NCBI GenBank assembly: GCA_021772975.1 | Contig: JAJFKY010000020.1 | Coordinates: 5,559 to 69,558, forward strand | Direction of reading: 5' to 3' | DNA: 64,000 nucleotides | Source of the DNA: Gammaproteobacteria bacterium | GTDB lineage: Bacteria > Pseudomonadota > Gammaproteobacteria > Xanthomonadales > Wenzhouxiangellaceae | In this document: piece by piece, positions 1 through 64,000 of the stretch | How the letters are laid out: each line of letters begins with the position of its first letter | How positions within the stretch are numbered: position 1 is the stretch's first letter | Notes under the pieces: generated by a model | The model's input: the letters and a program-made list of their open reading frames with translations, nothing else | Database searches by the model: none | What the model was told of the DNA's origin: nothing | Translations under genes and position numbers: made by a program

Positions 1-593
1 TTTTCTGGTGCGGGTTCTTTGTTTGGGACCGCCATGTCTTTTTAAGTCAGGACAGCCACATTTTTGCCCGCGTTTGTGCTTGTTTCCGCAAATTTTTAGA
101 GGGTTAGCCGGCGTTGGGGGAGGCGAGCTTCGGGTTGAATCTTCCCAGACCTGCTATCCGGACGCTGGATTTGCTGATATTGAAGGTTTTAATGCGGTTG
201 GAACTGACGCTGCCGGTACAGAATTTGAGCAGCTGCTATTGCTAGAGTAGCTGTATCCAGGCCCCTGCGAATATCCAGGTCGCACGGTTAATCTCTTGAT
301 AAAGCGCTGATATATCAATGCCTTGAGCATTGACCCTGTGACCAGTTTCAGGATAATGCCCGCGCTGCTGATCATTAGAATCACCCAGCCTCATATGAGG
401 GAGTTTAAGTCGCTGAATTGCTTATCATTTTTTACGGGCTCAGGCGATGCTTTAGAAGCCTTTTTATGCTATTATTACTGGTTGGTTTCAGCGCTTTAGA
501 CAGTTTCTGTTTTAATTGTCTAAGTAGCTGATATTAAATAAAAAGCTAATTCTAAGTGCCGGTTTGGCACAGGCATTACCGGAAAACTGATCT

Positions 594-3149
594 ATGGCAG
601 AAATGGCCCGCGAAATCCTGTCCGTCAATCTCGAAGACGAGATGAAGCAATCCTATCTCGATTACGCCATGAGTGTCATCGTGGGCAGGGCGTTGCCGGA
701 TGTGCGTGACGGTTTGAAACCGGTCCATCGGCGTGTGCTGTTCGCCATGCGTGAGCTGAATAACGATTGGAACAAGGCTTATAAAAAATCAGCGCGCGTG
801 GTCGGTGATGTGATCGGTAAATACCATCCGCATGGTGAATCCGCGGTGTATGACACGATCGTGCGCATGGCGCAGCCGTTTTCGATGCGCTACATGCTGG
901 TTGATGGTCAGGGTAACTTTGGCTCCGTGGATGGCGATTCCCCGGCTGACATGCGTTATACCGAAGTGCGCATGGATAAGCTGGCGCATCATCTGCTGGC
1001 GGATATCGAAAAAGACACCGTTGATTTCACCCCCAATTATGACGAATCCGAGTATGAGCCGGCGGTACTGCCAACCCGGGTCCCGAATTTACTGATCAAC
1101 GGCACCACCGGTATCGCGGTCGGTATGGCGACCAATATTCCGCCACACAATCTGAACGAAGTAATCAATGCCACGCTGGCTCTGCAGCAAAATTCCAATC
1201 TGACCACCGCTGAGTTGATGGAGTATCTGCCGGGACCGGATTTTCCCACGGCGGGCATTATTAACGGCGCAGCCGGTATCCGCGAAGCTTACGAAACCGG
1301 CCGCGGGCGCATTTACATGCGTGCCCGCACGCACATCGAAGAAGACAACGGCCGTCAGTTCATCATCGTTGATGAATTGCCGTTCCAGGTCAACAAAGCC
1401 AATCTGCTGAAAAAAATCGCGGATCTGGTTAACGAAAAGAAAATCGAAGGTATCAGTGGCAGCAATCTGCGCGATGAGTCCGACAAGGACGGCATGCGCA
1501 TGGTGATCGGCGTCAAACAGGGCGAAGTGGCCGAAGTGGTCTTGAATCAGCTGTTCAATATGACTCAGTTGCAGACCGTGTTCGGCATCAATATGGTGGC
1601 TTTGATTGACGGCCGGCCGCGCTTGTTGAATCTGCGCGAGATACTGCAGGCATTCCTGCGCCATCGCCGCGATGTAGTGACCCGGCGGACATTATTTGAG
1701 CTGAGCAAAGCGCGCACCCGCGCTCACGTATTGGAAGGTCTGACGGTTGCATTGGCCAATGTGGACGAGCTGATTGCTCTGATCAAGGCTGCTCCCAGTC
1801 CGGCCGAAGCCAAGCTGCGCCTGCAGGCGCGCCGCTGGGAGTCAGGTCTGGTCAAGGCCCTGCTGGGCGCCGAAGGCGCTTATATGTCGCGGCCGGAAGA
1901 GTTGCCGGCTGAAATCGGCATGCATGCGGATGGCTATCAGTTGTCAGCGGAGCAGGCCCAGGCCATTCTGGAACTGCGCCTGCAGAAACTGACCAGTCTG
2001 GAGCAGGACAAGCTCACCGATGAGTACAAACAGATTCTGGATGCTATTCGCGAACTGCTGAAAATTCTGGCGGACCCGGATGTGATGCAGCAGTTGATTC
2101 GCGATGAGCTGCTGGAAATTCTGGAGCAGTTCGGCGATGAGCGCCGCACCGAAATCCTGCAGCAGCATCTCAATCTCAGCATGGAAGATATGATTGCCGA
2201 GGAAGACGTGGTGGTGACACTGTCGCACGGCGGTTACGCGAAAACCCAGAATCTGGACCGCTATCAGGCCCAGCGCCGTGGTGGACGGGGGCGTTCGGCG
2301 ACCAAAATGAAGGAGGAGGATTTTATCGAGCGGCTGTGGGTCACCAATACTCATGACACGCTGTTGTGTTTTTCCAGCACCGGCAAGGTTTACTGGATCA
2401 AGGTGTATGAATTACCCCAGGCCAGTCATGCCAGCCGTGGCAAGCCGTTTGTCAATCTGTTGCCGCTGGCGGAAGGTGAGCGTATCAACGCGGTGTTACC
2501 GGTGCGCGATTTTCCGGAAGATCAATATGTGTTCTTTGCCACCGCGGCCGGGACGGTTAAGAAAACGCCGCTGGCCGACTATTCACGACCACGTGCGAAT
2601 GGTATCTGGGCCATTGATCTGGTTGCGGGAGACACCCTGATCAATGTGGCTTTGACCGATGGCAGCAAAGACATTCTGCTGTTTGCCAGTAACGGCAAGT
2701 CGGTGCGCTTCAAAGAGATCGATGCACGTTCCATGGGCCGGGTGGCGCGTGGGGTACGGGGTATCCGGTTGCAACCAGATCACCAGGTGGTGTCCATGCA
2801 GGTGGCCGAGCCGGGGCAGGATTTACTGATGGCTACCAGCAATGGCTTTGGCAAGCGCACCAGCCTGGAAGATTTTCCGGTCCACCGCCGCGGTGGTCAG
2901 GGTGTTATTGCTATTCAGACCTCTGATCGCAACGGTGAGCTGGTCGCGGCTTTGAGTGTGGCTGAAGACGATGACGTGATGCTGATCAGTAATGGCGGCA
3001 CCCTGGTGCGCACGCCGGCCATGGAAATCTCCCGCCTGGGACGTAACACTCAGGGCGTGACGCTGATTCGCCTTGACGATAAGGAAGCACTGGTAGGGTT
3101 GGCGCGGGTGGAAGCTATCGAAGGTGAAGGTGAAGATGAAGCGGAATAA
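594..3149 (+). CDS. gyrA: DNA gyrase subunit A
   Basis: 851-aa ORF. It has [20 protein letters not shown] (QRDR region), ADMRYTEV (catalytic Tyr region), C-terminal beta-pinwheel repeats and an acidic EGEGEDEAE tail. Confidence 0.97.
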
Positions 3150-3247
3150 GCCGGTAGCGGCGCAAAGCTGAAGCCCGGTCGTAAGCTGCTGCGGCAGGTT
3201 TTTATAGTTCCGACAGAGTGGATAACCAGGCTGATGCCAGTTGCGCT

Positions 3248-4096
3248 TCAGTCGTGATAGCGCATGCTGAAATCAACCGCATTGATCTGTTTGCACAACT
3301 CGCCGATAGAAATATCCTGAACGCCGGTTTCGGCCACCGCGCGGACTGTTTCCAGGGTAATTCCTCCGGATGCTTCCAGCCGTATCCCATCGCCATACTC
3401 GCGCACCGCGGTGCGCAATTCGCTCAGATCAAAGTTATCCAGCAATACCCGGTCGGCCTTGGCCTGAAAAGCATCATCCAGCTGTTGCAGGGTTTCAACC
3501 TCGACGATGACCGGTACGCCGGGAAACAATTCACGTGCCTGCCAGACCTGTGAGGCCATATCGGTGCCAGCCGCCAGGTGATTTTCTTTCAACATTACCT
3601 CGTCAAACAGGCCCATGCGATGATTGTGGCAGCCACCACAGGTCACCGCATATTTTTGTGCGGCCCGCAATCCGGGTATGGTCTTGCGGGTATCCAGCAG
3701 ACGGACCTCAAGGCCCGCCACTGCGTCGGCATAACGCTTCGCCAGGGTAGCGGTTCCGGACAGTAACTGCATGAAATTCAACGCGGTGCGCTCACCACTG
3801 AGCAGCGCGCGGGCAGGCCCGGTCAGTTCACAAATCAGCTGGCCGGCCTGGAGGTTATCGGCATCGCTGGCGAGCCAGCAGATATCGATATCGGTGGTTA
3901 ACAGCGCAAACACCTCGTCGACCCATGCCTGACCGCACAACACGGCATTCTCGCGGCAAATGATACGGGTGCTGAGTTGCTTATCCTCCGGGATCAGCTG
4001 AGCACTCACATCACCACTACCGATATCTTCGGCCAGCGCGGTACGGACTTGTTGTCGGATGCCTGCTCGGTCTGGCAGCTGTAGTCTGGCTGGCAT
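3248..4096 (-). CDS. nadC: Nicotinate-nucleotide pyrophosphorylase (quinolinate phosphoribosyltransferase)
   Basis: 282-aa ORF with typical NadC blocks (GERTALNFMQLLSGTAT, LLDTRKTIPGLR, VMLKENH, IEVEVETL, LEASGGIT). Confidence 0.93.
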   Translation of the reverse strand: MPARLQLPDRAGIRQQVRTALAEDIGSGDVSAQLIPEDKQLSTRIICRENAVLCGQAWVDEVFALLTTDIDICWLASDADNLQAGQLICELTGPARALLSGERTALNFMQLLSGTATLAKRYADAVAGLEVRLLDTRKTIPGLRAAQKYAVTCGGCHNHRMGLFDEVMLKENHLAAGTDMASQVWQARELFPGVPVIVEVETLQQLDDAFQAKADRVLLDNFDLSELRTAVREYGDGIRLEASGGITLETVRAVAETGVQDISIGELCKQINAVDFSMRYHD

Positions 4097-4098
4097 GA

Positions 4099-4371
4099 TC
4101 AGCCGGGGAAGTCCTTGAACTGGGTGGTGCCGATGCCAGCCTCGTACAGCAATACGGGAATGTCATCTTTAATCGGATAAAGCACTTTACCGTCCTGGGT
4201 AAGCAGGGCGGCATCCAGCGCCGCCGGCACTGGCTCACCGTCTACGGTGATCACGCCGCCAGACTGAATCTGATCATTCACATAGCCCAACTGTGCTTTA
4301 CTGGCCAGCTTTAGCGGCACGTGGCTGACCGGGCAGCAGAGGATTTCCAGAAGTTGTTTACTGATAGCCAT
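4099..4371 (-). CDS. Trm112/UPF0434 family small protein
   Basis: 90 aa. N-terminal LLEILCCPV and C-terminal YPIKDDIPVLLYEA match the Trm112-like zinc-ribbon fold. The stop lies 3 nt upstream of the nadC start. Confidence 0.75.
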   Translation of the reverse strand: MAISKQLLEILCCPVSHVPLKLASKAQLGYVNDQIQSGGVITVDGEPVPAALDAALLTQDGKVLYPIKDDIPVLLYEAGIGTTQFKDFPG

Positions 4372-4479
4372 AAATATTCATTTGGATGGTGGTGGCAATG
4401 CCCGCGCAACATAGCCGTTCAAAGGTTTATTGGCAAGCTGAATCTGTTACATTATGCAGTTTTCCAGCGGATATAAAAG

Positions 4480-5004
4480 ATGGCGGAGAGCATGTCACGG
4501 AGCATCGCGCAGCAGCCACAGGTCGCAGTGATTATGGGATCCAGGTCAGACTGGCCAACCATGCAGCACACGGCCAGCGTACTGACGCAGTTTGCAGTTG
4601 CTCATCAGGTTCAGGTGGTGTCAGCGCACCGCACGCCCAAGGCGATGGTGGAGTTTGCCGAGTCCGCTCGCGAACGCGGTTTGCGGGTGATTATAGCCGG
4701 CGCCGGCGGGGCCGCGCATTTGCCCGGTATGGTAGCGGCATTAACAACTTTGCCGGTGATCGGCGTGCCGGTTCAAAGCCGCGCGCTGGATGGCATGGAC
4801 TCACTGCTGTCAATCGTGCAAATGCCGGGCGGCGTACCGGTCGCCACCGTGGCCATTGGTGATTCCGGCGCCAAAAACGCCGGCTTACTGGCGGTTTCCA
4901 TTCTGGCCACATCAACCCCGGCACTGGCTGACAAGCTGGAGCAGTATCGCCGTCAACAGCGCGACAGCGTACTGGCTGAGCCTGATCCCAGCACGGCTGG
5001 CTGA
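4480..5004 (+). CDS. purE: 5-(carboxyamino)imidazole ribonucleotide mutase
   Basis: Motifs [17 protein letters not shown] and [13 protein letters not shown]. An alternative ATG lies at 4492. Confidence 0.95.
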
Positions 5005-5035
5005 ATTTTCATCACTATCGTAAGGCAGTAATTTT

Positions 5036-6160
5036 ATGACCCGGTTAGGTATTATCGGTGGCGGACAGCTGGCGCGCATGCTGGCCCAGGCCGCTCACAA
5101 ACTGGATATTTCGACACTGGTCCTGGACCCCAAGGCGGATGCCTGCGCGGGTCAGGTCAGTGAGCTGATTCAGGCTGAATACGATGATCAGACAGCGCTT
5201 AATCAGCTGGCTGAACAATGTGATGTGCTGACCTATGATTTTGAGAATGTGCCGGCTGCAGGTCTGCAGCAACTGGCCGGGCACTGTCCGGTATTTCCGG
5301 GGGTCGACATTCTGGCGGTCGCGCAGGATCGTCTGTCAGAAAAGACCCTGTTTGGTGAGCTGGATATCGCGGTCCCAGAGTTTCACGCCATCAACTCGCG
5401 CCCGGACCTGTTGGCTGCACTGGAGCAGACCGGTTATCCGGCAGTTCTGAAAACCCGCCGCTTTGGTTATGATGGCAAGGGGCAGAGCATTCTGCGCCAG
5501 CCTGAAGACATGGAGCCTGCCTGGCGCAGGTTCGAGGGGCATCCGTTGATTCTCGAGCAATTTGTTCGTTACGACTGGGAGTGCTCGGTTATCGGGGTGC
5601 GCAGTGCTGAAGGCGAAATCGCTTACTACCCTTTGGCCAGAAATCATCATAATCACGGTATTCTGGATTACAGCCATGCCCCGATACCCAACCTGGACGC
5701 CGGGCTTAAGGCTACCGCGCAGTCTTATCTGCGGCGCATTCTGGAGAAATTTGATTATGTGGGCGTGCTGACGCTCGAGCTGTTCGTCGTCAATGGCCAG
5801 CCGTATGCCAATGAAATTGCTCCCAGAGTGCATAATTCCGGCCACTGGAGCATTGACGGGACAGCCTGCAGCCAGTTTGAAAATCATGTGCGGGCCTGCT
5901 GTGGTTTGCCCCTGGGCGATACCCGCGCTATCGGCGAGTCATTGATGCTTAACTGGATTGGTGATTTACCCGATTCAGCGCCCTATCTGAAGATTGATGG
6001 CCTGCATTGGCACCCATATGGCAAGCAGGCGCGTGAGGGGCGTAAAGTGGGGCACGCTACCTTGACCGCGGCAGACCGTGAGGTCTTCCATGCGCAGGTG
6101 CGTCAATTGGCGAAACTGCACGGCAATCCCGAACTGGTGGAGTTTGTTACCCAGAGCTGA
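5036..6160 (+). CDS. purK: 5-(carboxyamino)imidazole ribonucleotide synthase
   Basis: 374 aa with an ATP-grasp fold (GIIGGGQLARM, YDGKGQ, NEIAPRVHNSGHW). It sits directly downstream of purE. Confidence 0.95.
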   Translation: MTRLGIIGGGQLARMLAQAAHKLDISTLVLDPKADACAGQVSELIQAEYDDQTALNQLAEQCDVLTYDFENVPAAGLQQLAGHCPVFPGVDILAVAQDRLSEKTLFGELDIAVPEFHAINSRPDLLAALEQTGYPAVLKTRRFGYDGKGQSILRQPEDMEPAWRRFEGHPLILEQFVRYDWECSVIGVRSAEGEIAYYPLARNHHNHGILDYSHAPIPNLDAGLKATAQSYLRRILEKFDYVGVLTLELFVVNGQPYANEIAPRVHNSGHWSIDGTACSQFENHVRACCGLPLGDTRAIGESLMLNWIGDLPDSAPYLKIDGLHWHPYGKQAREGRKVGHATLTAADREVFHAQVRQLAKLHGNPELVEFVTQS

Positions 6161-6217
6161 AGCAGTCACCTGGCGTTGCCCGCGGTAGTGGGCCAGGCAT
6201 GTTGACGCCATTGTTCA

Positions 6218-6243
6218 GGTTTGCTTGTCTGGTTTGCTTGTCT
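6218..6243. repeat. 2 x 13-bp perfect tandem repeat (ggtttgcttgtct)
   Basis: Read directly in the purK / VOC-gene intergenic region. Confidence 0.9.
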
Positions 6244-6303
6244 GGGGCTGTGTGAGCTTATTTTCTCGCGATCCAGAGTTAACTTTCAAAACGAGGAATC
6301 ACC

Positions 6304-6798
6304 ATGAGCACATATCCACGCACGTTCTCACATATTGGCATCTCAGTTCCCGATGTTGAAAAAGCAGTCGAGTTTTACAGTCGTGTTATGGGTTGGTATC
6401 AGATAATGCAGCCCACTGTCATTACCGAAGAATCAGACACGCCAATAGGGCAAATGTGTATTGATGTTTTTGGCCGGGGCTGGGGGTCTTTTAAGATCGC
6501 GCACATGTCGACTGGTGACAAAATCGGCGTTGAAATGTTTGAGTTTAAAAACAATGAAAGCCCTAAAGATTTCGAATATTGGAAAACCAGCACCTTCCAT
6601 TTCTGTGTCCAGGATCCAGACGTAGAAGGGCTGGTAGAAAAAATTGTGGCGCATGGCGGCAAGCAGAGAATGCCTATCAGAGAATACTACCCCGGAGAAA
6701 AGCCTTACCGAATGGTCTATGTCGAAGATCCATTTGGCTTGATATTTGAGGTTTACTCGCATAGCTATGAACTGACTTATTCACAGGGTGCGTACTAA
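6304..6798 (+). CDS. VOC (glyoxalase/bleomycin-resistance/dioxygenase) family protein
   Basis: 164 aa. FSHIGISVPDVEKAVEFY followed by HFCVQDPDVEGL is the typical paired beta-alpha-beta-beta-beta VOC pattern. A GAGGAA RBS precedes the ATG. Confidence 0.75.
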   Translation: MSTYPRTFSHIGISVPDVEKAVEFYSRVMGWYQIMQPTVITEESDTPIGQMCIDVFGRGWGSFKIAHMSTGDKIGVEMFEFKNNESPKDFEYWKTSTFHFCVQDPDVEGLVEKIVAHGGKQRMPIREYYPGEKPYRMVYVEDPFGLIFEVYSHSYELTYSQGAY

Positions 6799-6940
6799 AA
6801 AGTTAACAAGCCAAGCGAACCGACGCGTAAGTGTGCGGCTTCTTCTAGCGTTATATCCGGACTGGTGCCTGATATAACTCCAGGTTGATTTTTTTCCAGT
6901 TGATCCCTCAAGCGCCGGCAAAAGTTATGCTCATCCCGCC

Positions 6941-7018
6941 TGTGCCGGGATGAGAGTTGTGGGTGTCCTATCTTTTGCTTGTGCCGGGATGAGAGTTGTG
7001 GGTGTCCTATCTTTTGCT
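6941..7018. repeat. 2 x 39-bp perfect tandem duplication
   Basis: tgtgccgggatgagagttgtgggtgtcctatcttttgct occurs at 6941-6979 and again at 6980-7018. The first copy supplies the right arm of a 9-bp-stem hairpin (6930-6954). Confidence 0.95.
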
Positions 7019-7108
7019 GTCTTTAGAGCGGGGGGCGCAAGCTGGTATGATAATCGCCTGTTACACTAGCGCTACAAAAAAAACCAACTATTAATCGGGA
7101 AAGCTACC

Positions 7109-9028
7109 ATGCAACAGACACTTCCTCAGTTAACCGTCAAGGCCGTTATCCTCGGTATTCTGTTATCGATGATTCTGGCCGGGGCCAATGCCTATCTAGG
7201 CCTGTTTGCCGGTTTGACGGTATCCGCCTCCATTCCGGCAGCGGTTATCTCCATGGGTATTCTGCGCTTGTTCAAAGAGTCCAACATTCTGGAAAACAAC
7301 ATTGTCCAGACCGCGGCTTCGGCCGGTGAATCGCTGGCGGCGGGGGTGATTTTCACCCTGCCGGCATTGATTCTGCTCGGTTACTGGGAAACCTTTGATT
7401 ACATCTGGGTCACCATGATCGCCGGGCTGGGTGGGCTGCTGGGGGTGCTGTTTACCATTCCGCTGCGGCGTTCATTGATTGTGGAAGAAAAGCTGGCCTT
7501 TCCGGAAGGCACCGCCACCGCCGAAGTTTTGAAAGTAGGTGACAGCGGAAACGGCATCAGATTATTGAGTATGGCGGCCCTGGCGGGCGGGCTGATTAAG
7601 TTTGCGGATACCGGCTTGCGATTGTGGCAGGGTGTCGCCCAGGCAGGCACTTTTGTCGGTCAGAGTATTGCTTATATCGGTAGTAATCTGTCTCCAGCGC
7701 TGCTTAGTGTGGGTTACATTGTGCGTCTGAATATCGCGGTGCTGGTGTTCGGTGGCGGCGCGCTGGCCTGGTATATTGGCATCCCCCTGTATTCCGCACT
7801 GTTTCTGGATCAGGACCCTAATCTGATTGCGCTGCGTGAGCAGGGCGCCGGCGCGGCTAGCGTGGCCTTGGATATCTGGAACCGCAAGATTCGCTACATG
7901 GGCGTTGGCGCCATGCTGCTGGGTGGTATCTGGGCGCTGTTCTCCATGCGCCGCTCATTGGTGTCGGGCGTAAAAAGCGGCCTGAATGAGTTCAAGCATG
8001 CCAAGGCCGGCGGAGTACGGGCGGAAGTCGATAAGGATATGCCCATGCCATTGGTGCTGGGTGCTATTGTGTTGTTTGTGATTCCCATCTTTCTGCTGTA
8101 CTGGCAGGTGGTTGATCAGCTCGGTATCAGCCTGGCGCTGGCCGCGGTGATGGTGATCACCGGTTTTTTGTTCTCCTCAGTAGCCGCTTATATGGCCGGC
8201 CTGGTAGGCTCGAGCAATAATCCGATTTCCGGCATTACCATTGCCACCATTACCTTCTCGGCATTTTTGCTGCTGCTATTACTCGGTGAGGACGCCAGCA
8301 ATGGTCCGGCGGCGGCGATTATGGTCGGCGCCGTGGTGTGCTGCGCGGCAGCGATTGCCGGTGACAATCTGCAGGATCTGAAAGCCGGTTATATCCTCGG
8401 TGCAACACCCTGGAAACAGCAGGTGATGCAGGGTATCGGGGTGATGTCCGCTGCCTTGGTGGTGGCTCCGATTCTGACCCTGCTATTGGTGGCCTACGGT
8501 TTCGGACCACCCACTGAAGCCCAGCCGAATGCTTTACAGGCGCCACAGGCGACTCTGATGGCATCGGTCGCGCGCGGTGTATTTGGCGGTAATCTGCCCT
8601 GGAATATGGTGTTTATCGGTATGGGTATCGGTGCAGCGGTTATTTTTGCTGACTCCATCCTGGCCAGGCGCGGCAGCAGTTTCCGGATGCCGGTACTGGC
8701 GGTAGCGGTGGGTATTTACCTGCCCTTGCAATTGAGTACCGCCATTTTCGCCGGTGGTTTGATTTCCTGGCTGACCGAGCGGATAACCGGTCCGGAAGGT
8801 CCGGGGCGTCAGGCGGGGGTGTTGATTGCAGCCGGTTTAATTACCGGTGAAGCACTGATCGGAATATTGCTGGCGTTACCCATCGTGTTTGCCGACGACC
8901 CCAATTTCATGCAGCTGGGCAGCTGGTCCGGCCTGAGCAATGACCCGCTGGGCGCGTGGCCCGGTCTGATTATGATGGCTTTGCTGTGTATGTGGTTATA
9001 TAAGGCTGCATCGCGCAAGACTGTATAA
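7109..9028 (+). CDS. OPT family oligopeptide transporter
   Basis: 639-aa polytopic membrane protein. The N-terminus (LTVKAVILGILLSMILAGANAYLGLFAGLTVSASIPAAVISM) and the NLQDLKAGY block are characteristic of bacterial OPT transporters. Confidence 0.85.
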   Translation: MQQTLPQLTVKAVILGILLSMILAGANAYLGLFAGLTVSASIPAAVISMGILRLFKESNILENNIVQTAASAGESLAAGVIFTLPALILLGYWETFDYIWVTMIAGLGGLLGVLFTIPLRRSLIVEEKLAFPEGTATAEVLKVGDSGNGIRLLSMAALAGGLIKFADTGLRLWQGVAQAGTFVGQSIAYIGSNLSPALLSVGYIVRLNIAVLVFGGGALAWYIGIPLYSALFLDQDPNLIALREQGAGAASVALDIWNRKIRYMGVGAMLLGGIWALFSMRRSLVSGVKSGLNEFKHAKAGGVRAEVDKDMPMPLVLGAIVLFVIPIFLLYWQVVDQLGISLALAAVMVITGFLFSSVAAYMAGLVGSSNNPISGITIATITFSAFLLLLLLGEDASNGPAAAIMVGAVVCCAAAIAGDNLQDLKAGYILGATPWKQQVMQGIGVMSAALVVAPILTLLLVAYGFGPPTEAQPNALQAPQATLMASVARGVFGGNLPWNMVFIGMGIGAAVIFADSILARRGSSFRMPVLAVAVGIYLPLQLSTAIFAGGLISWLTERITGPEGPGRQAGVLIAAGLITGEALIGILLALPIVFADDPNFMQLGSWSGLSNDPLGAWPGLIMMALLCMWLYKAASRKTV

Positions 9029-9331
9029 GTGCGGGTAGGGTTCGGTCCGCGCGCAAGACGACGGTGATTACGCTGACGTTGCTGACCTAGTCATCAGGTT
9101 ATTTGACCCGGCTGTTTTTGCGCTAAAGATTATGTTCAATGCCTTAAGCTATTGAGCGGTTATTGTTGCGGGTTTAACTGTGCCGTTATTGCCGCGCATG
9201 TTTGCAGATATGTTCCTGTCTGCGCGAGACCGATCTCGGTAGACGGGGATTTATTTCACTCAGCAATGAGGTTGCGGCTGATAATAATATTCAGCAATCA
9301 GCAATAATATAGAAGCTTCTCGCGCGTAACA

Positions 9332-10786
9332 TCAGAATGTAAATATCAACTGGGTATAGAAGAATCTGATGTTTTCAGAACTGCCGGTATCTTCAAGGAA
9401 GTCGCCGGCAAACAGATAGCTGAAACCCACCAGGGTTGATACCCTGGGGGTGAATTTATAATTAAAAGTGAAGTCCAGTTCAGTACCAATTGTTTTTGCC
9501 GCATTGGGGTCGGCAGGGCGTACTATGCCGCCACCTGCATTGTAAAATGCATCGCCACGGTTGGCACGCGACAGAAAGTGGGCCTCAAAACCGAATACGG
9601 CCTGGCTGAACGGGCTGAGTTTGACCCCGGGGTGGAAATCTATGATGTTTTGCCGCCCAACGATATCGATAAAGCCCAGATAGGCGTGGCCTAATGGGAA
9701 TAATTGATTGAACGTGCCGACACTGCCACCAGCTTCATCGTCGCCGCTGGCATAATCAAAACCCAGACTGAATCTTGGCTTGCCGCTCCAGCCGAGTGGC
9801 TGGTAACCCAGCACCCCGGTAAACATGCCAGCACTGATATCGTCATTTCCAACTTCACCAGTCTGCCAGGCTGCTTCGACTTCGTAGTCCAGCTGGTTGC
9901 CGAGGTACTTACCCCAGTGTCTGACACCCAGAGTGTGACGATTTTCATCACCCTGAGTACCATTGAAGCTGCGGTTGGCGCGATCAATACCATACCAATA
10001 GTAATCAATGCCACTGTTGGCGCTTAGTTTTTGGGTTGCATTAATACCGAACAGCAAGTTATCGGCATCCGCGTTGTTGAAACTGGAACGCTGCACCGGT
10101 ACAAATTTTGAATAAAAGCCATGAATACGAAAATCAGCGTTTTCAAATATTGCGGTCAAACCGTCCCAGTGTCTTAGTGCGTTGGCCCAGGGCAGGGGGC
10201 TAATCAGGCGTTGCTTGCCAAAGGCATATTCCTGGCGCCCGGCACGCAGCGTCAAACTGCTTTGATTGTTGAGTGGTATTTTGTAGTCAACAAACAACTG
10301 CTGTAATTCGTACTTATCAACATCAATACTCCTTTCGCCACCCGGCAGGTCACGGTCAGTAATATCGGCATGCTTAAATTCGGAAAAGATCCTTAGGTTG
10401 TCACCAAAATGCCAGTCGGCGTGGAATAAGCCACGTCCTATCAGAAAGGTATCCTGATCATTGAGCGGTGCGCCAAAGTCAAAATTGTTCCAGTTTTCAA
10501 CGCGGAATTGAGTATGTCCTCCGAAACTGACCCAGATATTGCCAGTATCGCTCAAAGCAATAAATTTATGCTTGTGCTCGGGTTTTAACTGGTCGCGCGG
10601 AATGCCTTTAAGGCTTGACCAGTCTTCTTCAAAGCGCAAAAACTTTGTTTTTGGTACCGCATATGAACCGCTGTCATCAGCCATTGCTGGTGCTAATGTC
10701 AGGCAGAGCAATAATGCTGCCAGTGATAATGCCAGGTATGGCTTCAATACCGTTGTGTTAATCCTTAAAGGTCGGGTGGTATTCAT
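9332..10786 (-). CDS. Outer-membrane beta-barrel porin, alginate-export (AlgE-like) family
   Basis: The ORF runs to 10855, but the ATG at 10786 (MNTTRPL...) gives a signal peptide ending APAMAD. The sequence is rich in aromatic/Gly beta-strand pattern and ends in ...QLIFTF, a typical OMP terminal Phe. Confidence 0.65.
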   Translation of the reverse strand: MNTTRPLRINTTVLKPYLALSLAALLLCLTLAPAMADDSGSYAVPKTKFLRFEEDWSSLKGIPRDQLKPEHKHKFIALSDTGNIWVSFGGHTQFRVENWNNFDFGAPLNDQDTFLIGRGLFHADWHFGDNLRIFSEFKHADITDRDLPGGERSIDVDKYELQQLFVDYKIPLNNQSSLTLRAGRQEYAFGKQRLISPLPWANALRHWDGLTAIFENADFRIHGFYSKFVPVQRSSFNNADADNLLFGINATQKLSANSGIDYYWYGIDRANRSFNGTQGDENRHTLGVRHWGKYLGNQLDYEVEAAWQTGEVGNDDISAGMFTGVLGYQPLGWSGKPRFSLGFDYASGDDEAGGSVGTFNQLFPLGHAYLGFIDIVGRQNIIDFHPGVKLSPFSQAVFGFEAHFLSRANRGDAFYNAGGGIVRPADPNAAKTIGTELDFTFNYKFTPRVSTLVGFSYLFAGDFLEDTGSSENIRFFYTQLIFTF

Positions 10787-11593
10787 TTTTTTGACATCCT
10801 TGTGCGGTTTGTAACGCAATAACTGATTGATAAGCCGTGCTAAAAGTCCATGCATATAGCACGATTCAATGCGGCAATTAGCCCATGGCTATCGTTATTG
10901 CTGGCTGGTTTAGTTTTGGCACAACTTGCCATTACCCAATCGGTAAGCGTTGATTGAGTGCTGGTAGGTATATTTAACTGCTTGAGAGAATATAGGGTGT
11001 GGTTACCAACTGTAATGCGATAATGTTCCGCGCATAAAATAGAATAAATTTATCTTGGCACTAAATTTATCAATTACATTTATTAATTACAGTATTGATA
11101 CAGCCATACCTAAATCCCTGTCTGGTAAGCATTTTCGAAGCAAGTGTAGCCGGGGTAATTATCGTGGTCAAGTTAGTATATCGTATAACACTACTTTCGT
11201 ATTAATAGGTATTAAGTATTTTTAAAATATTTCTAACTGGATAGTTCGCAGGCCATAATTTCTGTTATAAATAGCTTTAAGTTGAGTTACTTATATCATA
11301 ATGGATATCAATTCTGCAGCCGGAAGGATATATAGACAGTTTATTGCCGCCAAAATAAAATGAAGTAATAATTTCAGTTTAATAATAGACTAAAGTTTAG
11401 TGTAATACAGGCCGTTACAAGCTTGGCAAGCAGTGTAAATGGATTTATACTCTCAGGCGTAAATTATTATCTTCCGGTAATAATTGCTTGCAAAATTGCA
11501 TCTAGCATTAGCAGTCAGATGGAGTTATTGCAGCCTGTGTCAAGGGAGACACAGCCCAAAGCCAACGAGTCATAAGGGGCTTAGGGAGTCAAC

Positions 11594-13588
11594 ATGGATG
11601 TGGTTAACGCAAAATACCTGGGGAATGCTGCACAGCAGTCTCCATTGCCAGACTCAGTGCGTGCTGGGCTTAAGGGCTGGTTTCTATCATTTACGCAAAG
11701 AATACTGATCGCTTTAGTGTTGGCCGCATTTGGTGCAGGCCTGACTGTGTGGGCGGTTTATTTGGCAAATCAGGCCACTCAGGAACGCCGTCAGGGTGTA
11801 ACCGCACAAAATTCCATTGCTATTAAAGCGGCACTCAACGCCAATATTCAAGCGGATATTGAAGCATTAAATCTGTGGGCAAAATACTTCCAAACCGTTA
11901 CTGAAACAGGCAGCAGCGATACGATACAAGCTCAGTTTTCAGAAATGGCAACAGATTTTTTCGACCAGGCTAATGGTTTTCAGGCGCTGGCCTATGCGCC
12001 GCTTGTTAGCTTAACTGATCGGGCGCAATATCTGCAGCAGCTCAATCCTTTAACCGGACAACCTAAACAAATACTAGAATATACGCAAGCCGGTGACTTT
12101 CGTGATGCACTGGAAACCGATCAGGCGTTTCCAATTGACCAGGTAGACAGCTTTGCAGGCGTTGAACTCAGCATGGGTCTGGATTTGGCTTCCAACCCGG
12201 TGTGGCTGGAGGCATTGTTTCAGGCACGTGATTCGCGTTTACCAGTAGCCATTGCTACTGCGTTTAACGGCAGCATGGATTACTGGGTGTTGCAGCCTTT
12301 ATTTCATGGCAGCGAGATCGAGCGGATCATGTCACCGGTCGGTGGGCTATCAGGGTATTTGCTGGCGGTGTCGCGTACCCGGGAAGCATTGCATGCTTAT
12401 CTGGAAGACCACGTGACCGACAATATGCAGATAGTACTGCGCGACAGCATACTTGAGGACATGAGCGTTAGCCACAGTGATCAGGCAATTGCCGACACTG
12501 GCCATGCACCATCTGACCTGCTGGAGCTTACCAGTTCCTCAATTTCTTTTGCCGGCAGAGAGTTGCTGCTGGATATATATGCGCTACCGTTCAAGACCAA
12601 CTGGTGGTCCGGTCAGCGGGTTTATATCAGTCTCATTGGTTTGCTGCTGACCAGTCTGTTGATATTTTTGTTCTGGTTAATTACCGGCCGTACATTACAG
12701 ATTCAAGCCTTGGTTTACAGCCGCACGGAAGAGTTATCAAATGCTTATGAGCAGTTGAAAGAATCACAAGTGCACTTAGTGCAGTCTGAGAAAATGGCTT
12801 CGTTAGGTCAGATGGTCGCTGGTTTTGCGCATGAAGTGAACACCCCGCTGGCTTATGCTAAAGGCAGTTTTGATGTAATTGCCCAGCAGCTGCTGGTCTA
12901 TCAGGAGCAGGATCAACAAGTCTGTTCGCTGGTGGCCGCTGTTGCTCAAGAGGAGTTGCACCAGGCACAGGATAACTACCAGCAACTGCACGCTTTGTTA
13001 GATGAGCGCCGGCATACTGATCAGCTTGGGCAATCCCTGGAACTGTTATCAGTAGGTATTTCAGGTTTGGAGGAAATTCAGGAATTGGTGAAGAACCTTA
13101 AAAACTTCAGTCGCCTGGATCGTGCCAATATTGTTCAATATGATTTGTCAGAGGGACTTGACAGTACTTTGGTTATTCTTAGAAACCAACTGGATTCGCA
13201 GATATGCATCCATAAAGAATATACTGATTTTGCGCCTGTGATGTGCGCACCTTCTCAGATCAATCAGGTCTTTCTGAATATGATTAATAATGCCGCTCAG
13301 GCTATTGAAGGTCCTGGTAATATCTATCTTCGGGTCGATATTGAAAATGGCTCCGTTGTGGTTGAGATTGAGGATGATGGTGTTGGCATAGACGATGAGA
13401 ACCTGAATAAAATCATGGACCCCTTTTTCACGACCAAGGAAATTGGCCAGGGCACTGGCCTGGGGTTATCAATATGCCACAAAATCATTCAACAGCACGA
13501 TGGCGCTATTGAGGTGCATTCAGAGCTGGGTGTGGGCACGCTGATGAGGATTATTTTACCGCGTAGTGAATCTTCTCGTGCTGCTTGA
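11594..13588 (+). CDS. CHASE-domain sensor histidine kinase
   Basis: Two TM segments flank a periplasmic domain of about 285 aa with CHASE-like blocks (FQALAYAPLVSLTDRAQY, ARDSRLPVAIA). H-box GFAHEVNTPLAY; N/G boxes NMINNAAQA, DDGVGI, GTGLGLSI. An AGGGAG RBS precedes the ATG. Confidence 0.85.
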   Translation: MDVVNAKYLGNAAQQSPLPDSVRAGLKGWFLSFTQRILIALVLAAFGAGLTVWAVYLANQATQERRQGVTAQNSIAIKAALNANIQADIEALNLWAKYFQTVTETGSSDTIQAQFSEMATDFFDQANGFQALAYAPLVSLTDRAQYLQQLNPLTGQPKQILEYTQAGDFRDALETDQAFPIDQVDSFAGVELSMGLDLASNPVWLEALFQARDSRLPVAIATAFNGSMDYWVLQPLFHGSEIERIMSPVGGLSGYLLAVSRTREALHAYLEDHVTDNMQIVLRDSILEDMSVSHSDQAIADTGHAPSDLLELTSSSISFAGRELLLDIYALPFKTNWWSGQRVYISLIGLLLTSLLIFLFWLITGRTLQIQALVYSRTEELSNAYEQLKESQVHLVQSEKMASLGQMVAGFAHEVNTPLAYAKGSFDVIAQQLLVYQEQDQQVCSLVAAVAQEELHQAQDNYQQLHALLDERRHTDQLGQSLELLSVGISGLEEIQELVKNLKNFSRLDRANIVQYDLSEGLDSTLVILRNQLDSQICIHKEYTDFAPVMCAPSQINQVFLNMINNAAQAIEGPGNIYLRVDIENGSVVVEIEDDGVGIDDENLNKIMDPFFTTKEIGQGTGLGLSICHKIIQQHDGAIEVHSELGVGTLMRIILPRSESSRAA

Positions 13589-13608
13589 TTTATAGGAGGC
13601 TTCTGATC

Positions 13609-14601
13609 ATGAAAGCGAAGTTATTGCTGGTGGATGATGAGCATAGAATCTTAATTGTCCTGACAGCAATCTTTGGTCAGCTCTACGATGTATATACAGC
13701 CAACGACGGATCCGCGGCGCTGGATATTTTGCGTACTATGGATATCAATGTTCTGGTCAGTGATCAGCACATGCCAGGTATGCTGGGCACTGAATTGCTG
13801 CAACAGGCAAAGGCATTAAAGCCAGACACCATTAGAATATTGCTGACCGGCTACGCAGACTATAAGGCCAGCATGGCGTCGGTTAATGAAGGCGAGGTGT
13901 TTCGTTATATTGCCAAGCCCTGGGATACCGCTAAGTTGCTGACTACGGTCGCTGAAGCGGTACGGGTATCACAGCAACTGGTCCGAGCCCGCCAGCCTGA
14001 CAGCGATTTGCCAGCTAAGGTGCAGGTGCATCAGCCAAGCGTTCAAACGGCTGCTGATAATATGGGGTTGCTGGTTATTGGTGATAACGAAGGGATTAGC
14101 AGGTATCTCAGTGAACAATTCAAGGATAAACACCCGGTTTACAGCGCGCAGACTTTACCACGGGCAATAGCCGCACTTAAACAACACTATATAGGTGTGG
14201 TGATTACCGAAGCCACCGTCAACGGGGCCAGCAGCGTTAAATTTCTTGCTGCGTTGCGTGCCACCAATCCTACCATCGTAACATTGGTGTTGAGCGCGCA
14301 TCAGGACGTCATGTTGATTTCTGAAATGATTAACAGTGGGCAAATATTCAGGTTCCTGCCCAATCCACCAGGCAAGGGAATTTTACGGCTAAGCGCTATT
14401 TCGGCAATCAGGCAGCATTATGAGTTTAAAGATAACCCGGCATTGACGGTTCGCATACATGGCGATATGAGCGAATTTGAAAACGAAAAACAAGCTAATT
14501 CCGAGTATCAGGCATCGGCTGATGACAATGAGTCGGAGGCTAATTTCTTCTGGCTGCGCCGGGCATTTCGCCACTTGTTCAATACTACCAGAGCGCATTG
14601 A
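13609..14601 (+). CDS. Response regulator with receiver plus pseudo-receiver domains and no output domain
   Basis: The ATG at 13609 has a TAGGAGG RBS; the TTG at 13585 in the ORF track is less likely. REC1 has VDDE, the VSDQHMPG acceptor Asp, LLTGYAD and IAKPW. The second REC-like domain has Glu at the acceptor position and Asn at the Lys position. Confidence 0.85.
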   Translation: MKAKLLLVDDEHRILIVLTAIFGQLYDVYTANDGSAALDILRTMDINVLVSDQHMPGMLGTELLQQAKALKPDTIRILLTGYADYKASMASVNEGEVFRYIAKPWDTAKLLTTVAEAVRVSQQLVRARQPDSDLPAKVQVHQPSVQTAADNMGLLVIGDNEGISRYLSEQFKDKHPVYSAQTLPRAIAALKQHYIGVVITEATVNGASSVKFLAALRATNPTIVTLVLSAHQDVMLISEMINSGQIFRFLPNPPGKGILRLSAISAIRQHYEFKDNPALTVRIHGDMSEFENEKQANSEYQASADDNESEANFFWLRRAFRHLFNTTRAH

Positions 14602-14642
14602 AGGCGCCACCTTATACAGCTTTAAATGGAGTGAAAGCGATT

Positions 14643-15566
14643 ATGATAATGTTGCCTGTTAAACCTATAGTTAGAGTCCTTGCCGCAGTTTTATTGCTCT
14701 GTAATATCAATGCCTTCGCACAGGAAACGACACCTTCTCACGTATTCCAGAATTCAGAAAGGATTATTGCTGAAATTGCTATCTTGAGAGAAGCATTAGG
14801 CGCGGACGATTATCCGCCGGACCCTGAGCGTCAGACGCTTAAGAAACCGATTCATGTTTACACCAAGGCCTTGGAAGTGCTGGAAAAAATTGCCATGGCC
14901 GAAAAAAGGCTGGGTCTGGAGACGGTAGAGGTTGGACAGATCCCACTAACCAAAATTGAGCCGAAGGATGTGTATGCAGTGACCGCCAGGGTATTAACTG
15001 AACTGCAGAAAATGAAAGAATATCTTGCCATTGCTACTCCTATTGATGATGTTCCATTCGTTGCGGGCAAAGCGCCTAGTCATGTATATGAAAACTTATG
15101 GCGAGCTTCTTATATGCTGGATAATCTGGCAGGGGCGGTAAAACCTGATGACGTCTATCGCCATGTCCGTTACGTGCATTATGAAATCGACCTGATTGCC
15201 AGTGAATTTGCGGTGTCTTTTGCTGGTTTGCCAGAACCGCAAATAGAGCCTAAGGCCCGCCCGAAAGATGTTGCCGCGCAAGGGTTACTGGACCTGAGCA
15301 AGCTGGTGCGGTTACAGAAGAAAATCGGAATGGATGCTTCCTTTGTGCCAACCATGACATTGGTTCGTGCTACCCCATCGGATGCATTTGATGTGGCCAA
15401 TATTCTGATGGCTGAACTGGTACGTATTAAAGTTCACCTCGGTATGACCACGCCAAGGCCTGTTTATCCGACTGAATCAGGCAGGAAACCGGCAGATGTA
15501 CTGAAACTCATGAAGCATGCCGGTATGAAACTGGATCGGCTGGTAGCGAACGCAAAAAGACGCTAA
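14643..15566 (+). CDS. Secreted repeat protein of unknown function (about 8 tandem ~38-aa helical repeats)
   Basis: The ATG at 14643 gives the signal peptide MIMLPVKPIVRVLAAVLLLCNINAFAQE. The recurrent motif (K/T)PxDV(Y/F)...L..(I/L)...LG is readable 8 times. It appears co-oriented and operonic with the HK and RR. Confidence 0.6.
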   Translation: MIMLPVKPIVRVLAAVLLLCNINAFAQETTPSHVFQNSERIIAEIAILREALGADDYPPDPERQTLKKPIHVYTKALEVLEKIAMAEKRLGLETVEVGQIPLTKIEPKDVYAVTARVLTELQKMKEYLAIATPIDDVPFVAGKAPSHVYENLWRASYMLDNLAGAVKPDDVYRHVRYVHYEIDLIASEFAVSFAGLPEPQIEPKARPKDVAAQGLLDLSKLVRLQKKIGMDASFVPTMTLVRATPSDAFDVANILMAELVRIKVHLGMTTPRPVYPTESGRKPADVLKLMKHAGMKLDRLVANAKRR

Positions 15567-15618
15567 TTGTGTCAGCTGCCCCAGGCTACATATAACTCAG
15601 CAAGTGAGACCAGAAGGT

Positions 15619-15651
15619 CTCTGACAGCATGCATTGAGCATGCTGTCAGAG
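15619..15651. terminator. Perfect 14-bp-stem hairpin between convergent genes (possible bidirectional terminator)
   Basis: ctctgacagcatgc-attga-gcatgctgtcagag. A second hairpin, gagacc-agaa-ggtctc, lies at 15606-15621. There is no clear U-tract. Confidence 0.4.
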
Positions 15652-15706
15652 TGAAGCATGGAACCAAAAATTGTTTATCTTCGGGTTGTTGCGGTATGGA
15701 TGCTGA

Positions 15707-16288
15707 TCAGCCGGAAAACTGCTGGCTTACAAACTCCCAATTGACCAGGTGCCAGAAAGCATCCACGTACTTCGGCCGGGCATTGCGGTAGTCAATATAA
15801 TAGGCGTGCTCCCAGACATCGCAGGTCAGCAGCGGTTTGGCCTCGCCGGTGAGCGGAGTGTCGGCGTTGCTGGTGCTGACCACGGCCAGTGAACCATCCG
15901 GGTTTTTCACCAGCCAGGCCCAGCCGGAACCGAAAGTGCCACCCGCCACATCGCTGAATTTTTCTTTGCAAGCAGCGAAAGAACCAAACGATTGATTGAT
16001 CGCGTCAGCCAGCGCACCGGAGGGTTCGCCACCGCCGCTGGGACTCAGGCAGTTCCAGTAGAAAGTGTGATTCCAGATTTGCGCGGCATTATTAAACATT
16101 CCGCCGCTGGCGGTTTTAACAATGGTCTCCAGGTCCTGACCCTGGTGGTCGCTGCCGGGCAGCGCGGCATTGAGCTTGTTGACATAGCCCTGATGGTGTT
16201 TGCCATAGTGATAATCCAAGGTTTCCGCTGAAATGTGCGGTTCCAGGGCATCTTTTGCATACGGCAGGGCAGGTAGTTCAATGGACAT
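15707..16288 (-). CDS. sodB: Fe/Mn superoxide dismutase (Fe-type likely)
   Basis: The ATG at 16288 has an AAGGAGAC RBS. MSIELPALPYAKDALEPHISAETLDYHYGKHH ... DVWEHAYYIDYRN. The longer ORF-track start at 16498 is unlikely. Confidence 0.95.
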   Translation of the reverse strand: MSIELPALPYAKDALEPHISAETLDYHYGKHHQGYVNKLNAALPGSDHQGQDLETIVKTASGGMFNNAAQIWNHTFYWNCLSPSGGGEPSGALADAINQSFGSFAACKEKFSDVAGGTFGSGWAWLVKNPDGSLAVVSTSNADTPLTGEAKPLLTCDVWEHAYYIDYRNARPKYVDAFWHLVNWEFVSQQFSG

Positions 16289-16379
16289 TAATGTCTCCTT
16301 GATTGAGTGTGTTCGAGGGTAAATGCTAGAGTAATAAGCATGTGTATGCGCAAGCAGTTTTTCAAGCAACCGAAGTCTG

Positions 16380-17948
16380 TTGATGGCCGCTGAAGTCAGC
16401 ATCGACGCCATCAGCCTGAGCCTGTTTGCCAGCCGGGTCAGCGCGATCTGCGAGGAGATGGGCGCGGTGCTGGCGCGATCCGCGTTATCACCCAACATTC
16501 GTGACCGGCTGGATTATTCCTGTGCTTTATTCGATGGTAATGGTGATCTGGTTGCACAGGCTACGCATATTCCGGTGCACCTGGGCAGCATGGCTTACGC
16601 GATGCGCGGGCTGGCCGGTAAGATCACCTGGCGGCAGGGTGATGTGATGATTCTCAATGATCCGTTTGCCGGCGGTACGCACTTGCCGGACGTTACCTTG
16701 ATCGCCGCTTTGGTACAGGACAATCAGTTGCTGGGTTTTGCCGTCAGCCGGGCACATTATGCGGATATCGGCAGTGCCGCACCCGGCTCCATGCCGGTCA
16801 GCAACAGTTTGGAGCAGGAAGGTGTGCTGATTGAACCGCAATTGCTTTACCAGGCGGGCGAGTATCAGCCGCAGGTGCTGGCGCCATTGCTGCAGGCGGT
16901 GGGTGATCAGTCGCGGGTTGGCGCTGATCTGGAGGCACAGCTCAGTGCCTGCCGGACGGGCTGCCGATCATTGCTGGTATTAATCAGCTCAGCCGGTCAA
17001 GCCGTCTTCGAGCAGCGCCTGGCAGCCTTGAATGACTATGCCGAACGGCTGGCAAGAGTTCTGATCCGGAGTATTCCGGATGGTGAATACCGTTTCAATG
17101 ATGTGCTGGATGGGGATGGTTTCGAGCAGCAGGATGTTCGAATCCAGGTGAAAGTCAGCGTGCGTGATGACAGTTTGACGGCGGATTTTGCCGGTACCGA
17201 TCGCCAGGTTCCGGGCAACATCAATTGCCCGCTGAGCGTAACCGCGGCGGCGGTTTATTATGTTATCCGCTGCCTGCTGCCTGATTACACCCCGAACTGT
17301 GCCGGAGTATTGCGGGCCTTGCGCTTGACTGCTCCGCCCGGTTCACTGGTGCATGCACAGGGACCGGCGGCGGTGGCGGCCGGCAATGTAGAAACCAGCA
17401 TGCGCATTGTGGATGTACTGTGCGGGGCGTTGCAGCCGGCCTTGCCGGAAGTCATACCAGCCGCCAGCCAGGGCACCATGAACAATCTGGCGATGGGTGG
17501 TGAGTGGCGTCAAGCCGGCCAGCTGGCGCGCTGGAGCTACTATGAGACCCTGGCCGGTGGATGCGGCGCCAGCTCAGAACACGCCGGTCGCAGCGCGGTG
17601 CACAGCCATATGACCAATACTCTGAACACGCCGGTGGAAGTTCTGGAAAGTGAATATCCATTGCGCATTCGCCGTTACGCCATCCGCTACGGTTCCGGTG
17701 GACAGGGCAAGCATCCGGGCGGTGATGGTATCGTGCGCGAATACGATTTTCTGCACCCTACCACTGTGTCTATCATTAGTGAGCGCCGCCGACATCCGGC
17801 CTGGGGTATCGGCTCCGGCACGGCCGGCCAGCCGGGCAGCAACCGATTGAATAATGAATGCCTGCCAGCCAAGCTCAGCTGTCAGGTCAATGCAGGTGAT
17901 ACCCTGAGCATTGCCACGCCTGGCGGTGGTGCCTGGTCGGATAACTGA
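16380..17948 (+). CDS. Hydantoinase B / oxoprolinase family protein
   Basis: 522 aa with RSALSPNIRDRLDYSCALFD, ILNDPFAGGTHLPD and NVETSMRIVD blocks typical of HyuB/OplB. No HyuA partner is adjacent. Confidence 0.85.
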   Translation: MMAAEVSIDAISLSLFASRVSAICEEMGAVLARSALSPNIRDRLDYSCALFDGNGDLVAQATHIPVHLGSMAYAMRGLAGKITWRQGDVMILNDPFAGGTHLPDVTLIAALVQDNQLLGFAVSRAHYADIGSAAPGSMPVSNSLEQEGVLIEPQLLYQAGEYQPQVLAPLLQAVGDQSRVGADLEAQLSACRTGCRSLLVLISSAGQAVFEQRLAALNDYAERLARVLIRSIPDGEYRFNDVLDGDGFEQQDVRIQVKVSVRDDSLTADFAGTDRQVPGNINCPLSVTAAAVYYVIRCLLPDYTPNCAGVLRALRLTAPPGSLVHAQGPAAVAAGNVETSMRIVDVLCGALQPALPEVIPAASQGTMNNLAMGGEWRQAGQLARWSYYETLAGGCGASSEHAGRSAVHSHMTNTLNTPVEVLESEYPLRIRRYAIRYGSGGQGKHPGGDGIVREYDFLHPTTVSIISERRRHPAWGIGSGTAGQPGSNRLNNECLPAKLSCQVNAGDTLSIATPGGGAWSDN

Positions 17949-18028
17949 GCGGCTTGCTGCCCTGGTAATACACTTCTGGCACATACGTCTGTCTCGCAGC
18001 CAATGCTAAGCTCTGAAAAAAACAGAGT

Positions 18029-18826
18029 ATGACCATGAAAAAATTGTTCAGCGGGTTAACGATGGTATTGTTTTGCTGGCAGTGCGTGGCTGCCGAGCCG
18101 GCGGAAATTCTGGTGCTGGGCACTTTCCATTTTGCCAATCCCCAGGCGGACACCGTCAAAACCGAAGTATTTAATGTCATGACCGAGAACGGTCAGCAGC
18201 AGGTGCTGGCATTGGTGGAAAAGCTGAATCGATTCAGGCCGACCAAAGTCCTGCTGGAATTCACTCCGGACAAGTCGGACTCCAACAATCAGCAGTATCA
18301 GGCCTATCTGAACGATGAGTTCAGCCTCACCAGCAACGAGATTCATCAATTGGGATTTCGGCTGGCGCAGTTAAATCAACACCCGCGGATCCATGGCATT
18401 GATGACCGGGCCGTGCCCTGGCTGGGTGATGGGCTGTTCAAATACGCTCAGGCACACGCTCCCGAGGCCGATGCGCAATTGCAGCAGACCATTGCCGAGG
18501 TGACCCGACTAATCGAGCATCAGCAGCAAACGCTGCCATTGCTGGAACTGATGCGAGTCCAGAACAGTTCGGAGATGCTTAGCCGCAACCTGGGTTTTTA
18601 TGTCGCTTTCAATGACGTGGGCGCGGGTGATGGCTTCGCCGGTGCGAGCAGCACGGCCAGTTGGTTTGAGCGCAATATCCGGATGCATGGTTTGATCCAG
18701 CAGTACGCACAGCCCGGTGAGCGTCTGCTGGTTATCGTCGGCGCCGGGCACGCTGCGATATTGAATATTCTGCTGGATTACGATCCCAGGCTGCAGCGGG
18801 TAGATGTGCTGAGCTACCTTCAGTAA
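18029..18826 (+). CDS. Secreted protein, DUF5694-like
   Basis: Signal peptide, then AEILVLGTFHFANP ... LLVIVGAGHAAIL. The family assignment is from memory only. Confidence 0.5.
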   Translation: MTMKKLFSGLTMVLFCWQCVAAEPAEILVLGTFHFANPQADTVKTEVFNVMTENGQQQVLALVEKLNRFRPTKVLLEFTPDKSDSNNQQYQAYLNDEFSLTSNEIHQLGFRLAQLNQHPRIHGIDDRAVPWLGDGLFKYAQAHAPEADAQLQQTIAEVTRLIEHQQQTLPLLELMRVQNSSEMLSRNLGFYVAFNDVGAGDGFAGASSTASWFERNIRMHGLIQQYAQPGERLLVIVGAGHAAILNILLDYDPRLQRVDVLSYLQ

Positions 18827-18848
18827 ATCAGGCCAGCATAGGCCTTGC

Positions 18849-19940
18849 TCAGTTATCCTCAGCCGCGTTGAGGCGGGCGCTCAGCAATTGATGAAAATGA
18901 TGGCAGCCTGCTTCGTGTCGCGGCGCGTAACGCCCCCGCTGATACAGGCGCGAGTGTAAACCTTGCTGGGTGCTGATCACCACTGCTTCATCCTGCCGCT
19001 CAACGGTATCCAGGCCGGCGCCGGCGCCACTGGACAGTTTGTCAGGTTGCCACACGTAGCTTAAAAAGCGCACCCGGGTTTGCGCTGCGGTCACCGGTTC
19101 CACCACATTGATGCTGAGGCCCCAGGGATAAAAATTCAGCATCAGATTAGGAAACAGCCAGAAATAATAGGCCCCAATACGCTGTCCATAATCAGCTGAC
19201 GACGCGGGTAGATCGAAAGCGGCTTCACCTTCGGCGGCAAACCCCAGTTGCAGATTGGCCAACTCAAACAGCTCGGTACGGTATTGCTTCAGATCCAGGG
19301 TTTGAGTTAATTCCGGGTGAATGTAGGGGATATGCAGATAGTCCAGATAGTTTTCGCAATACAGCGCCCAATTGGCCGGGATCAGATAATCCTGACAACG
19401 CCGCGGGTCAAGTACAAACTCATTCAGTGGCAGCCAGTGCAGGCGCTGCTGCAGCGGCCCCAGCCAGTCCTGGAACCGGCAGTCCGGTTTGAGCGAGGTA
19501 AACAATAGCGGTCCCCAGCGCTGCAACTGCAATGTCGGCAGGTGGTCTGCGTCGCGCGGAAAATTGGTGGCCTGTTCGAAACCGGGCGCATAGCGAAATT
19601 GCCCGTTCAGCTCAAACCGGCGGCTGTGATAGGGACAGCGCAAGTCGGCGTAATGTCCGGCTTTCTGACAGACCAGATTGCCGCGATGAGTGCAGACATT
19701 GGACAGACAATGCAACTGCCCGGTCTCATCGCGGGTCAGCAGCAACGGTTCATTCAGACTGTCGGGCAGCAGGGTAAAGGGTTTTACCGTGCCGGGCTCG
19801 TGCAGATCCGTGCAGTCACCGATCCACTGCCAGGAGCGGGCAAAGACCCGTTCCAGCGCTGCCTGATAAACCCTCGGATCACAATACAGGCTGGCGGGAG
19901 GTGTGCTGGCGGCGCGGATATCAGGTTCAATTTTGAGCAT
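18849..19940 (-). CDS. Rieske [2Fe-2S] non-heme-iron oxygenase alpha-subunit-like protein
   Basis: Rieske motif CTHRG...CPYHSRRF. Mononuclear iron motif ENYLDYLHIPYIH (DxxHxxxxH). Confidence 0.8.
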   Translation of the reverse strand: MLKIEPDIRAASTPPASLYCDPRVYQAALERVFARSWQWIGDCTDLHEPGTVKPFTLLPDSLNEPLLLTRDETGQLHCLSNVCTHRGNLVCQKAGHYADLRCPYHSRRFELNGQFRYAPGFEQATNFPRDADHLPTLQLQRWGPLLFTSLKPDCRFQDWLGPLQQRLHWLPLNEFVLDPRRCQDYLIPANWALYCENYLDYLHIPYIHPELTQTLDLKQYRTELFELANLQLGFAAEGEAAFDLPASSADYGQRIGAYYFWLFPNLMLNFYPWGLSINVVEPVTAAQTRVRFLSYVWQPDKLSSGAGAGLDTVERQDEAVVISTQQGLHSRLYQRGRYAPRHEAGCHHFHQLLSARLNAAEDN

Positions 19941-20101
19941 AAATGATGGTGTAGTGCAGTGTATTGTGGCCGGCGGTTAGCCGGATTCTACCGCAAACCC
20001 GAGGCCGGCAGTGAACCGGGTCAGCAACCGTTATTTGCCCCCGGTCAGCTGGCTCCAGTAAACTTGGCGGCGCTTATCACAATAAATCAGGAGTCATCAT
20101 T

Positions 20102-20350
20102 ATGGGAATCATTACGTGGGTATTGCTGGGGCTTATCGCGGGCGCTCTGGCTAAGTTTATTATGCCGGGTAGAGATGGCGGCGGGATTTTGATCACGATG
20201 TTGCTGGGTATAGCCGGCGCGATTCTGGGTGGCTGGCTGGGGGCTTTTTTTGGGCTGGGCAGCACCGGTGGCTTCAATCTTGGCACTATTGCCACGGCCA
20301 CCGTTGGCGCTTTGTTGATCCTGTTCATTTACAATCAGACCAAAAAATAA
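20102..20350 (+). CDS. GlsB/YeaQ/YmgE family stress membrane protein
   Basis: 82 aa. MGIITWVLLGLIAGALAKFIMPG...GIAGAILGGWL is the classic transglycosylase-associated family sequence. Confidence 0.85.
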   Translation: MGIITWVLLGLIAGALAKFIMPGRDGGGILITMLLGIAGAILGGWLGAFFGLGSTGGFNLGTIATATVGALLILFIYNQTKK

Positions 20351-20488
20351 GCTGACTGAAAACACCTTGCGGTAGCAAGGTCCGGCGGTGTCTGAGCCAG
20401 CCTGCTCGATTGGCAGCAGGCTTTGATGCCAAGCGATGTTCGGCGTGCAGGGAGGCGCGCTGATCCGGTTTTTACAAGGAGTATTGCG

Positions 20489-21682
20489 ATGTTCAATTTA
20501 ATCCGGACGGGTGCTGTCCGGGCGTGGTTCTGCCTGCTGGTTGTTTTAGCTTCAGGCGCAGCCGCTGCGTCAGTTGTCCAGAGCGAAGCGGCGATGGTGA
20601 TTAAAGATTTCACCAGCGTCGATATTCCTGACCCGGATATCGATGTGTCGCAACTGATCCTGCCGCTATCTGCCGGACGTCACCATCAGCAACTGGAGTT
20701 GCACCTCAACCAGCGGTTACTGAGTGGCCTCAGCGCGGTTCAGCGACGGGCACTGCGCAATTCCGAGGCCCGTTTTTACACCGGCAAATTGACCGGTAAG
20801 CCGACCAGTTGGGTGCGTCTTAGCTGGCTGGATGGTGGCTGGCAGGGTGGTTTTTTCGACGGCGAGCAGATCTACCTGATCGAACAGGCGGGCGCGGTTG
20901 CCGATGCTTTGCCTTATCGGCCGCAGCGCGCCGACGCCACCATCATGTATCGATTAAGTGATCTGTTGTTGCCCTGGCCGCTGGATGATGGCCCGTTACC
21001 CGCCGGGCAGGCCTCCGCTGACGCTACACAACTGCTTGAGCATCTGAATGATCTGTTGCGTGGCGATGATTTGCAGCAGTTACCGATAACCATTGTTACC
21101 GATACCCAGTTCAATAATATCCATGGGGTGAATACCGCCGCGGTGGTCATGGCGCGGGTGAATTTTGTCGCTGGGTTGTATATCAATCAGGTGGGAGTCA
21201 GTGTCGGGGTGGCGCATCTGGAACAGCTGGCTGCCAACGGGCCGCTGACCTCACTGGATGCAACGGAGTTGTTATTTGCTTTTCGTGATTTTATCGTCAA
21301 TGGCACCGGCGGTGCTATTCCGCAAAATGGCGTGGCGCATCTGTTTACCGGCCGAAATATTAATGGCACCACGGTAGGCATCGCTTTTCTGGGCGTATTG
21401 TGCAGCAACTTCTTTGGCTACGGGGTCGATCAGAATCTGTCCAGCAGCACCACCAGCGCGCTGGTTTTTGCGCACGAATTGGGACATAACTTCAATGCCC
21501 CGCATGATGGTGAAGATGCCTGTGTGAATGAGCCGTTCAATGGCATTATGAACCCGTCGATCAACGGTTCGCAGACCTTTTCTGACTGCAGCCTGGCGGA
21601 AATGGCGCAGGAGCTGGCCAGCGCCAGCTGTCTGATTTCCGCGCAGGAAACGATTCTGGAAAATGGTTTTGAAAGCCAGTAG
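20489..21682 (+). CDS. Secreted zinc metalloprotease, reprolysin/adamalysin (M12B)-like
   Basis: The ATG at 20489 has a CAAGGAG RBS and a signal peptide. Zinc motif HELGHNFNAPHDG (HExxHxxxxxHD). Confidence 0.75.
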   Translation: MFNLIRTGAVRAWFCLLVVLASGAAAASVVQSEAAMVIKDFTSVDIPDPDIDVSQLILPLSAGRHHQQLELHLNQRLLSGLSAVQRRALRNSEARFYTGKLTGKPTSWVRLSWLDGGWQGGFFDGEQIYLIEQAGAVADALPYRPQRADATIMYRLSDLLLPWPLDDGPLPAGQASADATQLLEHLNDLLRGDDLQQLPITIVTDTQFNNIHGVNTAAVVMARVNFVAGLYINQVGVSVGVAHLEQLAANGPLTSLDATELLFAFRDFIVNGTGGAIPQNGVAHLFTGRNINGTTVGIAFLGVLCSNFFGYGVDQNLSSSTTSALVFAHELGHNFNAPHDGEDACVNEPFNGIMNPSINGSQTFSDCSLAEMAQELASASCLISAQETILENGFESQ

Positions 21683-21727
21683 CTGCAGCCTGCTTACTTA
21701 ACCACGGATATTGATCGGCCACCTGGT

Positions 21728-22858
21728 TTAAGCCGAATAATGCCGGCCCTTCCAGCGGGCGCCGCGCCCTGACCAATGCTGCCAGGCGGACAGCCAGGTC
21801 ATGCCGAGATACAGTGTTGCGGTCAACGGCAACCACAGGCCGCTCAGCCGGTTTAACTGATAAAAACGCATCAGCGGCCAATAGCAGATGGTCATCAGCA
21901 ACAGACACAGTACCGCCGCACCCCGGGTGATCCAGCTATCAATCAGTAAGCCGGTCAGCGGCGCCCAGAAGACAATTATCAGCAATACACTGGTGATCAG
22001 TAATAATCCGATGGAATATCGCAGCTGGGTGTAGGCGGTGCGGGCGACCAACTGTGCGACATCGGGCAGCGTGGCGCTGGCCCTGTGACTGAGCACCCCA
22101 TGGCTCAGGCCGATCCAGATCGGATATCCGGCTGCTTTTATTCGCCCGGCCAGGCTGCAGTCGTCAATGACGGCCGATTTAAGGGCGGTATATTCGCCGC
22201 TGGTTCGCAGGGCATCAGTGGTCAGCAGAATGCAGCCGCCCGCGGCGGCGGCGAAGCGTGACCGCCAGTCATTGAGCTGGCCGTTAACCAGTGCAAACGG
22301 GTAGAGCATTTTGAAGAACCATACATAAGCGGGCAGCAGCAGTGTCTGCCAGAAAGTAGCGGTGGGCAGCAGCGCCATGATCGACACCAGGCTGACGGCA
22401 TGGGTTTGCTGGTGATGCAGCAAACGGGCCAGCATGCCGGGCTGCAGCTGGATATCGGCGTCCAGCTGCAGAATCAAGGGGGTCCGGACCTGCTGCAGAC
22501 CCTGCTGGAGCGCCCACAGTTTTCCCGTCCAGCCAGCCGGTAGCCGGGTCCCATGGATCACTTCAGCGCCGGCTTGTCGGGCCAGTTCGGCGGTGGCATC
22601 CCGGGATTGGTCATCAATAACGATAATCCGGTGCCCGGAGCCCTGAAGTTGCACGGCGTGGATGGTTGCGGCGATATGTTCGGCTTCGTTGCGAGCTGGA
22701 ATCAAGACCGTAATATCACTCAAATCAGGGTGCTGTCGGCTGATCACGGAGTCAGGCTCAAGTCGCTCGCGCACGCTCCAGGGCCGCCAGGGCAGGCTCA
22801 CGATGACGACCCAGATCAGGGCCGAGAGCAGGACGCTGTATTCGATCAATACTGTCAC
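21728..22858 (-). CDS. Family 2 glycosyltransferase, hopanoid-associated HpnB-like
   Basis: N-terminal TM, then VLIPARNEAEHI, VIDDQSRDAT, LPAGWTGKLWAL and DADIQL (DxD), followed by C-terminal TM helices. It is the last gene of the hpn block. Confidence 0.6.
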   Translation of the reverse strand: MTVLIEYSVLLSALIWVVIVSLPWRPWSVRERLEPDSVISRQHPDLSDITVLIPARNEAEHIAATIHAVQLQGSGHRIIVIDDQSRDATAELARQAGAEVIHGTRLPAGWTGKLWALQQGLQQVRTPLILQLDADIQLQPGMLARLLHHQQTHAVSLVSIMALLPTATFWQTLLLPAYVWFFKMLYPFALVNGQLNDWRSRFAAAAGGCILLTTDALRTSGEYTALKSAVIDDCSLAGRIKAAGYPIWIGLSHGVLSHRASATLPDVAQLVARTAYTQLRYSIGLLLITSVLLIIVFWAPLTGLLIDSWITRGAAVLCLLLMTICYWPLMRFYQLNRLSGLWLPLTATLYLGMTWLSAWQHWSGRGARWKGRHYSA

Positions 22859-22936
22859 GGCAGGTTTCAGGCCAGTGATAACTTGAGTCCGTTTATGGAC
22901 CGGGCGGGGCGCCCGGGCACGCTTTAAGCTACTGGG

Positions 22937-24097
22937 TCAGGCGGTTTCCTGGTGCTCGGTCCGGGCCTGGTTACCGGCCGGTTGGTCGGTGCTGACGGTT
23001 ACCGGTATGGCATTTTCGGAGCGGGTCTGGCGGTAGGTAATCGGCAACTCCGGTGCAAACGGGCCATCCAGTCTGGGACCGCGGATACTGGCCATCAGAG
23101 CCTTGATGGGATGTGCGAAGGTATCTTCTACCGCGGTACCTTCATAGCCGCAGTGCGCCATGCAGTTATCGCATTTAGGATTGCGGCCGGTGCCGTAATT
23201 TTCCCATTCGGTGGTTTCAATCAATTCGCGATAGCTGCTGGCGTAGCCTTCATCGACCAGCAGATAACACGGTTTTTGCCAGCCGAAGATATTGTAGGTG
23301 ACATTACTCCAGGGCGTGCACTGGTAGCTCTGATTGCCGGCCAGAAAGTCCAGGTACAGGCTGGAGTGATTCAGTGGCCATTTGTTACCGCCCTGTGCCT
23401 CACGCTGCTTGCCTGCACGGAAAATATCGCGGAATAATTGCTTGGATTTATTGCGTGGCAGAAAAACATCCTGATTGGGCGCAAACTGATAACTGTAGCC
23501 GGGGGACACGGTTATGCCTTCCACCCCAAGCTCAACACAGTAGTCAAAAAACTCAGCCACGCGCCCGGGAATTTCACCATCAAACAGCGTGCAGTTGACG
23601 CTGACCCGGAAACCCTTGTCAATTGCCAGCCGGATAGCGGTGGTGGCTTTTTCAAAGATGCCTTCCTGACAGACGGATTTGTCATGTTCCTCCTGCAGAC
23701 CATCCAGATGGATCGACCAGGTGAAATAGGGGGTGGGTTGGTAGTCATCAATTTTCTTGGCCAGCAAAACAGCGTTGGTGCATAAATACACAAACTTTTT
23801 ACGCGCGATGATGCCGCGCACAATTTCCGGCATCTCTTTATGAATCAACGGTTCACCGCCGGGAATCGATACCACTGGTGCATCGCATTCATCCACGGCA
23901 TTTAAAGCTGCTTCCACACTGATGCGCTTTTGCAGAATATCCTTGGGGTATTCAATCTTGCCGCAGCCGGCACAGGCCAGATTGCATTGGAACAAAGGTT
24001 CCAACATCAATACCAGCGGGTATTTTTTATTCCGCTTTAATTTTTGCGTAATAATATATTTGGCAATCCGAAATTGTTGAATGGCTGGTATGCCCAT
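22937..24097 (-). CDS. hpnH: Adenosyl-hopene transferase (radical SAM)
   Basis: 386 aa. MGIPAIQQFRIAKYIITQKL... with the CNLACAGC radical-SAM cluster motif. It has the typical HpnH N-terminus and length. Confidence 0.88.
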   Translation of the reverse strand: MGIPAIQQFRIAKYIITQKLKRNKKYPLVLMLEPLFQCNLACAGCGKIEYPKDILQKRISVEAALNAVDECDAPVVSIPGGEPLIHKEMPEIVRGIIARKKFVYLCTNAVLLAKKIDDYQPTPYFTWSIHLDGLQEEHDKSVCQEGIFEKATTAIRLAIDKGFRVSVNCTLFDGEIPGRVAEFFDYCVELGVEGITVSPGYSYQFAPNQDVFLPRNKSKQLFRDIFRAGKQREAQGGNKWPLNHSSLYLDFLAGNQSYQCTPWSNVTYNIFGWQKPCYLLVDEGYASSYRELIETTEWENYGTGRNPKCDNCMAHCGYEGTAVEDTFAHPIKALMASIRGPRLDGPFAPELPITYRQTRSENAIPVTVSTDQPAGNQARTEHQETA

Positions 24098-24115
24098 GCT
24101 GATATCCTGTTACTT

Positions 24116-24715
24116 TTAAGCTTGATCCGGCTGCGTATAGCGGCGCAATAAGTCTTGATAATCACTGTTCAACCGGGTCCATTCCATTTTGAACCAGGGT
24201 GTGAAACGCTCGGGGTGTTCGCCCAGTTCGCGATCCAGATCAGTGGTATTAATAAACCGGCAGGCCGCGACTTCGGTTTGATTCGGCTGTGGCTGAGCAG
24301 CGCAGCGGCCCAGGTAAACCCAGCACAATTCGCGCTCCGCGCCGGTTTCATCAAATTGTGCATGATACTGGAATTTATACACGAATTCCGCCTCGGTGCG
24401 CATCCCCAGTTCCTGTTCCAGACGGCGTGACACAGCATAATCCACCGATTCGCCGCGGCGCGGATGGCTGCAGCAGGAGTTCGACCAGTACATTGGCCAG
24501 AGCGGTTTGTCAGCACTGCGCTGCTGTAACAGTAATTCGCCCTGTGGATTGAACACGAACAGTGAAAAGGCCCGGTGCAGAGTGCCTTGGTCGCGATGAC
24601 AGGCGGCTTTATCCAGATGGCCGATGGTGCGGTCATTGTCATCCACCAGGATTAAATCTTCGTCGGGAAAAGACACCACCTCGTTCCTGAGTGCGGCATT
24701 GGCTGTATTACCCAT
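24116..24715 (-). CDS. idi: Isopentenyl-diphosphate delta-isomerase, type 1 (Nudix)
   Basis: HRAFSLFVFN, WSNSCCSHP and the E-rich Nudix region. The ATG at 24715 overlaps the stop of the upstream gene by 8 nt. The ORF-track start at 24796 lies inside the upstream gene. Confidence 0.88.
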   Translation of the reverse strand: MGNTANAALRNEVVSFPDEDLILVDDNDRTIGHLDKAACHRDQGTLHRAFSLFVFNPQGELLLQQRSADKPLWPMYWSNSCCSHPRRGESVDYAVSRRLEQELGMRTEAEFVYKFQYHAQFDETGAERELCWVYLGRCAAQPQPNQTEVAACRFINTTDLDRELGEHPERFTPWFKMEWTRLNSDYQDLLRRYTQPDQA

Positions 24716-26969
24716 TAACAGTGACCTCCATGGCCTGATATCCGGCGTTATTGAGTGCTTCAATAACAGTTTGCTGCGTGTCTGGACACAATGCAATAAA
24801 TGCGCCGCCGCCGCCGCCGCCGGTCACTTTGGCGCCCAGCGCACCGTTCTGACGTGCGATCTGTACCATTTCCTCGATTTCCCAGCAGGATACCTGCAGT
24901 GCATTCAACAGACCCTGGCAAACATTCATCAGTTCACCCAGTTGCTGCCAGTCGCCGTTCCGCAAGGCATCCCGGCCCTGCAGTGTCAGGGCATCGATGC
25001 CATGGAACATGCGCTGATAAATAGCCGGGTTTTTCTGCCGCGCGGCGGCTACCCGGGCAACCATTTTGGCGGTCAGGCTTTCCACTCCGCTGTAACCGAT
25101 AACCAGCGGCAGTGGTGCGCCCAGCGACAGCTTTTCCATCAGCTCCGGCCTGCCTTTGAGCGCTTTGCGGAACAGCATCGGATGGCCGTAGGTGGCCATG
25201 GTATTGTCGACGCCGGACGGGCTGCCGTGGGCAACTTTTTCACACTCAAAGGCCAGCGCGTTGACTTCCTCATCACTGAGCTTCAACTGATAATGCTGAT
25301 CCAGCGCGCGGATAATGGCGACCGCCACTGCCGCTGAGCTGCCCAGTCCCACCGCTCGCGGCACGCTCGGGAAAATCTCGATCTTCATCGGCTGGTTGAT
25401 TAATTCCAGCTGCTCCAGAATCAGGGCAATCGGTTTCTCGAATGAATGCCGCTGCTCGGGCCGCATATGCAAACGCTGCTGTGCGCCCCAGCGGGGAATG
25501 ATGATATCGATACCGGCTTCGGTGCTGGTAATTTTTGCCTGAATGGCAAGTGGTACCGGCACCGCCATGGCATGGCTGCCGTAGACCACCGCGTGCTCGC
25601 CGAGCAGAATCACTTTGCCGTGTCCAACCGCCAGCTGTTCGCTGTCGACGATTGCTTCGGCTGACGGATTAACGGTGCCGGCCTGCTGCCTTACGTCATC
25701 CAGAATTTCACGCGCTTTCCAGATTTTGATATCGCCGCTTTCAATCAGACGGTCAACCACCGTATCGAACAGATTCGCGGGTGCGCCAGCCGCCATGGCG
25801 ACGCTGCGGGCATGCAGGGTCATGTGGCCCTGCTGGATACCGCTGGTGACCAGCGCGCGCAGGGCCGAGAAATTCTGCGCCAGACCGACCGCGCCCATCA
25901 GCTCGGCCAGCTCACGCGCTGAGTCCACTTTCAGCATGCGATGGTTGATCATCACCGACTGATTGGATTGTAGGGGACCACCCACGGTGCCGACTTTCAT
26001 GGGGATTTCCAGTTCGCCCACCAGGTTGCCGTCGTTATCCTTGAACCAGCGGGTCAGCGAGCTGTATTGGCCGCTGCGCGCGGCGTAGGCATGCGCGGCT
26101 GCTTCGATCGCGCGCCAGTCGTTGCCGGTCGCCAGCGCTACCGCGTCGACACCGTTCATGATGCCTTTGTTGTGCGTGGCCGCCCGATAGGGATCAACCG
26201 TGGCCAGATCATTGGCCAGAATGATGCCGTCGCGGACCTGTTCGCCATCAAAGCCTTTACCGGCCAGATGTGCCACCGGATAAACCACTTTGGCCTTGAC
26301 CACCGCCCGGTCCGTCAGGTTGGACAGAATCCGCAGAAATACCTTGCCGCCGGTGATGCTTTCCACCAGTGAGGCAACGCCTTCACACATGGTATTGACC
26401 AGGTTGGCGCCCATCGCGTCGCAGGTATTGACCAGCAGATGAATCACCAGCATGTTGGCGCCGGTGGATGGTGAGCGGTGCAGATGGACTTCCAGACCTT
26501 TGGCGCCGCCGCCGCGTGCCACCATTTTAGGATGCAGGCTATTGGCCAGGTTGATGATCTCGTCACTGCGCTGCAGGATGATCGAGCGGGTCTTGCTGGG
26601 GTGGGTGATATCCACCACCTGAATCTGGCCGATCAGAATGGGTTCGGTACTCTCCGCGGTAAAACCACCGGTGTTCAGTGCCAGTTTGGCAGCCGAACTG
26701 ATCGCCGCCACAATCGACGGTTCTTCCACCGCCATCGGCACAATGTAAGGTTTACCGTTGACCACAAAATTCAGACCGATCCCCATCGGTATGCCCAGCA
26801 CACCAATGACATTTTCGATCATTTTGTCAGCCGTGGCCGGGTCCAGCAGATGCTCACCACTGCTGAGCAGACGGTAATCTTCGTTGGACAGCAAGCCGCG
26901 CTCATGCACCGCGCGGACACGATCTTTGAGGCTTAAACGATAAAAACTGGGAATCCGAGATTGTTCCAT
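24708..26969 (-). CDS. Bifunctional class II HMG-CoA reductase / mevalonate kinase (single-ORF fusion)
   Basis: N-terminal ~430 aa carry ENVIG, CDAMGANLVN, KVGTVGG and QQGHMTLHAR (class II HMGR). C-terminal ~310 aa carry GKVILLGEHAVVYG, PRAVGLGSSAAVAVA and KVTGGGGGGAFIAL (GHMP mevalonate kinase). The frame is continuous. The likely start is the ATG at 26969 (MEQSRIP). Confidence 0.88.
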   Translation of the reverse strand: MEQSRIPSFYRLSLKDRVRAVHERGLLSNEDYRLLSSGEHLLDPATADKMIENVIGVLGIPMGIGLNFVVNGKPYIVPMAVEEPSIVAAISSAAKLALNTGGFTAESTEPILIGQIQVVDITHPSKTRSIILQRSDEIINLANSLHPKMVARGGGAKGLEVHLHRSPSTGANMLVIHLLVNTCDAMGANLVNTMCEGVASLVESITGGKVFLRILSNLTDRAVVKAKVVYPVAHLAGKGFDGEQVRDGIILANDLATVDPYRAATHNKGIMNGVDAVALATGNDWRAIEAAAHAYAARSGQYSSLTRWFKDNDGNLVGELEIPMKVGTVGGPLQSNQSVMINHRMLKVDSARELAELMGAVGLAQNFSALRALVTSGIQQGHMTLHARSVAMAAGAPANLFDTVVDRLIESGDIKIWKAREILDDVRQQAGTVNPSAEAIVDSEQLAVGHGKVILLGEHAVVYGSHAMAVPVPLAIQAKITSTEAGIDIIIPRWGAQQRLHMRPEQRHSFEKPIALILEQLELINQPMKIEIFPSVPRAVGLGSSAAVAVAIIRALDQHYQLKLSDEEVNALAFECEKVAHGSPSGVDNTMATYGHPMLFRKALKGRPELMEKLSLGAPLPLVIGYSGVESLTAKMVARVAAARQKNPAIYQRMFHGIDALTLQGRDALRNGDWQQLGELMNVCQGLLNALQVSCWEIEEMVQIARQNGALGAKVTGGGGGGAFIALCPDTQQTVIEALNNAGYQAMEVTVNG

Positions 26970-27058
26970 AACTACCTTTACCGTGGCATGGATAGTTTGC
27001 TTACAGACCAAAAGTCCGGTTCAGCGTATTTGTTATCCAATGCCTGTCTACAGTTCAT

Positions 27059-28129
27059 CTAGGGCTCATTGGGAAATGATTGATCCGTAGTCATTACTAC
27101 GCCTTGTTCCGCCGGGGACAATTCTAACAGACCATAGCCGGCTGCTTGTACCCGCCGGCCGAAATCAGCCAGCGCGTGGGTATCAATGGCGGCGGCGATA
27201 GCGATATCGCCACCGCCGGCGCCGGAGGGTTTGAATGCGACCCCATAATCCGACGCCAGTTGCGCCAGCCGCCGATGGGCGTCGGTGTAGACCGGTGCAT
27301 CAGCAGCGGTGCCCAGTGCCTGCATGGCCTGGCCATAAGCCGTCAGGCATTCCAGCAATTGCGTGGAATCGCCTTGCCGCACCGCGCTGAGACCGCGTTC
27401 TGATAGTTGGCCAAGCTGTTGCAGGTGGGTTGCGTAGCGGCGCGGATGGCTGGCTTTAAAGTGATCCATACGGCTTAGAAATACCCGGGTCGACGCTGAC
27501 TGTCCCAACCATATCCAGATGCACTCAACTTCGCCGGGCCAGCTTAAGGCCTGCACCCTGCAATCATGGCCGTCGATCCGATAGCTGCTCAGGCCGCCCC
27601 ACAGGCTGGCGGCGATATCCGCGCCGCTGCCGCGTCCATCCTGCAGATTACGATGCAACTGCACCAGCAGTGGCAGCCAGCGCCGCCGGTCAAAGTTCTG
27701 ACCCGGATGCCGGAGTTGAAACCAGGCAGCCGCCAGCGCCACGGTTAAGGCGGCGCTTGAGCCGAGTCCGGTTTTATCACCCGCGGGCGTGAAAAAATCG
27801 TGGGTGTCCAGACTTAATGACCAGCTTTGCTGTTGGTCGGCTGCCGCCGGTTGCCAGGCACCCAGTGCATGCATCAATGGGGCGACAAAAGGCAGGCGTT
27901 GATTATTACTGTCGTGTTGCCATTGAAAGCGGCCCTCCGCATCGAAATAAAAAGCCACCGGTTCGTTCACCAGGGGCGGAGCAGTGAGCTGGTAATCCGG
28001 TGCCGGGCAAAGCTGAATACGGGCCTGTTTATCCACTGCCTGCACCATCGCAGGATAGCCTTCCAGAACCGCGTATTCGCCCAGAATCAGGGCTTTGCCG
28101 GGCGCGCTGACCTGAATGGACGGTATCAT
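27059..28129 (-). CDS. mvaK2: Phosphomevalonate kinase (GHMP/ERG8 type)
   Basis: SAPGKALILGEYAVLEG, TGLGSSAALTVALAAA, KPSGAGGGDIAIA. There is an ATGA start/stop overlap with the upstream decarboxylase. Confidence 0.82.
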   Translation of the reverse strand: MIPSIQVSAPGKALILGEYAVLEGYPAMVQAVDKQARIQLCPAPDYQLTAPPLVNEPVAFYFDAEGRFQWQHDSNNQRLPFVAPLMHALGAWQPAAADQQQSWSLSLDTHDFFTPAGDKTGLGSSAALTVALAAAWFQLRHPGQNFDRRRWLPLLVQLHRNLQDGRGSGADIAASLWGGLSSYRIDGHDCRVQALSWPGEVECIWIWLGQSASTRVFLSRMDHFKASHPRRYATHLQQLGQLSERGLSAVRQGDSTQLLECLTAYGQAMQALGTAADAPVYTDAHRRLAQLASDYGVAFKPSGAGGGDIAIAAAIDTHALADFGRRVQAAGYGLLELSPAEQGVVMTTDQSFPNEP

Positions 28130-29130
28130 TCCGAGGCCGGCCTCAGGCGCACGCCCTGACCCAGTCCGCAGTGGATGATATCGATCACCCCGGGAACCTG
28201 CCGCAATTGCTCGGCCACCTGAGCCTCAGCGGCTGCGGTACAGACAGCTTTAACCTGCGGTCCGGCATCCATGGTGAAACACACTTCCAGACCGGCGGCG
28301 CGCCATGCGCGAATGCCGTGCAGGGCCGCTACGCTGGCGGCATTCCAATACAGTACACCCGGCTGGGCCGCCAGCGCTGAGGCGTGCATTTTCAGCGTGC
28401 TGAATTCGGTAACGCTGGCCAGCGCGTCAAAATCCCGCCGTGCTATCGCCTCACGGGCAGTGTTCAGATCGGCTTCCGCACCCGCCACCCAGGCCGGGTA
28501 ATAGGGGGAGGTCTCGGTGGTCAACTGCATGCCGTCGGTGGAGCTGATTTTTTTGCTGCCGGCATCGGTGACCGCAATCAGAACCTTCAAATCCCAGTAG
28601 TCTGGCGGATACAGCGGATGAGCGATGCAGTCTCGGCCATCGCTGCGCTGCCCATGCGCCATCTCTACGATGCCACCAAAAATCGAGCGCGCGGCAGAAC
28701 CCGAGCCACGCCGTGCCAGCAGCGATAACCCGGCGCTGTCGATATCAGCCTGCAGTGCGCTGCTAGTGGCCAGTGCCAGGGCCGCAAAGCCGGACGCCGA
28801 GGAGGCCAGCCCGGCGGCAGTGGGAAAATTATTGTGGCTGCTGATATATGCATACGGACGCTGTTGCCCGGCGTTATGCAGATAGGCAAACACCCGATCC
28901 AGAAAGACGCTGATACGCTCCGCCGCGACTGCCTCAGCAGGCTGCTGATTTAATTCAATCTGATCCCCTTTCAGGCCGGTATCAAAACTGACCGAGGTGG
29001 TGGTGGTCAAGGCATCCAGGGTCAGCGAGAGTGAACCGGTGGCGGGCAGATTAAGCCGCTTATCACGCTTACCCCAGTATTTGATCAGCGCGATATTGGC
29101 GTGCGCAATGGCAGTGGCGGAAGAATTAAT
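28126..29130 (-). CDS. mvaD: Diphosphomevalonate decarboxylase
   Basis: NFPTAAGLASSASGFAALA and RRGSGSAARS motifs. The conserved N-terminal block ANIALIKYWGKRD lies upstream of the ORF-track TTG start (29010). The 5' end is set at an ATT codon 6 nt after an AAGGAA SD-like sequence; this 5' end is uncertain. Confidence 0.8.
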   Translation of the reverse strand: MNSSATAIAHANIALIKYWGKRDKRLNLPATGSLSLTLDALTTTTSVSFDTGLKGDQIELNQQPAEAVAAERISVFLDRVFAYLHNAGQQRPYAYISSHNNFPTAAGLASSASGFAALALATSSALQADIDSAGLSLLARRGSGSAARSIFGGIVEMAHGQRSDGRDCIAHPLYPPDYWDLKVLIAVTDAGSKKISSTDGMQLTTETSPYYPAWVAGAEADLNTAREAIARRDFDALASVTEFSTLKMHASALAAQPGVLYWNAASVAALHGIRAWRAAGLEVCFTMDAGPQVKAVCTAAAEAQVAEQLRQVPGVIDIIHCGLGQGVRLRPASE

Positions 29131-29148
29131 GACAGGTTCCTTGCTGGT

Positions 29149-30402
29149 TCAGGCAGCGACCGAGGCAGGCCGGTGTTCCAGGAAGCGCTGCCGGTAGTCC
29201 TGGAAATGTTCGTTGATGTGCTCCGCCTGCAGCCCATAGTCAGTCAGTACGTGCCGATGCCGGCCGTAGCGGTGTTTGGGATTGTCGCGCAGCCAGGTAT
29301 GCATGGCGCGTTCGCAGGGCGCCTGCCAGTCCAGTTTAAAATGCGCATAAATCTCTCGCAGGGTTTGTATGGGGGCGGTGGTAAATTGATGATAATCAAC
29401 GTCAAAAATACGCTCGGCCGGAATTTTCTGCTGATCACGAGCCTGCAAAGCCAGCGCCAGCGCCTGTGACCAGCGGGTGATGACTTCCGGTCCGATTTGC
29501 CGGGTTGCATGCCGGTCACTGAAGGCCTGGCGCAGATGGCGGGTCAGGCTGGCCAGTGAGGACATCACTTCGGTGGGTTCCCGGTGGGTCTGGATAATAC
29601 AAGCATCCGGATAGGTTTCCAGCAGCGCCGGTAAGCCAAACAGATGCGCCGGCGCTTTTAATACCCAGCGCCGCACCGGCGTGCCCCATTGCAGATATTG
29701 CAGGAAACGCCGGTGATATTGATAGGCCGTGCGGCGGTCTTGCTGTTCCAGCCACTGCTGGTAGCGCGGCACGTAGTGGGTGGTCTGAAACTGATAGCTG
29801 TGCAAAGCATGCGCGGTGATCACCACGCATTCCTGCGGCAGATGGCCGGCCACCGCATGGATGCGCTGGAAACCGGGCGCCAAGCCGTCCAGCCAGCGTA
29901 GTTGAGCATTGACTTTGCGCTGGGTGCTGCGGTGCCGCGGCTGGAAGGCATGACTGGCCAGCACCGGCTGCATGGTTTCCCAGGTCAGCGGTGCGCGGTG
30001 CCGGTGGTCCTGTGCCAACAGGTTGTGCAGCATACTGGTGCCGGTGCGCGGCAGCCCTACCACAAAAATGGGCCGGTCGACCGGTTGCGCGGTGATATCG
30101 GGGCTGGCCGCGATAGCCTGCTCAATGCCCAGGCGATGCCGCAATAAACGCAATAAATCAGAACGGGCAGCGATGCGCCCGGGCAGATGCAGCCGGGCAG
30201 CATTCTCCAGGTCGGCACACAGCAACCCCAGTGGCTCCCGGGGGTCCGGGGCTCCCCATTGATCATAATTCGCCAGCGCGGTGGCGCTGGTTAGTAGTCG
30301 CTGGCTATCCAGGCGTGGCCCGTCCAGCCCGAAGAGCTTCAATAGTCGGCCGGCCTGGACGGCGGTTTTAATTGTCTGACGGCGTAAATGGCGTTGCATC
30401 AT
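29149..30402 (-). CDS. PAPS-dependent sulfotransferase family protein
   Basis: 417 aa. 5'-PSB loop FVVGLPRTGTSMLHNLL and a 3'-PB-like RRWVLKAPAHL. It is embedded between hpnA and mvaD. Confidence 0.75.
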   Translation of the reverse strand: MMQRHLRRQTIKTAVQAGRLLKLFGLDGPRLDSQRLLTSATALANYDQWGAPDPREPLGLLCADLENAARLHLPGRIAARSDLLRLLRHRLGIEQAIAASPDITAQPVDRPIFVVGLPRTGTSMLHNLLAQDHRHRAPLTWETMQPVLASHAFQPRHRSTQRKVNAQLRWLDGLAPGFQRIHAVAGHLPQECVVITAHALHSYQFQTTHYVPRYQQWLEQQDRRTAYQYHRRFLQYLQWGTPVRRWVLKAPAHLFGLPALLETYPDACIIQTHREPTEVMSSLASLTRHLRQAFSDRHATRQIGPEVITRWSQALALALQARDQQKIPAERIFDVDYHQFTTAPIQTLREIYAHFKLDWQAPCERAMHTWLRDNPKHRYGRHRHVLTDYGLQAEHINEHFQDYRQRFLEHRPASVAA

Positions 30403-30454
30403 GCACTCCCTGTAAGCTCTTGCTCCGGCTTAATGCTGTTTTGCAGTTGCGCGT

Positions 30455-31471
30455 TCATTCAAAGTAACCATGTTGCCGGTACCAGTCCAGTGCATCACTT
30501 AATGCCAGCTGGGCCGGACGAGGCTGATAACCCAGTTCATCAATAGCACGCTGGCAACTGAAAAACATGGGCTTGCGCGACAATTTTACCCCGGTGACGG
30601 TCATCAAGGGTTCCCGGCGAGTGACCCAGCGTGCCCAGGCTTCACTGACATGTGCCAGTGGCAGGACCAGGTTGGCGGGCAGGCGGATGACGGGTGGCTT
30701 GCGCTGCAGCAGACCGGCCAGACGCTGCAATAGCTCGCGCAGCGTCAGGTTTTCGCTGCCCAGAATATATTGTCTGCCGATCTGGCCATGCGTCAGGGCC
30801 AGTAGATGACCGTCCGCGACATCATCGACATGCACCACATTCAGGCCGGTATCTACAAATGCCGGGACTTTGCCACACGCCGCCGCCACGATCAGGCGGC
30901 CAGTGGGTGTGGGCTTAAGATCGCCCGGCCCGATCGGGGTACTGGGATGCACGATCACCGCCGGCAGTTGCTGCTCGGTGATCATCGCCCGGACGCATTG
31001 CTGGGCGGCATATTTGGTTTGTTTATAAGCACCGATCAGATCGGCTTGATTGACCGGCGTGGTTTCATCACTGGGGCTGCCGTCACGCTGCAGGCCGATG
31101 GCGGCGACGGTGCTGGTGTAAATCACTTTTTTTACGCCGGCCTGCAGACAGGCCTGCATCAATGCCCGTGTGCCTGCCACATTAACAGCCTGCATTGTGT
31201 CCGGGTCCGGAACCCATAAACGGTAATCAGCGGCCACATGAAACACATAATCACAACCTTTCACCGCGGCGTGTAACGAAGCGTGCTGCAGCAGGTCACC
31301 CACGGCATGTTCAACCGTCAGGCCGTTGAGGTTGGTAGGTTCGGTATTGGCTCTGCGCAGCACCCTTACCCGGTGTCCGGCAGCCAGTAACCGGCGGACT
31401 ACGGCGGCACCGACAAAACCGGTGGCGCCGGTTACCAGACTGAGTGGCTGATCAGACACGCGAACCTCCAT
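30455..31471 (-). CDS. hpnA: Hopanoid-associated NAD-dependent epimerase/dehydratase-like protein
   Basis: Rossmann motif LVTGATGFVGAAVVRRL, YxxxK (YKQTKYAAQ), 338 aa. The start overlaps the hpnN stop. Confidence 0.75.
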   Translation of the reverse strand: MEVRVSDQPLSLVTGATGFVGAAVVRRLLAAGHRVRVLRRANTEPTNLNGLTVEHAVGDLLQHASLHAAVKGCDYVFHVAADYRLWVPDPDTMQAVNVAGTRALMQACLQAGVKKVIYTSTVAAIGLQRDGSPSDETTPVNQADLIGAYKQTKYAAQQCVRAMITEQQLPAVIVHPSTPIGPGDLKPTPTGRLIVAAACGKVPAFVDTGLNVVHVDDVADGHLLALTHGQIGRQYILGSENLTLRELLQRLAGLLQRKPPVIRLPANLVLPLAHVSEAWARWVTRREPLMTVTGVKLSRKPMFFSCQRAIDELGYQPRPAQLALSDALDWYRQHGYFE

Positions 31472-34094
31472 CGGTCCGGGGCAGCAGAGCCGGCAGCACC
31501 AGCAGTGTTGCCAGCACCATCAGAGTCAGTCCCAGCGCCAGCAGCAGACCCATGCTGGCGGTGCCGGTGTGGGTGGAAAACATCAGATTGCCGAAGCTCA
31601 GCACCGTGGTGAGTGCGCCGAACACAATACCGCGTGCGGTGGTGGTGCGCAGCACATTGCCTTCGCGAACGTGCACCGCGGCCGGCATATCACCGCTGCG
31701 ATGGCGATAGACCAGATGCACCCCGTTATCCACCGCCACCCCCAGTAATAACGGCAGCGCGACGACATTGGCAAAATTCAGCGGTACCCCCAGCAGCACC
31801 AGCATGGCGCCGGTGACCAGCCCGCCCAGCAGCAACGGCACCATCACCCGGGCACTGTCAGCGACGCTGCGCAGGATAATCAACAGCACCAGCGTGATGC
31901 CGGCCAGCGCCAGCAGCAACGCGGTACGCAAGGCTGCGCTGATTGCCTGGCCGGAGCGCAATTGCAACACCGGCATGCCGGTGACCTGGGGCGCGACTGC
32001 ACGCACCTGCTCGATCAATTCGCTGACATCGGTAAAACTGTTGGTATCCACGGCAGGGAAAATCTGTACGATGTGCGTGCCTGCGTCACTGACCCAGCGG
32101 TCGTGTATCTGGGCGGGCAGATCCTTGACGGTAACGTACTGGTCCACGCTCAAAGCCTGCTGCATGCGCTGCAGCGTAGCGGGCAGCAGCCCGACCAGGG
32201 CACGATTGAGTTTGCTATAAGCAGCTGTGTCAGGCTGGCTGTCCTGAAATTGGCTCAGCCTGCCGGCCAGTTGCCGGGCGGCGTCCGAATCCAGACTCGG
32301 CAGCTCCGTGCTGAGTTGATCAAGCGCAGTTTTCAGTCGCTGAATGTCCGGTTCCGGCAAGTTTTCCGGGATGTTCAGCAAATCCAGCCCGGTGGTCCAG
32401 CGCAGGTCCTCCAACAGCAGCAGTTTTTCATCCTGGTCAGCGGGGACCAGATCCAGTACTGAAATAGCACGTGCTACGCCGGGCAGTTCACGCAACCGGG
32501 TACTGATCCGCGCTGCGCTGGCGGCATCATCGGCCAGCACCTGCAGATTGCGATGGCCGGTGGAGCGGCTCTCCAGCAGCTGGCGCAGCGTGGCAACTGA
32601 TTCTGAACGGCCATCGCGCAGATTCAGAGGGTCACTGTCGAACGGTAACTGCCAGGCCAGCACCAGGCTGGCCAGCGCCACCAGCAAAGCGGCAATGCGC
32701 ACCCGGTTGCGATAAATCAACGGACCGTCCAGCCAGGCTGTGGGAATTGACAGCGATGGGCGTTTCGGCTTTATGTCGGGGGCGGGAATCACCGCGAGCA
32801 GGGCCGGCAACAGGCTGTAACTGATTATGAAAGTGATGAACATCGCTACGCCGGCAATCAGACCCAGCTCAGCCACGCCGCGAAAAGCGGTGGGTATAAA
32901 GGCGAAAAAGCCGATCGCGGTGGTCACGGCGCTCAATGCCAGCGCGCCGGCCAGCAGGCGGGCACTGGACATGATGGCGCTGAGCTTGTCCGGCTGCTGG
33001 ACCAGCTGCTCGCGATAACGCAGCATGAAGTGGATGCCATAATTCACCCCAAGCCCGATATACAGCACCGTAAAGGCGATTGAAATCAGATTGATACGAC
33101 CCACCGCCCAGGCGGCAAAACCCAGAGTCAGGGCAAAACCGACCGTCAATGACAGTAATGCGACAGCGACCAGACGCACCGAGCGCAAACCCCACAGCAT
33201 TACCAGAGCAACCAGGATCAGCGCCAGAATGCCCGCTTGTCTGGCGCCGGTCAGTGCGCTCAACAACTCTTCATGCTCCAGTGCGACCGGTCCGGTCAGC
33301 AGCATACGCACTGCCTGATCGGTGCCCAGGTTCAATTCCTGGCGGATGCTATCAGCGGCCTGCATCACCTCCCGGCCTGCCATAACCTGGTCGAAGTTCA
33401 GGCGCGGTTCGACGATCAGTGTTTCGCGAAATAGGGGGCTGGCTTGAGCCACTCCCGGGGTCTGAAAAAACAACTGCTCCCAGGACAGCGGGCGTGACTG
33501 AGCGCTCAGCAGCTGATCGATGGTGTGCTCCAGGGCCGGCAGGATGCTGTCCAGCCCGACCGCCTGTGTCTGGCTGTATGCGCTGGCTTCGCTGAGCAGT
33601 TCCAGTAAAGTGGCCGCTTGCAGATCTTCGCTCAGCCGACTTAAAAAGGGCTGCGCGGTGCTCAGCCGGTCGCCCAGCTGGTTGAGTTGTTGAGGGGATA
33701 AAAACAGCAGTCCGTTGCGTTGAAAATAAGCCTCACCGGCCAGCCAGTCGACCGCGGCAAAGTGCTGAGGATCGCGCAGCAACCGGCTTTTGACCTGTTC
33801 GGCCGCGCGGCGCGCCTGTTCCGGAGTGGGGCCTTCCACTACCACCAGCAGGTTATTGGCCAGGGTGGGAAACTCGCGCCGGAAACGATCAAAGGTCTGC
33901 CGGAACGGCAGCCTGGCGTCGAGCATGTCGGCGGTATCGGTATTGACCCCCAGATGACCGGCGGTGTAGTGCAGGGAGCCGGCGCTGAGCAGCAGCAGAG
34001 CGACGATGATCAACCACGGATAACCAACCACCCAACCCAGCCAGCGGGTGATGGCGCGGTGCAGCAGATGGGTGTGATCGGGTGGCGGGGGCAT
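31452..34094 (-). CDS. hpnN: Hopanoid-associated RND/MMPL-type transporter
   Basis: 880 aa with two blocks of 6 TM helices and two large periplasmic loops. It sits in hpn context. Confidence 0.8.
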   Translation of the reverse strand: MPPPPDHTHLLHRAITRWLGWVVGYPWLIIVALLLLSAGSLHYTAGHLGVNTDTADMLDARLPFRQTFDRFRREFPTLANNLLVVVEGPTPEQARRAAEQVKSRLLRDPQHFAAVDWLAGEAYFQRNGLLFLSPQQLNQLGDRLSTAQPFLSRLSEDLQAATLLELLSEASAYSQTQAVGLDSILPALEHTIDQLLSAQSRPLSWEQLFFQTPGVAQASPLFRETLIVEPRLNFDQVMAGREVMQAADSIRQELNLGTDQAVRMLLTGPVALEHEELLSALTGARQAGILALILVALVMLWGLRSVRLVAVALLSLTVGFALTLGFAAWAVGRINLISIAFTVLYIGLGVNYGIHFMLRYREQLVQQPDKLSAIMSSARLLAGALALSAVTTAIGFFAFIPTAFRGVAELGLIAGVAMFITFIISYSLLPALLAVIPAPDIKPKRPSLSIPTAWLDGPLIYRNRVRIAALLVALASLVLAWQLPFDSDPLNLRDGRSESVATLRQLLESRSTGHRNLQVLADDAASAARISTRLRELPGVARAISVLDLVPADQDEKLLLLEDLRWTTGLDLLNIPENLPEPDIQRLKTALDQLSTELPSLDSDAARQLAGRLSQFQDSQPDTAAYSKLNRALVGLLPATLQRMQQALSVDQYVTVKDLPAQIHDRWVSDAGTHIVQIFPAVDTNSFTDVSELIEQVRAVAPQVTGMPVLQLRSGQAISAALRTALLLALAGITLVLLIILRSVADSARVMVPLLLGGLVTGAMLVLLGVPLNFANVVALPLLLGVAVDNGVHLVYRHRSGDMPAAVHVREGNVLRTTTARGIVFGALTTVLSFGNLMFSTHTGTASMGLLLALGLTLMVLATLLVLPALLPRTDGGSRV

Positions 34095-34119
34095 CAGTGG
34101 TTGCAGCGCTATAACGGGT

Positions 34120-34767
34120 TTATTCTTCCGCCATCCGCTGGGTTTGGGTCTGGATGTACTCCACTACAGCGTCCAGTCCTCCGGTCTCGAACAGCTTACT
34201 GTATTGCGAGCGTTTCAGTGCCAGATCACTGACCCCGCGGGTGGTGATATTGACGATCCGCCACTCGCCATGCTGTCGCAGCAGCAGGTAATCAAATGCA
34301 ATTCGCTCACCTTTGCCGGTAATCAGTTCATGTCGGACCTGAGCCCGGTTTTCGCCCGGTTGCGCAGCGCTGACCGGGGCAAAGCGCTCGTTGTTGAAAG
34401 TTGTAAAACGCGCTGCGTAGTTGGCCACCGTCAGGGCGCTGAAAGCCGCGCTGAAGCGGGCCTGTTCAGAGGCGCCGAACTCATTCCAGCGGCTGCCAAA
34501 CAAAAACCGCCCCATGCGGGGAAAATTAAATGCGCGTGCGATCACCGGCTGCAGGCGTTCGCTGCGGCCGGTATGGTTTAGCAGGTCGGTCTGCATACTG
34601 TTTAACAGGCTCTGCTCGAGGCTGTCCACCACCGCTTCAGGAGCTGCGTCAGCGGCGGCTGGCAGGCTTTGGGGCGGGGTCGGATTGTCGGCCTGGGCGA
34701 TGCCGGGCGGACTCAGATACAGCACCGTGGTGAGGCTGAAAATCAGGATAATGGCTGGCCTACGCAT
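34120..34767 (-). CDS. MlaC/Ttg2D-family periplasmic lipid-binding protein (HpnM-like)
   Basis: Signal peptide, 215 aa, with FNFPRMGRFLFGSRW and the FDYLLRQHGEWRIVNI pattern of toluene-tolerance Ttg2D proteins. It is adjacent to hpnN. Confidence 0.7.
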   Translation of the reverse strand: MRRPAIILIFSLTTVLYLSPPGIAQADNPTPPQSLPAAADAAPEAVVDSLEQSLLNSMQTDLLNHTGRSERLQPVIARAFNFPRMGRFLFGSRWNEFGASEQARFSAAFSALTVANYAARFTTFNNERFAPVSAAQPGENRAQVRHELITGKGERIAFDYLLLRQHGEWRIVNITTRGVSDLALKRSQYSKLFETGGLDAVVEYIQTQTQRMAEE

Positions 34768-34793
34768 GCTTTTGATCCTTACTGTTGTTTCGG

Positions 34794-35477
34794 TTAGTGA
34801 GGCAGGTCACGCAGCACTGCCGCCGCCGTCAGCAAACGCTGGCGCGCCAGCCGTTGCGCTCTGCCCAGAGCATAGACGTCACGCAGCCGGGCAGGTTCAC
34901 GCGCCAGCCAGCCGGCCAGCTTTAGCTTATGCGGCTGGGCAAAAGCATCGCAGCAGTCGATCAGACCACCGGGCAAAACCTGTTCGGCCGAGTCCAGTAC
35001 CGCCCGGATCACGATCGCAGGCACATCCTGCAGTGCGGCATTTCGCAGTACGGCGGCGCTTTCCATATCAGCGCTGGCGGCACCGGTAGCTGCCGCCAGC
35101 GCCGCTTTGTCTGAACGCGATGCCAACACCGCATGTGTTTCGGCCAGGGGCGCATCACAAACCTCAGTCTGGCATTGATTGAACCGTTGCCGGACACTGG
35201 TCAGTTTTGGCTGATCGCATACCAGGTTCTCACCATCGCTGGCTATCACCTGCGACGGCAGCAGCAAGCTGCCGCCGCGCAGGTCCACTCGCAGACCCGC
35301 CGCGCAGCCAAAACTGATCAGAGTGCGCGCACCCTGGGCCAGCAATGCCTTAGCCCCGGCCCCGGCCGCCTCAGCTCCCATGCCGGTCAGTTGCCAGCGA
35401 ATCCCGGTTGATCGTTTCAATACCCGTTGTAAACACTGTGCCTCCCAGCGCAGCGCCACCACTATTCCAATGCTCAT
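34794..35477 (-). CDS. hpnG: Hopanoid-associated nucleosidase/phosphorylase
   Basis: PNP/UDP family (MSIGIVVALRWEA ... ADMESAAV). The ATG at 35477 avoids overlap with shc. Confidence 0.75.
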   Translation of the reverse strand: MSIGIVVALRWEAQCLQRVLKRSTGIRWQLTGMGAEAAGAGAKALLAQGARTLISFGCAAGLRVDLRGGSLLLPSQVIASDGENLVCDQPKLTSVRQRFNQCQTEVCDAPLAETHAVLASRSDKAALAAATGAASADMESAAVLRNAALQDVPAIVIRAVLDSAEQVLPGGLIDCCDAFAQPHKLKLAGWLAREPARLRDVYALGRAQRLARQRLLTAAAVLRDLPH

Positions 35478-35499
35478 GTCCGCCCGGCGCAGTACGAAT

Positions 35500-37476
35500 T
35501 CAAGCCGGGCTTGCCGGGTCGCCAAGCTGGCGATAGCGGCTTAACGCCCACAACGGGAAATAATGGTTATAGCCGTGATAGCGCAGATAAAACACCCTCG
35601 GAAAGCCGGGCGCGTTGAACCAGGGGTCACTCCAGCTGCCGTCGGACTGCTGATGGTCGATTAACCAGTTGATGCCGCGTTTGACGGCCGGATGCTGAGT
35701 CTGGCCCGCCGCCATTAGAGCCAGTAAGGCCCAGGCGGTGTGACTGCCGCTGCTGAACGGCGCCTGGCCGTTGAGTTCAGGCTGGTCGTAACTGTGATTG
35801 GTTTCGCCCCAGCCGCCGTCTTCGCGCTGGCGTGACAGCAGATAATCAACCGCCCGCTGAAGGTACGCCTGCCGCGGGTCCTCGCCGGCAAAGATCAGCC
35901 CTGCCAGGACACTCCAGGTGCCATAAATATAGTTGGTACCCCAGCGGCCCCACCAGGAACCATCCGCCTGCTGATGGGCTTTCAGATAAGCGATGCAGTT
36001 TTGTATCGCCTGCCGATCGCATGGGCGCCGCAACATGCCCAGCGGCAGCAATACACGACCGGATACATCTTCGGTGGCGGGGTCCAGCAGTGCGCCGTGA
36101 TCGGCAAACGGAATACTGTTGAGATAGTACTTATCATTGTTTGCATCAAATGCGGCAAAACCACCGCGATTACGCCCCCGGCTGGACTGCAGTCCTACCA
36201 GCCAGTCGCAGGCTTGATGGATGGCATCGGTGTATTGGCCATCCTGGTTAACCACCTGCAGCAACGCCGCGACCATGGCGGTGTCATCCAGATCGGGGTA
36301 ATGCGGATTGGCATACTGGAAAGCCCAGCCACCGGGCGGTACGCCGGGAGCCTGAATCGCCCAATCACCGATAAATTCGGTTTCCTGTTTGCTGATCAAC
36401 CAGTCGCAGGCGCGTTGGATGGCCTGTTGGGTGGCTGCATCGTCACCGGCTCTCAGTAACGCCACCGCTGCCCAGCCGGTATCCCAGACCGGCGATACGC
36501 AGGGCTGACAATAGGCGCTGCCGTCTGGATATTCCACCAGCAGTTTTTCAATCGAACGTTTGCAGGTGGCGCGCAGCGGATGATCCTTGGGATAACCGAG
36601 ACAGTCCAGCGCCATGCAGGCGTTGACCATGGCTGGAAAGATGGCGCCCAGGCCATCTTCACCGTTCAGGCGTTTGACAAACCACTGTTCGGCACGCTGG
36701 ATGGCACGGCGGCGGATAAAAGCCGGCACCAACGGCTCGAGACAGTACAGCGAGAAACGCTCCAGGCCCTGCAGAAAGCCATTTAAGCGCGAACGTCGAG
36801 GGAAATAATCACGCACCTGCTCCGGTGGCGTGACAAACAGTTCCTGGATATCTACCCGGTTGGGATTAACGGCCTTCGGCTTATATGCATACAGCACAAA
36901 CAGCGGCACCATGACCGTGCGTGACCAATAGGATACCTTGCTGATATGAAATGGAAACCAGCGCGGCATCAGCATCACTTCGGGTGGAATAAACGGTACC
37001 GCCCGCCATGGCACCTGCTCGAACAGCGCCAGAGCAATGCGGGTAAACACATTCGCGCGTTCCGCACCGCCGGCCGCCCGAATGGCGGTGCGGGCCTGCT
37101 GCATATGCGCGGCATCCACGGCGTGACCGGCCAGCTTGAGCGCATAATAAGCCTTCACGGTGCAACTGATATCCATCGCGCCGCCGGTATATAAGGGCCA
37201 ACCGCCATCTTCCTGCTGGTGCCGGCACAGATATTTCGCCAGACGCTGCTGCAGCCCGGTATCAATTTCATCCATGCAGTGCATCATCATGATGTACTCA
37301 GCGGGGATGGTGCAATCGGCTTCCAGTTCGAAACACCAGTGACCATCAGCATGCTGGTGATCCAGCAGGTTAGCCCGGCCACGTGCAATCGCCTGATCCA
37401 GGCCGCGCTCCGTCTGGGGCGCCCGATCCGGGGGCTGATGGTCTGTCTGCTTGCGGCTGGCCAGGGATACTTGCAT
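35500..37476 (-). CDS. shc: Squalene-hopene cyclase
   Basis: 658 aa. DxDDTA motif (YPDLDDTAMV) and multiple QW repeats (GGWG, DGSW). Confidence 0.95.
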   Translation of the reverse strand: MQVSLASRKQTDHQPPDRAPQTERGLDQAIARGRANLLDHQHADGHWCFELEADCTIPAEYIMMMHCMDEIDTGLQQRLAKYLCRHQQEDGGWPLYTGGAMDISCTVKAYYALKLAGHAVDAAHMQQARTAIRAAGGAERANVFTRIALALFEQVPWRAVPFIPPEVMLMPRWFPFHISKVSYWSRTVMVPLFVLYAYKPKAVNPNRVDIQELFVTPPEQVRDYFPRRSRLNGFLQGLERFSLYCLEPLVPAFIRRRAIQRAEQWFVKRLNGEDGLGAIFPAMVNACMALDCLGYPKDHPLRATCKRSIEKLLVEYPDGSAYCQPCVSPVWDTGWAAVALLRAGDDAATQQAIQRACDWLISKQETEFIGDWAIQAPGVPPGGWAFQYANPHYPDLDDTAMVAALLQVVNQDGQYTDAIHQACDWLVGLQSSRGRNRGGFAAFDANNDKYYLNSIPFADHGALLDPATEDVSGRVLLPLGMLRRPCDRQAIQNCIAYLKAHQQADGSWWGRWGTNYIYGTWSVLAGLIFAGEDPRQAYLQRAVDYLLSRQREDGGWGETNHSYDQPELNGQAPFSSGSHTAWALLALMAAGQTQHPAVKRGINWLIDHQQSDGSWSDPWFNAPGFPRVFYLRYHGYNHYFPLWALSRYRQLGDPASPA

Positions 37477-37500
37477 GGTCTTATTTTGTCTGGTTATGCC

Positions 37501-38655
37501 TCAGGCGTGCATGGATTGTATTTTGACTGAGTTGCTACTGTCATCGGGATATTCAAAGCTCGGGTCGCAATCATCGTAGTTGGGTACCGGACGCTCAAAG
37601 TTGCTGATTTCGGTTATCGGTAAATGTTGACCGGCCTTGCTGAATAACCATTTCAGCAGTTTGTTGCTGCGCCCGAACAGTTTGCTCAGCACAATCACCT
37701 GCCTGACCCGGCGGCGGCTGACTTTGACCTCCTGACCACTGCGAAAGTGCGGCAGCTGGTGGATGTTTTTCAAGGTCAGAATGGCCAGCCCCAAAGCCCA
37801 CAGGCAAAACTTACGGATGCCGCCCTCTTTACGCGGCAGCATCAAGGTATAACGCAGCGCATTTTGAATATGTCCATGGGTGATGCCGATCAAGACATTC
37901 AGCGCCTGCTGAAAGTCAGCTGACTGATGCTGCGTTTCCAGTTGTGCCAGGGACACGCCGTGCTGGCGGAAAGTGGCCTGCGGCCACCAGCATACGCCGC
38001 GGCTGCGATCATCCCATACATCTTTGAGAATATTGGTCATCTGCAGCGCCTGTCCGAACGAGGGCGCCAGCTGCATCAACTGCTCACGTTGCCGTTCAAT
38101 GGCCGGGTCGTGGTGGCAGAACAGGTCGGTAAGCATTTCGCCCACCACGCCGGCGACGTAGTAGCAGTAAAAATCCAGATCACGCTGTGCCGCCAGACCG
38201 CTGCTGCAGGCGCTGCGCTGATAATGATTCATGCCGCGTCCCATCACCTGCACACAGCGGTATAGAGCCTGTTGCTGACCGCCCGACAGGCTGCGGGTAA
38301 CCGCAATGACCTGATGGGTGTTGGCAATCAACTCGCGTTCCGCCGCGAGTGTCTCCGGGGCCACCAGCGGTGCCACGCTATGGGCAAACTGGCGGGCATC
38401 GGAATGACCGGCGATGACCTCGATAAACTGTTGCTGATACTGAATTTTTTGCTGGGTATTCCAGGCGGCGTCATCTTCGATCGTATCGGCGATGCGGCAC
38501 AACAGGTAGGCGTTGGCCACCGCGATGTAGAGATCCTTGGGAAGCTGTGGAATCGTCAACGCAAAAGTGCGTGACACCGAAGCCAGGATATTTTCCTGAT
38601 AGGCCAGCGCGGAGGCCAGTGTGTCCTGAGCGGATACTGAAAGCGTTGCTTGCAA
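37501..38655 (-). CDS. sqs: Squalene synthase (single-enzyme, eukaryote-like farnesyl-diphosphate farnesyltransferase)
   Basis: SVSRTFALTIPQLP, LLCRIADTIEDD, YCYYVAGVVGEML and NILKDVWDD motifs. The start is uncertain: TTG at 38655 after AGGGAG, or ATG at 38829, which would add a non-conserved 58-aa extension. Confidence 0.82.
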   Translation of the reverse strand: MQATLSVSAQDTLASALAYQENILASVSRTFALTIPQLPKDLYIAVANAYLLCRIADTIEDDAAWNTQQKIQYQQQFIEVIAGHSDARQFAHSVAPLVAPETLAAERELIANTHQVIAVTRSLSGGQQQALYRCVQVMGRGMNHYQRSACSSGLAAQRDLDFYCYYVAGVVGEMLTDLFCHHDPAIERQREQLMQLAPSFGQALQMTNILKDVWDDRSRGVCWWPQATFRQHGVSLAQLETQHQSADFQQALNVLIGITHGHIQNALRYTLMLPRKEGGIRKFCLWALGLAILTLKNIHQLPHFRSGQEVKVSRRRVRQVIVLSKLFGRSNKLLKWLFSKAGQHLPITEISNFERPVPNYDDCDPSFEYPDDSSNSVKIQSMHA

Positions 38656-39097
38656 GATTGTGTGCTCCCTGGTTAGCCAATAACCGGCTTGATCACAGCC
38701 ACTATACCCGGCTGAGTCCTGGTTGGCCGCAATTGACTGCCGGCAGGGCAGTCGGCGAACCGCCGCGACAACGGGCTGGCGGCCTGCATCATCATTACAA
38801 TAGGTGTGCTTGAGTAACCCATAAATCAACCAAAGACTACTGTAGTCATCTGTCCAGGCATCCCTGCACCCACCTGCTGATGTTCCTCATCCGGTGTTTA
38901 GCCGCGTAGTATAATCGCTTGTTAAAATGTAACCCAAACCTCTGGTTATGCACGGTTGCCCGCCGGCTCTTTGCCAGCCGTAACAGCTGGCCTGTACCAA
39001 ACGGTTTCCGGGCAGGTTTCGCGCGGCGTGGAGGCAATATTTGATTAGCGATACCGGCGTCATTCACGCTGGTCAAAGTGACGGAATCTGGAGCGAT

Positions 39098-40000
39098 ATG
39101 ACCCACAACGACAGTTTCGCTGAGCAATCAGCAATCCTGGTGCAGCGCATTAATCAGTATCTGGACGAGTTGCTGTCACAGTCTTGCAGCAGTGAGCGTC
39201 TGCGGCAGGCGATGCGCCATGCGGTGCTGGCGGGCGGCAAGCGTATCCGGCCCTTGCTGGTATACGCCGCCGGCAGGCTGGCCGGTGCCGAGTTGCGCAA
39301 CCTGGATGCGGCCGCGGCCGCGGTTGAACTGGTGCACTGTTATTCGCTGGTACACGATGATCTGCCTGCCATGGATGATGATGATTTACGCCGTGGCCGT
39401 CCAACCCTGCACAAAGCCTTTGATGAGGCGACCGCTATTCTGGCGGGTGACGCGCTGCTGGCGCTAGCATTTCAATGTCTGGCGGATGCCGCCGCGGACT
39501 ATCCTGATTCGCGCGCAGTGACCGCCAGTCTGCGCGTGCTGGCGCATGCCAGTGGCGGCGCTGGCATGGTCGGCGGTCAGATGCTGGATATCGCCATGGC
39601 CGGCAGTTATCCGGACAAGGCACTGGTTGAACAGATGTTCAGCCTCAAAACCGGTGCGCTGATTCATGCCGCGGTGATGATGGGGGGGTATGCCTCGCGC
39701 CAGGCACCTGACCAGCAACTGAGTGCCCGGCTATCACATTTCGGCACAGCCATCGGCTTATGCTTTCAGGTTCAGGATGACATTCTGGACGTCACCGGCG
39801 ATACCGCCCGGCTGGGCAAGCCGCAGGGCTCGGACGAAGACAAGGATAAACCCAATTACGCGTTGCGTTACGGTCTGGATGTAGCCCGCCAGCGGGCCGA
39901 TGATTTATTTGCCGAAGCACACCAGAGTCTGGCGGAATACGGCTCCCGGGCTGAGCCGTTACGCTGGATGGCGGCGTATATTACCCGCCGCGATTACTAG
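39098..40000 (+). CDS. ispA: (2E,6E)-farnesyl diphosphate synthase
   Basis: FARM LVHDDLPAMDDDDLRRG and SARM FQVQDDILD. The ATG at 39098 has a GGAG RBS. It is divergent from sqs. Confidence 0.9.
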   Translation: MTHNDSFAEQSAILVQRINQYLDELLSQSCSSERLRQAMRHAVLAGGKRIRPLLVYAAGRLAGAELRNLDAAAAAVELVHCYSLVHDDLPAMDDDDLRRGRPTLHKAFDEATAILAGDALLALAFQCLADAAADYPDSRAVTASLRVLAHASGGAGMVGGQMLDIAMAGSYPDKALVEQMFSLKTGALIHAAVMMGGYASRQAPDQQLSARLSHFGTAIGLCFQVQDDILDVTGDTARLGKPQGSDEDKDKPNYALRYGLDVARQRADDLFAEAHQSLAEYGSRAEPLRWMAAYITRRDY

Positions 40001-40060
40001 GCCCGGAACAATGATTCGCGGCGTAGCCGGTGGTGCGTACCCGCCGCGCTGAGTTGAGTA

Positions 40061-40783
40061 CTAGTCGCCCAGATAAAACTGCACGGTACTGACCACCCGG
40101 ACAATCTTGACATCCGGTGAATTGCTGTCGCGCTCGGAAATCGTAAACAATCCCTGATTGGCATTGCGGATGCCATCGACCACACTGTCCGAATCATTGG
40201 CGAACTGACGCGCTGCTTCGCGCGCACTGGCGGTGGCTTCAGCGATCATTTCCGGTTTGATTGCATTCAGACCGGTGAACAAAAACTGGGCATCGGTGCC
40301 ATAAGCATAGTCCTGGGCCAGCACGATGCCTTCGCCGAGCAGATCACCGGCGGCTTCCTGGGCGGTGCGCACCGCTGAGACATCAGAGCTCTGGACGGTC
40401 AGCGTCCGCAGCGCCTGAAAACGCTGTGGAGGCCGCTGATTGCCGTAGGTCTGAGCATAGAAATCGGTAATCTTCGGCGGTGAACGGGTCAGCTCGTCGT
40501 TTTCAAAACCATGCAGTTTCAGAAATGCGGTAATACTGCCGGTGGCCTGCTCAAGCCCTGCCTGGAGTTCGGCCAGTTGATCACCGTTAACCGTAAAAGT
40601 GATCGGCCAGATGGCCAGATCAGCGGCCACCTCGCGCTCAGCCAGGCCTTTGACGGTCACATAACGGTCCTGGCGCTTAAATTCCAGCAGCGCATGGCTC
40701 AACAATAGCGCGGCTATCACCAGGCCAAGGCTCAATATGGCCGCCGCCAGCCAGGTGGCGTTGGAATGCTCAGAGTTGCTCAT
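40061..40783 (-). CDS. SIMPL (DUF541) domain protein
   Basis: 240 aa with an N-terminal TM anchor, then DRYVTVKGLAEREVAADLAIW ... VRVVSTVQFYL, typical of the SIMPL/26-kDa periplasmic antigen family. Confidence 0.7.
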   Translation of the reverse strand: MSNSEHSNATWLAAAILSLGLVIAALLLSHALLEFKRQDRYVTVKGLAEREVAADLAIWPITFTVNGDQLAELQAGLEQATGSITAFLKLHGFENDELTRSPPKITDFYAQTYGNQRPPQRFQALRTLTVQSSDVSAVRTAQEAAGDLLGEGIVLAQDYAYGTDAQFLFTGLNAIKPEMIAEATASAREAARQFANDSDSVVDGIRNANQGLFTISERDSNSPDVKIVRVVSTVQFYLGD

Positions 40784-40864
40784 GCTCGGGTTTGGTCCGT
40801 CAGATTGCCTGAGCTTAGCTTACTCGAGCGGTGAATAGGCCGCCAGAGCAATCTGCCGGGTCGC

Positions 40865-41887
40865 TTATTCCACCCCCAGGCGCTGGTGCATCAATGGGCT
40901 GGTGGTGGTGTACTGCAGGCGGACTTTCTGCTCCGGGTGCAAATGCTGCTGGACGCCGAAGGCCGCCAGCGCCGCCTCGTGGAAGCCCGACAGAATCAGC
41001 TTTTTCTTGCCCGGATAGGTGTTGATGTCGCCAATGGCAAAAATACCCGGCACATTGGTCTGGAATTTTTCGGTATCCACTTCGATCGCGCGCTTTTCCA
41101 ATTCCAGGCCCCAATCCGCAATCGGCCCCAGGTTGGGTGACAGCCCCCAGAACACCAGCACTTGATCACATTTGATCTGACTGCGCTGACCCTCCCGGTT
41201 GATGATTTCAAGTCCGCTCAGCTGGTCGTTTTCGGTTAAGACCTGGGTGACATTGCCCTGGTGTTCAGTCAGCCGCCCGGTTTTGGCCAGCTGTTTCATT
41301 TTATTAACGGAGGCAGGCTGGGCGCGGTATTCGAGGCGTCGATGCACCAGCTGGATACTGGCAGCCCGGTCATGCAGGGCCAGTGTCCAGTCCAGGGCGG
41401 AGTCACCACCGCCTAGAATCGCCAGATGCTGGCCGGCGAAATCCGCGGGTTTCAGCACCTTGGTATGAATGCTGAGGTCGCGAAAAGCTTCCGCGCCTGG
41501 TGCTTTCAGCAAGCGGGGAATAAACGCCCCCAGACCGGCCGCGATGATGACCGTACCGGTATCAAATTCGGTGCCTTTGGTGGTCACCACCTGGAAGCGG
41601 CCATTATCCAGCGGCGTCAACTGACTGACCTGCTGTGCCAGATGGAACCGCGGATTAAACGGCTTGATCTGTTCCAGCAACCGGTCAATCAATTCCTGTG
41701 CGCCCACACTGGGCAAAGCGGGAATATCATAGATGGGCTTGTCCGGGTACAACTCGGCGCATTGTCCGCCCGGCTGTGGCAGGCTATCCACGATGTGCAC
41801 GCTGATATCCAGCAGGCCAAGCTCAAACACCTGGAACAGGCCACAGGGGCCGGCGCCAATAATCAGTGCATCGGTTTTGATCGTCAT
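40865..41887 (-). CDS. Ferredoxin-NADP(+) reductase, thioredoxin-reductase-like type
   Basis: DALIIGAGPCGL, PGGQCAELYPDKPIYDIPA, ILGGGDSALDW, FAIGDINTYPGK. Confidence 0.85.
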   Translation of the reverse strand: MTIKTDALIIGAGPCGLFQVFELGLLDISVHIVDSLPQPGGQCAELYPDKPIYDIPALPSVGAQELIDRLLEQIKPFNPRFHLAQQVSQLTPLDNGRFQVVTTKGTEFDTGTVIIAAGLGAFIPRLLKAPGAEAFRDLSIHTKVLKPADFAGQHLAILGGGDSALDWTLALHDRAASIQLVHRRLEYRAQPASVNKMKQLAKTGRLTEHQGNVTQVLTENDQLSGLEIINREGQRSQIKCDQVLVFWGLSPNLGPIADWGLELEKRAIEVDTEKFQTNVPGIFAIGDINTYPGKKKLILSGFHEAALAAFGVQQHLHPEQKVRLQYTTTSPLMHQRLGVE

Positions 41888-42008
41888 TCCGCTTCCAGTC
41901 AATCAATTACTTCTTTCTCTCACATGGTCGGGGTTGTAGCCGGGGAAAACAAGCCATCCGGCGGGTAGCATGCTAACCTGCACGGCGGGTAACAGATACA
42001 CAGCAACG

Positions 42009-42707
42009 ATGTCAGAAAACCGCCGCGCCATACAACTGCATGATTCCTGGTTAAACCGCCTCCAGACGGAGTTCGAGGCGGATTACATGCAACAGTTGGG
42101 CGAGTTTCTGCGCCAGCGGAAACAGGCCCGGGCCGTTATCTATCCACCCGGCGGTGAAATTTTTGCGGCCCTGAACAGTACGCCTTTCGAGCAGGTCAAA
42201 GCAGTCATTCTGGGGCAGGACCCCTACCACGGACCAGGCCAGGCGCATGGTCTGTGTTTTTCGGTCAAACCGGGCGTGGCCGTGCCGCCGTCATTGCTGA
42301 ATATTTACAAGGAACTGCACACCGATATCGGCTTTGATATTCCCGGGCATGGTTATCTGATGCCCTGGGCGGAGCAGGGTGTGCTGCTGTTAAATGCGGT
42401 GCTGACGGTCGAGCGTGGCCGTGCCGGGGCGCACCAGGGCAAGGGCTGGGAGCGCTTTACCGATGCTGTTATTCAGCGATTGAATGCCGAGCGTGAAGGC
42501 CTGGTGTTTTTACTGTGGGGCAGTTATGCACAGAAGAAGGCGGCGTTCGTGGATCGTAATAAACATCGCGTCCTGAGTGCTGTGCATCCATCCCCGCTGT
42601 CCGCCCACCGGGGGTTCTTCGGTTGCCGGCATTTCTCTCAGGCCAATCAGTATTTACTGCAACAGGGCGGGCAGGCGATTGACTGGCACTTGCCGATGGC
42701 GGTGTAA
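42009..42707 (+). CDS. ung: Uracil-DNA glycosylase
   Basis: [21 protein letters not shown] and [14 protein letters not shown] motifs. Confidence 0.95.
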
Positions 42708-42715
42708 AGCCATCT

Positions 42716-43642
42716 TCAGGCGGCGATCTCCCGGCTGTTTTCAGGAATCAGCAGGCCCGCATCGAGAGTGCTGAACAAGTCGGCGAAATTATCCATGAAC
42801 GATTCATTGGCACTGCTCTTGCGCCAGCACATGGCGATCACCCGTTTGGGCGCAGGCGGACTGAAGGTGCGGATGATGACATTATCGGTCTGGGCAATCG
42901 GAGGTTTCACCGCCAGGGTCGGCATCAGCGTGATACCGGCATTGGCGGCTACCATTTGCCGCAGGGTTTCCATGCTGGTGGCATGAAAATCCATTTCTTC
43001 ATGCGCGCCGGCCATCTGGCAAACTTCCAGGGCGTGATCACGCATGCAGTGACCCTCTTCCAGCAACAGCAGCGAACTGCTGCGCAGGTCTTCGGTTTTG
43101 ATATTCCGTTTATTGGCCAGCGGATGCCCGGACGGCACGGCCAGAACAAAGGGCTCTTCGAATAAAATCCGATATTGCAGGGTGTCGTCTGGCAGCGGTA
43201 AAGCCAGGATGCCGGCGTCCAGTTTACCCTGTTGCAGCATACGCAGAATATCGGCGGTTTTTTCCTCAAACAACTGCAGCGCCAGGTGCGGATACCGGGT
43301 TCTGATCTGGGGCACCACATGTGGCAGCAGATAGGGCGCAAGGGTAGGGAACAGGCCCAGCCGGAGCATTCCGGAAGCCGGGTCACGACGCTTCTTGGCA
43401 TGCTGTTTCAGTTGTTCGGCATCGCGTAGAATATGCCGGGCGCGTTCCACAATTTCTTCGCCGATCGGCGTTAGCATGACTTTACGCGGGGCGCGTTCGA
43501 CCAGCTGGACTTCGAGTTCGGATTCCAGTTTGCGGATTTGCGTACTGAGTGTCGGCTGACTGACATGACAGGCTTCGGCAGCCTTGCTGAAATGGCGCAG
43601 ATCAGCGAGTGTGACCAGATAATGTAAATCGCGTAAGTTCAT
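42716..43642 (-). CDS. oxyR: LysR-family hydrogen-peroxide sensor OxyR
   Basis: MNLRDLHYLVTLADLRHFSKAAEACHVSQPTLSTQIRKLE. Redox cysteine pair in EEGHCMRDHALEVC. It is divergent from ahpC. Confidence 0.9.
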   Translation of the reverse strand: MNLRDLHYLVTLADLRHFSKAAEACHVSQPTLSTQIRKLESELEVQLVERAPRKVMLTPIGEEIVERARHILRDAEQLKQHAKKRRDPASGMLRLGLFPTLAPYLLPHVVPQIRTRYPHLALQLFEEKTADILRMLQQGKLDAGILALPLPDDTLQYRILFEEPFVLAVPSGHPLANKRNIKTEDLRSSSLLLLEEGHCMRDHALEVCQMAGAHEEMDFHATSMETLRQMVAANAGITLMPTLAVKPPIAQTDNVIIRTFSPPAPKRVIAMCWRKSSANESFMDNFADLFSTLDAGLLIPENSREIAA

Positions 43643-43654
43643 GTTGAGAGCATC

Positions 43655-43669
43655 ATAGGGATTGGCTAT
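43655..43669. promoter_or_regulatory. LysR/OxyR-type half site ATAG-N7-CTAT
   Basis: ATAGggattggCTAT was read in the oxyR-ahpC divergent intergenic region. Only one clean dyad was seen. Confidence 0.45.
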
Positions 43670-43772
43670 TAAAAAGATTAAAACATTCAATTTGAATTAT
43701 AGCAACGCAACCCCGATCATTACTGTCAACGATCAATTCATACCATTTAGGCCAGTTATTCCAAGGAGATTT

Positions 43773-44315
43773 ATGATGTTAACTATTGGTGACCAGTTTC
43801 CACGTTTCGATCTGACCGCTACGGTCTCAACCGATATCCAGGATGCATTTAAAGATATCAACAGTGATACCTATGCCGGTAAATGGCTGCTGGTATTTTT
43901 CTACCCTAAAGATTTTACCTTTGTGTGTCCGACCGAAATCAAGGCATTTGGTGATCTGAACGGCGAATTCGCTGATCGTGATTGTCAGGTGCTGGCCGGC
44001 AGCGTTGATTCGGAGTTTGTGCATCTGGCGTGGCGTCGCGATCATGACGACCTGCGTGATCTGCCCTTCCCGATGCTGTCTGATATCAAACGCGAGCTGT
44101 CTTCGGCACTGGGCATTCTGCATCCGGATGCCGGTGTCTCGATGCGCGCCACCTTTATCGTTGATCCGGAAGGCGTTATCCGCCACGTTTCAGTGACCGA
44201 TCTTAATGTGGGTCGTAATCCAGCCGAGACGCTGCGTATTCTGGATGCCCTGCAGAGTGACGAATTGTGTCCCTGCAACTGGAGCAAGGGTGAAGAAACC
44301 CTGAAAGTTGCCTGA
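43773..44315 (+). CDS. ahpC: Peroxiredoxin (AhpC/TSA family)
   Basis: The ATG at 43773 follows a CAAGGAG RBS. FFYPKDFTFVCPTEI contains the peroxidatic Cys; the resolving Cys is in ELCPCNW. Confidence 0.9.
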   Translation: MMLTIGDQFPRFDLTATVSTDIQDAFKDINSDTYAGKWLLVFFYPKDFTFVCPTEIKAFGDLNGEFADRDCQVLAGSVDSEFVHLAWRRDHDDLRDLPFPMLSDIKRELSSALGILHPDAGVSMRATFIVDPEGVIRHVSVTDLNVGRNPAETLRILDALQSDELCPCNWSKGEETLKVA

Positions 44316-44344
44316 TCAGGGACTGATTCAGCAGACCGCCCGAA

Positions 44345-44367
44345 GGGCCGCTTAGCGGCCCTTTTTA
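44345..44367 (+). terminator. Rho-independent terminator between ahpC and ahpD
   Basis: gggccgc-tta-gcggccc followed by ttttta. Confidence 0.65.
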
Positions 44368-44388
44368 TATTCAGCCAAGGAGTTTTAC

Positions 44389-44919
44389 ATGTCTATTCAA
44401 GCCATTAAAAGCGCCATCCCCGATTATGCGAAAGACCTGCGGTTAAATCTCAGCAGCGTGCTCGGCGGTGATGGCAGCCCGGCGCTCAATGATGCCCAGC
44501 GCTGGGGCGTTGCATTGGCCTCGGCCTATGCGGTCGGTAACCGTGAATTGCTGGCGTCGATTGAAGCCGGGGCGGGTGAACAGCTCGACGATGCGTATCG
44601 CCAGGCAGCGCGCTCATCGGCGGCCATTATGGGTATGAATAATATTTACTACCGGTTTGTGCACTTGTCATCCAACCAGGACTACGGACAGATGCCGGCC
44701 CGCCTGCGTATGACCGTGATCGGCAACCCCGGCATAGAGAAGGTTGATTTTGAACTTTTCTCGCTGGCGGTATCAGCCATCAATGGCTGTGGCATGTGTA
44801 TCGATTCGCATGAAAAAGTATTACGCCAGGCCGGCTTCAGCACCGCCGGTATTCAGGATGCGGTACGGATTGCCGCGGTCATACATGCGGTCGCCGGCGT
44901 GCTGCAACAGGAAAGCTGA
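44389..44919 (+). CDS. ahpD: Alkylhydroperoxidase AhpD (carboxymuconolactone decarboxylase family)
   Basis: 176 aa with the CxxC motif (INGCGMCIDSHE). It follows ahpC. Confidence 0.88.
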   Translation: MSIQAIKSAIPDYAKDLRLNLSSVLGGDGSPALNDAQRWGVALASAYAVGNRELLASIEAGAGEQLDDAYRQAARSSAAIMGMNNIYYRFVHLSSNQDYGQMPARLRMTVIGNPGIEKVDFELFSLAVSAINGCGMCIDSHEKVLRQAGFSTAGIQDAVRIAAVIHAVAGVLQQES

Positions 44920-44950
44920 TTCAGGTAAACTGATTCACACCGGGCTTAAT

Positions 44951-44977
44951 CCGGGTCAGTCAGGTGGACTGACCCGG
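44951..44977. terminator. 11-bp perfect-stem hairpin between convergent ahpD and the heme-uptake operon
   Basis: ccgggtcagtc-aggtg-gactgacccgg. There is no U-tract. It overlaps the last codons of ORF 44956-45261. Confidence 0.4.
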
Positions 44978-45261
44978 TAAGTATTCCTGACCGGGGAGCC
45001 CCGCAACCGGGCGTGGATTTCCAGCTCCATGGCGATGCGTGCCGCGAGCAATAACAGCTCACTCACTTCAGATTTAGCTAAGCGTGCGGTGTCGCCACGT
45101 AACAGACGCTCAACCGGTAGTAATTCCCGGGCATTGCGGCTGCCCAGCATGGCATACGCCTGTTGACCGTGCCAGCAACGCAGCTGAGCGCCGTGCGGAT
45201 GGGACAGGCGCAGGCAATGCTCATCCTGCATCGCCAGCTGCAGCGTCCAATAGCGGCGCAT
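44956..45261 (-). CDS. Hypothetical 101-aa protein
   Basis: The ORF starts 10 nt after the lipoprotein gene stop and is co-oriented with it. It has no recognisable motif, and its 3' end coincides with a hairpin. Confidence 0.3.
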   Translation of the reverse strand: MRRYWTLQLAMQDEHCLRLSHPHGAQLRCWHGQQAYAMLGSRNARELLPVERLLRGDTARLAKSEVSELLLLAARIAMELEIHARLRGSPVRNTYRVSPPD

Positions 45262-45270
45262 TATCCGTAC

Positions 45271-46335
45271 CTAATCATCATTGATGGGCTCCACATAGGC
45301 GGTTAGTGCCTGGCGTATTTCCCGTTGAATTTCCGGCGTGGTCGCGGCGTTGGCGGTACGATGTTCATCGGCCAGTTCGAACATGCGCTCATACATGGCC
45401 TGATCGTCGACGGAACTGGCGATGCTCAGCGCTTTGCTATGGGTGAGCTGATGATCCCAGTAATCACGCACCTGTGCCCAGAACAGCTGGGTGTCCTGCA
45501 TATATTCGCTGGCCAGACGCAGCTCCGGAGCGCTGATGGGCAGGTAACGGTTCAAACCGTATTCGCGCGCAATGACCGGATTATTCTGGTCACGCCGCTG
45601 ATCCAGCTTGTAGTTATCCTGTTCATGATACCAGCCGTTCGGGGTGATGACATGCCGGTTGACCGCCACCAGCACATCATAGTCATCCCGCACCGTGTAT
45701 TCCCGGCGGGGTAATGGCCGCCAGGTGATTTCTGACTGCCATACGGATTGATTGCCGGTATGTCGCCAGCGTCCATAACCTTCATAGCGCGGGCTGTCAT
45801 CCACCTGGTAAACAGCTTGTGACCAGGTACCCAGCACCTGCTCGGGTTGCAGCACAACGTTATGCCAGCGGTTGTTACCGCGAAACTCCAGCATCGCCTG
45901 GTCCTGATAGACCCAATCCTGTCGCCAGTGTTTGATGGGGAAGCAGTCCGCTTCAATATCGATGGGCGTTACCGCGCTGTCATCAGCGTTATAGTCGGCA
46001 CTGTCGGATTCGGTTTCACAGGCTACCAGGACATGCTGCAGGACAATCCTGTCACCGGCATCTTCCAGCACCGTGATCCATTCAATCCCGCCCGAAGTAT
46101 ACGGTTCAGCCAGCGCATAGTCCGGGCGCACGGCAATGGTCTCCCGGAAACTGAAATCCACACTATAGCTGCCGGCCATGGCCAGAATAGCCTGCCGGTC
46201 ACGCTGAAAATCCGTTGCTTCAACAACCTTGATCGGTGCTGGTTGAGTGGGGCTGGTCTGGCAGCCGCCTGTCAGTATCCCAGCCAGGCACAGGCCGCCG
46301 GCTGCCAGCCGGGAAACACCATAAGAAGTCGCCAT
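45271..46335 (-). CDS. Probable lipoprotein of unknown function, TonB-receptor-associated
   Basis: The ATG at 46335 has a GGAGG RBS 5 nt upstream. The signal sequence has a lipobox-like ILTGGC. The protein is Trp/Tyr-rich. It starts 24 nt after the receptor stop. Confidence 0.7.
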   Translation of the reverse strand: MATSYGVSRLAAGGLCLAGILTGGCQTSPTQPAPIKVVEATDFQRDRQAILAMAGSYSVDFSFRETIAVRPDYALAEPYTSGGIEWITVLEDAGDRIVLQHVLVACETESDSADYNADDSAVTPIDIEADCFPIKHWRQDWVYQDQAMLEFRGNNRWHNVVLQPEQVLGTWSQAVYQVDDSPRYEGYGRWRHTGNQSVWQSEITWRPLPRREYTVRDDYDVLVAVNRHVITPNGWYHEQDNYKLDQRRDQNNPVIAREYGLNRYLPISAPELRLASEYMQDTQLFWAQVRDYWDHQLTHSKALSIASSVDDQAMYERMFELADEHRTANAATTPEIQREIRQALTAYVEPINDD

Positions 46336-46358
46336 AAGTTCCTCCGCGTAGTTCAAAG

Positions 46359-48683
46359 TTAGAAAGTGATGCGCAGTGCAGCGCTGAAATTAATGCCCGG
46401 CCGGCCCAGGCGTTGCAGTAACGGGTCATCCACCAGCCGGCCCTGCACATCTGGCCATTCGACGTAATTACTGTCGGTGATGTTGAATATCCCCAGGTTC
46501 AGCCGGGCGAAGTCGGTTAATTGCGCCCAGCCGGTGACATCGAGGGTGACAAATTCATCGCTGCGAGCCAGGTTTTCATCCGGGTCGTTCAAGCGATTTT
46601 GTGCACGGGTGTAGGTGCCATTCAGATTAACGCCGTAGCGACCGTCGATTGATTGCCAGATCAGGCCGCTTACCAGTTGGCCCGGGTTGACACTGTTCAG
46701 CGGGACATCAGCGCTGCGATCGTTGCCTTCGCTCCAGGCAGCCGATGTCCGCCAGCTCAATCCGGGCAGCCAATCATCCAGCCGCCATTGCATAGCCAGT
46801 TCCGCACCAAAGATTTCAGCGCTTTGCAGATTTACCGATTGAAACTGCAAAATGCCGTCGGTGCGCACATCGACCAGTGACAGTGATTCAATAAAGTCGT
46901 CATAACGGTTATAAAAACCGGTGAGCTGGAAATTAATAGCCCGCCAGGCGCCCCGCAGTCCTAACTCAAAGCTGTCACTGGTTTCCGGGCGTAAATCCGG
47001 ATTGGGCAGTGCGGTATAGCCAAATTGAAAGTTGGTAAAGCCGATGTTGACATCATTGAACGGCGGTGCCCGGAACCCCCGGGCATATTGCGCGACCAGA
47101 TCCAGACCGCCGCCGAGCTGCCAGATTAAACCCAGCTTGGGGGAAACGCTGAATTCATTCAGATCAACGGATTCGATGCCCGGGTTGTCGGCGATAAAAA
47201 TATCATCCGGATCAGAGTCCAGGTCGTAGTAATCCAGGCGCAAACCCGGGACCAGCAGCAAGCGTTTATCCAACAGCTCGATTTCGTCCTGAATAAACCA
47301 GCCGGCCGACAAGGTATCCGAATCCGGGAAGTCCCGTACCGGGAAGGTATCCGGACCGACGACATTGCTGATGTCTCCGGTCAGCAGACTCAGCGCAGTA
47401 CCGTCACGCAACTGGCTGGTGTCGACCTGTTCAACTTCAAAACCATAAACCAGCCGGTGCTGGACTGGTCCGGTGGCAAAGTGTGACTGCAGATACAGCT
47501 CAGCACCCCAACTGTGCTGGGCAAAGTCGAACACCCGAGTGCGCTGCTGTGGATCAGGTTCACCAAACACAATGGTGCTGCGCCGTTCGGTGGTGTTTTG
47601 ACGGGTCTCGGTGTGCTGGTAAAACAGCCGCCATTGACCACCAGCCAGCCAACCGCCGTTGCTGGTCAGGTCCTGTTCCAGGCTGACTCGCTGGCGTTCG
47701 AGCCGATCATCAGCCTGCACCAAAGTGGTATCAATCAGAAAAGGAAAACCAAACCCGGCGCTGAAATCCTGAATGCCGAGCAGCGACCGCACGTCCGTCA
47801 TGCTATCGGACTCCAGGCCATCCAGGGTCAAACGCAACGGGTTGTCATTCCAGTCATAGACCAGCTTGGCCAGCAGGCTGTAACTGCGTTCGGAAAACGG
47901 ATCGGCAGCCTGCTCGGCATTGGTTTCCAACTCGTCACTGTTGCGTCGGCTGACGCTGACCAGTGCTGACCAATCGTTCCATTTAGCGGCGCCGGTGACA
48001 CGCAGCGCATGCTGGTCGTTCGCGCTGAAGTAAGCGCCTTTGGCATCCGCGCTGTAGGTTTGTCCGGCCAGCACATCCAGCGGGTCTTTGGTAATAAAAC
48101 TGACCACCCCGCCAATGGCGTCAGAACCAAACAGGCTGGAAGCCGCGCCGCGTACAATTTCCACCTGTTTCAATAAATCAATATCGATAAAGTCGCGGCT
48201 GGCATTGGAAAAACTGCCAATTGCAAACGCGTCAGAAACCGGTACCCCGTCAATTTCAGTCAGCACCCGGTTGCCGCCGATGCCGCGGATAATGAAGCCA
48301 CCCAGACCAAACCGGCTGCCCTGATCGTTGATATCCACACCGGGGGTATAGCGAACCAGGGTTTTCAGATCACTGGATAAATCACGCTCCAGCTCTTCAC
48401 TGGTAATCACGCTGACGGTGCCGGTCAACTCAGTGATCTGCCGCGGGCTGCGGTTGGCGACCACCGTGACTTTACTAAGCTGAGCGCCGGCGGTATCCGA
48501 TTCAGCTGACGGTGGATCAGTTGGGATGTTGATATCCGCCGGGTCAGGTTCACCGCTGATGTCATCAGCGCTCCAGGCCGGGCTCAGACTGGCGGTGCAG
48601 GACAGCCAGCAGATAGCCAGTAACAAGAGCGTGGCTGGTGGCTTTCGCCCAGCTAGATCAGCGTCAGTTTTCGGCAAGCACAT
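46359..48683 (-). CDS. TonB-dependent outer-membrane receptor (probably heme/hemoprotein)
   Basis: 774 aa with a signal peptide, a plug (VTVVANRSPRQ... / GGFIIRGIGGNRV), a barrel, and a terminal ...AALRITF. It contains GFRAP...NPDLRPE boxes and lies downstream of hemP and a Fur box. Confidence 0.88.
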   Translation of the reverse strand: MCLPKTDADLAGRKPPATLLLLAICWLSCTASLSPAWSADDISGEPDPADINIPTDPPSAESDTAGAQLSKVTVVANRSPRQITELTGTVSVITSEELERDLSSDLKTLVRYTPGVDINDQGSRFGLGGFIIRGIGGNRVLTEIDGVPVSDAFAIGSFSNASRDFIDIDLLKQVEIVRGAASSLFGSDAIGGVVSFITKDPLDVLAGQTYSADAKGAYFSANDQHALRVTGAAKWNDWSALVSVSRRNSDELETNAEQAADPFSERSYSLLAKLVYDWNDNPLRLTLDGLESDSMTDVRSLLGIQDFSAGFGFPFLIDTTLVQADDRLERQRVSLEQDLTSNGGWLAGGQWRLFYQHTETRQNTTERRSTIVFGEPDPQQRTRVFDFAQHSWGAELYLQSHFATGPVQHRLVYGFEVEQVDTSQLRDGTALSLLTGDISNVVGPDTFPVRDFPDSDTLSAGWFIQDEIELLDKRLLLVPGLRLDYYDLDSDPDDIFIADNPGIESVDLNEFSVSPKLGLIWQLGGGLDLVAQYARGFRAPPFNDVNIGFTNFQFGYTALPNPDLRPETSDSFELGLRGAWRAINFQLTGFYNRYDDFIESLSLVDVRTDGILQFQSVNLQSAEIFGAELAMQWRLDDWLPGLSWRTSAAWSEGNDRSADVPLNSVNPGQLVSGLIWQSIDGRYGVNLNGTYTRAQNRLNDPDENLARSDEFVTLDVTGWAQLTDFARLNLGIFNITDSNYVEWPDVQGRLVDDPLLQRLGRPGINFSAALRITF

Positions 48684-48768
48684 AGCATCTCCTTATGGAT
48701 ACTTTTAGCGGGCTTGCTGGATGCAGCAGGTGAGCTGGCTGCGTCTGGCTGGCTGATGGTTGAAAGGG

Positions 48769-48954
48769 TTATTTGGTTAACAGCAATTTATTCTGCCGGG
48801 TTATCCGCAGGCAATACAGTTCACCGTTATGCTCGATCCACATCGATTGGCTGTCACCCAATAACAACTGGCTGGAGATTGGCTGATCTCTGCTGAAGAC
48901 CTTACCGCTATGCGGTCTGGATAGCTGGTTCGAGTCAGAAGTATTGTCTGCCAT
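48769..48954 (-). CDS. hemP: Hemin uptake protein HemP
   Basis: 61 aa from the ATG at 48954. The C-terminus WIEHNGELYCLRITRQNKLLLTK is the HemP signature. Confidence 0.8.
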   Translation of the reverse strand: MADNTSDSNQLSRPHSGKVFSRDQPISSQLLLGDSQSMWIEHNGELYCLRITRQNKLLLTK

Positions 48955-48956
48955 AT

Positions 48957-48975
48957 GCAAATGATAATCATTATC
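48957..48975. promoter_or_regulatory. Fur box
   Basis: gcaaatgataatcattatc matches 17 of 19 positions of GATAATGATAATCATTATC. On the minus strand it abuts a TATAAT hexamer directly upstream of hemP. Confidence 0.8.
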
Positions 48976-49134
48976 ATTATAAAGTCAACCACTCCTGGTG
49001 TTACCTTCTCGGGATCAACCCTGTCTGGCGCTATCCAGATGCTTGAGCCTGGGCTTGACTGTGGGTTGGCAGTGACCAGTAACGGACATGGCGCGCACTG
49101 TTATAATTGCCGCAGGTCCGAGCCAGGCAAAAGT

Positions 49135-49551
49135 GTGAATGACTTCCAGCAAAGGGTAGAGCTATCCACTACCCGTGTAACCAAACTGGTGTTTCCGCAT
49201 GACACCAACCATATCCGGACGCTGTACGGTGGCACCGCCATGCAATGGATGGACGAGGTGGGTTTTTTGGTGGCAACGCGTTTTTCCCGGCAGAAAGTGG
49301 TCACGGTTTCGATTGACCGGGTGGATTTCAAGGTGCCGATTCCGGAAGGCAGCATTGTCGAACTGGTGGGCAAGGTGATTCGGGTGGGCAACACCAGCAT
49401 GACCACCCGCGTGCAGATTTTTCGGGAAAATATGTTTGCCGGAGGTCAGCAACTGGCAGTCTCGGCGGAGATGGTGTTTGTAGCAGTCGGTGAAGACAAT
49501 AAGCCAACCCCGCTGAGTGTCCACCAGACCACCCCGGCTGAGCAGAGCTGA
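49135..49551 (+). CDS. Acyl-CoA thioesterase (YciA-like hotdog fold)
   Basis: TKLVFPHDTNHIRTLYGGTAMQWMDE ... VDFKVPI. The GTG at 49135 gives a normal length of about 138 aa. The ORF-track N-terminus (MQMIIIIII) is a translation of the Fur box. Confidence 0.75.
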   Translation: MNDFQQRVELSTTRVTKLVFPHDTNHIRTLYGGTAMQWMDEVGFLVATRFSRQKVVTVSIDRVDFKVPIPEGSIVELVGKVIRVGNTSMTTRVQIFRENMFAGGQQLAVSAEMVFVAVGEDNKPTPLSVHQTTPAEQS

Positions 49552-49554
49552 ACG

Positions 49555-50073
49555 GTGTATTACCTGGCTTATGGCTCCAACCTGCACCCTGCGCGCCTGT
49601 CCAAACGGCTGGGTTCGATCAACTGTATCGGGGTGACTGAACTGGCTGGCTGGCAGTTACGCTTTCACAAACGCGGCGCGGACGGTTCCGGCAAGGGCAA
49701 TCTGATTCAAGCCGCGGATATGACTGCCTGGGCTGTTGTGTATGAACTGGATGATAGCCAGAAAAACCGGCTGGATGAGTTTGAAGGTGACGGCTATGAG
49801 TGCGTCAATATGGATGTCACGGTCGTGCAACAGGACTATAGCTGTTTCTGTTATCTGGCCGAACCGGATTGGATTAATGACCAGCTGTTACCGCATGACT
49901 GGTACCGCGATCTGATTCTGCACGGTGCCCGGCACGCCGGATTTACCGCAGCTTATCTGCAGCTTATCCAGTCCCAGCAGGTGCAGATTGACGAGCTTGG
50001 ACGGCAACGGCATGCTGAGCTGTTGCAACATATGCAGCAGGCAGGCAGCCTGTTGATGCAGCACTATGGGTGA
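49555..50073 (+). CDS. Gamma-glutamylcyclotransferase (AIG2-like) family protein
   Basis: YYLAYGSNLHPARL N-terminal motif, 172 aa. Confidence 0.7.
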   Translation: MYYLAYGSNLHPARLSKRLGSINCIGVTELAGWQLRFHKRGADGSGKGNLIQAADMTAWAVVYELDDSQKNRLDEFEGDGYECVNMDVTVVQQDYSCFCYLAEPDWINDQLLPHDWYRDLILHGARHAGFTAAYLQLIQSQQVQIDELGRQRHAELLQHMQQAGSLLMQHYG

Positions 50074-50308
50074 TGGCACTGGCGGCCCGTGGTTGCCTTG
50101 CTGCCTGAATCAGCAGTCAAAATAAACCCGCCGTCTGGTTTGAGCTGATTCAAGCTGCGATTGATGTCCGGTCATGCAATAAGAACCAGCCCTGTTTTAT
50201 GCCGTGAATAGTTGCTGTTTTATTACGCAGGGCTGGCCATCAGCACTGGCTGTTTTTGGTAACGCAGCACGGACATAGCAACAATCAGTTGCCGGGAATG
50301 CTGAGGTA

Positions 50309-51862
50309 TTATTCCTGCGCCGCAACCGGCTTATCGCGATGCCGGTCCACCAGACAGTAAAATCCGAATACCGCATCGCTGTCATTGCGTAATTGATGCG
50401 CGCTGTTGGGCGGGACATAGGCAATATCGTGCGCTGAGAGGACTTGTTGCCGGCTGCCGATCTGTAGCTGGCCGGTGCCGCGTACACCGATAATCACATG
50501 CGTATGCCAATGTCGTTCGTGACTGGTGAAACCGCCGGGCTGTAATTCAAAATAGCGTAATTCGAAGTTGGTCTGGTGCGCTGCGCCGATCAGCTCAGTG
50601 CGCGAAGCATTCGCATGGGGCAGGTCCTGTGAGGTTTTATAGACAGTCTGCGGACGTTGTGGCCAGCCCGGTCCGGCCTGGGCTTTAAGCACCAGCGCTT
50701 CGCTGTGAGCCGTTGCGGTTGGCTTGAGCGGCGTATACCTGCCTGGATAGCGCGCCTGAATAACGGCCTGGTACTCTCGGGTGCTGGCCTGCAAATCCGG
50801 GCCATGCGCCAGCAGTGCGCCGCCGATCAGCAGCATCGCGTCAGCACCGTATTCATCCAGCATCTCCGGAATCAAATCCAGATGTTTACCGCCAGCCGGG
50901 CTGGGCAGGCTGGGCAGGCAGCCGCCGAGTGGATCGGTCAGGGCATGCTGGATCCGTTCACAGGTTGTTTCCTGGCTGGTAATGCGGCCGCCATGCCCCG
51001 GGAAAATGCTGATGTCAGCACCTGCCAGACGCAGCAGCGTGCCGTATAACACCGCTGGGGCAACGCCATGTTGAGCAGGGCGGGTAAAGCTTCCAGCCAG
51101 CGCCGGATGCGCCATATAGGCCAGTTCAAAATCGCTGGTTAATTGCTGGCAGTGGCCCAGGCCCATTACCCAGGGGCACAGCAGCACGCCCTGCAATCGC
51201 AGCGATTTGATCAGCGCCAGGCGACGTTTGAGATCATCGCCGGCGCCGGTGACATGGGGGAAATAAAGGCACGGTCGACCAGTCTTCTGAGTAGCCTGTT
51301 CAATGGCCTCCGCGGTGCCGGTAACACGCTGTCGAAACAGCTCAAAATCTTTTTCGACCAGGTTCTGGTCGTCTTTCAATACATCGCCACCACCGAGAAT
51401 AAAATCCCGCGCCAACCGCTGAAAGTAGGCAATGCTTTCGCCGCGTGGTTTCAGTACCGTGGCCAGCAGGGGACGTTCATGGATACCCAGCAATTCACGA
51501 ATACCGGCACTGCCCAGACGGGGGCCGCCGATGGCATCGGCCAGTTCATCCGGGATGCTCAATTGTTCCAGACGCACCTGGGGATACAGCGACACATTGC
51601 CATAAGCCAGATTGAACAACTGCCCGATCTGATCACTGGCCAGATAAGCGTGATAGCTGATCGTGGTCAGGTGTGAGCCATCGCGGGCCTGTTGCAGATC
51701 GATGACCTCGCCCACCACGCGCTCCCGCAGCTGTGCGCTGACCACTGATTCAACCACCTCTACTGTTTGCTCCCAGGCCATCGCACGGGCCAGGCTGGCG
51801 GCCTGATGAGGCGCGCACTGGATGCGGTAGCGGGCAATAATTTTTGCTGGTGATGCTTGCAT
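50309..51862 (-). CDS. RuBisCO-like protein (form IV large-subunit homolog) fused to a C-terminal cupin domain
   Basis: Residues 1 to about 372 carry LLATVLKPRG, GGGDVLKDDQNL and PHVTG blocks of RuBisCO large-subunit-type TIM barrels. Residues ~400-510 carry cupin motifs (GGFTSHERHWHTHV..G and VPPNSAHQLRN). Confidence 0.78.
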   Translation of the reverse strand: MQASPAKIIARYRIQCAPHQAASLARAMAWEQTVEVVESVVSAQLRERVVGEVIDLQQARDGSHLTTISYHAYLASDQIGQLFNLAYGNVSLYPQVRLEQLSIPDELADAIGGPRLGSAGIRELLGIHERPLLATVLKPRGESIAYFQRLARDFILGGGDVLKDDQNLVEKDFELFRQRVTGTAEAIEQATQKTGRPCLYFPHVTGAGDDLKRRLALIKSLRLQGVLLCPWVMGLGHCQQLTSDFELAYMAHPALAGSFTRPAQHGVAPAVLYGTLLRLAGADISIFPGHGGRITSQETTCERIQHALTDPLGGCLPSLPSPAGGKHLDLIPEMLDEYGADAMLLIGGALLAHGPDLQASTREYQAVIQARYPGRYTPLKPTATAHSEALVLKAQAGPGWPQRPQTVYKTSQDLPHANASRTELIGAAHQTNFELRYFELQPGGFTSHERHWHTHVIIGVRGTGQLQIGSRQQVLSAHDIAYVPPNSAHQLRNDSDAVFGFYCLVDRHRDKPVAAQE

Positions 51863-51957
51863 GGGTGTCTATGATAGGGGCTTTTTAAGCTGGACGGCAG
51901 ACAGCGGCGCGGACAAGCCTTACAATTCCCGGCCGGACCACAGCAACGCACAACATC

Positions 51958-52965
51958 ATGACCCAGCACCGTAGCCTGACCGGCATCACCACCTCTGGTA
52001 CCCCCCACCTTGGTAATTACGTGGGTGCGATCAAGCCGGCCCTGGCGGCCAGCCAGGACCCGGCGGCTGAAGCCTATTACTTTCTGGCCGACTATCACGC
52101 CCTGGTGAAATGCTTCGAACCGGAACGGCTGCATCAATCCACCCTGGAGATTGCTGCAACCTGGCTGGCGCTGGGTTTGGATACCAGCCGCGCGGTGTTT
52201 TACCGGCAATCGGATATTCCGGAAATTCCCGAACTGACCTGGCTGTTGACCTGCATGACCGCCAAGGGCCTGATGAATCGCTCACATGCTTATAAAGCCG
52301 CGGTCCAGGCCAATGAATCCGCCGGTGAAGACCCGGATTTCGGCCTCAGCATGGGTTTGTTCAATTACCCGATACTGATGAGCGCGGATATTCTGATGTT
52401 CAATGCAACCCATGTTCCGGTGGGCCGCGATCAGGCCCAGCATCTGGAAATGGCCAGGGATATCGCGCAGCGCTTTAATCATCATTACGGCGAACATTTT
52501 GTGTTGCCCGAAGCCGTGATCGATGCGCAGGTCGCCACACTGCCGGGCCAGGATGGCCGCAAGATGTCGAAAAGTTATGACAACACCATTCCGTTATGGC
52601 TGCCGGAGAAGCAGCTGCGCAAACAGATCATGCGGATTGTCACCAACTCGCAGGAGCCCGGTGAGCCCAAAGATCCGGACAGCGCTAATGTCTATGCCAT
52701 TTATGCCGCTTTTGCCACCCCCGAACAGCGTGCGGCGATGCGCGCGGCGTTTGCGGATGGTATTGCCTGGGGTGAGGTCAAGCAGCAGCTGTTCGAATTG
52801 ATTAACGCTGAACTGGCCGAACCGCGCGCCCGCTACCAGGAGTTGCTGGCCAGTCCGGCGATCATCGAAACTGAATTACAGGCTGGCGCAGCCAGGGCGC
52901 GTGCCTACGCCCGTCCGTTTATGCAGCGTCTGCGGTCGGCGGTGGGCATCGGCAGCCTGGCCTAA
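51958..52965 (+). CDS. trpS: Tryptophan-tRNA ligase
   Basis: The class I HIGH-like motif sits within [13 protein letters not shown], and KMSKS is present. 335 aa. Confidence 0.93.
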
Positions 52966-52993
52966 AGCAGGCTGCCTGAAGCAGAATAGCGAG

Positions 52994-53260
52994 ATGTTAG
53001 TTTCATTGGCTTTACTGGCGCCCATTGTGGCGGTGCTGTATTGGATATATCTGCGCACCAGCCATCCGGGCCGACGCTTAAGGGATTATCTCTGGCTACT
53101 GTTGATCATCGTGGTGGTGGTCTTGGTGACCGCGCTGACGCATCTGCTGGTAGACAGTTCAGACAGCAGTCTGTGGGTTTATGTATTGGCGCCGATGGTG
53201 GGTTATGGCGCTTTATTGACCGGTCTCGGTCTGGCATTCTGGCTGCGCCGCAGAAGCTGA
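52994..53260 (+). CDS. Small membrane protein (3 predicted TM helices)
   Basis: The ATG at 52994 gives 88 aa with hydrophobic segments. It has no family motif. Confidence 0.4.
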   Translation: MLVSLALLAPIVAVLYWIYLRTSHPGRRLRDYLWLLLIIVVVVLVTALTHLLVDSSDSSLWVYVLAPMVGYGALLTGLGLAFWLRRRS

Positions 53261-53362
53261 GCTTGGCCGTGGGGGCGGGATTCAGTGTGGCAGTCATGGC
53301 TTGTCAGTCGCGTATACTGTCACCATCTCAGCAGGCATGAATTCAGTCCAGCAGGCAAGGCT

Positions 53363-53662
53363 ATGTACTATTTGATCCGCGCACTGGATGCGCCCGGTAA
53401 ACAATCCGACCGGCAGGCCGCCCGTCCAGCGCATCTGCAGCGGCTGCAGGCCTTACGCGATGCCGGGCGGCTGTTGACCGCTGGACCGATTCCCGCCATC
53501 GACAGCAGTGAGCTGGCGCTGGCAGGGGTCAAAGGGTCCTTGATTGTGGCTGAGTTTGAGCACCTTGCAGCGGCCCGGCAATGGGCGGCGGACGATCCCT
53601 ACCAGGCCGCCGGGGTATATGCCGAGGTCGAGATCGAACCGTTCGTGGCGGTGTTTAAATGA
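53363..53662 (+). CDS. YciI family protein
   Basis: 99 aa from the ATG at 53363, with RPAHLQRL...GSLIVAEFE...A..W...DPY. Confidence 0.7.
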   Translation: MYYLIRALDAPGKQSDRQAARPAHLQRLQALRDAGRLLTAGPIPAIDSSELALAGVKGSLIVAEFEHLAAARQWAADDPYQAAGVYAEVEIEPFVAVFK

Positions 53663-53934
53663 CGGCTGAGCGCGTCCAGGTTATCCGCACTCGCCTGCAG
53701 CAGGCACTGCAACCTGAGCACCTGCAGATAGACGATGAGAGTCACCTGCATGCCGGTCATGCCGGCGCGAAGGATGGCCGGGGCCATTTTTTTGTCCACA
53801 TCGTCAGCCCGGTTTTTGCTGATAAAACGGCGGTGCAACGGCATCGGTTGATCTATCAGGCCCTGGGTGATCTGATGCAGACCGATATTCACGCCGTGCG
53901 TATAGAAGCGTTGGCAGCCAATGATTTTGAATAG
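53659..53934 (+). CDS. BolA family protein
   Basis: 91 aa with LQIDDESHLHAGH ... HFFVHIVSPVFADKTAVQRHRLIYQAL. There is a 4-nt overlap with the yciI-like gene. Confidence 0.85.
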   Translation: MTAERVQVIRTRLQQALQPEHLQIDDESHLHAGHAGAKDGRGHFFVHIVSPVFADKTAVQRHRLIYQALGDLMQTDIHAVRIEALAANDFE

Positions 53935-53974
53935 TCGCCACGCTGATAGCGAAGCTGGCGCACTGGGAAAAGCT

Positions 53975-54769
53975 ATGATTTTAAAACGTTATATAGTCAT
54001 TTTAATGTTGATTCTTGTGACGGGTCTGAGCGCGTGCTCGCGCGACGGTACTGATTTATCGGTGCCCGCGCTGGCCATGGTTGATGGCGTACCGATTACC
54101 CGCACTTTGCTGAATGTTTACCTGCAGCAGCAAGGCATCGCCGAGCCCACGCCGGAACAAACCGGAGAAGCGCTGAACAATCTGATTCAGCTGCTGGCGG
54201 TGTCCAACGCGGCGCGCGCGCAGGATGATTTTATCAGCCCGGAACTGAGTGCTGAACTCGAACTGCAACAGCGCCGTCTGTTGTTTGAGCGCTATGCTCA
54301 GAACTACATTGCCCGCTACCAGACCAGTGATGAAGAATTGCGCAAGCAATATCAGGAGACCGTGGCCAATACCGGTGGCAAGCAATACCGGTTGGAAACG
54401 GTGATTTTTCCGGATGAACAGCAGGCGCTGAGCGCCATCCTGGAATTGCAGAACGGTGCTGAATACAGCCGGATCGCCAGCAACCATCCCACTGAAGCGC
54501 TGGACTGGGTTGATCTGACTCAGATTCCAGGGGATTACGCGCAGGCGGTAAAAGCCACCGCAATCAATGGTATCGCACCGATTCCGCTGCCGTCACCGCA
54601 GGGCTGGCGACTGGTCAAAGTGGTGGAAACCCGCCCCTTTGATCCGCCACCGTTTGAGCAGGTTAAAGAGGGTATGCGGCGTGATCTGAACCGTCAGAAA
54701 GTCGAAGTATGGACCAACCGGCTGCGTGAGCAGGCCGATGTGGTGCTGGAGAATATCCAGGTTGAATAG
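53975..54769 (+). CDS. Lipoprotein, SurA/PpiC-type peptidyl-prolyl isomerase-like
   Basis: The ATG at 53975 gives the lipobox LSAC. It has a SurA-N-like helical part and a degenerate parvulin-like segment. Confidence 0.5.
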   Translation: MILKRYIVILMLILVTGLSACSRDGTDLSVPALAMVDGVPITRTLLNVYLQQQGIAEPTPEQTGEALNNLIQLLAVSNAARAQDDFISPELSAELELQQRRLLFERYAQNYIARYQTSDEELRKQYQETVANTGGKQYRLETVIFPDEQQALSAILELQNGAEYSRIASNHPTEALDWVDLTQIPGDYAQAVKATAINGIAPIPLPSPQGWRLVKVVETRPFDPPPFEQVKEGMRRDLNRQKVEVWTNRLREQADVVLENIQVE

Positions 54770-54781
54770 CTGCCGGGCTGG

Positions 54782-55171
54782 TCAGGCTAACTTGACCGGT
54801 GGTTTCGGCTGCCAGTCCGGCGCTTGGTATTCCGCGGTCACCTGGGTATAAATGCCGCCGCGCACATTGAAGTCGGCCAGCAGACGCATAAAGCGTGGCT
54901 GGGTGGCAGCCACCAGATCGTCCAGAATCTGATTGGTTACGGCCTCATGAAAAGCACCCTGGTCGCGATACCACCAGACGTACTGCTTGAGCGCCTTGAG
55001 TTCCACGCACAGCCGGTCCGGGATATATTCCAGCAGCAGGGTGGCAAAGTCAGGTTGACCGGTTTTTGGACACAGGCAGGTAAACTCCGGAATATTGATC
55101 CGGATGGTATAATCCCGCGCTTTGTGCGGATTGGGGAAAACGTCCAAATCGCGTGATGGTTGGCTTGACAT
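54782..55171 (-). CDS. queF: NADPH-dependent 7-cyano-7-deazaguanine reductase (unimodular type)
   Basis: [13 protein letters not shown] catalytic Cys and the VELKALKQY QueF motif. The ATG is at 55171. Confidence 0.9.
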
Positions 55172-55291
55172 GTTGAGCTTCCGGGATAAAACGCGCACCT
55201 TAACCCGAGATGCGGATAACGACAACATCAGTGAACAGCCGGGCATTCCACCGCCAGGGCTGCACTGTCTGAGATAAGATGAAATGACAAT

Positions 55292-58200
55292 ATGCGCTTG
55301 ACTGCGATCAAACTGGCTGGATTCAAATCCTTTGTAGACCCGACCACCTTGAGTTTCAGCACCAATCTGACCGGCGTGGTGGGTCCGAATGGCTGTGGCA
55401 AATCGAATATTATCGACGCGGTGCGCTGGGTAATGGGTGAAAGCTCGGCCCGGCAGCTGCGCGGTGAATCCATGAGCGATGTGATTTTTAACGGCTCCAG
55501 CGCGCGCAAACCGGTCGGCACCGCCAGTGTGGAACTGTTGTTTGATAACAGCGAAGGCCGTGCGGGTGGTGAATACGCCGCCTTCAGCGAGATCGCGGTG
55601 CGCCGTCAGGTGGCCCGGGACGGCGCTTCCGGTTATTTTTTGAACGGCACGCGCTGCCGTCGCAAGGACATTACTGATCTGTTTCTGGGCACCGGCCTGG
55701 GACCGCGCAGTTACTCCATCATCGAGCAGGGCATGATTTCGCAGATTGTGGAGGCACGCCCGGAAGAGTTACGTCATTATCTGGAAGAGGCCGCGGGTAT
55801 TTCCAAATACCGTGAACGCCGCCGCGAAACCGAAAACCGTATCCGCCACACCCGCGAAAATCTCGACCGGCTGAGCGATCTGCGGGAGGAAGTCAGCAAG
55901 CATCTGGATAAGCTCAAGCGTCAGGCGAGGGCCGCCGAGCGCTATAAAAAACTGCAGGCTGAAAAACGTCATCTGGATGCTCGTCTGCTGGCGCTGCAAT
56001 GGCGTGAACTGCAGACCGGCGGGACTACCGAGCAGGCGCGCAGCCGTGATCTGGAAGTCAAGCTGGAAGAAGCCATCGCCGCTCAGCGCCATGCCGAAAC
56101 AGGTATGGAGTTGTTGCGCGAACAGCAAACCAAAGCGCAGGATCATCAGAGCACTGTCCAGGGCGAGTTGTATCAACTGGGCGCGCGTATCGCGCAGACC
56201 GAACAGAGTATTCAGCACCAGCGTGAACTGCGCGAGCGGCAGATAACCGAGCAGCGTGAGATTCGCACCAGCCTGGATGAACTGGAACATTTACGCAGTG
56301 TGGATATGGAGCGGGTGGAAACGCTGACCACGGAACTGGCCGAACAGGAACCCGCGCTGGAGCGTATGCAGCAGAAGCTGCTGGCCGAGCAGGAGCAACT
56401 GCAGGCCCAGGAAGCGGAAATCAGCCAGCGCCAGGCGGCCTTGCGCACCCAGCTGGACACCGGCAGTCAGCACAAGCAGCAGACCGAGGTCCTGCGCACG
56501 CGTATTCAGCATCTGGACGAACAACTGGCGCGTGATGCCCAGCGTCTGACCAGGTTGCGCGAGGAACAACAGCAGTTGGACCCGGACAAACCGGCTGCTC
56601 AGCTGCAGCAGGCCAGTCAGCAGGCCGAGCAGGCGCAACAGGTATTAACTCAGCTGCAGGCCGGAATTGAACAGCAGCGTGAGCAGCTGCAGCAGCAGCG
56701 TGAACAGGTCAATCAGTTGCAGCGCAAGCTGCAGGATACCAACCAGCGGATCAGTGCTGATCAGGGCCGCCTGCATTCTTTGCATGCACTGCAGCAGGCT
56801 GCGCTGGGTGAAGATGATGAAAGCGTGCAGCAGTGGTTGCGCGATGCCGGGTTGAATCAACAACCGCGTCTGGCCTCGGCGCTGGATGTGCCGGAGCAAT
56901 GGGCAACCGCTGTGGAGACCGTGCTGGGTGATTACCTGCAGGCTGTACTGGTGGATGATGCGGCGGCTCATGCCGCTTCTCTGGCCGGGCATTTTGATGC
57001 GGATGAGAGTGGCGGTCTGATTCTGGTCGCTCATCACAGCGGGCCGGCAGCCACGCCATCATCAGCCAGCGCCTTACCAACCCTGGCGACGCAGGTCAGT
57101 GCGCCTGCCCCGGTGCTGCAACGGCTGAGCAAAATCCGTTGTGTGAACACCCTGGACGAGGCACTGGCCGAGCAAACCCGGCTGGCCGAGGATGAATCGG
57201 TGATCACGGCGGCGGGTGAGTGGCTGGGGCGTGGCTGGGTAAGGATTCACCGCGGCGACAATCCGGCGGCGGGCAGTTTACGCCGCCAGCAGGAAATCCG
57301 CGCTCTGGAGCAGCGCCTGGTCGAGCATCAACAGCAGGCCGAACAATTGCAGCAGCAACTGGAGGCGGCCCGTACCCAGCGGGCGGAACAGGAAGATCAA
57401 CTGGAGCAGGCCCGCCAGCAGCATAATCAGGCACATCACCAGCTCAGCCGGGCCGAATCAGACCGCAGCAGTGCTGCAAGCAGCCTGCAGACAGTCCAGC
57501 GCCGGCGGCAGCAGTTGCAGCAAGAGTTTGCCGCGTTGACGGAAAGCATCAGTGGGCACGAAACGGGTGCTACCCAGGCGCGCGGTCAAATGCAGGATTT
57601 CGTTACCACCCTGAGCGAGCTGCACAGCGAGCAGCAGCAACTGGAAGCACAGCTCAAGCAGCAGACCGAGCGTTATGAGCAGCTGCGTGACAGCGTCAGG
57701 CAACAGCAGGCTCAGGTGCAACAGGCGGCTATCGGTATTGAGTCACGCCGCGCCAGTCTGAGCTCGCTGCGGGAGTCGCGCGGCCGTGCCGATCAGCAGC
57801 ACCAGCAGTTGCAACAGCGCAGTCAGGAACTGGCGGCCATACTGGAGCAGCAGGTTGAACCGGGCAGTGCCGAGCGAGCCACGCTGGACGAGTTGCTCAA
57901 GCAGCAACTGGCCACTGAACAGCGCCTGAAAGACGCTCGTGGGCGATTGGAAGATATCGCCGAGCAATTACGCAACACCGATGCTGAACGCCAGCAGGCG
58001 GTGGCCTCGGCTGATGAGCTGCGCAGCGCCAGCGAACAGGTGCGGATGCATCTACAGGAATTAAAACTGCGCGCGGATAATCTGGAGAGCCGCCTGTCCG
58101 AGCTGGATGGCGTGCCGGCGATGGCTGAACTGGTGTCTGAACTGCCGGAAGATGTGGCGGTGGATGACTGGCAGGCCGAAGCTGAGAAACTGGAACATCG

Positions 58201-58825
58201 CATTACCCGTCTGGAGCCGGTCAATCTGGCGGCGATCAGCGAGTATCAGCAGGAAGAAGAGCGCAAAACCTATCTGGATAACCAGGATGCGGATTTGCAG
58301 GAAGCGCTGAATACTCTGGAAAAGGCGATCGCCCGGATTGACCGCACCACCCGGACGCGTTTCAAAGAAACTTTCGAGCAGATTCGCGCTGGCATGGAAA
58401 CGCTGTTTCCGCGCTTGTTCGGTGGTGGACACGCCTATCTTGAGTTAACGGGTGATGATCTGCTGACTACCGGCGTATCTATCATGGCGCGCCCGCCGGG
58501 CAAGCGGGTCAGCAGTATTCATCTGTTATCGGGTGGCGAAAAGGCCCTGACCGCGGTGGCCTTTGTATTTGCCATTTTTGGCTTGAATCCTGCCCCGTTC
58601 TGTATGCTTGATGAGGTTGACGCGCCACTGGATGACGCCAATGTCAGCCGCTTCACCAAACTGGTGCAGGAAATGGCCGCCCAGGTTCAGTTCATCGTGG
58701 TAACCCATAATAAGGTCAGCATGGAAATGGCCGAGCAACTGGTGGGCGTCACCATGCGCGAGGCGGGCGTGTCCAGAATGGTCACGGTGAACATTGAGGA
58801 AGCCGCGCAGATGGCCGCCTCTTGA
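55292..58825 (+). CDS. smc: Chromosome segregation protein SMC
   Basis: 1177 aa. Walker [10 protein letters not shown], long Q/E/L-rich coiled coils, a hinge, signature [10 protein letters not shown] and Walker [12 protein letters not shown]. Confidence 0.96.
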
Positions 58826-58881
58826 GCACTACCGACTGCGCACTCCGGAAAATACTCAAGCCTGCGGTAGAATAGGTGAGC

Positions 58882-59703
58882 ATGGATAATCTGCGCTGGA
58901 TTTTAATCGTGGTGGGCGTGCTGGTTCTGCTTGGCATCGTCCTGTTTGCCAATCCCAACCGCCCGGTCAGATCCGCGCGTGCGCGCAAGCCGGCGCGCCC
59001 GTCAGCGGCGAAAAGAGTCGAGCCCAAACTGGATGTTGTTGCATCCGACAACCAGTCACCGCCCGGTGAAAACATGCAGCAGCAGGCTATAGCAGGGCTG
59101 GAAGCAGAACCGCCGGAACAACAGCAACCCGGGCAGCAGCCAGCGGCACAAGCCGGGGCATCTGAACCGGTTGATAGAGACGCTCCCGAGCATACCGTCA
59201 GCAGTGCTGAATATGCTGCAGCCACCAGGTCCGTGGCCGATACCGTAGCCACCGCCGATGACGCACCGTTATCGGATCAGGTGCCTGGTGCTGATCAGAT
59301 CGTGACGCTGTACGTGGTGGCCAGGCAGCGGCACCCGATCAGCGGGGTCGAACTGCTCGATGCCGCCCTGAAGGCCGGTTTAAGCTTTGGCGCTCAGGAT
59401 ATTTTTCACCGCTTGCCCCAGGGCAGCGATAAGCCGATGTTTTCGATGGCCAACCTGACTGCGCCCGGTTATTTTGATCGGACCGCCTGGAACCTGTTCG
59501 AAACCCAGGGAGTGACATTGTTCATGACCCTGCCGGGTCCGACCTCGGCATTGGTTGCCTGGGACTCGATGCTGGCTACCGCGGAGCGTTTGGCGGAGTT
59601 GCTGAAAGCTGAGGTTCAGGATCAACAACGGCAGGCATTGACGCGCCAGACCATTGCCCATCAGCGGGAAGCGATGCGCAGTTATGATCGGCAGCAGCAC
59701 TAG
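58882..59703 (+). CDS. zipA: Cell division protein ZipA
   Basis: MDNLRWILIVVGVLVLLGIVLF TM anchor, a P/Q-rich linker and a C-terminal FtsZ-binding domain. It lies in the smc-zipA-ligA arrangement. The GTG at 58876 is also possible. Confidence 0.9.
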   Translation: MDNLRWILIVVGVLVLLGIVLFANPNRPVRSARARKPARPSAAKRVEPKLDVVASDNQSPPGENMQQQAIAGLEAEPPEQQQPGQQPAAQAGASEPVDRDAPEHTVSSAEYAAATRSVADTVATADDAPLSDQVPGADQIVTLYVVARQRHPISGVELLDAALKAGLSFGAQDIFHRLPQGSDKPMFSMANLTAPGYFDRTAWNLFETQGVTLFMTLPGPTSALVAWDSMLATAERLAELLKAEVQDQQRQALTRQTIAHQREAMRSYDRQQH

Positions 59704-61809
<2,106 letters not shown>

Positions 61810-61834
61810 CCGCCAAGCAATGCTGCCTGGGTAG

Positions 61835-62665
61835 CTAGGGCGTTGGTTGTTTCTCAGGCACGATCAGCCCCTGTAGTCGGATAGCGCCACTATGGCTTGT
61901 AAGCTTGATCACGGAACCGTCCCGGCCAATCTGTACTTGCCCGGATTTCAACGCCGCGCCTGATTCGCGATCAATAGCAATCGAATAATCCGTGGTTATC
62001 GGTCCACGGGTAGCAAGCTTGATCCGGGCATTGGCACCCTGCAGGAAAATACAGCGAATGTCCCCCGTCAGCGTTGATAGATCAACAGCATGTGACGCGC
62101 CGGTCTGGTGCAGATGGGCGATAATGGAGCCGCGTTCGGTGTGGGCCGTGATATCTCCAGTCCCTTTGTATTCTATATTACCCCGCTTGCTGCTAAGTTT
62201 TGCCCCGGCCCGCACTTTTTTGGTTTCGATCAGACCATTAACCGTTTCGATCTCCAGCCTCAGACCTTCAGGAACCAGCAATCCGACATCAATACGCCGT
62301 TTGGCCCACGCTTCATTTTCAGCTATTTCCAGATAAGCGAAATCGACCGTCAATACATGCTGGGCGTTGCTGTCCCCGGATTCATCAGGAATGAAGCGTA
62401 GCTTGGGTGTACGCGGATCATCTGAGCGGTACTGGGCGATAGCGGTCACCTGAATGCGATCGGTGTCCGCGGCTTCAATCCGCACATCACCGAATGGATG
62501 ACTAAACACCAGCACATCGTCGGCGGCGACGGTAAGGGAATCTTTGAGGGTATTCAACAACCACTGCGGCTCTTCAGCAGTGGTGTTGTCCTGGGCAAAA
62601 ACAAGCGAGCCTGACAGTAGTGCAAATAGCAACACCGTCGCCATTTGCGAGCACGATTTAATCAT
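61835..62665 (-). CDS. Secreted beta-strand-repeat protein (DUF4097/putative-adhesin-like)
   Basis: Signal peptide, then repeated G-x-I/V short beta-repeat pattern (NGLIETKK, RGNIEYKG, TGDITAHT, RGSIIAHL, TGDIRCIF, SGAIRLQG). Confidence 0.5.
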   Translation of the reverse strand: MIKSCSQMATVLLFALLSGSLVFAQDNTTAEEPQWLLNTLKDSLTVAADDVLVFSHPFGDVRIEAADTDRIQVTAIAQYRSDDPRTPKLRFIPDESGDSNAQHVLTVDFAYLEIAENEAWAKRRIDVGLLVPEGLRLEIETVNGLIETKKVRAGAKLSSKRGNIEYKGTGDITAHTERGSIIAHLHQTGASHAVDLSTLTGDIRCIFLQGANARIKLATRGPITTDYSIAIDRESGAALKSGQVQIGRDGSVIKLTSHSGAIRLQGLIVPEKQPTP

Positions 62666-62736
62666 AAGCTTTGGATTTTTGTCAGCAACCGCCCGGATAT
62701 GATTCCGGGCGGTGAGTCAGTAATGTCAAACCGTTA

Positions 62737-64000
62737 TTACGGTGCAAGAGGTTCTTCAAAGCCATCCTGGAAGAACTCTTCGCCGAGTTCAAACCGGAAC
62801 GCACCTACCCAGACACTACGCTGATTGGTGGCGTCCATGCGCTGATTGATGTACCAGAATATATTTTCATTGGCGGGATCAACATCCATCGAGGTGTAAT
62901 CACCCCAGCGCTGGTTGGACTGCAGGGTGGCGATGCCTGGCACCAGGGTGGTTTCTGCCAGGGTCATTTGATTGAGTGGGTCATCGCCGCGGCGCGCGGT
63001 TACCCGGATTTCCGGGAACAGGGTATCCGAGCTGGCGCTGTAACCCAGTGCGATATCACCATTGCCGTTAATGGCCATTGCGCCCATGAAGCGGTAGGTA
63101 TCGTCGGGGCTGTAGGTGGAATCCTGCCGCAGGGTCCAGCCGGAACCTCTGACGTTGTTGTCCCGGAAAATTTCCCACCAGCGAATACCGGCCACGCCGC
63201 CGCCGACATCAACCACCTGGTTGATAACCATCGATTCGGTATTACCGGCCATCGAACGATAATGCAATTGCCGCAATGCGCGGTTGAACAACGCATCAAT
63301 CAAACTGGCGGTGCCCGGTTGGGGTATACAGTCACGCACACCTGGCGAGCATGGCAATAAAGCAAAGGGTGCCGGGGTCAGGGTCTGTGCCAGCGTAAAG
63401 GTGGAATTGGCAGGCGTATCCCAATCTACCGCGTATTCATAAAGTTCCAGCCGGGTGGTGGGGTCACCACTGTCCATGGTCTCATGCACCGAACGGACGA
63501 ACGGGTTGGGCGGGCTGACACCCGGCGGCGGTATGTCGCCATCAAAATCAGCCGGGAGAATACGGGTTACGCGGGGTGAGGAGCCACTAAGCGCGGGAAT
63601 CTCAAAACGTTGAAAAGTTGCCGGCAGGCCCTGCAGCATGTTTTCGCGGTCAAAGGCGTAAATTCCCAAGCTTGGGAATTCAAAGCTGGACACGTAGTAA
63701 GCATCCGGCCATACGCCGTATTGTGGATAATCCGGGAACAACGGGGCTGAGAAAGCGTATGAAAACCAGCCACCAGCTACCGGGTCAGGGGTTTGCGAGA
63801 TATAAATGCAAAAACTGTTGTTGGTCTGATCAAACTCCTGCATCAGCCAGCGGTCGGCCAGATTGTCATACACCACAATCGGATCACCGTCGCCATCCTG
63901 ACAGGGCGATGCGCCGCCTCCCCATAAAGTGTTCAGGGTGGTGGGGGGCACCAGATTATTGCCCTGCTTGTCCCAGATCGCGAAGCGTGACGCGTTGACC
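62737..64000 (-). CDS. Secreted protein of unknown function (5'-partial, continues beyond the window)
   Basis: The reading frame stays open from 63951 to the window edge (…VNASRFAIWDKQGNNLVPPTT…). It has no recognisable catalytic motif. Confidence 0.55.
   Translation of the reverse strand, partial: VNASRFAIWDKQGNNLVPPTTLNTLWGGGASPCQDGDGDPIVVYDNLADRWLMQEFDQTNNSFCIYISQTPDPVAGGWFSYAFSAPLFPDYPQYGVWPDAYYVSSFEFPSLGIYAFDRENMLQGLPATFQRFEIPALSGSSPRVTRILPADFDGDIPPPGVSPPNPFVRSVHETMDSGDPTTRLELYEYAVDWDTPANSTFTLAQTLTPAPFALLPCSPGVRDCIPQPGTASLIDALFNRALRQLHYRSMAGNTESMVINQVVDVGGGVAGIRWWEIFRDNNVRGSGWTLRQDSTYSPDDTYRFMGAMAINGNGDIALGYSASSDTLFPEIRVTARRGDDPLNQMTLAETTLVPGIATLQSNQRWGDYTSMDVDPANENIFWYINQRMDATNQRSVWVGAFRFELGEEFFQDGFEEPLAP

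Follow-up and report, generated by a model that had tools for sequence, protein, structure and literature searches.

A hopanoid gene block of Wenzhouxiangellaceae that encloses a mevalonate cassette and an hpnA-sulfotransferase pair, with a sulfated hopanoid as its possible product

Why would a hopanoid gene cluster enclose the lower mevalonate (MVA) pathway together with a sulfotransferase, and what might such a block make? The question is raised by a 64,000-nucleotide stretch of a Wenzhouxiangellaceae contig (the window), in which ORF inspection revealed 13 minus-strand genes packed in a co-directional block of about 17 kb (21728-38829). The gene order is squalene synthase (SQS), squalene-hopene cyclase (SHC), HpnG, HpnM, HpnN, HpnA, a PAPS-type sulfotransferase (the gene at 29149..30399, abbreviated ST), diphosphomevalonate decarboxylase (MVD), phosphomevalonate kinase (PMK), an HMG-CoA reductase::mevalonate kinase fusion (HMGR::MK), type-1 IPP isomerase (IDI), HpnH, and an HpnB-like GT2 glycosyltransferase. 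Families were assigned with Pfam and NCBIfam models, the cutoff being each family's curated threshold. All 13 ORFs of the original prediction were present with the domains claimed for them, and family matches upheld every gene assignment. The operon-like packing was borne out as well, with spacers and overlaps matching the earlier figures: the PMK and MVD frames overlap as ATGA (28126-28129), idi and HMGR::MK overlap by 8 nt (24708-24715, with the idi ATG at 24715), and hpnN and hpnA overlap by 20 nt (31452-31471) if hpnA takes its longest start and by 8 nt if it begins at the GTG at 31459. The widest spacer, 89 nt, precedes HMGR::MK. The GC content of the block is that of its surroundings, and promoter and terminator scans performed no better than on shuffled sequence. 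Given that the full order is kept in three other Wenzhouxiangellaceae assemblies (L002, L004, and L005; ST identity, 69-71%), the arrangement is non-random. L002 deviates in lacking a full-length HpnB-like GT2 and in having an extra GHMP kinase.

We favor, with moderate confidence, the reading that the block is a Wenzhouxiangellaceae supercluster for hopanoid (bacteriohopanepolyol) synthesis and export, arranged around the lineage's lower MVA cassette, with hpnA-ST added for sulfation. HMG-CoA made elsewhere would be converted to IPP and DMAPP via HMGR::MK, PMK, MVD, and IDI, after which IspA would yield FPP, SQS squalene, and SHC hopene. HpnH would then form adenosylhopane and HpnG ribosylhopane, and HpnN and HpnM would move the product to the outer membrane. 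The gene families present agree with this route from HMG-CoA to ribosylhopane and export, which had been proposed on paper.

The sqs gene (37501..38655, minus strand) encodes a single-enzyme, eukaryote-type squalene synthase (Pfam SQS_PSY, E 7e-55). Its top NCBIfam match is the squalene synthase model TIGR01559, under cutoff, and its nearest solved structures are squalene synthases, with CrtM and phytoene synthase ranking behind. The start at 38655 was taken from the gene call on contig L001; the longest ORF reaches 38829. This one enzyme substitutes in the block for hpnCDE, the products of which (HpnC/D/E) serve canonical hpn clusters instead. The minus-strand genes that follow are shc (35500..37476), with both SQHop_cyclase domains (Pfam) and 780.7 bits against TIGR01507 (cutoff, 431.1), and an hpnG-like nucleoside phosphorylase gene (34794..35477; PNP_UDP_1). 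The best NCBIfam match of the latter, the HpnG model TIGR03468, is below cutoff (125 versus 187 bits), and the gene keeps its syntenic position in relatives. HpnG performs the step from adenosylhopane to ribosylhopane. The hpnM product (34120..34767, minus strand) is an MlaC-like periplasmic lipid-binding protein (Pfam MlaC, E 2e-33), borderline for HpnM (TIGR03481, 158.1 bits versus a cutoff of 160.1), and hpnN (31452..34094, minus strand) encodes an RND (HAE3/MMPL) hopanoid transporter (TIGR03480, 846 bits; cutoff, 752). The extended-SDR reductase or epimerase encoded by hpnA (30455..31459, minus strand; TIGR03466, 461 bits; cutoff, 368) matches PDB 3wj7, a "putative oxidoreductase," at E 4.5e-112, and is closer to reductases (3wj7, DFR, CCR) than to sugar epimerases. 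At the far end of the block, on the same strand, the radical-SAM adenosylhopane synthase gene hpnH (22937..24097; TIGR03470, 523 bits; cutoff, 225) precedes the hpnB-like GT2 gene (21728..22858), which is below cutoff for HpnB (TIGR03469, 343 versus 379 bits); this pairing is also kept in Dyella, Nevskia, and the metagenomic contig L088. HpnL, HpnM, HpnA, and HpnB were named from gene context, and their functions are not established (PMC12583986). No family match to hpnI/J/K/O/P/R was obtained among the window ORFs scanned. As had been noted, ispA diverges from sqs: the FPP synthase gene lies on the plus strand (39098..40000; NF045485, 323 bits; cutoff, 275), its longest ORF starting at 39041 and the ATG at 39098 giving 300 aa, the same length as the L002 call. 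The intergenic region between them (38656..39097) is the presumed promoter site and contains neither an inverted repeat nor an Rfam match.

The MVA cassette lies between ST and hpnH. PMK (27059..28129, minus strand) is a GHMP family kinase (GHMP_kinases_N) with TIGR01220 PMK as its best NCBIfam match, below cutoff (110 versus 166 bits), and its place between MVD and HMGR::MK is kept in all relatives compared. The class II HMGR::MK fusion (24708..26969, minus strand) matches TIGR00532 over residues 13-401 (426 bits; cutoff, 260) and TIGR00549 over residues 464-741 (255 bits; cutoff, 163). All of the matches listed, at least 120 from many gammaproteobacterial families, have both domains and lengths of 744-780 aa, with a single exception of 1131 aa; the fusion is common in Gammaproteobacteria. 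The idi gene (24116..24715, minus strand) encodes a type-1 (Nudix) enzyme (NF002995, 176 bits; cutoff, 127). HMG-CoA synthase is absent from the block and from the scanned ORFs of at least 150 aa in the rest of the window.

The mvaD gene (28126..29130, minus strand; TIGR01240, 220 bits; cutoff, 171) required a closer look at its start codon. No ATG, GTG, or TTG was found upstream of the conserved N-terminal motif. The sole in-frame canonical start, a TTG at 29010, would cost about 40 conserved residues, and the TIGR01240 match of the TTG-started ORF begins only at profile position 37. One could conclude that the start has been lost, that mvaD is a pseudogene in a partly decayed cluster, and that the MVA route as drawn would not work, particularly as gene callers shorten MVD to 294 aa. 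We consider this extremely unlikely: the conserved N-terminus stays in an unbroken frame after the ST stop codon, the remaining MVA genes are all intact, and an ATT at 29130 sits 7 nt downstream of a good Shine-Dalgarno sequence, AAGGA, at the position where relatives carry ATG. In addition, the Logan contig L001 matches the window's cluster proteins at 100% (tblastn), its caller likewise giving a 294-aa MVD. Judging from these sequence features, translation of mvaD likely starts at the ATT.

Much of this layout is shared with known hopanoid loci. Canonical hpn clusters (Zymomonas, Rhodopseudomonas, Burkholderia, Acidobacteria, Alphaproteobacteria) likewise co-localize shc, hpnH, hpnG, hpnN, hpnM, hpnA, and an hpnB-like GT gene, but they have neither a full lower MVA pathway nested among these genes nor a sulfotransferase. 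The adjoining ispA recalls acidobacterial "cluster B," and the original prediction was overstated in having the hpn clusters of characterized producers lack a precursor pathway of their own, given that clusters of other phyla do include precursor genes, such as ispA or ispH in Acidobacteria (PMC5462960). The acidobacterial SD22 MAG "Mor1" likewise combines MVA genes with shc, hpnH, and a gene of the SQS type; no MEP genes were detected in it, and the authors described its BHP synthesis as proceeding "in a completely different way" (PMC5462960). However, Mor1 belongs to another phylum, and neither a nested operon nor a sulfotransferase was described for it (PMC5462960). Nor is the architecture peculiar to this window. 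The backbone sqs-shc-hpnG-hpnM-hpnN-MVD-PMK-HMGR::MK-idi-hpnH-GT2 recurs, whole or in part, in several gammaproteobacterial groups, and the layout is therefore clade-wide rather than unique. Neighborhood comparison found the MVD-PMK-HMGR::MK-idi-hpnH core, with further hpn genes beside it, in Dyella (L084), Nevskia (L085), Arenicellales (L086), the isolate Litchfieldella qijiaojingensis (L087), and L088, an unclassified relative; L087 and L088 also share the upstream sqs-shc-(hpnG)-hpnM-hpnN genes. L088 has the complete backbone, with flanks syntenic with the window (Reprolysin, Rieske, hydantoinase B, SOD). The Nevskia block includes HMG-CoA synthase and the Dyella block hpnI-J-K-L, unlike the window. 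We infer that this order of the backbone genes is old and common to several gammaproteobacterial families.

Does the MVA cassette then supply the whole cell or hopanoids alone? Streptomyces MVA cassettes, which include HMG-CoA synthase and a type-2 IDI, are contiguous with a terpenoid pathway as in the window, and the cassette here had been likened to them. It could thus be a dedicated, extra source of hopanoid precursors, with housekeeping isoprenoids coming from MEP genes elsewhere in the genome. Its physical nesting among hpn genes with operon-like packing would agree with this, and a near-identical supercluster in Litchfieldella (Halomonadaceae) would fit the horizontal spread of a self-sufficient module; Halomonadaceae normally use MEP. 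Nevertheless, we regard a dedicated role as unlikely and the Streptomyces likeness as doubtful. The window cassette lacks HMG-CoA synthase, its IDI is type 1, and its HMGR is fused to MK; moreover, its syntenic flanks and matching GC argue for long residence. Wenzhouxiangella AB-CW3 carries these four genes as a cassette on its own, away from any hpn gene, and the abundance columns of its gene table give non-zero values for three of the encoded proteins but none for idi. According to the AB-CW3 authors, MVA is a genus-specific trait of Wenzhouxiangella. In the two thirds (2.29 Mb) of this gene table that were searched, no MEP gene name was found, nor any "erythritol" or "methylbut-2-en" name, and the lone "xylulose" name was a YajO annotation. 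Because the AB-CW3 cassette is free-standing and no MEP name occurs in that portion, a general role is favored: the MVA genes most likely provide the cell's general IPP supply, by analogy with this related genus, where, unlike in Streptomyces, the cassette appears to be the sole IPP route. The MEP absence in this argument is that of two thirds of another genus's gene table, not of the window's genome.

The sulfotransferase is the less expected member of the block. ST (29149..30399, minus strand; Sulfotransfer_3, E 3e-46) is a predicted Stf1-like PAPS-dependent enzyme that matched no NCBIfam model but reached E 7e-90 against Mycobacterium tuberculosis Stf1 (PDB 2zq5) in a profile search. Its AlphaFold2 model (mean pLDDT, 89.5) aligned with Stf1 at TM-scores of 0.79/0.89 and 33% identity (Foldseek), and Stf1 and Stf9 (2z6v) together matched at TM 0.77-0.89. 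These mycobacterial enzymes share the fold and the conserved stretches with ST; they come from another phylum, have cyp128 rather than hpn genes as context, and are only about 26-33% identical. In two stretches, GLPRTGT and THRDP, the residues vary hardly or not at all across 26 homologues, and we read these stretches as putative PAPS-binding loops. Taken with the profile match and the predicted fold, they lead us to propose that ST is probably a working Stf1-type enzyme that uses PAPS. No PAPS-synthesis gene was found among the scanned ORFs of at least 150 aa in the rest of the window. Sulfation could also be transient, with ST turning a hydroxyl into a leaving group, as in CurM/OLS domains, retinol dehydratase, and LGS1, so that the product would have an unsaturated, anhydro, or cyclized side chain. 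Such sulfotransferases do occur among the more distant Foldseek matches (4gbm, 4gox, 1fml, 22ga), but at TM ~0.3 and 11-15% identity they are weak beside Stf1 and Stf9, and the family matches of the block genes include no partner thioesterase or cyclase; we find this very unlikely.

Sulfation of a hopanoid would accord with where hpnA and ST lie. The pair is a two-gene insertion between hpnN and MVD, confined among the gammaproteobacterial backbones to the window clade (L002, L004, L005) and missing from L087 and L088; the indel relative to L088 is exactly hpnA plus ST. The hpnA-ST module thus appears to be a lineage-specific addition to the backbone. HpnA, resembling aldehyde/ketone-reductase SDRs, would yield bacteriohopanetetrol by reducing open-chain ribosylhopane; the Stf1-like ST, in the cytoplasm, would esterify a side-chain hydroxyl using PAPS; and HpnN/HpnM would then export the anionic sulfated hopanoid. 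As judged from gene content, the inserted pair may therefore make a sulfated hopanoid, which is the new lead from this locus. Phrase searches of the literature found no report of a sulfated hopanoid, so this would, if true, be a lipid for which no report was found, and, as the original prediction had suspected, no published account of a hopanoid cluster with a sulfotransferase was found either. Stf3, another M. tuberculosis sulfotransferase, is presumably grouped with Stf1. It sulfates a hydroxylated isoprenoid lipid produced by Cyp128 (PMC7404182), and this sulfomenaquinone pathway is a precedent in which a neighboring gene provides the isoprenoid lipid alcohol to be sulfated.

The wider ST family ties many, but not all, members to hopanoid-type genes. 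An hpn-type neighbor lies within 7 kb of an ST homologue at 34 of 81 genomic loci (HpnL in 20, HpnN in 18, HpnM in 11), and about half of the whole family has none. In a rough neighbor-joining tree, all hpn-linked loci except L007 belong to one subclade, in which 34 of 44 members, the window included, are linked to genes such as hpnL, hpnN, and hpnM; members of this subclade come from Gammaproteobacteria, Thermodesulfobacteriota, Nitrospira, Methylomirabilota, Binatia, and Verrucomicrobiia. One homologue (P0092) is fused to an HpnL-type domain, and another has an HpnN-like RND gene on one side and a gene for PAPS synthase on the other. We think it rather unlikely that ST acts on a non-hopanoid substrate, such as the head group of a phospho- or glycolipid, an isoprenoid alcohol of the quinone type, like that of Stf3, or a glycan, and that it lies in the block only because it shares lipid flipping and export of the HpnL/HpnN/HpnM type. 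Stf-type enzymes have diverse known or suspected substrates, and ST-HpnL is accompanied by a CDP-alcohol phosphatidyltransferase in several lineages, with no shc nearby, which points to a phospholipid-type substrate. AB-CW3 also pairs a sulfotransferase with a gene containing the LPG_synthase_TM domain (the Pfam domain of HpnL), and the two thirds of its gene table that were searched contain neither a "hopene" nor a "hopanoid" name. The window ST, however, was inserted jointly with hpnA inside a putative hopanoid operon. A hopanoid substrate is further suggested by L014 and L027, in which ST adjoins shc, hpnG, or hpnH, and by the Litchfieldella hopanoid cluster, into which a different, unrelated Sulfotransfer_3 gene has been independently recruited beside hpnA and hpnL.

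The ORF listing places 13 ORFs at 21728-38829, all on the minus strand, with a divergent plus-strand ORF at 39041-40000, and searches against Pfam and NCBIfam (bits are given here as score/curated family cutoff) bore out all gene assignments of the original prediction. In gene order, the block consists of sqs (SQS_PSY, E 7e-55), shc (TIGR01507, 780.7 bits/431.1), an hpnG-like gene (PNP_UDP_1; best family TIGR03468, 125/187, below the cutoff), hpnM (TIGR03481, 158.1/160.1, borderline), hpnN (TIGR03480, 846/752), hpnA at 30455-31459 (TIGR03466, 461/368), a sulfotransferase gene, ST (Sulfotransfer_3, PF13469, 158.8 bits/27, E 3e-46, without an NCBIfam model match), mvaD (TIGR01240, 220/171), the PMK gene (a GHMP kinase; best family TIGR01220, 110/166, below the cutoff), the HMGR::MK fusion (TIGR00532, 426/260, and TIGR00549, 255/163), a Nudix type 1 idi (NF002995, 176/127), hpnH for the radical-SAM adenosylhopane synthase (TIGR03470, 523/225), and an hpnB-like GT2 gene (TIGR03469, 343/379, below the cutoff). 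The divergent ORF is ispA (NF045485, 323/275). The hpnG-like gene keeps its position in relatives, and the PMK gene does so in all of them. Family membership shows a predicted enzymatic route from HMG-CoA to ribosylhopane, together with a putative HpnN/HpnM export pair. The squalene step falls to the single SQS_PSY gene, which is nearest to squalene synthase; the three-enzyme HpnC/HpnD/HpnE route is absent from the block, given that HpnC and HpnD scored far under cutoff and the block has no amine oxidase of the HpnE type. Neither a thiolase nor an HMG-CoA synthase was found in the cluster, its immediate flanks, or the window ORFs of at least 150 aa elsewhere, and thus HMG-CoA must be supplied from outside these scanned ORFs.

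The ORFs and spacers of the original account stood, including the overlaps at 28126-28129, 24708-24715, and 31452-31471 and the 89-nt largest spacer, but the start of mvaD did not. Other gaps measure 78 nt ahead of GT2 and 52 nt ahead of ST. Window positions 29128-29151 contain no ATG, GTG, or TTG ahead of the conserved MvaD N terminus, and the in-frame sequence directly after the ST stop codon is TSKEPVINSSATAIAHANIALIKYWGKRD. The ST stop codon, TGA, shares the mvaD frame and lies 18 nt upstream of an ATT at 29130, which is preceded by AAGGA 7 nt before it and is the probable start codon; the equivalent position is ATG in three relatives. Gene callers shorten the protein to 294 aa. A noncanonical start of this kind suggests weak or coupled translation of a possibly essential gene.

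The short spacers and overlaps favor cotranscription of the block. Promoter and terminator scans gave the same counts as shuffled sequence, with every minus-strand hairpin intragenic, and these scans are therefore neutral on a single transcript, neither for nor against. Rfam models detected no riboswitch or other RNA between 20000 and 41000 with E as high as 0.1 allowed, and there were no inverted repeats in the divergent region between sqs and ispA. If the mevalonate (MVA) genes are essential, internal promoters are likely, and the 89-nt gap ahead of HMGR::MK is a candidate site. The GC content of the block (0.56-0.61) is near that of its flanks and gives no compositional sign of recent transfer; tRNA genes, sought as island markers, were absent from the window, and the flanks are ordinary chromosome (gyrA, purK, SMC, ligA, and trpS).

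The nearest loci, from the Wenzhouxiangellaceae MAGs L004 and L005 and from GCA_021772985.1 (L002), have the same gene order as the window, with 69-71% identity for ST and about 90% for HMGR and HpnH. L002 has no full-length HpnB-like GT2 and carries an additional stand-alone GHMP kinase (318 aa) at 15611-16567, between HMGR::MK and idi. The HMGR::MK fusion is widespread: both of its domains were present in 120/120 matches listed (744-780 aa save one of 1131 aa), and the sources among these matches were Wenzhouxiangella, Nevskia/Sinobacteraceae, Dyella/Rhodanobacter, Arenicellales, and Litchfieldella. In Dyella, the layout is hpnA-?-hpnL-hpnK-hpnJ-hpnI and MVD-PMK-HMGR::MK-idi-hpnH-GT2 (MVD being the mvaD product); in Nevskia, MVD-PMK-HMGR::MK-idi-hpnH-GT2-HMG-CoA synthase; and in Arenicellales, sqs-hpnG-MVD-PMK-HMGR::MK-idi-hpnH. 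The isolate Litchfieldella qijiaojingensis (L087, GCA_014651875.1, 1-17864) has sqs-shc-hpnM-hpnN-MVD-PMK-HMGR::MK-idi-hpnH, followed by hpnG-hpnL, hpnA, and a Sulfotransfer_3 gene. Its family normally uses the MEP pathway, and this supercluster may have entered that family as a whole by horizontal transfer. The metagenomic contig L088 reads sqs-shc-hpnG-hpnM-hpnN-MVD-PMK-HMGR::MK-idi-hpnH-GT2. A second layout was seen in the Gammaproteobacteria MAGs L021, L045, and L050, where the order is ispA <-> sqs-hpnG-hpnN-hpnA-MVD-PMK-HMGR with ST beyond ispA and neither shc nor hpnM between sqs and hpnN; shc presumably sits elsewhere in these genomes.

Given its occurrence in Dyella, Nevskia, Arenicellales, Litchfieldella, and L088, and in many public genomes that include cultured strains, the nesting of hopanoid and MVA genes is, as judged from gene order, real, clade-wide, and ordinary for these lineages. 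The novelty claimed for the layout holds in one respect, since our literature search found no paper on it, but contig neighborhoods show that the arrangement is common across Gammaproteobacteria. The nearest published remark concerns an acidobacterial SD22 MAG in which MVA genes occur together with shc, hpnH, and an SQS-type gene, and MEP genes were not detected (PMC5462960). The statement that hpn clusters do not carry precursor genes was too strong, because clusters elsewhere hold, for example, ispA or ispH (PMC5462960).

We considered whether the MVA genes provide a dedicated supply for hopanoids, as a likeness to Streptomyces cassettes had been proposed to indicate, or serve general isoprenoid synthesis. 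Gene content weakens that likeness: dedicated MVA cassettes in Streptomyces include an HMG-CoA synthase and a type 2 IDI, whereas the block is without HMG-CoA synthase and its IDI is Nudix type 1. Wenzhouxiangella strain AB-CW3, from another genus of the same family, argues indirectly against a coexisting MEP pathway. Squalene synthase and MVA genes set Wenzhouxiangella apart from Marinicella, and the AB-CW3 gene table lists an MVD of 326 aa, a GHMP kinase of 350 aa, an HMGR whose 757 aa match the length of the fusion, and an IDI of 199 aa in a cassette that stands apart from any hpn gene, with nonzero abundance columns for 3/4 of the MVA proteins and none for IDI (PMC7691419). The part of this table that we searched covers 2.29 Mb, about two thirds, with a further 1,325 rows outside it; no name in this part contained "erythritol" or "methylbut-2-en," and the sole "xylulose" name was a YajO annotation. 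It is unlikely that seven dispersed MEP genes would all fall in the other third, and we therefore infer from AB-CW3 that MVA is the general IPP route of Wenzhouxiangellaceae. The MVA part of the block is probably not a dedicated supply.

What distinguishes the L088 block from that of the window is the absence of hpnA and ST. The flanks of L088 match those of the window (Reprolysin, Rieske, hydantoinase B, and SOD), and the indel is exact: L088 7696-7747 corresponds to window 29131-31471, such that hpnN is followed directly by MVD in L088. This junction between syntenic flanks indicates that hpnA and ST were gained or lost together as a two-gene module, on which basis hpnA-ST would form one unit.

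The ST protein of the window is 417 aa long (in the database, its start is placed at the next Met) and has more than 1,400 close homologs; the family comprises 1,905 clusters at 50% clustering and E up to 1e-30. Across 26 aligned homologs, G115, P117, R118, and G120 of the GLPRTGT stretch are invariant and L116, T119, and T122 nearly so, and T271, H272, R273, and P275 of the THRDP stretch are invariant along with S281 and S284. We take these stretches to be the PAPS-binding loops for the 5'-phosphosulfate and 3'-phosphate. A PDB profile search with ST returned 2zq5 (E 7e-90) and 2z6v (E 1e-74), and Foldseek aligned its AlphaFold2 model (mean pLDDT 89.5) to Mycobacterium tuberculosis Stf1 with TM 0.79/0.89 and 33% identity; Stf9 of Mycobacterium avium also superposes. 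By domain and predicted fold, ST is a PAPS sulfotransferase of the Stf1/Stf9 type. No signal peptide or transmembrane segment was seen in its N-terminal sequence, as judged by eye. M. tuberculosis Stf3 presumably groups with Stf1. Stf3 sulfates menaquinone once it has been hydroxylated by Cyp128 (PMC7404182), a precedent for sulfation of an isoprenoid lipid alcohol made by a neighboring gene.

To place ST in its wider gene context, all ORFs within 7 kb of ST were clustered across 81 genomic loci. The commonest real neighbors were HpnL (20 loci), HpnN (18), HpnM (11), HpnG-like (8), and HpnA (8), with representatives scoring 333 bits/196 for HpnL (TIGR03476) and 861/752 for HpnN, and an hpn-type neighbor was present at 34 of the 81 loci. 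In a rough neighbor-joining tree, the hpn-linked STs all fell in one subclade, except that of locus L007. This subclade, in which 34/44 members, the window included, are hpn-linked and the remaining ten come mostly from short contigs, ranges over Gammaproteobacteria, Thermodesulfobacteriota/Syntrophobacteraceae, Nitrospira, Methylomirabilota, Binatia, and Verrucomicrobiia. One ST homolog, P0092, is fused with an HpnL-type domain. A serious alternative is that the acceptor of ST is a nonhopanoid lipid, a reading favored by the recurrence of a CDP-alcohol phosphatidyltransferase in ST neighborhoods (5/81 loci). Two further contexts were observed: one ST has on one side a bifunctional ATP-sulfurylase/APS-kinase gene and on the other an HpnN-like RND gene that encodes a sterol-sensing domain (locus L089, 5140-10983), and another lies in a tight CDP-alcohol phosphatidyltransferase-HpnL-ST operon (locus L090, 6279-9224). 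The Sulfotransfer_3 recruited to the Litchfieldella hopanoid cluster, beside hpnA and hpnL, is a different one; we rejected it as an ortholog of the window ST given that 23% identity (E 3e-13) places the two in different subfamilies.

For a hopanoid acceptor, HpnA could supply the hydroxylated substrate. HpnA matched PDB 3wj7, entered as a "putative oxidoreductase," at E 4.5e-112; at the family level the two are nearly identical, and the structure of a close homolog has thus been solved; we take 3wj7 to be Gluconobacter Gox2253, an NADPH-dependent aldehyde reductase, and our literature search found no paper that confirms this identity. Beyond this match, HpnA is closer to dihydroflavonol and cinnamoyl-CoA reductases than to sugar epimerases, a reductase likeness in line with a published proposal of HpnA as the possible reductase from ribosylhopane to bacteriohopanetetrol (BHT) (PMC5462960). 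The functions of hpnA, hpnB, hpnL, and hpnM are not yet established (PMC12583986), and Frateuria aurantia, a related family member, makes BHT (PMC3910546). We hypothesize that HpnA would reduce ribosylhopane to BHT, that ST would use PAPS to sulfate a side-chain hydroxyl at the cytoplasmic face, and that the sulfated anionic hopanoid would then be exported. Our broadest reading, which we hold to be possible rather than probable, is that the widespread Stf1-like subfamily is a hopanoid tailoring enzyme and that several phyla make sulfated bacteriohopanepolyols (BHPs), with HpnA as the ribosylhopane-to-BHT reductase and HpnL/HpnN/HpnM in flipping and export; the producers would be Wenzhouxiangellaceae and other Gammaproteobacteria, Nitrospira, Thermodesulfobacteriota, Methylomirabilota, and Binatia, and their sulfated BHPs would have been missed by standard positive-ion or acetylation-based analysis. 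The real lead is the insertion of hpnA-ST together with the association, seen across the family, of the ST subclade with hpn genes; its candidate product is a sulfated hopanoid. Our literature search with "sulfated hopanoid" and related phrases found no paper, and one combining hopanoid and sulfotransferase gave no description of such a gene in a hopanoid cluster, in keeping with the original claim.

Hopanoids rank with the most abundant molecular fossils and are major membrane lipids of bacteria. If the ST subfamily does act on them, a new class of charged BHPs would be established, with effects on membrane biophysics in saline/alkaline habitats; biomarker surveys would be concerned, as current extraction and LC-MS may overlook sulfated hopanoids, and HpnA and the HpnL/HpnN/HpnM export genes would gain a testable role. 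The nesting of what may be the sole (or main) IPP pathway in a hopanoid operon would link the expression of hopanoid genes to an essential pathway, and it marks Gammaproteobacteria in which MVA has replaced or supplemented MEP. Litchfieldella qijiaojingensis, a cultured halophile with an equivalent cluster, is a ready experimental system.

Several other features of the window were observed. Just past the last gene of the cluster, 18849-21682 encodes a Rieske/Ring_hydroxyl_A oxygenase and a reprolysin-like metalloprotease; both also border the cluster in L088, as does the oxygenase in L002. We considered the oxygenase (18849-19940) as an SdmA-like partner of HpnA and rejected this candidate, given that it had weak GbcA-type matches only, with no SdmA model among them; the data speak neither for nor against its taking part in hopanoid modification. 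SOD and hydantoinase B adjoin in L088 as in the window. The GC content at 9200-15800 is 0.35-0.50 versus about 0.57 elsewhere, and this region, which may be a horizontally acquired island, encodes an alginate-export-family porin, a CHASE-domain histidine kinase, a response regulator, and a 322-aa ORF without a Pfam match. Finally, a 517-aa ORF at 50309-51862 on the minus strand joins a RuBisCO large-chain catalytic domain (E 1e-19) to a C-terminal cupin, an unusual RuBisCO-like fusion.

Follow-up and report, generated by a model that had tools for sequence, protein, structure and literature searches.

A class II HMG-CoA reductase and a mevalonate kinase joined in one open reading frame, probably a bifunctional enzyme of isoprenoid biosynthesis by the mevalonate route

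Introduction

On the reverse strand of the window, by which we mean the whole 64-kb stretch of DNA analysed, one reading frame carries the signatures of both a class II HMG-CoA reductase (HMGR) and a mevalonate kinase (MK). This raises the questions of whether the locus encodes a single enzyme for two steps of the mevalonate pathway, in which direction such an enzyme would work, and what is gained by joining its halves. An earlier note on this DNA had proposed a natural fusion, in a single polypeptide, of a class II HMGR with a complete MK, and both the family models and the catalytic residues bear this out. The reading that we favor, with considerable confidence, is that the protein is truly bifunctional and serves isoprenoid biosynthesis by the mevalonate route, its two modules being independent and held together by a flexible tether.

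Two complete enzymes in one open reading frame

The fused ORF is composed of the following elements.

24708..26969, minus strand: whole ORF, putative bifunctional HMG-CoA reductase / mevalonate kinase, uninterrupted, 753 aa, stop codon at 24708-24710
25680..26969, minus strand: class II HMG-CoA reductase domain with its C-terminal flap, aa 1-430, from the alignment to 1qax
26721-26723 (E83), 26166-26168 (K268), 26118-26120 (D284) and 25824-25826 (H382), minus strand: HMGR catalytic residues, from the alignment to Pseudomonas mevalonii
25629..25679, minus strand: inter-domain linker, aa 431-447, 17 aa, GTVNPSAEAIVDSEQLA, of low pLDDT and variable in relatives
24711..25628, minus strand: mevalonate kinase (GHMP) domain, aa 448-753, from TIGR00549, PDB and Foldseek matches
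25614-25616 (K452), 25335-25337 (S545), 25239-25241 (E577) and 25206-25208 (D588), minus strand: MK key residues, invariant in alignment A1

The ORF starts at the ATG at 26969, which is preceded six nucleotides upstream by AAAGG; the N-terminus so obtained agrees with that of its nearest homologues (MEQSRIP), and the product would be a polypeptide of about 80 kDa. Extended as far as it will go, the frame would begin at a TTG at 27011. The HMGR is N-terminal and the MK C-terminal, with a short linker between them. Family-model searches found no thiolase domain in the ORF, and the HMGR begins at residue 1.

The reductase half is matched by Pfam HMG-CoA_red (PF00368) over aa 14-387 (E 2e-106) and by NCBIfam TIGR00532 (424 bits, cutoff 260). 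Its alignment with the P. mevalonii HMGR (1qax, 428 residues, E 2e-119) runs from residue 4 to residue 426 of the latter and covers the flap, and Foldseek superposes it on the closed P. mevalonii complex with a TM of 0.93 over 425 residues. The motifs quoted in the earlier note are all found, i.e. ENVIG (52-56), DAMGAN (184-189), GTVGG (327-331) and GHMTLH (381-386). Residues E83, K268, D284 and H382 align to Glu83, Lys267, Asp283 and His381 of the P. mevalonii enzyme; E83, K268 and D284 do not vary in an alignment of 19 diverse fusions, in which H382 is conserved to at least 90%.

The kinase half is matched by Pfam GHMP_kinases_N and GHMP_kinases_C (aa 517-744) and by NCBIfam TIGR00549, mevalonate kinase (aa 450-727, 255 bits against a cutoff of 163). 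Its best PDB match is the Leishmania major MK 2hfs (E 9e-48), and Foldseek gives TM values of 0.80-0.86 against the L. major and Methanosarcina mazei MKs. The GHMP kinase had been described as complete with three motifs, and these, GKVILLGEH (K452), GLGSSAA (S545) and KVTGGGGGG, are present together with E577 and SGVD (D588), all of them invariant in alignment A1. We take K452, S545, E577 and D588 to correspond to K13, S146, E193 and D204 of rat MK.

Distribution of the fusion

How widespread the fusion is had been left to a database search, and the answer is that it is widespread. At least 51 species representatives in GTDB, belonging to several phyla, carry HMGR and MK in a single ORF, as do many metagenomes, and cultured carriers include Wenzhouxiangella, Dyella, Woeseia and Cryobacterium psychrotolerans; the fusion spans about 15 protein clusters at 50% identity, and the architecture is found in more than 120 database clusters. 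Gammaproteobacteria, Acidobacteriota, Calditrichota and Actinomycetota are among the phyla and classes that hold the gene cassette, in some cases within hopanoid clusters. The 19 aligned fusions are only 33-92% identical, yet their catalytic residues vary little or not at all in either half.

In a neighbor-joining tree, which is rough (BLOSUM distances, midpoint root), the fused proteins are scattered, and the loci on deep branches (L052 and L068) differ in gene order. The tree is taken only as a hint that the fusion arose more than once. Some lineages show an extension to HMGR-MK-IDI (IDI being IPP isomerase), or an additional GHMP-kinase, PMK-like domain in front (PMK being phosphomevalonate kinase).

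The linker and the transfer of mevalonate

The linker string given in the earlier note, QQAGTVNPSAEAIVDSEQ, is indeed present, at aa 428-445, but its upper nucleotide bound was about 9 nt off, the true span being 25635-25688. In the AF2 model, which is of a monomer, pLDDT falls below 50 for aa 431-444, and the pTM is 0.55. Across 77 fusions the linker measures 6-61 aa (median 16), is unconserved, and is rich in A, E, P, G and S. The two catalytic modules are thus best modelled as independent folds on a flexible, unconserved tether that is predicted to be disordered, and since the tether is flexible, channelling of mevalonate is plausible only as an effect of proximity or stoichiometry.

An alternative is that the protein assembles into an oligomer of fixed arrangement, such as a dimeric or hexameric HMGR core carrying MK dimers, within which mevalonate would go straight from one active site to the other; true substrate channelling would then be the selected function. 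Class II HMGRs and MKs are both oligomeric and the model is of a monomer, so that a defined quaternary assembly with real channelling may exist; the two steps are moreover consecutive, the fusion is kept in many lineages at identities as low as about 35% and probably had more than one origin, and some relatives have taken up IDI as well. Against this, a linker of 6-61 aa that is unconserved and predicted disordered, together with a pTM that indicates no confident domain-domain interface, favors proximity and stoichiometry over a structured channel. A structured substrate tunnel is unlikely, and we consider the channelling assembly as a whole unlikely too.

A broader proposal would place the HMGR-MK fusion, in some lineages with IDI or the PMK-like domain, at the centre of an MVD-PMK-HMGR/MK-IDI cassette (MVD being diphosphomevalonate decarboxylase) that moves horizontally, has taken the place of the MEP pathway in several lineages of Gammaproteobacteria and has travelled between phyla; the fused enzyme would then be a defined multi-enzyme particle truly channelling mevalonate. 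Taken in full, this is a doubtful speculation, but if it were true, the synthetic scaffolds of isoprenoid engineering would have a natural counterpart.

Gene context and direction of the reaction

The fusion lies within a series of isoprenoid and hopanoid genes, of which the following are relevant here.

24116..24715, minus strand: IPP isomerase type 1 (IDI), downstream partner, NF002995, 176 bits (cutoff 127)
27059..28129, minus strand: GHMP kinase, putative phosphomevalonate kinase (PMK), upstream partner, best NCBIfam match TIGR01220 PMK, 110 bits
28126..29130, minus strand: diphosphomevalonate decarboxylase (MVD), upstream partner, start codon uncertain, TIGR01240, 220 bits (cutoff 171)
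21728..38829, minus strand: co-directional isoprenoid/hopanoid supercluster, from Pfam and NCBIfam matches
39041-40000, plus strand: FPP synthase, divergent to the supercluster, from profile matches

The operon order is MVD-PMK-[HMGR-MK]-IDI, and the IDI gene, from its ATG on, shares 8 nt with the 3' end of the fusion ORF. The PMK assignment is putative, its 110 bits lying under the family cutoff of 166 (TIGR01220), and no canonical start was found 5' of the conserved N-terminal motif of the MVD gene, whose start region is at 29010-29148. The supercluster comprises SQS, SHC, HpnG-like, MlaC-like, HpnN, HpnA, sulfotransferase, MVD, PMK, HMGR-MK, IDI, HpnH and HpnB, and its gene order is shared with a 91%-identical relative (L001), with Rhodanobacteraceae and with other loci. 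For the comparison across 53 fused loci (51 GTDB species representatives, the window and L001), neighboring genes were labelled by reference proteins; single-linkage clustering of ORFs was dropped, as it drew in antisense shadow ORFs, the loci being GC-rich. The order MVD>PMK>fusion holds in 37 of the 53 loci and fusion>IDI in 38, while hopanoid genes lie within 10 kb of the fusion in only 17.

Within the 64-kb window, tblastn and Pfam scans of the larger ORFs found neither an HMG-CoA synthase nor a thiolase. Among the window ORFs scanned there was no MEP-pathway gene, nor an HMG-CoA lyase or another partner for catabolism, and the operon holds no separate HMGR or MK gene. The fusion carriers Wenzhouxiangella, Woeseia and Dyella caseinilytica were scored MEV-only in a 2026 survey, hence the mevalonate pathway is probably the sole isoprenoid route in those genera. 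The idea of a mevalonate cassette reserved for hopanoids in a two-pathway host was also considered; it is weakened by that scoring and by the 17 of 53 loci with hopanoid genes nearby.

The cofactor helix of the reductase half lies as follows.

26514..26534, minus strand: cofactor helix H146-P-K148-M-V-A-R152, opposite P. mevalonii D146-Q-L-L-N-S-L, from the alignment

According to the published rule, NADH enzymes carry Dx(V/L)xxxL in this helix and NADPH enzymes (H/Y)xSxxxR (PMC13488460). The window helix does not match the NADH-type motif, whereas two of the three defining positions of the NADPH motif fit (His at position 1 and Arg at position 7), position 3 being Lys rather than Ser. With its HxKxxxR it resembles the NADPH and not the NADH motif, and NADPH is, on this basis, probably the cofactor of the reductase half.

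In the biosynthetic reading, the N-terminal class II HMGR would convert HMG-CoA to mevalonate, probably with NADPH, and the C-terminal MK would use ATP to turn that mevalonate into mevalonate-5-phosphate. The adjoining PMK, MVD and IDI would complete the route to IPP and DMAPP, which may then be used by FPP synthase, by squalene synthase and by the enzymes for hopanoids encoded in the same cluster. The likeliest benefits of the fusion would be the obligatory 1:1 co-expression and co-localisation of both activities, and the instant irreversible capture of mevalonate from a reversible reductase, i.e. a kinetic or proximity pull.

The automatic name of the protein implies the reverse, namely a catabolic reductase half that oxidises mevalonate to HMG-CoA as in P. 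mevalonii. The best family model is TIGR00532, "degradative", and the nearest solved structure, about 50% identical, belongs to P. mevalonii, whose enzyme is catabolic. TIGR00532, however, spans class II enzymes generally, Asp146 of NADH specificity is replaced by His, Leu148 by Lys and Leu152 by Arg, the scanned ORFs hold no lyase, and a fused mevalonate-consuming kinase within a PMK/MVD/IDI operon would make no sense for catabolism. We therefore regard catabolism as very improbable and, given the NADPH-like helix and the gene context, assign the protein a biosynthetic role contrary to its name.

It is hardly credible for the window protein that one half lacks catalytic activity and has a regulatory or scaffolding part to play instead. 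Such degeneration of one half does occur in the family, since in one divergent relative (P0128) the signature motifs of HMGR are gone and the MK half is kept, but all catalytic residues of both halves are intact here and in nearly all relatives, and the operon has no separate gene for HMGR or MK. An assembly or sequencing artefact merging two adjacent genes, which a one-base error could produce given that HMGR and MK are neighboring separate genes in Virgibacillus, Oceanobacillus and Myxococcus, is effectively refuted, because the identical 753-aa protein is present in independent public assemblies, the best 120 database matches (65-91% identical) all share the three-domain architecture, and the fusion is in frame, its linker free of stops, in every one of 51 species representatives; the assembly error that had been a concern at the outset can thus be set aside.

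Annotation and significance

The earlier note had named thiolase-HMGR (Enterococcus MvaE) as the precedent and no characterised HMGR-MK fusion, and a full-text literature search, including PMC13001223, PMC6107057, PMC5462960 and PMC13488460, likewise found no description of one. Hoshino and Gaucher (2018) mention fused partners only to say that those sequences had been trimmed. Nor was a solved structure spanning both domains found; hence HMGR-MK should be considered an uncharacterised yet widespread architecture, not peculiar to the window genome. Being common, the fusion is already in the databases, although under an incomplete name: automatic pipelines write only "HMG-CoA reductase, degradative", which renders the MK half invisible and implies the wrong direction. 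Such mislabelling can distort pathway-completeness surveys of mevalonate-pathway bacteria, and the distribution of the cassette bears on how the pathway spread among bacteria.

The fusion represents a natural one-to-one coupling of a reversible, rate-controlling reductase to the first irreversible kinase, and thus a ready-made system for asking if proximity alone raises flux and limits mevalonate loss. Engineering of the mevalonate pathway leans on artificial fusions and scaffolds, for which the natural family offers evolved designs with linkers of 6-61 aa and a reductase probably of the NADPH type.

Comparison with known systems

The closest analogy is MvaE of Enterococcus faecalis, a characterised enzyme in which a class II HMGR, homologous to the one described here (PDB 7m1z and 7m3h, E ~1e-88), is also joined to another mevalonate-pathway enzyme in one polypeptide. 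The partner in MvaE is an N-terminal acetoacetyl-CoA thiolase, so that the non-consecutive steps 1 and 3 are combined, whereas in the window protein it is a C-terminal MK placed directly after the mobile flap domain, which brings together the consecutive steps 3 and 4. MvaA of P. mevalonii shares about 50% identity over 428 residues, as well as the catalytic Glu/Lys/Asp/His, the fold and the flap; it is a stand-alone, NAD(H)-dependent enzyme of mevalonate catabolism with the helix D146-x-L148-x-x-x-L152, in contrast to the H146-x-K148-x-x-x-R152, the fused MK and the biosynthetic operon found here. The kinase half resembles stand-alone MKs (L. major 2hfs, Staphylococcus aureus 2x7i, M. mazei 4hac and 6mde) in its full-length fold, three GHMP motifs and catalytic Lys/Ser/Glu/Asp, but lacks their free N-terminus because it is tethered to the HMGR.

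IspDF of the MEP pathway is a common natural fusion of two isoprenoid-precursor enzymes (PMC13001223), although it belongs to the other pathway, combines steps that are not consecutive, and has folds unrelated to those described here. Finally, in Virgibacillus, Oceanobacillus, Paucisalibacillus and Myxococcus sp. 1LA (L053, L054, L056, L058 and L069) mvaA and mvk are adjacent and in the same order, followed by MVD and PMK. These loci keep separate ORFs in the order HMGR>MK>MVD>PMK, while the main fused clade has MVD>PMK>[HMGR-MK]>IDI; the adjacent genes in Bacillaceae and Myxococcus are the expected unfused state.

Domain organization of the fusion protein

An uninterrupted 753-aa ORF on the minus strand, running from ATG 26969 to a stop at 24708, joins a class II HMG-CoA reductase (HMGR) to a mevalonate kinase (MK). 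The longest possible start is an in-frame TTG at 27011, upstream of ATG 26969; the latter has AAAGG positioned six nt 5' of it and opens the N-terminus MEQSRIP, common to the fusion and its nearest homologues. The parts of the ORF are:

25680-26969, minus strand, HMGR domain
25629-25679, minus strand, inter-domain linker
24711-25628, minus strand, MK domain

Pfam places HMG-CoA_red at aa 14-387 (E 2e-106) and GHMP_kinases_N plus GHMP_kinases_C at aa 517-744, and two NCBIfam equivalogs score beyond their curated cutoffs, TIGR00532 (class II HMGR) with 424 bits against 260 and TIGR00549 (mevalonate kinase, aa 450-727) with 255 against 163. Of the 428 residues in Pseudomonas mevalonii HMGR, the N-terminal part covers 4-426 (E 2e-119), an alignment that takes in the C-terminal flap with the catalytic histidine and sets the catalytic E83, K267, D283 and H381 of that enzyme opposite E83, K268, D284 and H382. 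The C-terminal part matches solved mevalonate kinases along its entire length (top match Leishmania major MK, E 9e-48); its GHMP motifs are intact, as are the Lys, Ser, Glu and Asp residues K452, S545, E577 and D588. A sequence check found every motif listed in the earlier note where expected, and the linker string quoted there at nt 25635-25688, near the coordinates it had been given.

Aligning 19 fusions that share 33-92% identity with the window protein shows E83, K268, D284, K452, S545, E577 and D588 to be invariant and H382 to be conserved in at least 90%. The linker is the sole poorly conserved segment: in 77 fusions it measures 6-61 aa (median 16) and has no conserved sequence, with Ala, Glu, Pro, Gly and Ser abundant. 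The exception is P0128, a divergent relative of 763 aa that has lost the HMGR signature motifs (DAREPA replaces DAMGAN, and the flap motif GHM..H is missing) and has an intact MK half; its HMGR half is possibly a pseudo-enzyme domain.

An AlphaFold2 model, with 19 diverse fusions as input alignment, shows a mean pLDDT of 85.9, about 90 in each domain and below 50 at aa 431-444, and a pTM of just 0.55; hence, it is read as two well-folded modules whose mutual orientation is not confident. Foldseek matches the HMGR half to P. mevalonii HMGR (TM 0.93 over 425 residues) and the MK half to the L. major and Methanosarcina mazei kinases (TM 0.80-0.86), and no PDB entry spanning both halves was found in PDB searches that included Foldseek.

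Distribution of the fusion

The exact window protein is already present, through NCBI and Logan assemblies, in a collection of 5.8 billion proteins. The best 120 matches there are 65-91% identical, carry the same three Pfam domains in every case and measure 744-780 aa, except for one 1131-aa protein; their sources are Wenzhouxiangella, Dyella, Rhodanobacter, Nevskia, Arenicellales and Litchfieldella, together with many MAGs. When 1.84 billion cluster representatives were searched exhaustively with HMMER, about 15 clusters at 50% identity aligned end-to-end with the fusion, down to 35% identity. A GTDB scan, with one genome per species and reading frames verified by script, returned at least 80 loci, and at least 51 of them hold HMGR and MK matches in one ORF. 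Those listed include, within the Gammaproteobacteria, Nevskia, Rhodanobacteraceae, Woeseiaceae, Pseudomonadales and Salinisphaera, and elsewhere Acidobacteriota, Calditrichaceae, Balneolaceae, Nakamurella, Methylomirabilota, Ignavibacteriaceae and the isolate Cryobacterium psychrotolerans. In Virgibacillus, Oceanobacillus, Paucisalibacillus and Myxococcus sp. 1LA, HMGR and MK are separate adjoining genes, which is the expected unfused state.

An assembly artefact is ruled out by the identical protein in NCBI and Logan assemblies and by the same-ORF fusion at at least 51 loci. The natural fusion in a single polypeptide proposed in the earlier note is borne out by this shared architecture, and its spread, which that note had left to be checked, proves wide: the fusion is neither rare nor specific to the window genome.

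Operon context

The fusion lies in a co-directional minus-strand run of, in order, squalene synthase, squalene-hopene cyclase, HpnG-like, MlaC-like, HpnN, HpnA, sulfotransferase, diphosphomevalonate decarboxylase (MVD), a phosphomevalonate kinase (PMK)-like GHMP kinase, the fusion, type 1 IPP isomerase (IDI), HpnH and HpnB, with a divergently oriented FPP synthase upstream. Individual genes are:

27059-28129, minus strand, presumed PMK, a divergent GHMP kinase
29149-30402, minus strand, Sulfotransfer_3 family gene, between HpnA and MVD
37501-38829, minus strand, SQS_PSY enzyme, 442 aa

At the MVD-PMK junction the stop of the first gene overlaps the start of the second, and the IDI ATG overlaps the fusion ORF end by 8 nt (24708-24715). 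Gene order is identical in L001, a relative with 91% identity that lies on a MAG contig of 3.6 Mb. Among 53 fused loci (51 GTDB representatives, the window and L001), MVD-PMK-fusion order occurs in 37 and fusion-IDI order in 38; 17 have hopanoid genes no more than 10 kb away, and 12 have an HMG-CoA synthase gene nearby, Woeseiaceae in particular. Neither HMG-CoA synthase nor thiolase was found in the 64-kb window by tblastn and a Pfam scan of the larger ORFs.

The PMK is assigned chiefly from operon position, falling under the curated cutoff of every PMK model (best TIGR01220, 110 bits against 166). For MVD, no ATG, GTG or TTG separates the stop codon of the sulfotransferase (29149-29151) from the conserved N-terminal motif ANIALIKYWGKRD (region 29010-29148, minus strand). 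The first canonical start, TTG 29010, would remove this motif; positions 29128-29130 hold an in-frame ATT, and the L001 MVD has a normal ATG. Either the window gene uses a non-canonical start or its sequence contains an error. The Sulfotransfer_3 gene has no NCBIfam match, is also found near the cluster in L001, L015, L029 and L038, and its product might modify a hopanoid or other lipid. The three-gene HpnCDE route is common in hopanoid producers; no such trio was seen in the window's hopanoid cluster, and squalene appears to be made by the single SQS_PSY enzyme.

Cofactor and pathway role

The automatic name "degradative" arises because TIGR00532 carries it; the model is named for the P. mevalonii enzyme, yet spans class II HMGRs generally. 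The fusion's cofactor helix, H146-P-K148-M-V-A-R152, aligns opposite D146-Q-L148-L-N-S-L152 of P. mevalonii and lacks the NADH-determining Asp. According to the rule of Miller & Kung, restated in 2026, NADH enzymes carry Dx(V/L)xxxL and NADPH enzymes (H/Y)xSxxxR (PMC13488460); His at position 1 and Arg at position 7 fit the latter, whereas position 3 is Lys, not Ser. NADPH is the probable cofactor. The helix, the fusion to a mevalonate-consuming enzyme, the PMK/MVD/IDI operon and the lack of an HMG-CoA lyase gene among the window ORFs scanned together argue for a biosynthetic role. Since Wenzhouxiangella, Woeseia and Dyella caseinilytica are scored MEV-only in a survey table (PMC13001223), the fusion-containing pathway is, in these at least, probably the sole isoprenoid route and not a hopanoid-dedicated accessory.

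Origin and further fusions

A rough tree of the HMGR domains, built by neighbour joining, groups 61 fused sequences in a single clade with just three unfused sequences inside. Phyla are intermixed within it, which suggests horizontal transfer of the mevalonate cassette. A few further fused sequences fall here and there among unfused ones (L052/L068/P0138; P0136; P0139; P0145; P0257), and L052 and L068 show the order fusion-MVD-PMK, resembling unfused Bacillaceae and Myxococcus operons; hence, the fusion probably arose more than once.

Triple HMGR-MK-IDI fusions with a C-terminal NUDIX domain occur in P0122 and P0123 (928-952 aa) and at L044:9472-12303; the 8-nt overlap in the window is the kind of junction from which a small indel would yield them. 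The 1131-aa protein, P0056, has about 390 extra N-terminal aa with a second GHMP_kinases_N match before HMGR-MK, and may be a PMK-HMGR-MK fusion. Other class II HMGR fusions, either real ORFs or gene-calling merges, were seen in P0165 (1453 aa), P0173, P0176 and P0169, with the architectures HMGR-polyprenyl synthase-squalene/phytoene synthase, HMGR-SQS-epimerase (HpnA-like) and HMGR-polyprenyl synthase.

Proposed mechanism

Beyond the architecture, intact catalytic residues, operon and distribution, which are demonstrated, the protein would perform the third and fourth steps of the mevalonate pathway, with a flexible tether joining the kinase to the end of the mobile HMGR flap; given this flexibility, the modules would work as independent enzymes kept close. 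Likely gains are a fixed 1:1 stoichiometry and a kinase that would quickly and irreversibly trap what the reversible reductase makes. True channelling of mevalonate through a fixed HMGR-MK interface is conceivable, as both parent enzymes are oligomeric, but it gets no support from the low pTM or from the linker, which is variable and predicted to be disordered, and seems improbable.

Additional features of the window

50309-51862, minus strand, 517-aa ORF with a weak RuBisCO_large match (E 1e-19, RuBisCO-like protein) and C-terminal Cupin_2

This architecture is unusual. Positions 10001-16000 have a G+C of 0.43-0.49, against 0.55-0.61 elsewhere, and hold an alginate-export porin, a CHASE-domain histidine kinase, a response regulator and an ORF (14598-15566) with no Pfam match; the region may be horizontally acquired.

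Comparison with known systems

Enzymes that act consecutively in a pathway have often become fused in evolution. Full-text searching found no description of an HMGR-MK fusion; Hoshino & Gaucher (2018) remark only that fused partners were trimmed from their alignments. NCBIfam has no full-length model for it. HMGR-MK is an apparently uncharacterised bifunctional fusion of pathway neighbours, real, conserved and useful, widespread and masked by an incomplete database name. The nearest characterised precedent is Enterococcus faecalis MvaE (thiolase-HMGR), which differs in having another partner, at the opposite terminus, and in joining non-consecutive steps.

Follow-up and report, generated by a model that had tools for sequence, protein, structure and literature searches.

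Gene content and organisation of the locus

The stretch of DNA that was analysed (the window) is 64 kb long, and carries a block of 13 co-directional genes in the order sqs-shc-hpnG-hpnM-hpnN-hpnA-ST-mvaD-PMK-HMGR/MVK-idi-hpnH-hpnB, where ST, the seventh, encodes a sulfotransferase. The intergenic gaps within the block range from -89 to +78 nt. The genes of the block are listed below together with one gene on either side, and profile scores are given beside their cutoffs.

39041..40000, plus strand: farnesyl-diphosphate synthase, divergent from sqs (NF045485, 323.3 bits, cutoff 275)
37501..38829, minus strand: sqs, squalene synthase of the single-enzyme type (not hpnCDE), opening the block (SQS_PSY, E 7e-55; best NCBIfam model TIGR01559)
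35500..37476, minus strand: shc, squalene-hopene cyclase (SQHop_cyclase_N, E 1e-128; SQHop_cyclase_C, E 1e-130)
34794..35525, minus strand: hpnG-like phosphorylase/nucleosidase, adenosylhopane to ribosylhopane (PNP_UDP_1; TIGR03468, 125.2 bits, below the cutoff of 187.1)
34120..34767, minus strand: hpnM, MlaC-like periplasmic lipid-binding protein (Pfam MlaC, E 2e-33)
31452..34094, minus strand: hpnN, RND/MMPL hopanoid-transporter family (TIGR03480, 846.4 bits, cutoff 751.85)
30455..31471, minus strand: hpnA, extended-SDR NAD(P)-dependent oxidoreductase (TIGR03466, 461 bits, cutoff 367.65)
29149..30402, minus strand: ST, Stf1/Stf9-like PAPS-dependent sulfotransferase, 417 aa
28126..29130, minus strand: mvaD, diphosphomevalonate decarboxylase (TIGR01240, 220 bits, cutoff 171.35)
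27059..28129, minus strand: GHMP kinase, probable phosphomevalonate kinase, PMK (GHMP_kinases_N; best NCBIfam model TIGR01220, 110 bits, below cutoff)
24708..27011, minus strand: HMG-CoA reductase (class II)-mevalonate kinase fusion, HMGR/MVK (TIGR00532, 425.9 bits, residues 13-401; TIGR00549, 255.1 bits, residues 464-741)
24116..24796, minus strand: idi, type 1 isopentenyl-diphosphate isomerase (NF002995, 176.4 bits, cutoff 127)
22937..24097, minus strand: hpnH, adenosylhopane synthase, radical SAM (TIGR03470, 523.2 bits, cutoff 225.05)
21728..22858, minus strand: hpnB-like glycosyltransferase of family GT2, closing the block (TIGR03469, 343.1 bits, under its cutoff of 379.25)
18849..19940, minus strand: alpha subunit of a Rieske non-haem-iron oxygenase, distal end of the block (Rieske and Ring_hydroxyl_A)

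These profile matches and the 13-gene layout bear out a first-pass annotation of the same DNA, which had placed the sulfotransferase between hpnA and mvaD, embedded in an operon-like hopanoid/mevalonate block. The 52-nt spacer that it gave between ST and hpnA, which lies upstream, is correct. The 18-nt spacer given for ST and mvaD holds if mvaD starts at the ATT at 29130, and fails with any other start. There is no ATG, GTG or TTG upstream of the conserved N-terminus of mvaD, N-terminal homology reaches 29130, and the orthologues have an ATG at exactly the equivalent position; from this alignment, the mvaD start codon is probably the ATT, 18 nt past the ST stop codon. A scan for promoters and terminators returned counts equal to the shuffle expectation and placed no element in either ST spacer, so co-transcription of ST with the block, as predicted from the layout, is graded only as plausible.

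Some of the block proteins score close to or below a curated limit. HpnM falls marginally under its TIGR03481 cutoff (158.1 bits against 160.1), and HpnN is below the strict equivalog NF052374 (616 bits against a cutoff of 1100). The latter shortfall, and the lack of PAPS-synthesis genes anywhere within the 64-kb window, both speak against a hopanoid-related role for ST. The best PDB match of HpnA is 3wj7 (E 4e-112), which may be Gox2253, and carbonyl reductases and sugar epimerases make up most of its remaining PDB relatives. The Rieske oxygenase gene lies 1.8 kb past hpnB. The best PDB match of its product is the oxygenase subunit of carnitine monooxygenase (E 1.4e-24), and a role as a tailoring hydroxylase of the block is speculative.

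ST encodes an intact PAPS-type sulfotransferase

A 417-aa sulfotransferase had already been called at 29149-30402, with no mention of its strand (minus), and this is confirmed by an ATG-to-TGA open reading frame and by a match to Pfam Sulfotransfer_3 (PF13469) over residues 111-360 (E 3e-46; 158.8 bits against a cutoff of 27). Because an NCBIfam profile search returned no model for ST, the protein has no curated name. The family around it numbers thousands of sequences, and a cluster look-up of eight members gave no names and no accessions. The best solved structures by sequence are Stf1 of Mycobacterium tuberculosis (2zq5, E 4.7e-58) and Stf9 of M. avium (2z6v, E 6.2e-39), with alignments that span query residues 35-401 and 42-407, respectively, and cover the N-terminal helical extension of approximately 100 aa. 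An AF2 model of ST (pLDDT 93.4, pTM 0.91) gave target-normalised Foldseek TM-scores of 0.88 to Stf1 and 0.82 to Stf9, and the named lower PDB matches were either sulfotransferases or enzymes related to them that bind PAPS or PAP, retinol dehydratase for instance. The protein lacks a transmembrane segment and appears soluble, with a maximum 19-residue hydropathy of 1.0.

Both peptides quoted in the first-pass annotation are found in ST, GLPRTGTSMLHNLL at residues 116-129 and RRWVLKAPAH at residues 244-253. The 5′-phosphosulfate-binding loop (P-[KR]-x-G-T-[TS]) is 118-PRTGTS-123, which follows strand 112-116 of the model. The second peptide had been proposed as the 3′-phosphate-binding motif, and this is probably wrong; a strand-loop-helix with invariant Arg and Ser residues, 268-ACIIQTHREPTEVMSS-282, fits instead. 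In the AF2 model this element consists of strand 268-273, the sequence H273-R274-x-P276 and a helix at 276-294 that contains S282, where H273, R274, P276 and S282 are all invariant. Mapping from canonical sulfotransferase motifs, we infer that residues 268-282 form the 3′-phosphate-binding element. The WVLKAPAH stretch is a separate conserved strand-loop with invariant K249 and H253.

Across 44 homologues, 54 alignment columns are invariant and ST retains 54/54, among them P118, R119, G121, E142, E191, K249, H253, R274 and S282. Judged by its sequence and model, ST is an intact sulfotransferase of the PAPS type, predicted to transfer sulfate from PAPS; it is a known kind of enzyme in a new lipid context. 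We could rule out a pseudogene or decaying gene because every invariant residue is kept and the model is confident. A recent horizontal insertion was likewise ruled out, since the GC content (0.61) and GC3 (0.70) of ST are in line with those of the neighbouring genes and it holds the same place in relatives down to 52% identity.

Relatives of ST recur beside hopanoid-associated genes

Four relatives of ST at 52-71% identity (L001-L003 and L005) sit in the same gene order as in the window. In these loci, as in the window, both shc and hpnH lie within the block and a farnesyl-diphosphate synthase gene occupies the equivalent place. Among these syntenic relatives, ST has diverged at a rate similar to that of hpnN, hpnA and mvaD. 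No HpnL homologue is encoded in the 64-kb window or in the four syntenic loci; as HpnL is the commonest partner of ST elsewhere, this counts against the hopanoid reading.

Sister clades at 44-49% identity show the arrangements HpnN-ST (L013; HpnN, 826 bits), HpnN-HpnA-ST (L017; 766 and 507 bits) or HpnM-HpnN-HpnA-HpnL-ST (L007; 172, 805, 476 and 312 bits), with every one of these hpn genes above its NCBIfam cutoff. HpnA is adjacent to ST in L017 and L007, and also in L023, L028 and L032. The hpnM-hpnN-hpnA-ST order seen in the window is a module that is found on its own elsewhere.

Neighbours were counted in 80 metagenomic loci (38-48% identity) by tblastn with a fixed query panel, using flanks of at most 10 kb at each locus. 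An hpn-type neighbour lies within 6 kb of ST in 32 of the 80, with HpnL as partner in 27, an HpnN-like protein in 10 and the hopanoid C-3 methylase HpnR in two (L039 and L047, directly after ST; 871.7 bits against a cutoff of 650). In 24/80 loci, HpnL is on the same strand and no more than 400 nt away. After dereplication, hpn-type linkage was seen in 12 of the 23 lineages with enough flank; among the sampled loci whose flanks were long enough, about half have no hpn-type neighbour. Coupling to HpnL can be closer still: the two genes overlap by 4 nt in L006, L008, L010 and L015, and fusions occur in both orders, HpnL-ST in P0092 and ST-HpnL in P0265. A squalene synthase gene is divergent from ST in L069. 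PAPS-synthesis genes adjoin ST in 5/80 metagenomic loci, and separately in L011.

Linkage of the ST clade with hopanoid genes in other genomes, on which the first-pass annotation had staked its proposal, is thus seen at 38-52% identity and in many lineages. The co-occurrence with shc and hpnH that it had suggested looking for takes a different form: linkage is to hpnL, hpnN, hpnA, hpnM and hpnR, and neither shc nor hpnH was found near ST outside the close clade within the flanks covered (up to 10 kb). The recurrent partners of ST are hpnL, hpnN, hpnA and hpnM, rather than shc, hpnH or the mevalonate genes, and the adjacency to mvaD is secondary. A specific coupling of ST to the mevalonate pathway was downgraded, with one case outside the close clade (L004) against dozens with HpnL or HpnN. 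ST belongs to a large uncharacterised clade, habitually encoded beside hopanoid-associated membrane proteins, in translational coupling with them or as fusions.

Comparison with characterised systems

Stf1 and Stf9 share with ST the fold, the architecture of about 400 aa and the N-terminal helical extension, and the PRTGT 5′-PSB loop, the WxLKxPxH strand and E191 all match in alignment. Identity is just 26-34%, however, and E142, which is invariant in the ST clade, is not conserved in either protein. Both are actinobacterial and, unlike ST, have no linkage to hopanoid genes. We know of no physiological acceptor for Stf1 or Stf9.

A possible likeness in role is offered by Stf3 of M. tuberculosis, which is encoded in a small operon with Cyp128 and sulfates the hydroxylated isoprenoid lipid menaquinone-9 to give sulfomenaquinone, S881 (PMC7404182). 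The shared element would be O-sulfation of a hydroxyl on an isoprenoid membrane lipid. The partner of Stf3 is a P450, whereas the partners of ST are hpn genes, with a Rieske oxygenase and no P450 nearby. In Bacteroides thetaiotaomicron, BT0416 is a PAPS-dependent cholesterol sulfotransferase encoded near PAPS-supply genes (PMC9417993). Like ST it is bacterial; it acts on a lipid of the polycyclic triterpenoid type, as ST may do, and some ST relatives also adjoin PAPS synthase genes. It differs in that it sulfates the 3-OH of a host or dietary sterol rather than an endogenous lipid, and in having no HpnL or HpnN partner; it was not among the sequence or structural neighbours recovered for ST.

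The coupling of ST relatives to HpnL resembles MprF, in which a head-group enzyme is joined to a flippase-like LPG_synthase_TM domain, as seen here in the P0092 and P0265 fusions and in the four loci with 4-nt overlaps. The proposed common logic is that a lipid would be modified at the inner leaflet and then flipped. MprF adds positive charge through an aminoacyl-tRNA-dependent transferase, whereas a sulfotransferase module would add negative charge. The block in the window, which has no HpnL, lacks this pairing, which is present in the 24/80 loci and two fusions noted above. The flippase activity of HpnL itself is unproven (PMC12324291).

Finally, the genes for the known side-chain tailoring enzymes HpnI/J/K, HpnO, HpnP and HpnR lie within or close to hpn clusters, their products act on C35 hopanoids, and ST occupies an equivalent genomic position. 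None of these is a sulfotransferase, and HpnR adjoins the ST relative in L039 and L047.

A proposed role in lipid sulfation

The likely product of the ST reaction is a sulfated lipid of the membrane, perhaps a hopanoid, because ST lies inside a hopanoid block and its relatives adjoin hopanoid-associated transport and tailoring genes. The reading we prefer, with a probability of roughly 0.45, is that ST is a soluble cytoplasmic PAPS-dependent O-sulfotransferase of the Stf1/Stf9 structural family that sulfates a hopanoid for hpn-mediated export. It builds on the identity and intactness of the enzyme, its operon-like embedding and its linkage to hpn-type genes across lineages; the acceptor, the sulfation site and the roles of the partners would be as follows. 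Squalene would be formed from mevalonate-derived FPP and cyclised by Shc, both encoded in the block, and HpnH and HpnG would extend the side chain to ribosylhopane, which leads to bacteriohopanetetrol (BHT). HpnA may perform an NADPH-dependent reduction on the route from ribosylhopane to BHT. At the inner leaflet, ST would sulfate a hydroxyl, either on the polyol side chain or on a sugar added by HpnB, with PAPS as the donor, giving an anionic sulfated hopanoid that HpnN and HpnM would carry to the outer membrane. In relatives, this transport would be preceded by flipping through HpnL. The partner types are suited to such handling: HpnL has an MprF-type flippase-like transmembrane domain, HpnN is an RND exporter, HpnM an MlaC-like carrier and HpnA an SDR reductase.

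As first claimed, no hopanoid sulfotransferase has been characterised in the literature that was searched, where we found no paper on such an enzyme or on sulfated hopanoids, and hopanoid surveys name neither a sulfated bacteriohopanepolyol (BHP) nor a sulfotransferase (PMC12583986, PMC12324291). The same surveys give no established function for hpnA, hpnB, hpnL or hpnM, and describe the enzyme that converts ribosylhopane to BHT as unknown (PMC12583986, PMC12324291). Since shc and hpnH are not found near ST outside the close clade, the link to hopanoids runs through these ‘hopanoid-associated’ families, whose functions are unproven. A bolder version, which we hold to be doubtful, makes the ST family the missing partner of HpnL in an MprF-like ‘modify-and-flip’ system yielding sulfated BHPs exported to the outer membrane via HpnN and HpnM, with HpnA, an SDR that is usually encoded immediately upstream of ST, as the NADPH-dependent ribosylhopane-to-BHT reductase that creates the hydroxyl to which sulfate is added.

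The acceptor may vary, as in some clades ST is found together with a CDP-alcohol phosphatidyltransferase. Triads of CDP-OH_P_transf, HpnL and ST (L006, L010, L029, L031 and L035, and L008, in which CDP-OH_P_transf and HpnL form a fusion) suggest a phospholipid acceptor in those loci and, together with the hpn-free mevalonate locus L004, leave room for a lipid other than a hopanoid. ST could then act on a phospholipid head group, a glycolipid, an aminolipid or lipid A/LPS, with flipping and export by HpnL, HpnN and HpnM, and with the hopanoid block serving as a gathering place of envelope-lipid genes. A Kdo-transferase-like gene directly after ST in L013, the kinship of the HpnL transmembrane family to the lysyl-phosphatidylglycerol flippase domain (PMC12324291) and the lack of adjacent shc or hpnH outside the close clade are in keeping with such an acceptor. 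We nonetheless consider it unlikely for ST, as the surrounding block in the window otherwise contains purely isoprenoid and hopanoid genes, the closest sister clades have, in place of phospholipid genes, HpnN, HpnA and HpnM that exceed curated cutoffs, and HpnR and squalene synthase adjoin ST in independent lineages. More improbable again is a different mevalonate-derived isoprenoid, such as a hydroxylated quinone, polyprenol, squalene-derived diol or carotenoid, sulfated in the manner of Cyp128/Stf3 and perhaps hydroxylated beforehand by the Rieske oxygenase. Apart from the Stf3 precedent, this would explain mvaD directly downstream of ST, the divergent mvaD-PMK-HMGR/MVK-idi operon in L004 (where no hpn genes lie within 10 kb), the FPP-synthase-like gene upstream of ST in L070 and the conservation of the Rieske gene, which comes straight after hpnB, in the same orientation, in L005 and also occurs in L002. 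The mevalonate linkage is nevertheless confined to the close clade and that one distant locus, against dozens of cases with HpnL or HpnN; the 13-gene block holds no quinone or carotenoid genes; and the Rieske protein has a weak likeness to carnitine, betaine and aromatic-substrate oxygenases.

At greater distance (32-39% identity), members of the wider family are fused to an MBL/alkyl-sulfatase-like domain or a PKS-TE module, from which we infer diverse acceptors in that wider family. By extension, ST might act on a soluble small molecule (such as the osmolyte choline-O-sulfate), a peptide, a protein or a polysaccharide, its place in the block being a historical accident. A GMC gene of the ‘choline dehydrogenase subfamily’ heads the HpnM-HpnN-HpnA-HpnL-ST loci L007, L015 and L023, and the Wenzhouxiangellaceae source suggests saline habitats. 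We judge this the least probable of the acceptor types, since the partners are consistently integral-membrane lipid-handling proteins, fusions included, the gene order within the lipid block is kept down to 52% identity, and no osmolyte transport or synthesis genes adjoin the ST locus. Choline-sulfate synthesis, considered because of the GMC and Rieske neighbours, was rejected: the likeness is weak and at the level of annotation, with the Rieske protein scoring 96 bits where the GbcA cutoff is 670.

Hopanoids rank among the main membrane lipids of bacteria and give rise to geohopane biomarkers. The coupling or fusion of ST to HpnL, and its place beside HpnN, HpnA and HpnM, provide a chemical hypothesis for orphan hpn genes, namely lipid sulfation, flipping and export. 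If a sulfated hopanoid is indeed the product, bacterial envelopes would gain a charged class of lipid, the measurement of BHP inventories would change, and there would be a sulfur-bearing hopanoid precursor of relevance to the preservation of sedimentary hopanoids. Such BHPs may have escaped notice, as the acetylation, periodate cleavage and positive-ion MS of standard BHP protocols would lose or miss sulfate esters. If the acceptor is another lipid, the ST-HpnL pair would still stand as a new, anionic equivalent of MprF.

The sulfotransferase gene and its product

The open reading frame reported by the first-pass annotation at 29149–30402 was recovered at 417 aa; its strand, added here, is minus. 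The gene starts with two ATG codons in a row and ends in TGA, and the public gene call for the same protein (P0001, 416 aa) begins at the second Met. The Pfam family Sulfotransfer_3 covers residues 111–360 of this sulfotransferase (ST; E = 3e-46; 158.8 bits, cutoff 27), and no NCBIfam model matches. Sequence comparison gave two solved relatives and no more: 2zq5 (E = 4.7e-58), which the structure search labels M. tuberculosis Stf1, and 2z6v (E = 6.2e-39), labelled M. avium Stf9. A confident AlphaFold2 model with 44 homologues as input (mean pLDDT 93.4, pTM 0.91) superposes on Stf1 at TM 0.88 and on Stf9 at TM 0.82. The lower-ranked structure matches that were named are PAPS-dependent sulfotransferases (TPSTs, the CurM ST domain, 3-OSTs) and related PAPS/PAP-binding enzymes, e.g. 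retinol dehydratase. The protein has no hydrophobic segment (maximum 19-residue hydropathy 1.0) and is therefore soluble or peripheral.

All 54 of the columns that are invariant in the 44 homologues (42–71% identity) are kept in ST, which is very probably active as a sulfotransferase.

Selected invariant residues of ST in the 44-homologue alignment
P118, R119, G121: 5′-phosphosulfate loop, following strand 112–116
W141, E142: invariant pair
E191, C192: invariant pair; E191 is aligned with a Glu in both Stf1 and Stf9
K249, P251, H253
T272, H273, R274, P276, S282, S285

Both peptides quoted in the first-pass annotation are present, at residues 116–129 and 244–253. The label given there to RRWVLKAPAH, as a 3′-phosphate-binding-like motif, is probably misplaced, because the architecture of the canonical motif appears to sit elsewhere in the model, at strand 268–273, H273-R274 and helix 276–294; the peptide would instead be another conserved strand-loop.

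Gene block around the sulfotransferase

ST lies in a run of 13 co-directional genes on the minus strand (38829 to 21728; gaps of −89 to +78 nt). The order is squalene synthase (sqs), shc, hpnG-like, hpnM, hpnN, hpnA, ST, mvaD, a phosphomevalonate kinase (PMK)-like GHMP kinase, an HMG-CoA reductase::mevalonate kinase (HMGR::MVK) fusion, idi, hpnH and an hpnB-like glycosyltransferase, with the FPP synthase gene (fpps) divergent from sqs.

Features of the block and its distal end
37501–38829, minus: lone squalene synthase gene, eukaryote/sqs type; TIGR01559 is the top NCBIfam match
29149–30402, minus: ST
24708–29130, minus: mevalonate segment (mvaD, PMK-like, 767-aa HMGR::MVK fusion, idi), nested in a gammaproteobacterial hopanoid cluster
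20423–21682, plus: reprolysin-type (M12B) zinc metallopeptidase, between hpnB and the Rieske gene
18849–19940, minus: Rieske/Ring_hydroxyl_A oxygenase, at the distal end of the block

HpnA, HpnN (TIGR03480), HpnH, mvaD, idi, HMGR, MVK and FPPS score above curated cutoffs, and HpnM, HpnG, HpnB and PMK just below or below them. The squalene route of the cluster is a single sqs-type enzyme, not the three-gene hpnCDE route common among hopanoid producers. ST matches its neighbours in GC (0.61) and GC3 (0.70). A scan for consensus promoters and terminators added nothing. The window outside the block is housekeeping (gyrA, nadC, purK, smc, zipA, ligA, trpS); no PAPS-synthesis genes, HMG-CoA synthase or hpnL were found within the 64 kb, and HMG-CoA synthase is likewise missing from the syntenic loci.

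The 52-nt spacer earlier given between hpnA and ST was confirmed, and that of 18 nt between ST and mvaD is right if mvaD starts with the ATT at 29130. At this point (29128–29130, minus) no ATG, GTG or TTG lies upstream of the conserved N-terminus, ANIALIKYWGKRD. The ATT, preceded by AAGGA, falls exactly where four orthologues have ATG, and is either a rare start codon, a point substitution or a sequencing error.

Conservation of the hopanoid-gene linkage

Scanning species-representative genomes gave three ST relatives at 69–71% identity, from two Wenzhouxiangellaceae MAGs (one a complete chromosome) and one unclassified gammaproteobacterial MAG. All three keep the order of the genes, from fpps as far as hpnH or hpnB, and a metagenomic contig with a 52% identical ST (L005) repeats the 13 genes in order and carries the Rieske gene as well. 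Across the orthologous blocks, identity is 69–71% for ST, 72–75% for hpnN, 74–82% for hpnA, 71–73% for mvaD, 61–66% for PMK and 57–59% for hpnG, so that ST diverges as expected for a gene under ordinary constraint.

In a neighbour-joining tree of the 120 best homologues, the window clade adjoins the proteins P0009/P0010, then a group including P0035, P0038 and P0045. The loci of these relatives, and of others further out (L006, L008, L010, L011), show the following contexts.

Gene contexts of ST in sister and distant clades
L013: HpnN (826 bits), ST, Kdo-transferase-like gene
L017: HpnN (766 bits), HpnA (507 bits), ST
L007 (another Wenzhouxiangellaceae MAG): GMC oxidoreductase, HpnM (172 bits), HpnN (805 bits), HpnA (476 bits), HpnL (312 bits), ST
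L015: order as in L007, with an additional HpnA-like SDR and an additional ST
L006, L008, L010: CDP-alcohol phosphatidyltransferase, HpnL-subfamily protein, ST; in L008 the phosphatidyltransferase is fused to HpnL
L011: HpnN-like RND protein with sterol-sensing domain, ST, bifunctional PAPS synthase

The first four contexts thus mark hpnM-hpnN-hpnA-ST as a module that also exists alone; its version in the window lineage has lost hpnL and sits between the shc and mevalonate segments. At L017, a gene of the FGE-sulfatase family (5257–7119; 620 aa, with a formylglycine-generating enzyme domain) runs convergently to ST beside HpnN-HpnA, and could reflect sulfate-ester turnover. The second HpnA-like SDR, which is antisense, and the second Sulfotransfer_3 protein in HpnM-HpnN-HpnA-HpnL-ST loci such as L015 (8872–11131) and L023 (10209–12456; Sulfotransfer_3 protein of 588 aa) hint at more than one sulfation step.

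As a less biased sample, metagenomes were scanned with the ST family alignment, giving 80 loci (38–48% identity) that were screened by tblastn with a fixed query panel (thresholds: 30% identity, 50% coverage). Flanks of at least 2 kb were available in 56 of the 80, and 32 of the 80 have an hpn-type neighbour within 6 kb of ST.

Neighbours of ST in the 80 metagenomic loci
HpnL: 27
HpnN-like: 10
PAPS-synthesis genes, beside ST: 5
HpnA: 4
HpnM: 3
HpnR: 2
Squalene synthase: 1
FPP-synthase-like: 1

HpnL is on the same strand and within 400 nt in 24 loci. Single-linkage dereplication at 70% identity left 29 lineages, 23 with enough flank, and an hpn-type neighbour occurs in 12 of these 23 (HpnL in 11, HpnN-like in 7). 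HpnR is the hopanoid C-3 methylase, a hopanoid-specific enzyme; its gene lies directly 3′ of ST in two loci (L039, 5735–7348; L047, 2257–3792; 871.7 bits against an equivalog cutoff of 650), followed by an HpnL-like gene and CopD. Outside the close clade, neither shc nor hpnH was found near ST within the flanking sequence examined in this screen. A lack of ties to hopanoid genes in other genomes, which the first-pass annotation named as refuting its reading, was not observed: such ties are frequent and phylogenetically broad, but the partners are hpnL, hpnN, hpnA and hpnM, occasionally hpnR, and not the core cyclase genes.

Four loci (L020, L030, L045, L048) carry a triad of class-III aminotransferase, HpnL and ST, with a CysN/CysC PAPS-synthesis fusion downstream in L030; the aminotransferase might be HpnO-like. 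The HpnL-type LPG_synthase_TM gene overlaps ST by 4 nt in L006 (8961–11212), L008 (6262–9233), L010 (6970–9224) and L015 (6876–8896), and fusions occur in both orders (P0092, HpnL C-terminus-ST; P0265, 762 aa, ST-LPG_synthase_TM). These overlaps and fusions, with the phosphatidyltransferase-HpnL fusion of L008, point to an MprF-like modify-and-flip unit.

Acceptor of the sulfotransferase

We propose that ST is a cytoplasmic enzyme that would transfer sulfate from PAPS to a membrane-lipid hydroxyl, the acceptor in this genome most probably being an extended hopanoid. The sulfated lipid may then be exported via HpnN and HpnM, and in relatives HpnL could act as a flippase, as does the homologous domain in MprF. 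We put the probability of a hopanoid acceptor at about 0.45; a membrane lipid in the wider sense, taking hopanoid, other polar-lipid and other isoprenoid acceptors jointly, is likely. The sulfated hopanoid or isoprenoid route suggested in the first-pass annotation is partly supported, by the embedding in the block and the recurrent hpn linkage; the recurrent partners are genes other than those of the core cyclase.

A non-hopanoid polar lipid is favoured in some clades by the CDP-alcohol-transferase triads. Another mevalonate-derived isoprenoid is suggested by L070, where an FPP-synthase-like gene lies upstream of ST, by the Rieske oxygenase, and by L004 (42% identity). In L004, ST and an mvaD-PMK-HMGR/MVK-idi operon are transcribed divergently; HMG-CoA synthase is close by, and there is no hpn gene within 10 kb. 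The diversity of the superfamily leaves room for a soluble acceptor: some members of the wider family are fused to a PKS-TE module or an MBL domain of alkyl-sulfatase-like type, so acceptors certainly differ across it as a whole. The family is also large, with 8,898 matches among 50%-identity representatives when the limit is E ≤ 1e-3, and 1,904 when it is E ≤ 1e-30. For this gene we rank all three below a hopanoid, because every other gene of the block is isoprenoid or hopanoid and the nearest clades of ST keep HpnN, HpnA and HpnM.

The hpnA product (30455–31471) has as closest solved relative 3wj7 (E = 4e-112), which is probably Gluconobacter oxydans Gox2253, a reductase of aliphatic aldehydes that uses NADPH. 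Among the remaining solved relatives of HpnA, NAD(P)H carbonyl reductases such as those of dihydroflavonol (DFR) and cinnamoyl-CoA (CCR) prevail, alongside sugar epimerases. Because of these relatives, and because the enzyme converting ribosylhopane to bacteriohopanetetrol (BHT) is still unassigned in two 2025 studies (PMC12583986, PMC12324291), HpnA is a candidate for this reduction. Speculatively, the aldehyde-reductase relative suggests that HpnA makes the BHT primary alcohol that ST then sulfates. The same studies report hpnL and hpnM as enriched near shc, describe the functions of hpnA, hpnB, hpnL and hpnM as not established, and mention no sulfotransferase (PMC12583986, PMC12324291). A full-text literature search returned nothing relevant on sulfated hopanoids or a hopanoid sulfotransferase. 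Precedents for bacterial sulfation of comparable lipids are the isoprenoid sulfomenaquinone of Stf3/Cyp128 (PMC7404182) and the triterpenoid cholesterol sulfate of Bacteroides BT0416 (PMC9417993). As an enzyme ST is of a known kind; its lipid context is new and recurrent, and provides orphan hpn genes with a concrete hypothesis.

Other genes of the window

The Rieske gene is kept at the distal end of the block, directly after hpnB in L005 (18468–19550) and also present in L002, another syntenic locus. The best PDB relative of its product is the oxygenase subunit of carnitine monooxygenase (E = 1.4e-24), and it could be a lipid hydroxylase. The M12B metallopeptidase gene is not at the same position in L005 and therefore looks like an insertion. 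Further away, at 50309–51862 (minus), an unusual RuBisCO-like protein fusion of 517 aa has a catalytic domain like that of the RuBisCO large chain (E = 1e-19) and ends in a cupin domain.

Follow-up and report, generated by a model that had tools for sequence, protein, structure and literature searches.

In the 64,000-nucleotide stretch of DNA analysed here (the window), one gene on the minus strand joins a RuBisCO-like protein (RLP) to a cupin, and each half of its product has its closest relative in a different member of the enzyme pair characterised in the methylthioadenosine (MTA)-isoprenoid shunt. Judged from sequence comparison, the fusion is probably a single-chain combination of a DeepYkr-type isomerase and a methylsulfurylase cupin that would catalyse consecutive steps of this shunt. 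The domain identities, the closest characterised relatives, the conservation of the catalytic sites and the relation between operon and fusion are established in the comparisons below, and from them we infer which compounds the fused enzyme converts and forms, along with any channelling between its sites. The organism is a relative of the Wenzhouxiangellaceae, with 68–73% identity to MAGs of this family and to one unclassified gammaproteobacterium. The gene, its parts and the genes flanking it are the following:

50309..51862, minus strand: RLP-linker-cupin fusion gene, a complete ORF of 517 aa plus stop codon
50747..51862, minus strand: RLP part, DeepYkr-like (residues 1–372), with an N-terminal domain and a TIM-barrel catalytic domain
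50672..50746, minus strand: inter-domain linker (about residues 373–397), coil according to DSSP, here rich in Pro, Ala and Thr
50312..50671, minus strand: cupin domain, of Rru_A2000 / methylsulfurylase type by sequence (residues 398–517)
51958-52965: tRNA-synt_1b (trpS-like) gene, divergent from the fusion gene
49555-50073: GGACT/AIG2-family gene, convergent with the fusion gene

A preliminary description of this DNA had proposed a single RLP-cupin ORF at 50309-51862, divergent from trpS and convergent with a GGCT-like gene. Both the frame and the geometry are confirmed, and a reading-frame check of the 517-aa ORF revealed neither a stop nor a frameshift in the linker region (50665-50750). 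The linker had been described as Pro/Ala-rich and about 30 residues long. Its composition holds, and its true length is closer to 25 residues, because similarity to free-standing cupins already begins near residue 391–398, with W400, Y408 and K409 conserved in fused and unfused proteins. In alignments, the linker varies in both length and sequence among homologues. It is also the sole low-confidence stretch of the AlphaFold2 model (pLDDT 61 for residues 381–390 and 76 for residues 391–400), in which both domains are confident (pLDDT 94.3 overall, pTM 0.86).

A sequencing or assembly error that merged adjacent RLP and cupin genes could mimic such a gene, since in operon-type relatives the stop and start codons overlap and a single-base error could fuse the two. 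This explanation can be practically dismissed, however, as the identical 517-aa product was recovered on three contigs from two independent sequencing runs, of the 81 related loci, counting the window with 80 GTDB genomes, 73 have the fused ORF uninterrupted, and the structural model is confident over both domains. The fused sequences also formed a clade of their own for both domains in the initial trees, a separation later seen as a sampling effect. The fusion is real, under selection and widespread, and is no artefact. Around the gene, no Rfam element, riboswitches included, was detected in positions 48000-54000, and promoter and terminator scans gave signal at chance level only.

The N-terminal half is a form IV RuBisCO-like protein and no bona fide RuBisCO. 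Three of its motifs are central to this assignment and to the comparisons that follow:

51440..51454, minus strand: LKPRG (residues 137–141), with Lys138 equivalent to RuBisCO Lys175
51362..51376, minus strand: KDDQN (residues 163–167), with Lys163 and Asp165 corresponding to the RuBisCO metal ligands Lys201 and Asp203, and Gln166 to the Glu204 position
residues 202–206 of the RLP part: PHVTG

The form IV assignment had been made initially from these motifs, all of which lie where they were reported, and it is now supported by family and fold. Pfam PF00016 (RuBisCO_large) matches residues 121–365 with 71.3 bits (cutoff 30.1); the match to the RuBisCO N-terminal-domain model is sub-threshold (15 vs 20.7), and this region is covered by the alignment to 3qfw, which starts at residue 4. 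The carboxylase active-site set is incomplete, with Gln in place of Glu204 and Arg in place of Lys177 (in LKPRG), and the NCBIfam RuBisCO models fall far below cutoff (form III 153 vs 497, form I 140 vs 438, form II 32 vs 489). The best sequence match is R. palustris RLP1 (3qfw; E 2.4e-63, residues 4–357). In Foldseek searches the same structure was the best fold match (TMt 0.93, rmsd 1.7 Å), ahead of every MtnW or RuBisCO, with TMt values of 0.74–0.93 over about 370–409 alignment columns across the RLP and RuBisCO structures compared. Within the RLP part, pLDDT is at least 94 per 10-residue block, except for 89–90 in two blocks. RLPs carry their active sites where the two subunits of the dimer meet. 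A neighbour-joining tree of 136 representatives and 3qfw, with MtnW as the root, places the window clade in the group to which 3qfw belongs; nesting of the window RLP within the DeepYkr family is a provisional placement, given by a distance method with a single outgroup. Of the 120 fused homologues, 119 keep K138, P139 and G141 and one has a gap there; unfused DeepYkr RLPs keep these residues in at least 95% of cases. Furthermore, fused and operon-type RLPs share 45 positions conserved to 95% or more in each set, including K138, K163, D164, D165, H252, G291-G292-R293, G324-G325 and G347-G348, and only four are differentially fixed.

The metal site departs from that of the characterised enzymes. 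The KDDQN motif noted at the outset is read directly in the sequence, and the replacement of Glu by Gln at the Glu204 equivalent is upheld by an alignment that runs without gaps to MtnW of G. kaustophilus (DLVKDDEILF) and to 3qfw (DLIKDDHGLA). The altered site is no peculiarity of this protein: the whole family is without Glu, and Gln is fixed in a subclade. Among the 150 nearest representatives (motif readable in 141), the Glu204 position holds Glu in none, His in 123 and Gln in 27. The K, D, D and N of the motif never vary among the 120 fused homologues, which have Q at position 166 in 117 cases and H in the other 3, whereas operon-type relatives carry KDDHG in 75 of 78 cases. Two positions at the metal site are fixed differently, 166 being Q in the fused and H in the operon-type proteins and 167 being N vs G, and the window protein reads KDDQN where DeepYkr RLPs are recognised by KDDH(G). 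KDDHN intermediates, both fused and solo, connect the KDDHG and KDDQN forms in the tree. By alignment, Gln at the Glu204 position is a subclade-wide trait, the classical DeepYkr RLPs having His.

The C-terminal half is a complete cupin with both motifs, as originally described, and carries in addition a cysteine of potential catalytic importance:

50498..50518, minus strand: cupin motif 1, E449-x-H451-x-H453-x-H455, presumed metal ligands, within HERHWHTHV (residues 448–456)
50393..50398, minus strand: cupin motif 2, H489-Q490, the His being the presumed fourth metal ligand, within PPNSAHQLRN (residues 484–493)
50354..50356, minus strand: Cys503 in GFxCxV...RDxP, a family-specific cysteine and candidate nucleophile for methylthio transfer

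Pfam Cupin_2 (PF07883) matches residues 437–500 with 42 bits (cutoff 27.2). The best structure-sequence matches are 3ibm (E 3e-20), 3jzv (Rru_A2000; 7e-19) and 3kgz (3e-18), the last of which is presumably RPA2170, and the next cupin follows at 4e-9, some ten orders of magnitude weaker. Motif 1 is invariant in the 120 fused homologues and in 3jzv, 3ibm and 3kgz (LERHxHxH), and in the alignment with the Mn cupin TM1459, E449, H451 and H455 fall on three of its metal-ligand positions. H489-Q490 is invariant in fused members and at least 90% conserved in unfused ones. Cys503 is present in 120 of 120 fused homologues and in at least 90% of the unfused proteins, and aligns with a Cys of 3jzv, 3ibm and 3kgz; the corresponding residue of Rru_A2000 is reportedly catalytic, as Warlick et al. 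are said to have found in 2012. A total of 25 cupin positions are at least 90% conserved both in the fused proteins and in a comparison set of 81 free-standing members, among them E449, H451, H453, H455, H489, Q490, C503, R509 and D510. The family signature, consisting of RYFE, E-x-H-x-H-x-H, H-Q, G-F-x-C-x-V and R-D-x-P, is present in full in the window cupin; it does not vary among the 120 fused homologues and is conserved to 90% or more in the 81 free-standing proteins. By these sequence features the cupin belongs to the Rru_A2000-type methylsulfurylase family, at about 35% identity to its characterised members.

The preliminary description had suggested a different chemistry, in which an RLP of enolase, isomerase or epimerase type would be coupled to a cupin resembling acireductone dioxygenase (ARD), for two consecutive steps of a salvage-type or a novel sugar-acid pathway. 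Both folds do occur in the canonical oxygen-dependent salvage pathway (MtnW and MtnD), and the top NCBIfam model for the RLP part is that of DK-MTP-1-P enolase. However, the mtnW models are missed by a wide margin (NF007095 208 vs 409; TIGR03332 165 vs 514), the DeepYkr structure 3qfw is closer in both sequence and fold, and the KDDE triad of MtnW is absent. For the cupin, the ARD family PF03079 gave no match at E values up to 0.1, where only the generic Cupin_2, AraC_binding and MannoseP_isomer appear, and its specific relatives are those of the methylsulfurylase group. An enolase, isomerase or epimerase acting with an ARD-like cupin, in canonical salvage or in a new sugar-acid pathway, is therefore highly improbable. 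The idea of two consecutive steps in methionine-salvage-type chemistry most likely stands, the pair being that of the MTA-isoprenoid shunt; the novel sugar-acid pathway does not. The YkrW/MtnW DK-MTP-1-P enolases (B. subtilis, G. kaustophilus; 2oek, 2zvi) share the form IV fold, and their substrate stems from the same upstream MTA -> MTRu-1-P branch; fused RLPs are 33% identical to them, vs about 35% to operon-type DeepYkr RLPs. They differ in their KDDE triad, a longer C-terminus and the lack of a cupin partner, and the window RLP misses their equivalog cutoffs 2- to 3-fold. ARD/MtnD likewise shares the cupin beta-barrel and a His/Glu metal site with the window cupin, whereas the Cys-containing GFxCxV...RDxP segment places the latter in the methylsulfurylase group.

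In the MTA-isoprenoid shunt, the waste nucleoside methylthioadenosine is converted into methanethiol and a sugar-phosphate precursor. The DeepYkr RLP forms its products as a 3:1 mixture, and of these only the xylulose isomer is known as a substrate of the cupin. The RLP (Rru_A1998, RPA2169) has been characterised as an MTRu-1P 1,3-isomerase, and the adjacent cupin (Rru_A2000, RPA2170) as an MTXu-5P methylsulfurylase acting on the RLP product (PMC5893883, PMC4958253). The isomerase converts MTRu-1P into MTXu-5P, along with MTRu-5P; its kcat is 1.2–1.3 per s in both R. rubrum and R. palustris (PMC5893883), and glutathione is the in vivo co-substrate of the methylsulfurylase in R. rubrum (PMC4334135). 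This pair (Rru_A1998 and RPA2169/3qfw; Rru_A2000/3jzv and RPA2170) provides the best matches of both halves of the fusion, and the N-to-C order of the domains is that of the operon. The Lys/Lys-Asp-Asp core, the phosphate-binding glycine motifs, the E-x-H-x-H-x-H / H-Q ligands and the invariant Cys are common to both systems. The fusion differs from the pair in being one polypeptide instead of two genes, in Gln-Asn for His-Gly after KDD, in an identity of about 35%, and in its host, a non-phototrophic gammaproteobacterium with the mevalonate pathway in the same window. By analogy with the pair, the RLP half would act on MTRu-1P made by MtnA, and the C-terminal cupin would then strip the methylthio group with the help of a thiol co-substrate, for example glutathione. 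The single chain would presumably hold both activities at a 1:1 ratio and pass the intermediate straight to the second site.

The fusion extends well beyond the window organism. The RLP domain is present in all 120 best database homologues (42–73% identity), a cupin match is recorded in 115, and 118 are 493–591 aa in length; current records label them 'cupin domain-containing protein' or 'ribulose-bisphosphate carboxylase large chain'. At least 80 GTDB species-level genomes carry the fusion, from Gammaproteobacteria, Planctomycetota, KSB1, Acidobacteria, Nitrospiraceae and Elusimicrobia. Complete MAG chromosomes are among its carriers (OZ245999.1, OY282353.1, OY282378.1, OY282433.1, OZ243976.1, OZ244045.1, OZ245760.1, OZ251545.1), and an orthologue is found in a MAG assigned to the cultured species Schlesneria paludicola (DSM 18645). 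Of 80 loci (genomes) in which the cupin of Rru_A2000 type is free-standing, 78 have an RLP gene directly upstream in the same orientation, and the two genes frequently overlap by 4 or 8 nt at the cupin start. The gene order of the operon equals the domain order, therefore making this a classic Rosetta-stone fusion, derived from such an operon of adjacent genes. The initial trees, in which all fused proteins grouped together as the sister of unfused DeepYkr, had suggested a single fusion event; this reading was dropped as a sampling effect, because an exhaustive representative search shows fused and solo forms interleaved. Fused members fall in several subclades of the RLP family, and, judging from these trees, there have apparently been repeated fusion or fission events. 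Certain long relatives were also considered as MtnA-RLP fusions, which was rejected, the protein P0124 being a related long RLP fused to an inositol-monophosphatase (IMPase)-family domain.

The RLP-cupin fusion is a variant of known biology and no new pathway. It is frequent in public data, though no paper describing it was found in the literature; Erb 2012, Warlick 2012 a/b, Imker 2008 and Tabita 2007 could mention fusions. MTA-recycling enzymes fused in one polypeptide are known from Tetrahymena, as MtnBD and MtnAK (PMC3698126; PMC6302742). MtnBD, however, combines unrelated folds (an aldolase-II dehydratase and an ARD cupin) in the oxygen-dependent canonical pathway of a eukaryote.

The preliminary description had noted the absence of pathway neighbours, which a Pfam scan of all major ORFs bears out: no mtnA, mtnP, mtnK, other mtn or DXP-pathway gene was found in the 64-kb window. 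One nucleoside phosphorylase-family match lies at some distance:

34794-35525: PNP_UDP_1 gene, HpnG-like, inside the hopanoid cluster

ORF clustering and Pfam searches over the 73 fused loci showed each neighbouring gene family in 7 loci at most; weak associations may have escaped this count, since in GC-rich DNA the neighbour ORF calling selects antisense frames. Ten recurrent families were scanned, namely PrmC, TPR, rotamase, LysR, RelA/SpoT, MurB, PGPGW, DUF1501, Mal s 1-like and one family without a Pfam match, and neither mtn genes nor other genes of the pathway are among them. Missing mtn neighbours are to be expected, because the R. rubrum pair Rru_A1998/2000 is also unlinked from mtnA and mtnP (Rru_A0360/0361; PMC4958253, PMC4334135).

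These observations bear on a further alternative, considerably less probable than the shunt reading yet deserving of weight, in which the two reaction types are the same and the physiological substrate or pathway is another, the KDDQN subclade having diverged in specificity. Both halves are only about 35% identical to characterised members, the two metal-site positions are fixed differently, and no mtn genes lie near the fusion; these points also count against the shunt reading. Solo KDDQN-type RLPs without an adjacent cupin also exist in unrelated contexts (P0121 and P0125, the latter adjoining SDR and Ldh_2 genes), so the KDDQN subclade may be functionally non-uniform, and the related P0124 is fused to an IMPase-family domain. 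On the other hand, the operon-type enzymes share almost every other conserved position of the two domains, the cupin metal ligands and the invariant Cys are retained, and the R. rubrum pair is likewise unlinked from mtn genes.

For the shunt reading, the destination of DXP is a separate question. The window encodes the mevalonate pathway and contains no MEP genes, so it is doubtful whether DXP goes into 'isoprenoid' synthesis here; the mevalonate pathway has been reported as specific to the genus Wenzhouxiangella (PMC7691419). The Wenzhouxiangellaceae fusion might instead supply DXP from MTA, independently of Dxs, to the biosynthesis of thiamin and pyridoxal-phosphate, or serve purely in sulfur salvage and MTA detoxification, with Gln-for-His marking a mechanistically or substrate-wise distinct subfamily. 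This rather unlikely proposal would have the fusion feed no isoprenoid synthesis, because Wenzhouxiangellaceae isoprenoids come from the mevalonate pathway.

Current understanding is not overturned by the fusion. It does provide independent support for the functional coupling of DeepYkr RLPs and methylsulfurylase cupins, established in only two alphaproteobacteria, and allows a better annotation name than those in current records. For enzymologists studying the hand-off of intermediates it offers a natural single-chain version, and the family as a whole constitutes a natural His, Gln, Glu series at the metal site of the RuBisCO superfamily. That an organism with the mevalonate pathway carries it prompts the question of how DXP is used.

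As to the upstream enzyme, the gene table of the cultured Wenzhouxiangella AB-CW3 lists the methylthioribose-1-phosphate isomerase MtnA, the gene of which adjoins gyrA (PMC7691419 supplement). As MtnA forms the compound proposed as substrate, this makes the shunt reading plausible for the lineage. At the left edge of the window, positions 1-593 contain no ORFs. A 6-kb contig matched via nadC ends inside gyrA.

The fusion gene occupies window positions 50309-51862 (-) as one open reading frame of 517 codons. Its inter-domain region (50665-50750) contains neither a stop nor a frame change, in agreement with the single fused gene proposed in the preliminary description, and two independent sequencing runs gave three contigs with an identical predicted protein. 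The RLP-cupin fusion gene is real and the earlier observation is confirmed; that it is an artefact is very improbable. All motifs quoted previously were recovered in the protein, together with two Pfam domains.

Features of the fusion protein
Residues 121-365: RuBisCO large-chain catalytic domain (Pfam, 71 bits vs cutoff 30)
Residues 137-141: LKPRG
Residues 163-167: KDDQN (nt 51376-51362, -), read directly from the sequence
Residues 202-206: PHVTG
Residues 437-500: Cupin_2 domain (Pfam, 42 bits vs cutoff 27)
Residues 448-456: HERHWHTHV
Residues 484-493: PPNSAHQLRN

An AlphaFold2 model of the fusion protein, built with 119 homologues, was very confident (mean pLDDT 94.3, pTM 0.86), its sole soft stretch covering approximately residues 381-400. 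Similarity to free-standing cupins begins at residue ~391-398, with W400, Y408 and K409 kept in fused and unfused proteins; hence, the true linker measures ~25 residues, and the linker first described is present but shorter than the ~30 residues assigned to it.

The main clue to the identity of each half came from searches of solved structures. The RLP (form IV RuBisCO-like protein) half matched 3qfw, a Rhodopseudomonas palustris RuBisCO-like protein, best (E 2.4e-63), followed by the enolase-type MtnW at 1e-46 and Photo-type RLPs at 1e-26, and its predicted fold gave a TM-score of 0.93 and an rmsd of 1.7 Å vs 3qfw, compared with TM-scores of 0.80-0.85 vs MtnW structures. An MtnW enolase identity was rejected, the curated models scoring far below cutoff (208 vs 409 bits and 165 vs 514). 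For the cupin half alone, E values of 3e-20 to 3e-18 were obtained with 3ibm (Halorhodospira), 3jzv ('uncharacterized protein Rru_A2000') and 3kgz (R. palustris); TM1459 was next best at 4e-9. The DeepYkr-clade RLPs Rru_A1998 and RPA2169 (R. palustris RLP1) are 5-methylthioribulose-1-P (MTRu-1P) 1,3-isomerases, yielding 1-methylthio-xylulose-5-P (MTXu-5P) and its ribulose isomer at 3:1, and the adjoining cupins (Rru_A2000, RPA2170) are MTXu-5P methylsulfurylases, which form DXP by releasing the methylthio group with glutathione; the two enzymes define the MTA-isoprenoid shunt (PMC5893883, PMC4958253, PMC4334135). Since its nearest relatives belong to the methylsulfurylase group, the cupin is not the acireductone-dioxygenase (ARD) analogue initially suggested. 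It also has no ARD Pfam match, and the ARD-type reading is hardly credible.

As had been claimed, Gln166 falls at the Glu204-equivalent position when the protein is aligned by HMMER, without gaps, to MtnW of G. kaustophilus (DLVKDDEILF) and to 3qfw (DLIKDDHGLA). K138, K163, D164, D165 and N167 barely vary among 120 fused homologues (one gap at 138); at position 166, 117 of them have Gln, three have His and none has Glu. By comparison, 75 of 78 operon-type RLPs, encoded next to a separate cupin gene, carry KDDHG. Furthermore, 1.84 billion cluster representatives were searched exhaustively (HMMER) with only the RLP half as query; 222 reached E <= 1e-30, and Glu occurs at this position in none of the best 150; where the KDD motif was readable (141 of the best 150), His was counted 123 times, Gln 27, Asp 1 and Asn 1. 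The substitution of Gln for Glu therefore stands, as a family trait and not as a peculiarity of the window protein. His is the classical DeepYkr state, with Gln fixed in a KDDQN subclade that includes the window protein.

Forty-five RLP positions are at least 95% conserved in both fused and operon-type groups. Among them are His252, GGR 291-293, the two Gly-Gly motifs that bind phosphate, and the equivalents of Lys175 and of the carbamate Lys and Asp; four positions (85, 133, 166 and 167), and no more, are fixed differently. A reading in which the same chemistry serves a diverged substrate or pathway is rather unlikely, while keeping some weight. In the cupin, 25 positions at least 90% conserved are common to the fused protein and the free-standing enzymes, among them E449, H451, H453, H455, H489, Q490, the invariant Cys503, R509 and D510. 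Warlick et al. are said to have assigned the invariant cupin Cys, in 2012, as the nucleophile accepting the methylthio group in Rru_A2000.

In the proposed mechanism, MTA would be converted to MTRu-1P by enzymes encoded elsewhere in the genome. The RLP half, probably a dimer like other RLPs, would turn MTRu-1P into MTXu-5P at Lys138 and a carbamylated-Lys163/Asp165/Gln166 metal site; MTXu-5P would then be bound at the His/Glu metal centre of the tethered cupin, and its methylthio group taken off by Cys503 or by an external thiol. This would leave DXP and a methylthio-thiol adduct, the latter giving methanethiol for methionine resynthesis. It is reasonably probable that the fused enzyme carries out MTRu-1P to MTXu-5P to DXP; the analysis shows which domains are present, how their residues are conserved and how operon and fusion are related, and we infer substrates, products and any channelling. 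No mention of an RLP-cupin fusion was found in the literature searched, a passing mention in the primary 2008-2012 papers being possible, and database records of fused homologues bear generic names only. The fusion is an uncharacterised fused variant of a known two-enzyme system and no surprise to a specialist; it is useful for annotation, for a wider phylogenetic range of the shunt and as an enzymological model.

The relation between operon and fusion is apparent from a scan for free-standing cupins (alignment of three cupins, one genome per GTDB species), which gave at least 590 relatives. Of the best 80 loci, 78 have an RLP gene directly upstream on the same strand. The two genes thus stand in the same order as the domains of the window protein, and an overlap of 4 or 8 nt between the RLP stop and the cupin start is frequent. 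With the genes translationally coupled in this way, loss of the stop codon could easily join them. The fused state is common: all 120 best matches in a 5.8-billion-protein collection contain the RLP domain (identity 42-73%), 118 of them measure 493-591 aa, and 115 have a recorded cupin match too. Genomes scanned with an alignment of the fused family gave 342 confirmed stretches, the best 80 loci being all fused and hosted by Wenzhouxiangellaceae, Lysobacterales, Planctomycetota (Schlesneria, Phycisphaerae), KSB1, Acidobacteria, Nitrospiraceae, Firestonebacteria and Elusimicrobia; with our own ORF calling, the fused ORF was uninterrupted in 73 of 81 loci (80 genomes plus the window). The source organism is a relative of the Wenzhouxiangellaceae: counterparts of the window protein in two MAGs of this family and in one unclassified gammaproteobacterial MAG reach 68-73% identity, and local gene order is common to the window and at least one Wenzhouxiangellaceae MAG.

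First trees of the 120 best fused and 80 best operon sequences separated the two as clean clades for both domains, a split overturned by the wider representative set. There, fused proteins with KDDQN, KDDHN and KDDHG motifs occur in several parts of the family, and solo KDDQN RLPs (without cupin) are interleaved with fused ones; consequently, fusion and fission appear recurrent. By a rough parsimony count on a neighbour-joining tree, distance-based and with one outgroup, 18 or more switches between the fused and solo states are needed. Two solo KDDQN-type RLPs (382 and 385 aa, respectively; 43-45% identity to the window RLP half) have no cupin fused or adjacent:

P0121, contig L169, 5001-6149: divergent trpS neighbour kept
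P0125, contig L171, 2713-3870: beside SDR and Ldh_2 genes

Both proteins point to domain loss or to a role that needs no cupin in some members of the subclade, and the subclade as a whole may be functionally non-uniform. Other architectures were also seen: in the 726-aa protein P0124, an inositol-monophosphatase-family domain (91-294) precedes a KDDHN-type RLP (358-720), another Rosetta-stone fusion, and P0230, P0232, P0255 and P0261 (705-785 aa) combine RLP, cupin and extra unassigned sequence.

Both genes flanking the fusion gene lie on the opposite strand, a trpS-like tRNA-synt_1b gene divergent and a GGACT/AIG2-family gene convergent, making it a single-gene transcription unit by geometry, as first described. 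Two convergent genes follow it:

49555-50073 (+): GGACT/AIG2 (gamma-glutamyl cyclotransferase-like)
48955-49551 (+): 4HBT thioesterase

The order trpS / fusion / GGACT-AIG2 / 4HBT / CMD / AhpC / LysR is kept in relatives down to 48% identity and is not conserved outside that lineage. A link of GGACT/AIG2 and 4HBT to glutathione-methylthiol adduct turnover is conceivable; lineage synteny explains the arrangement equally well. A TonB-dependent receptor (774 aa) and then a DUF6607 protein are encoded at 45271-48683 (-), a pair kept beside the same block in a related Wenzhouxiangellaceae chromosome.

The reported lack of pathway neighbours also held, none being linked to the fusion gene. The 64-kb window lacks an MtnA (IF-2B family) gene as well as any convincing MtnP candidate, the only PNP_UDP_1 gene (34794-35525) being an HpnG look-alike inside the hopanoid cluster. 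No family of neighbouring genes recurred in more than seven of the 73 fused loci, and the ten recurrent families scanned (PrmC, TPR, rotamase, LysR, RelA/SpoT, MurB, PGPGW, DUF1501, Mal s 1-like and one without Pfam match) included no mtn or other pathway genes. In R. rubrum, mtnP and mtnA (Rru_A0361/0360) are likewise unlinked from the RLP-cupin pair (PMC4958253, PMC4334135), so missing neighbours are no argument against the shunt. Cultured Wenzhouxiangella AB-CW3 has, according to its gene table, an MtnA divergent from gyrA, 250 bp away (PMC7691419 supplement); gyrA is the first gene of the window, and the ~590 bp upstream (1-593) are non-coding, with no ORF in any frame.

The window also carries isoprenoid genes:

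24116-29010 (-): mevalonate-pathway cluster
24116-24796 (-): NUDIX protein, possible IPP isomerase
24708-27011 (-): HMG-CoA reductase (HMGR) fused to GHMP (mevalonate) kinase, 767 aa
27059-28129 (-): second GHMP kinase
28126-29010 (-): diphosphomevalonate decarboxylase
21728-24097 and 31452-40000: hopanoid/squalene cluster
21728-22858: GT2
22937-24097: radical SAM + DUF3463, HpnH-like
31452-34094: HpnN-like MMPL transporter
34120-34767: MlaC
35500-37476: squalene-hopene cyclase
37501-38829: SQS_PSY
39041-40000: polyprenyl synthetase

The mevalonate cluster is unusual for a gammaproteobacterium; the pathway is reported to be characteristic of Wenzhouxiangella (PMC7691419), and strain AB-CW3 shows the same layout with an HMGR of 757 aa instead of 767. 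Given this route, DXP from the fused enzyme could feed MEP enzymes encoded outside the window, could go into the synthesis of thiamin and PLP, or could have no use, the enzyme then acting in sulfur salvage alone.

Elsewhere in the window, no HyuA partner was noticed beside a Hydantoinase_B/oxoprolinase gene at 16380-17948 (+). Its listed TTG start overlaps by ~120 nt with an Fe/Mn superoxide dismutase ORF at 15707-16498 (-), which has an unusually long N-terminus (Pfam domain from residue 74); the start codon of one or both genes is probably mis-assigned.
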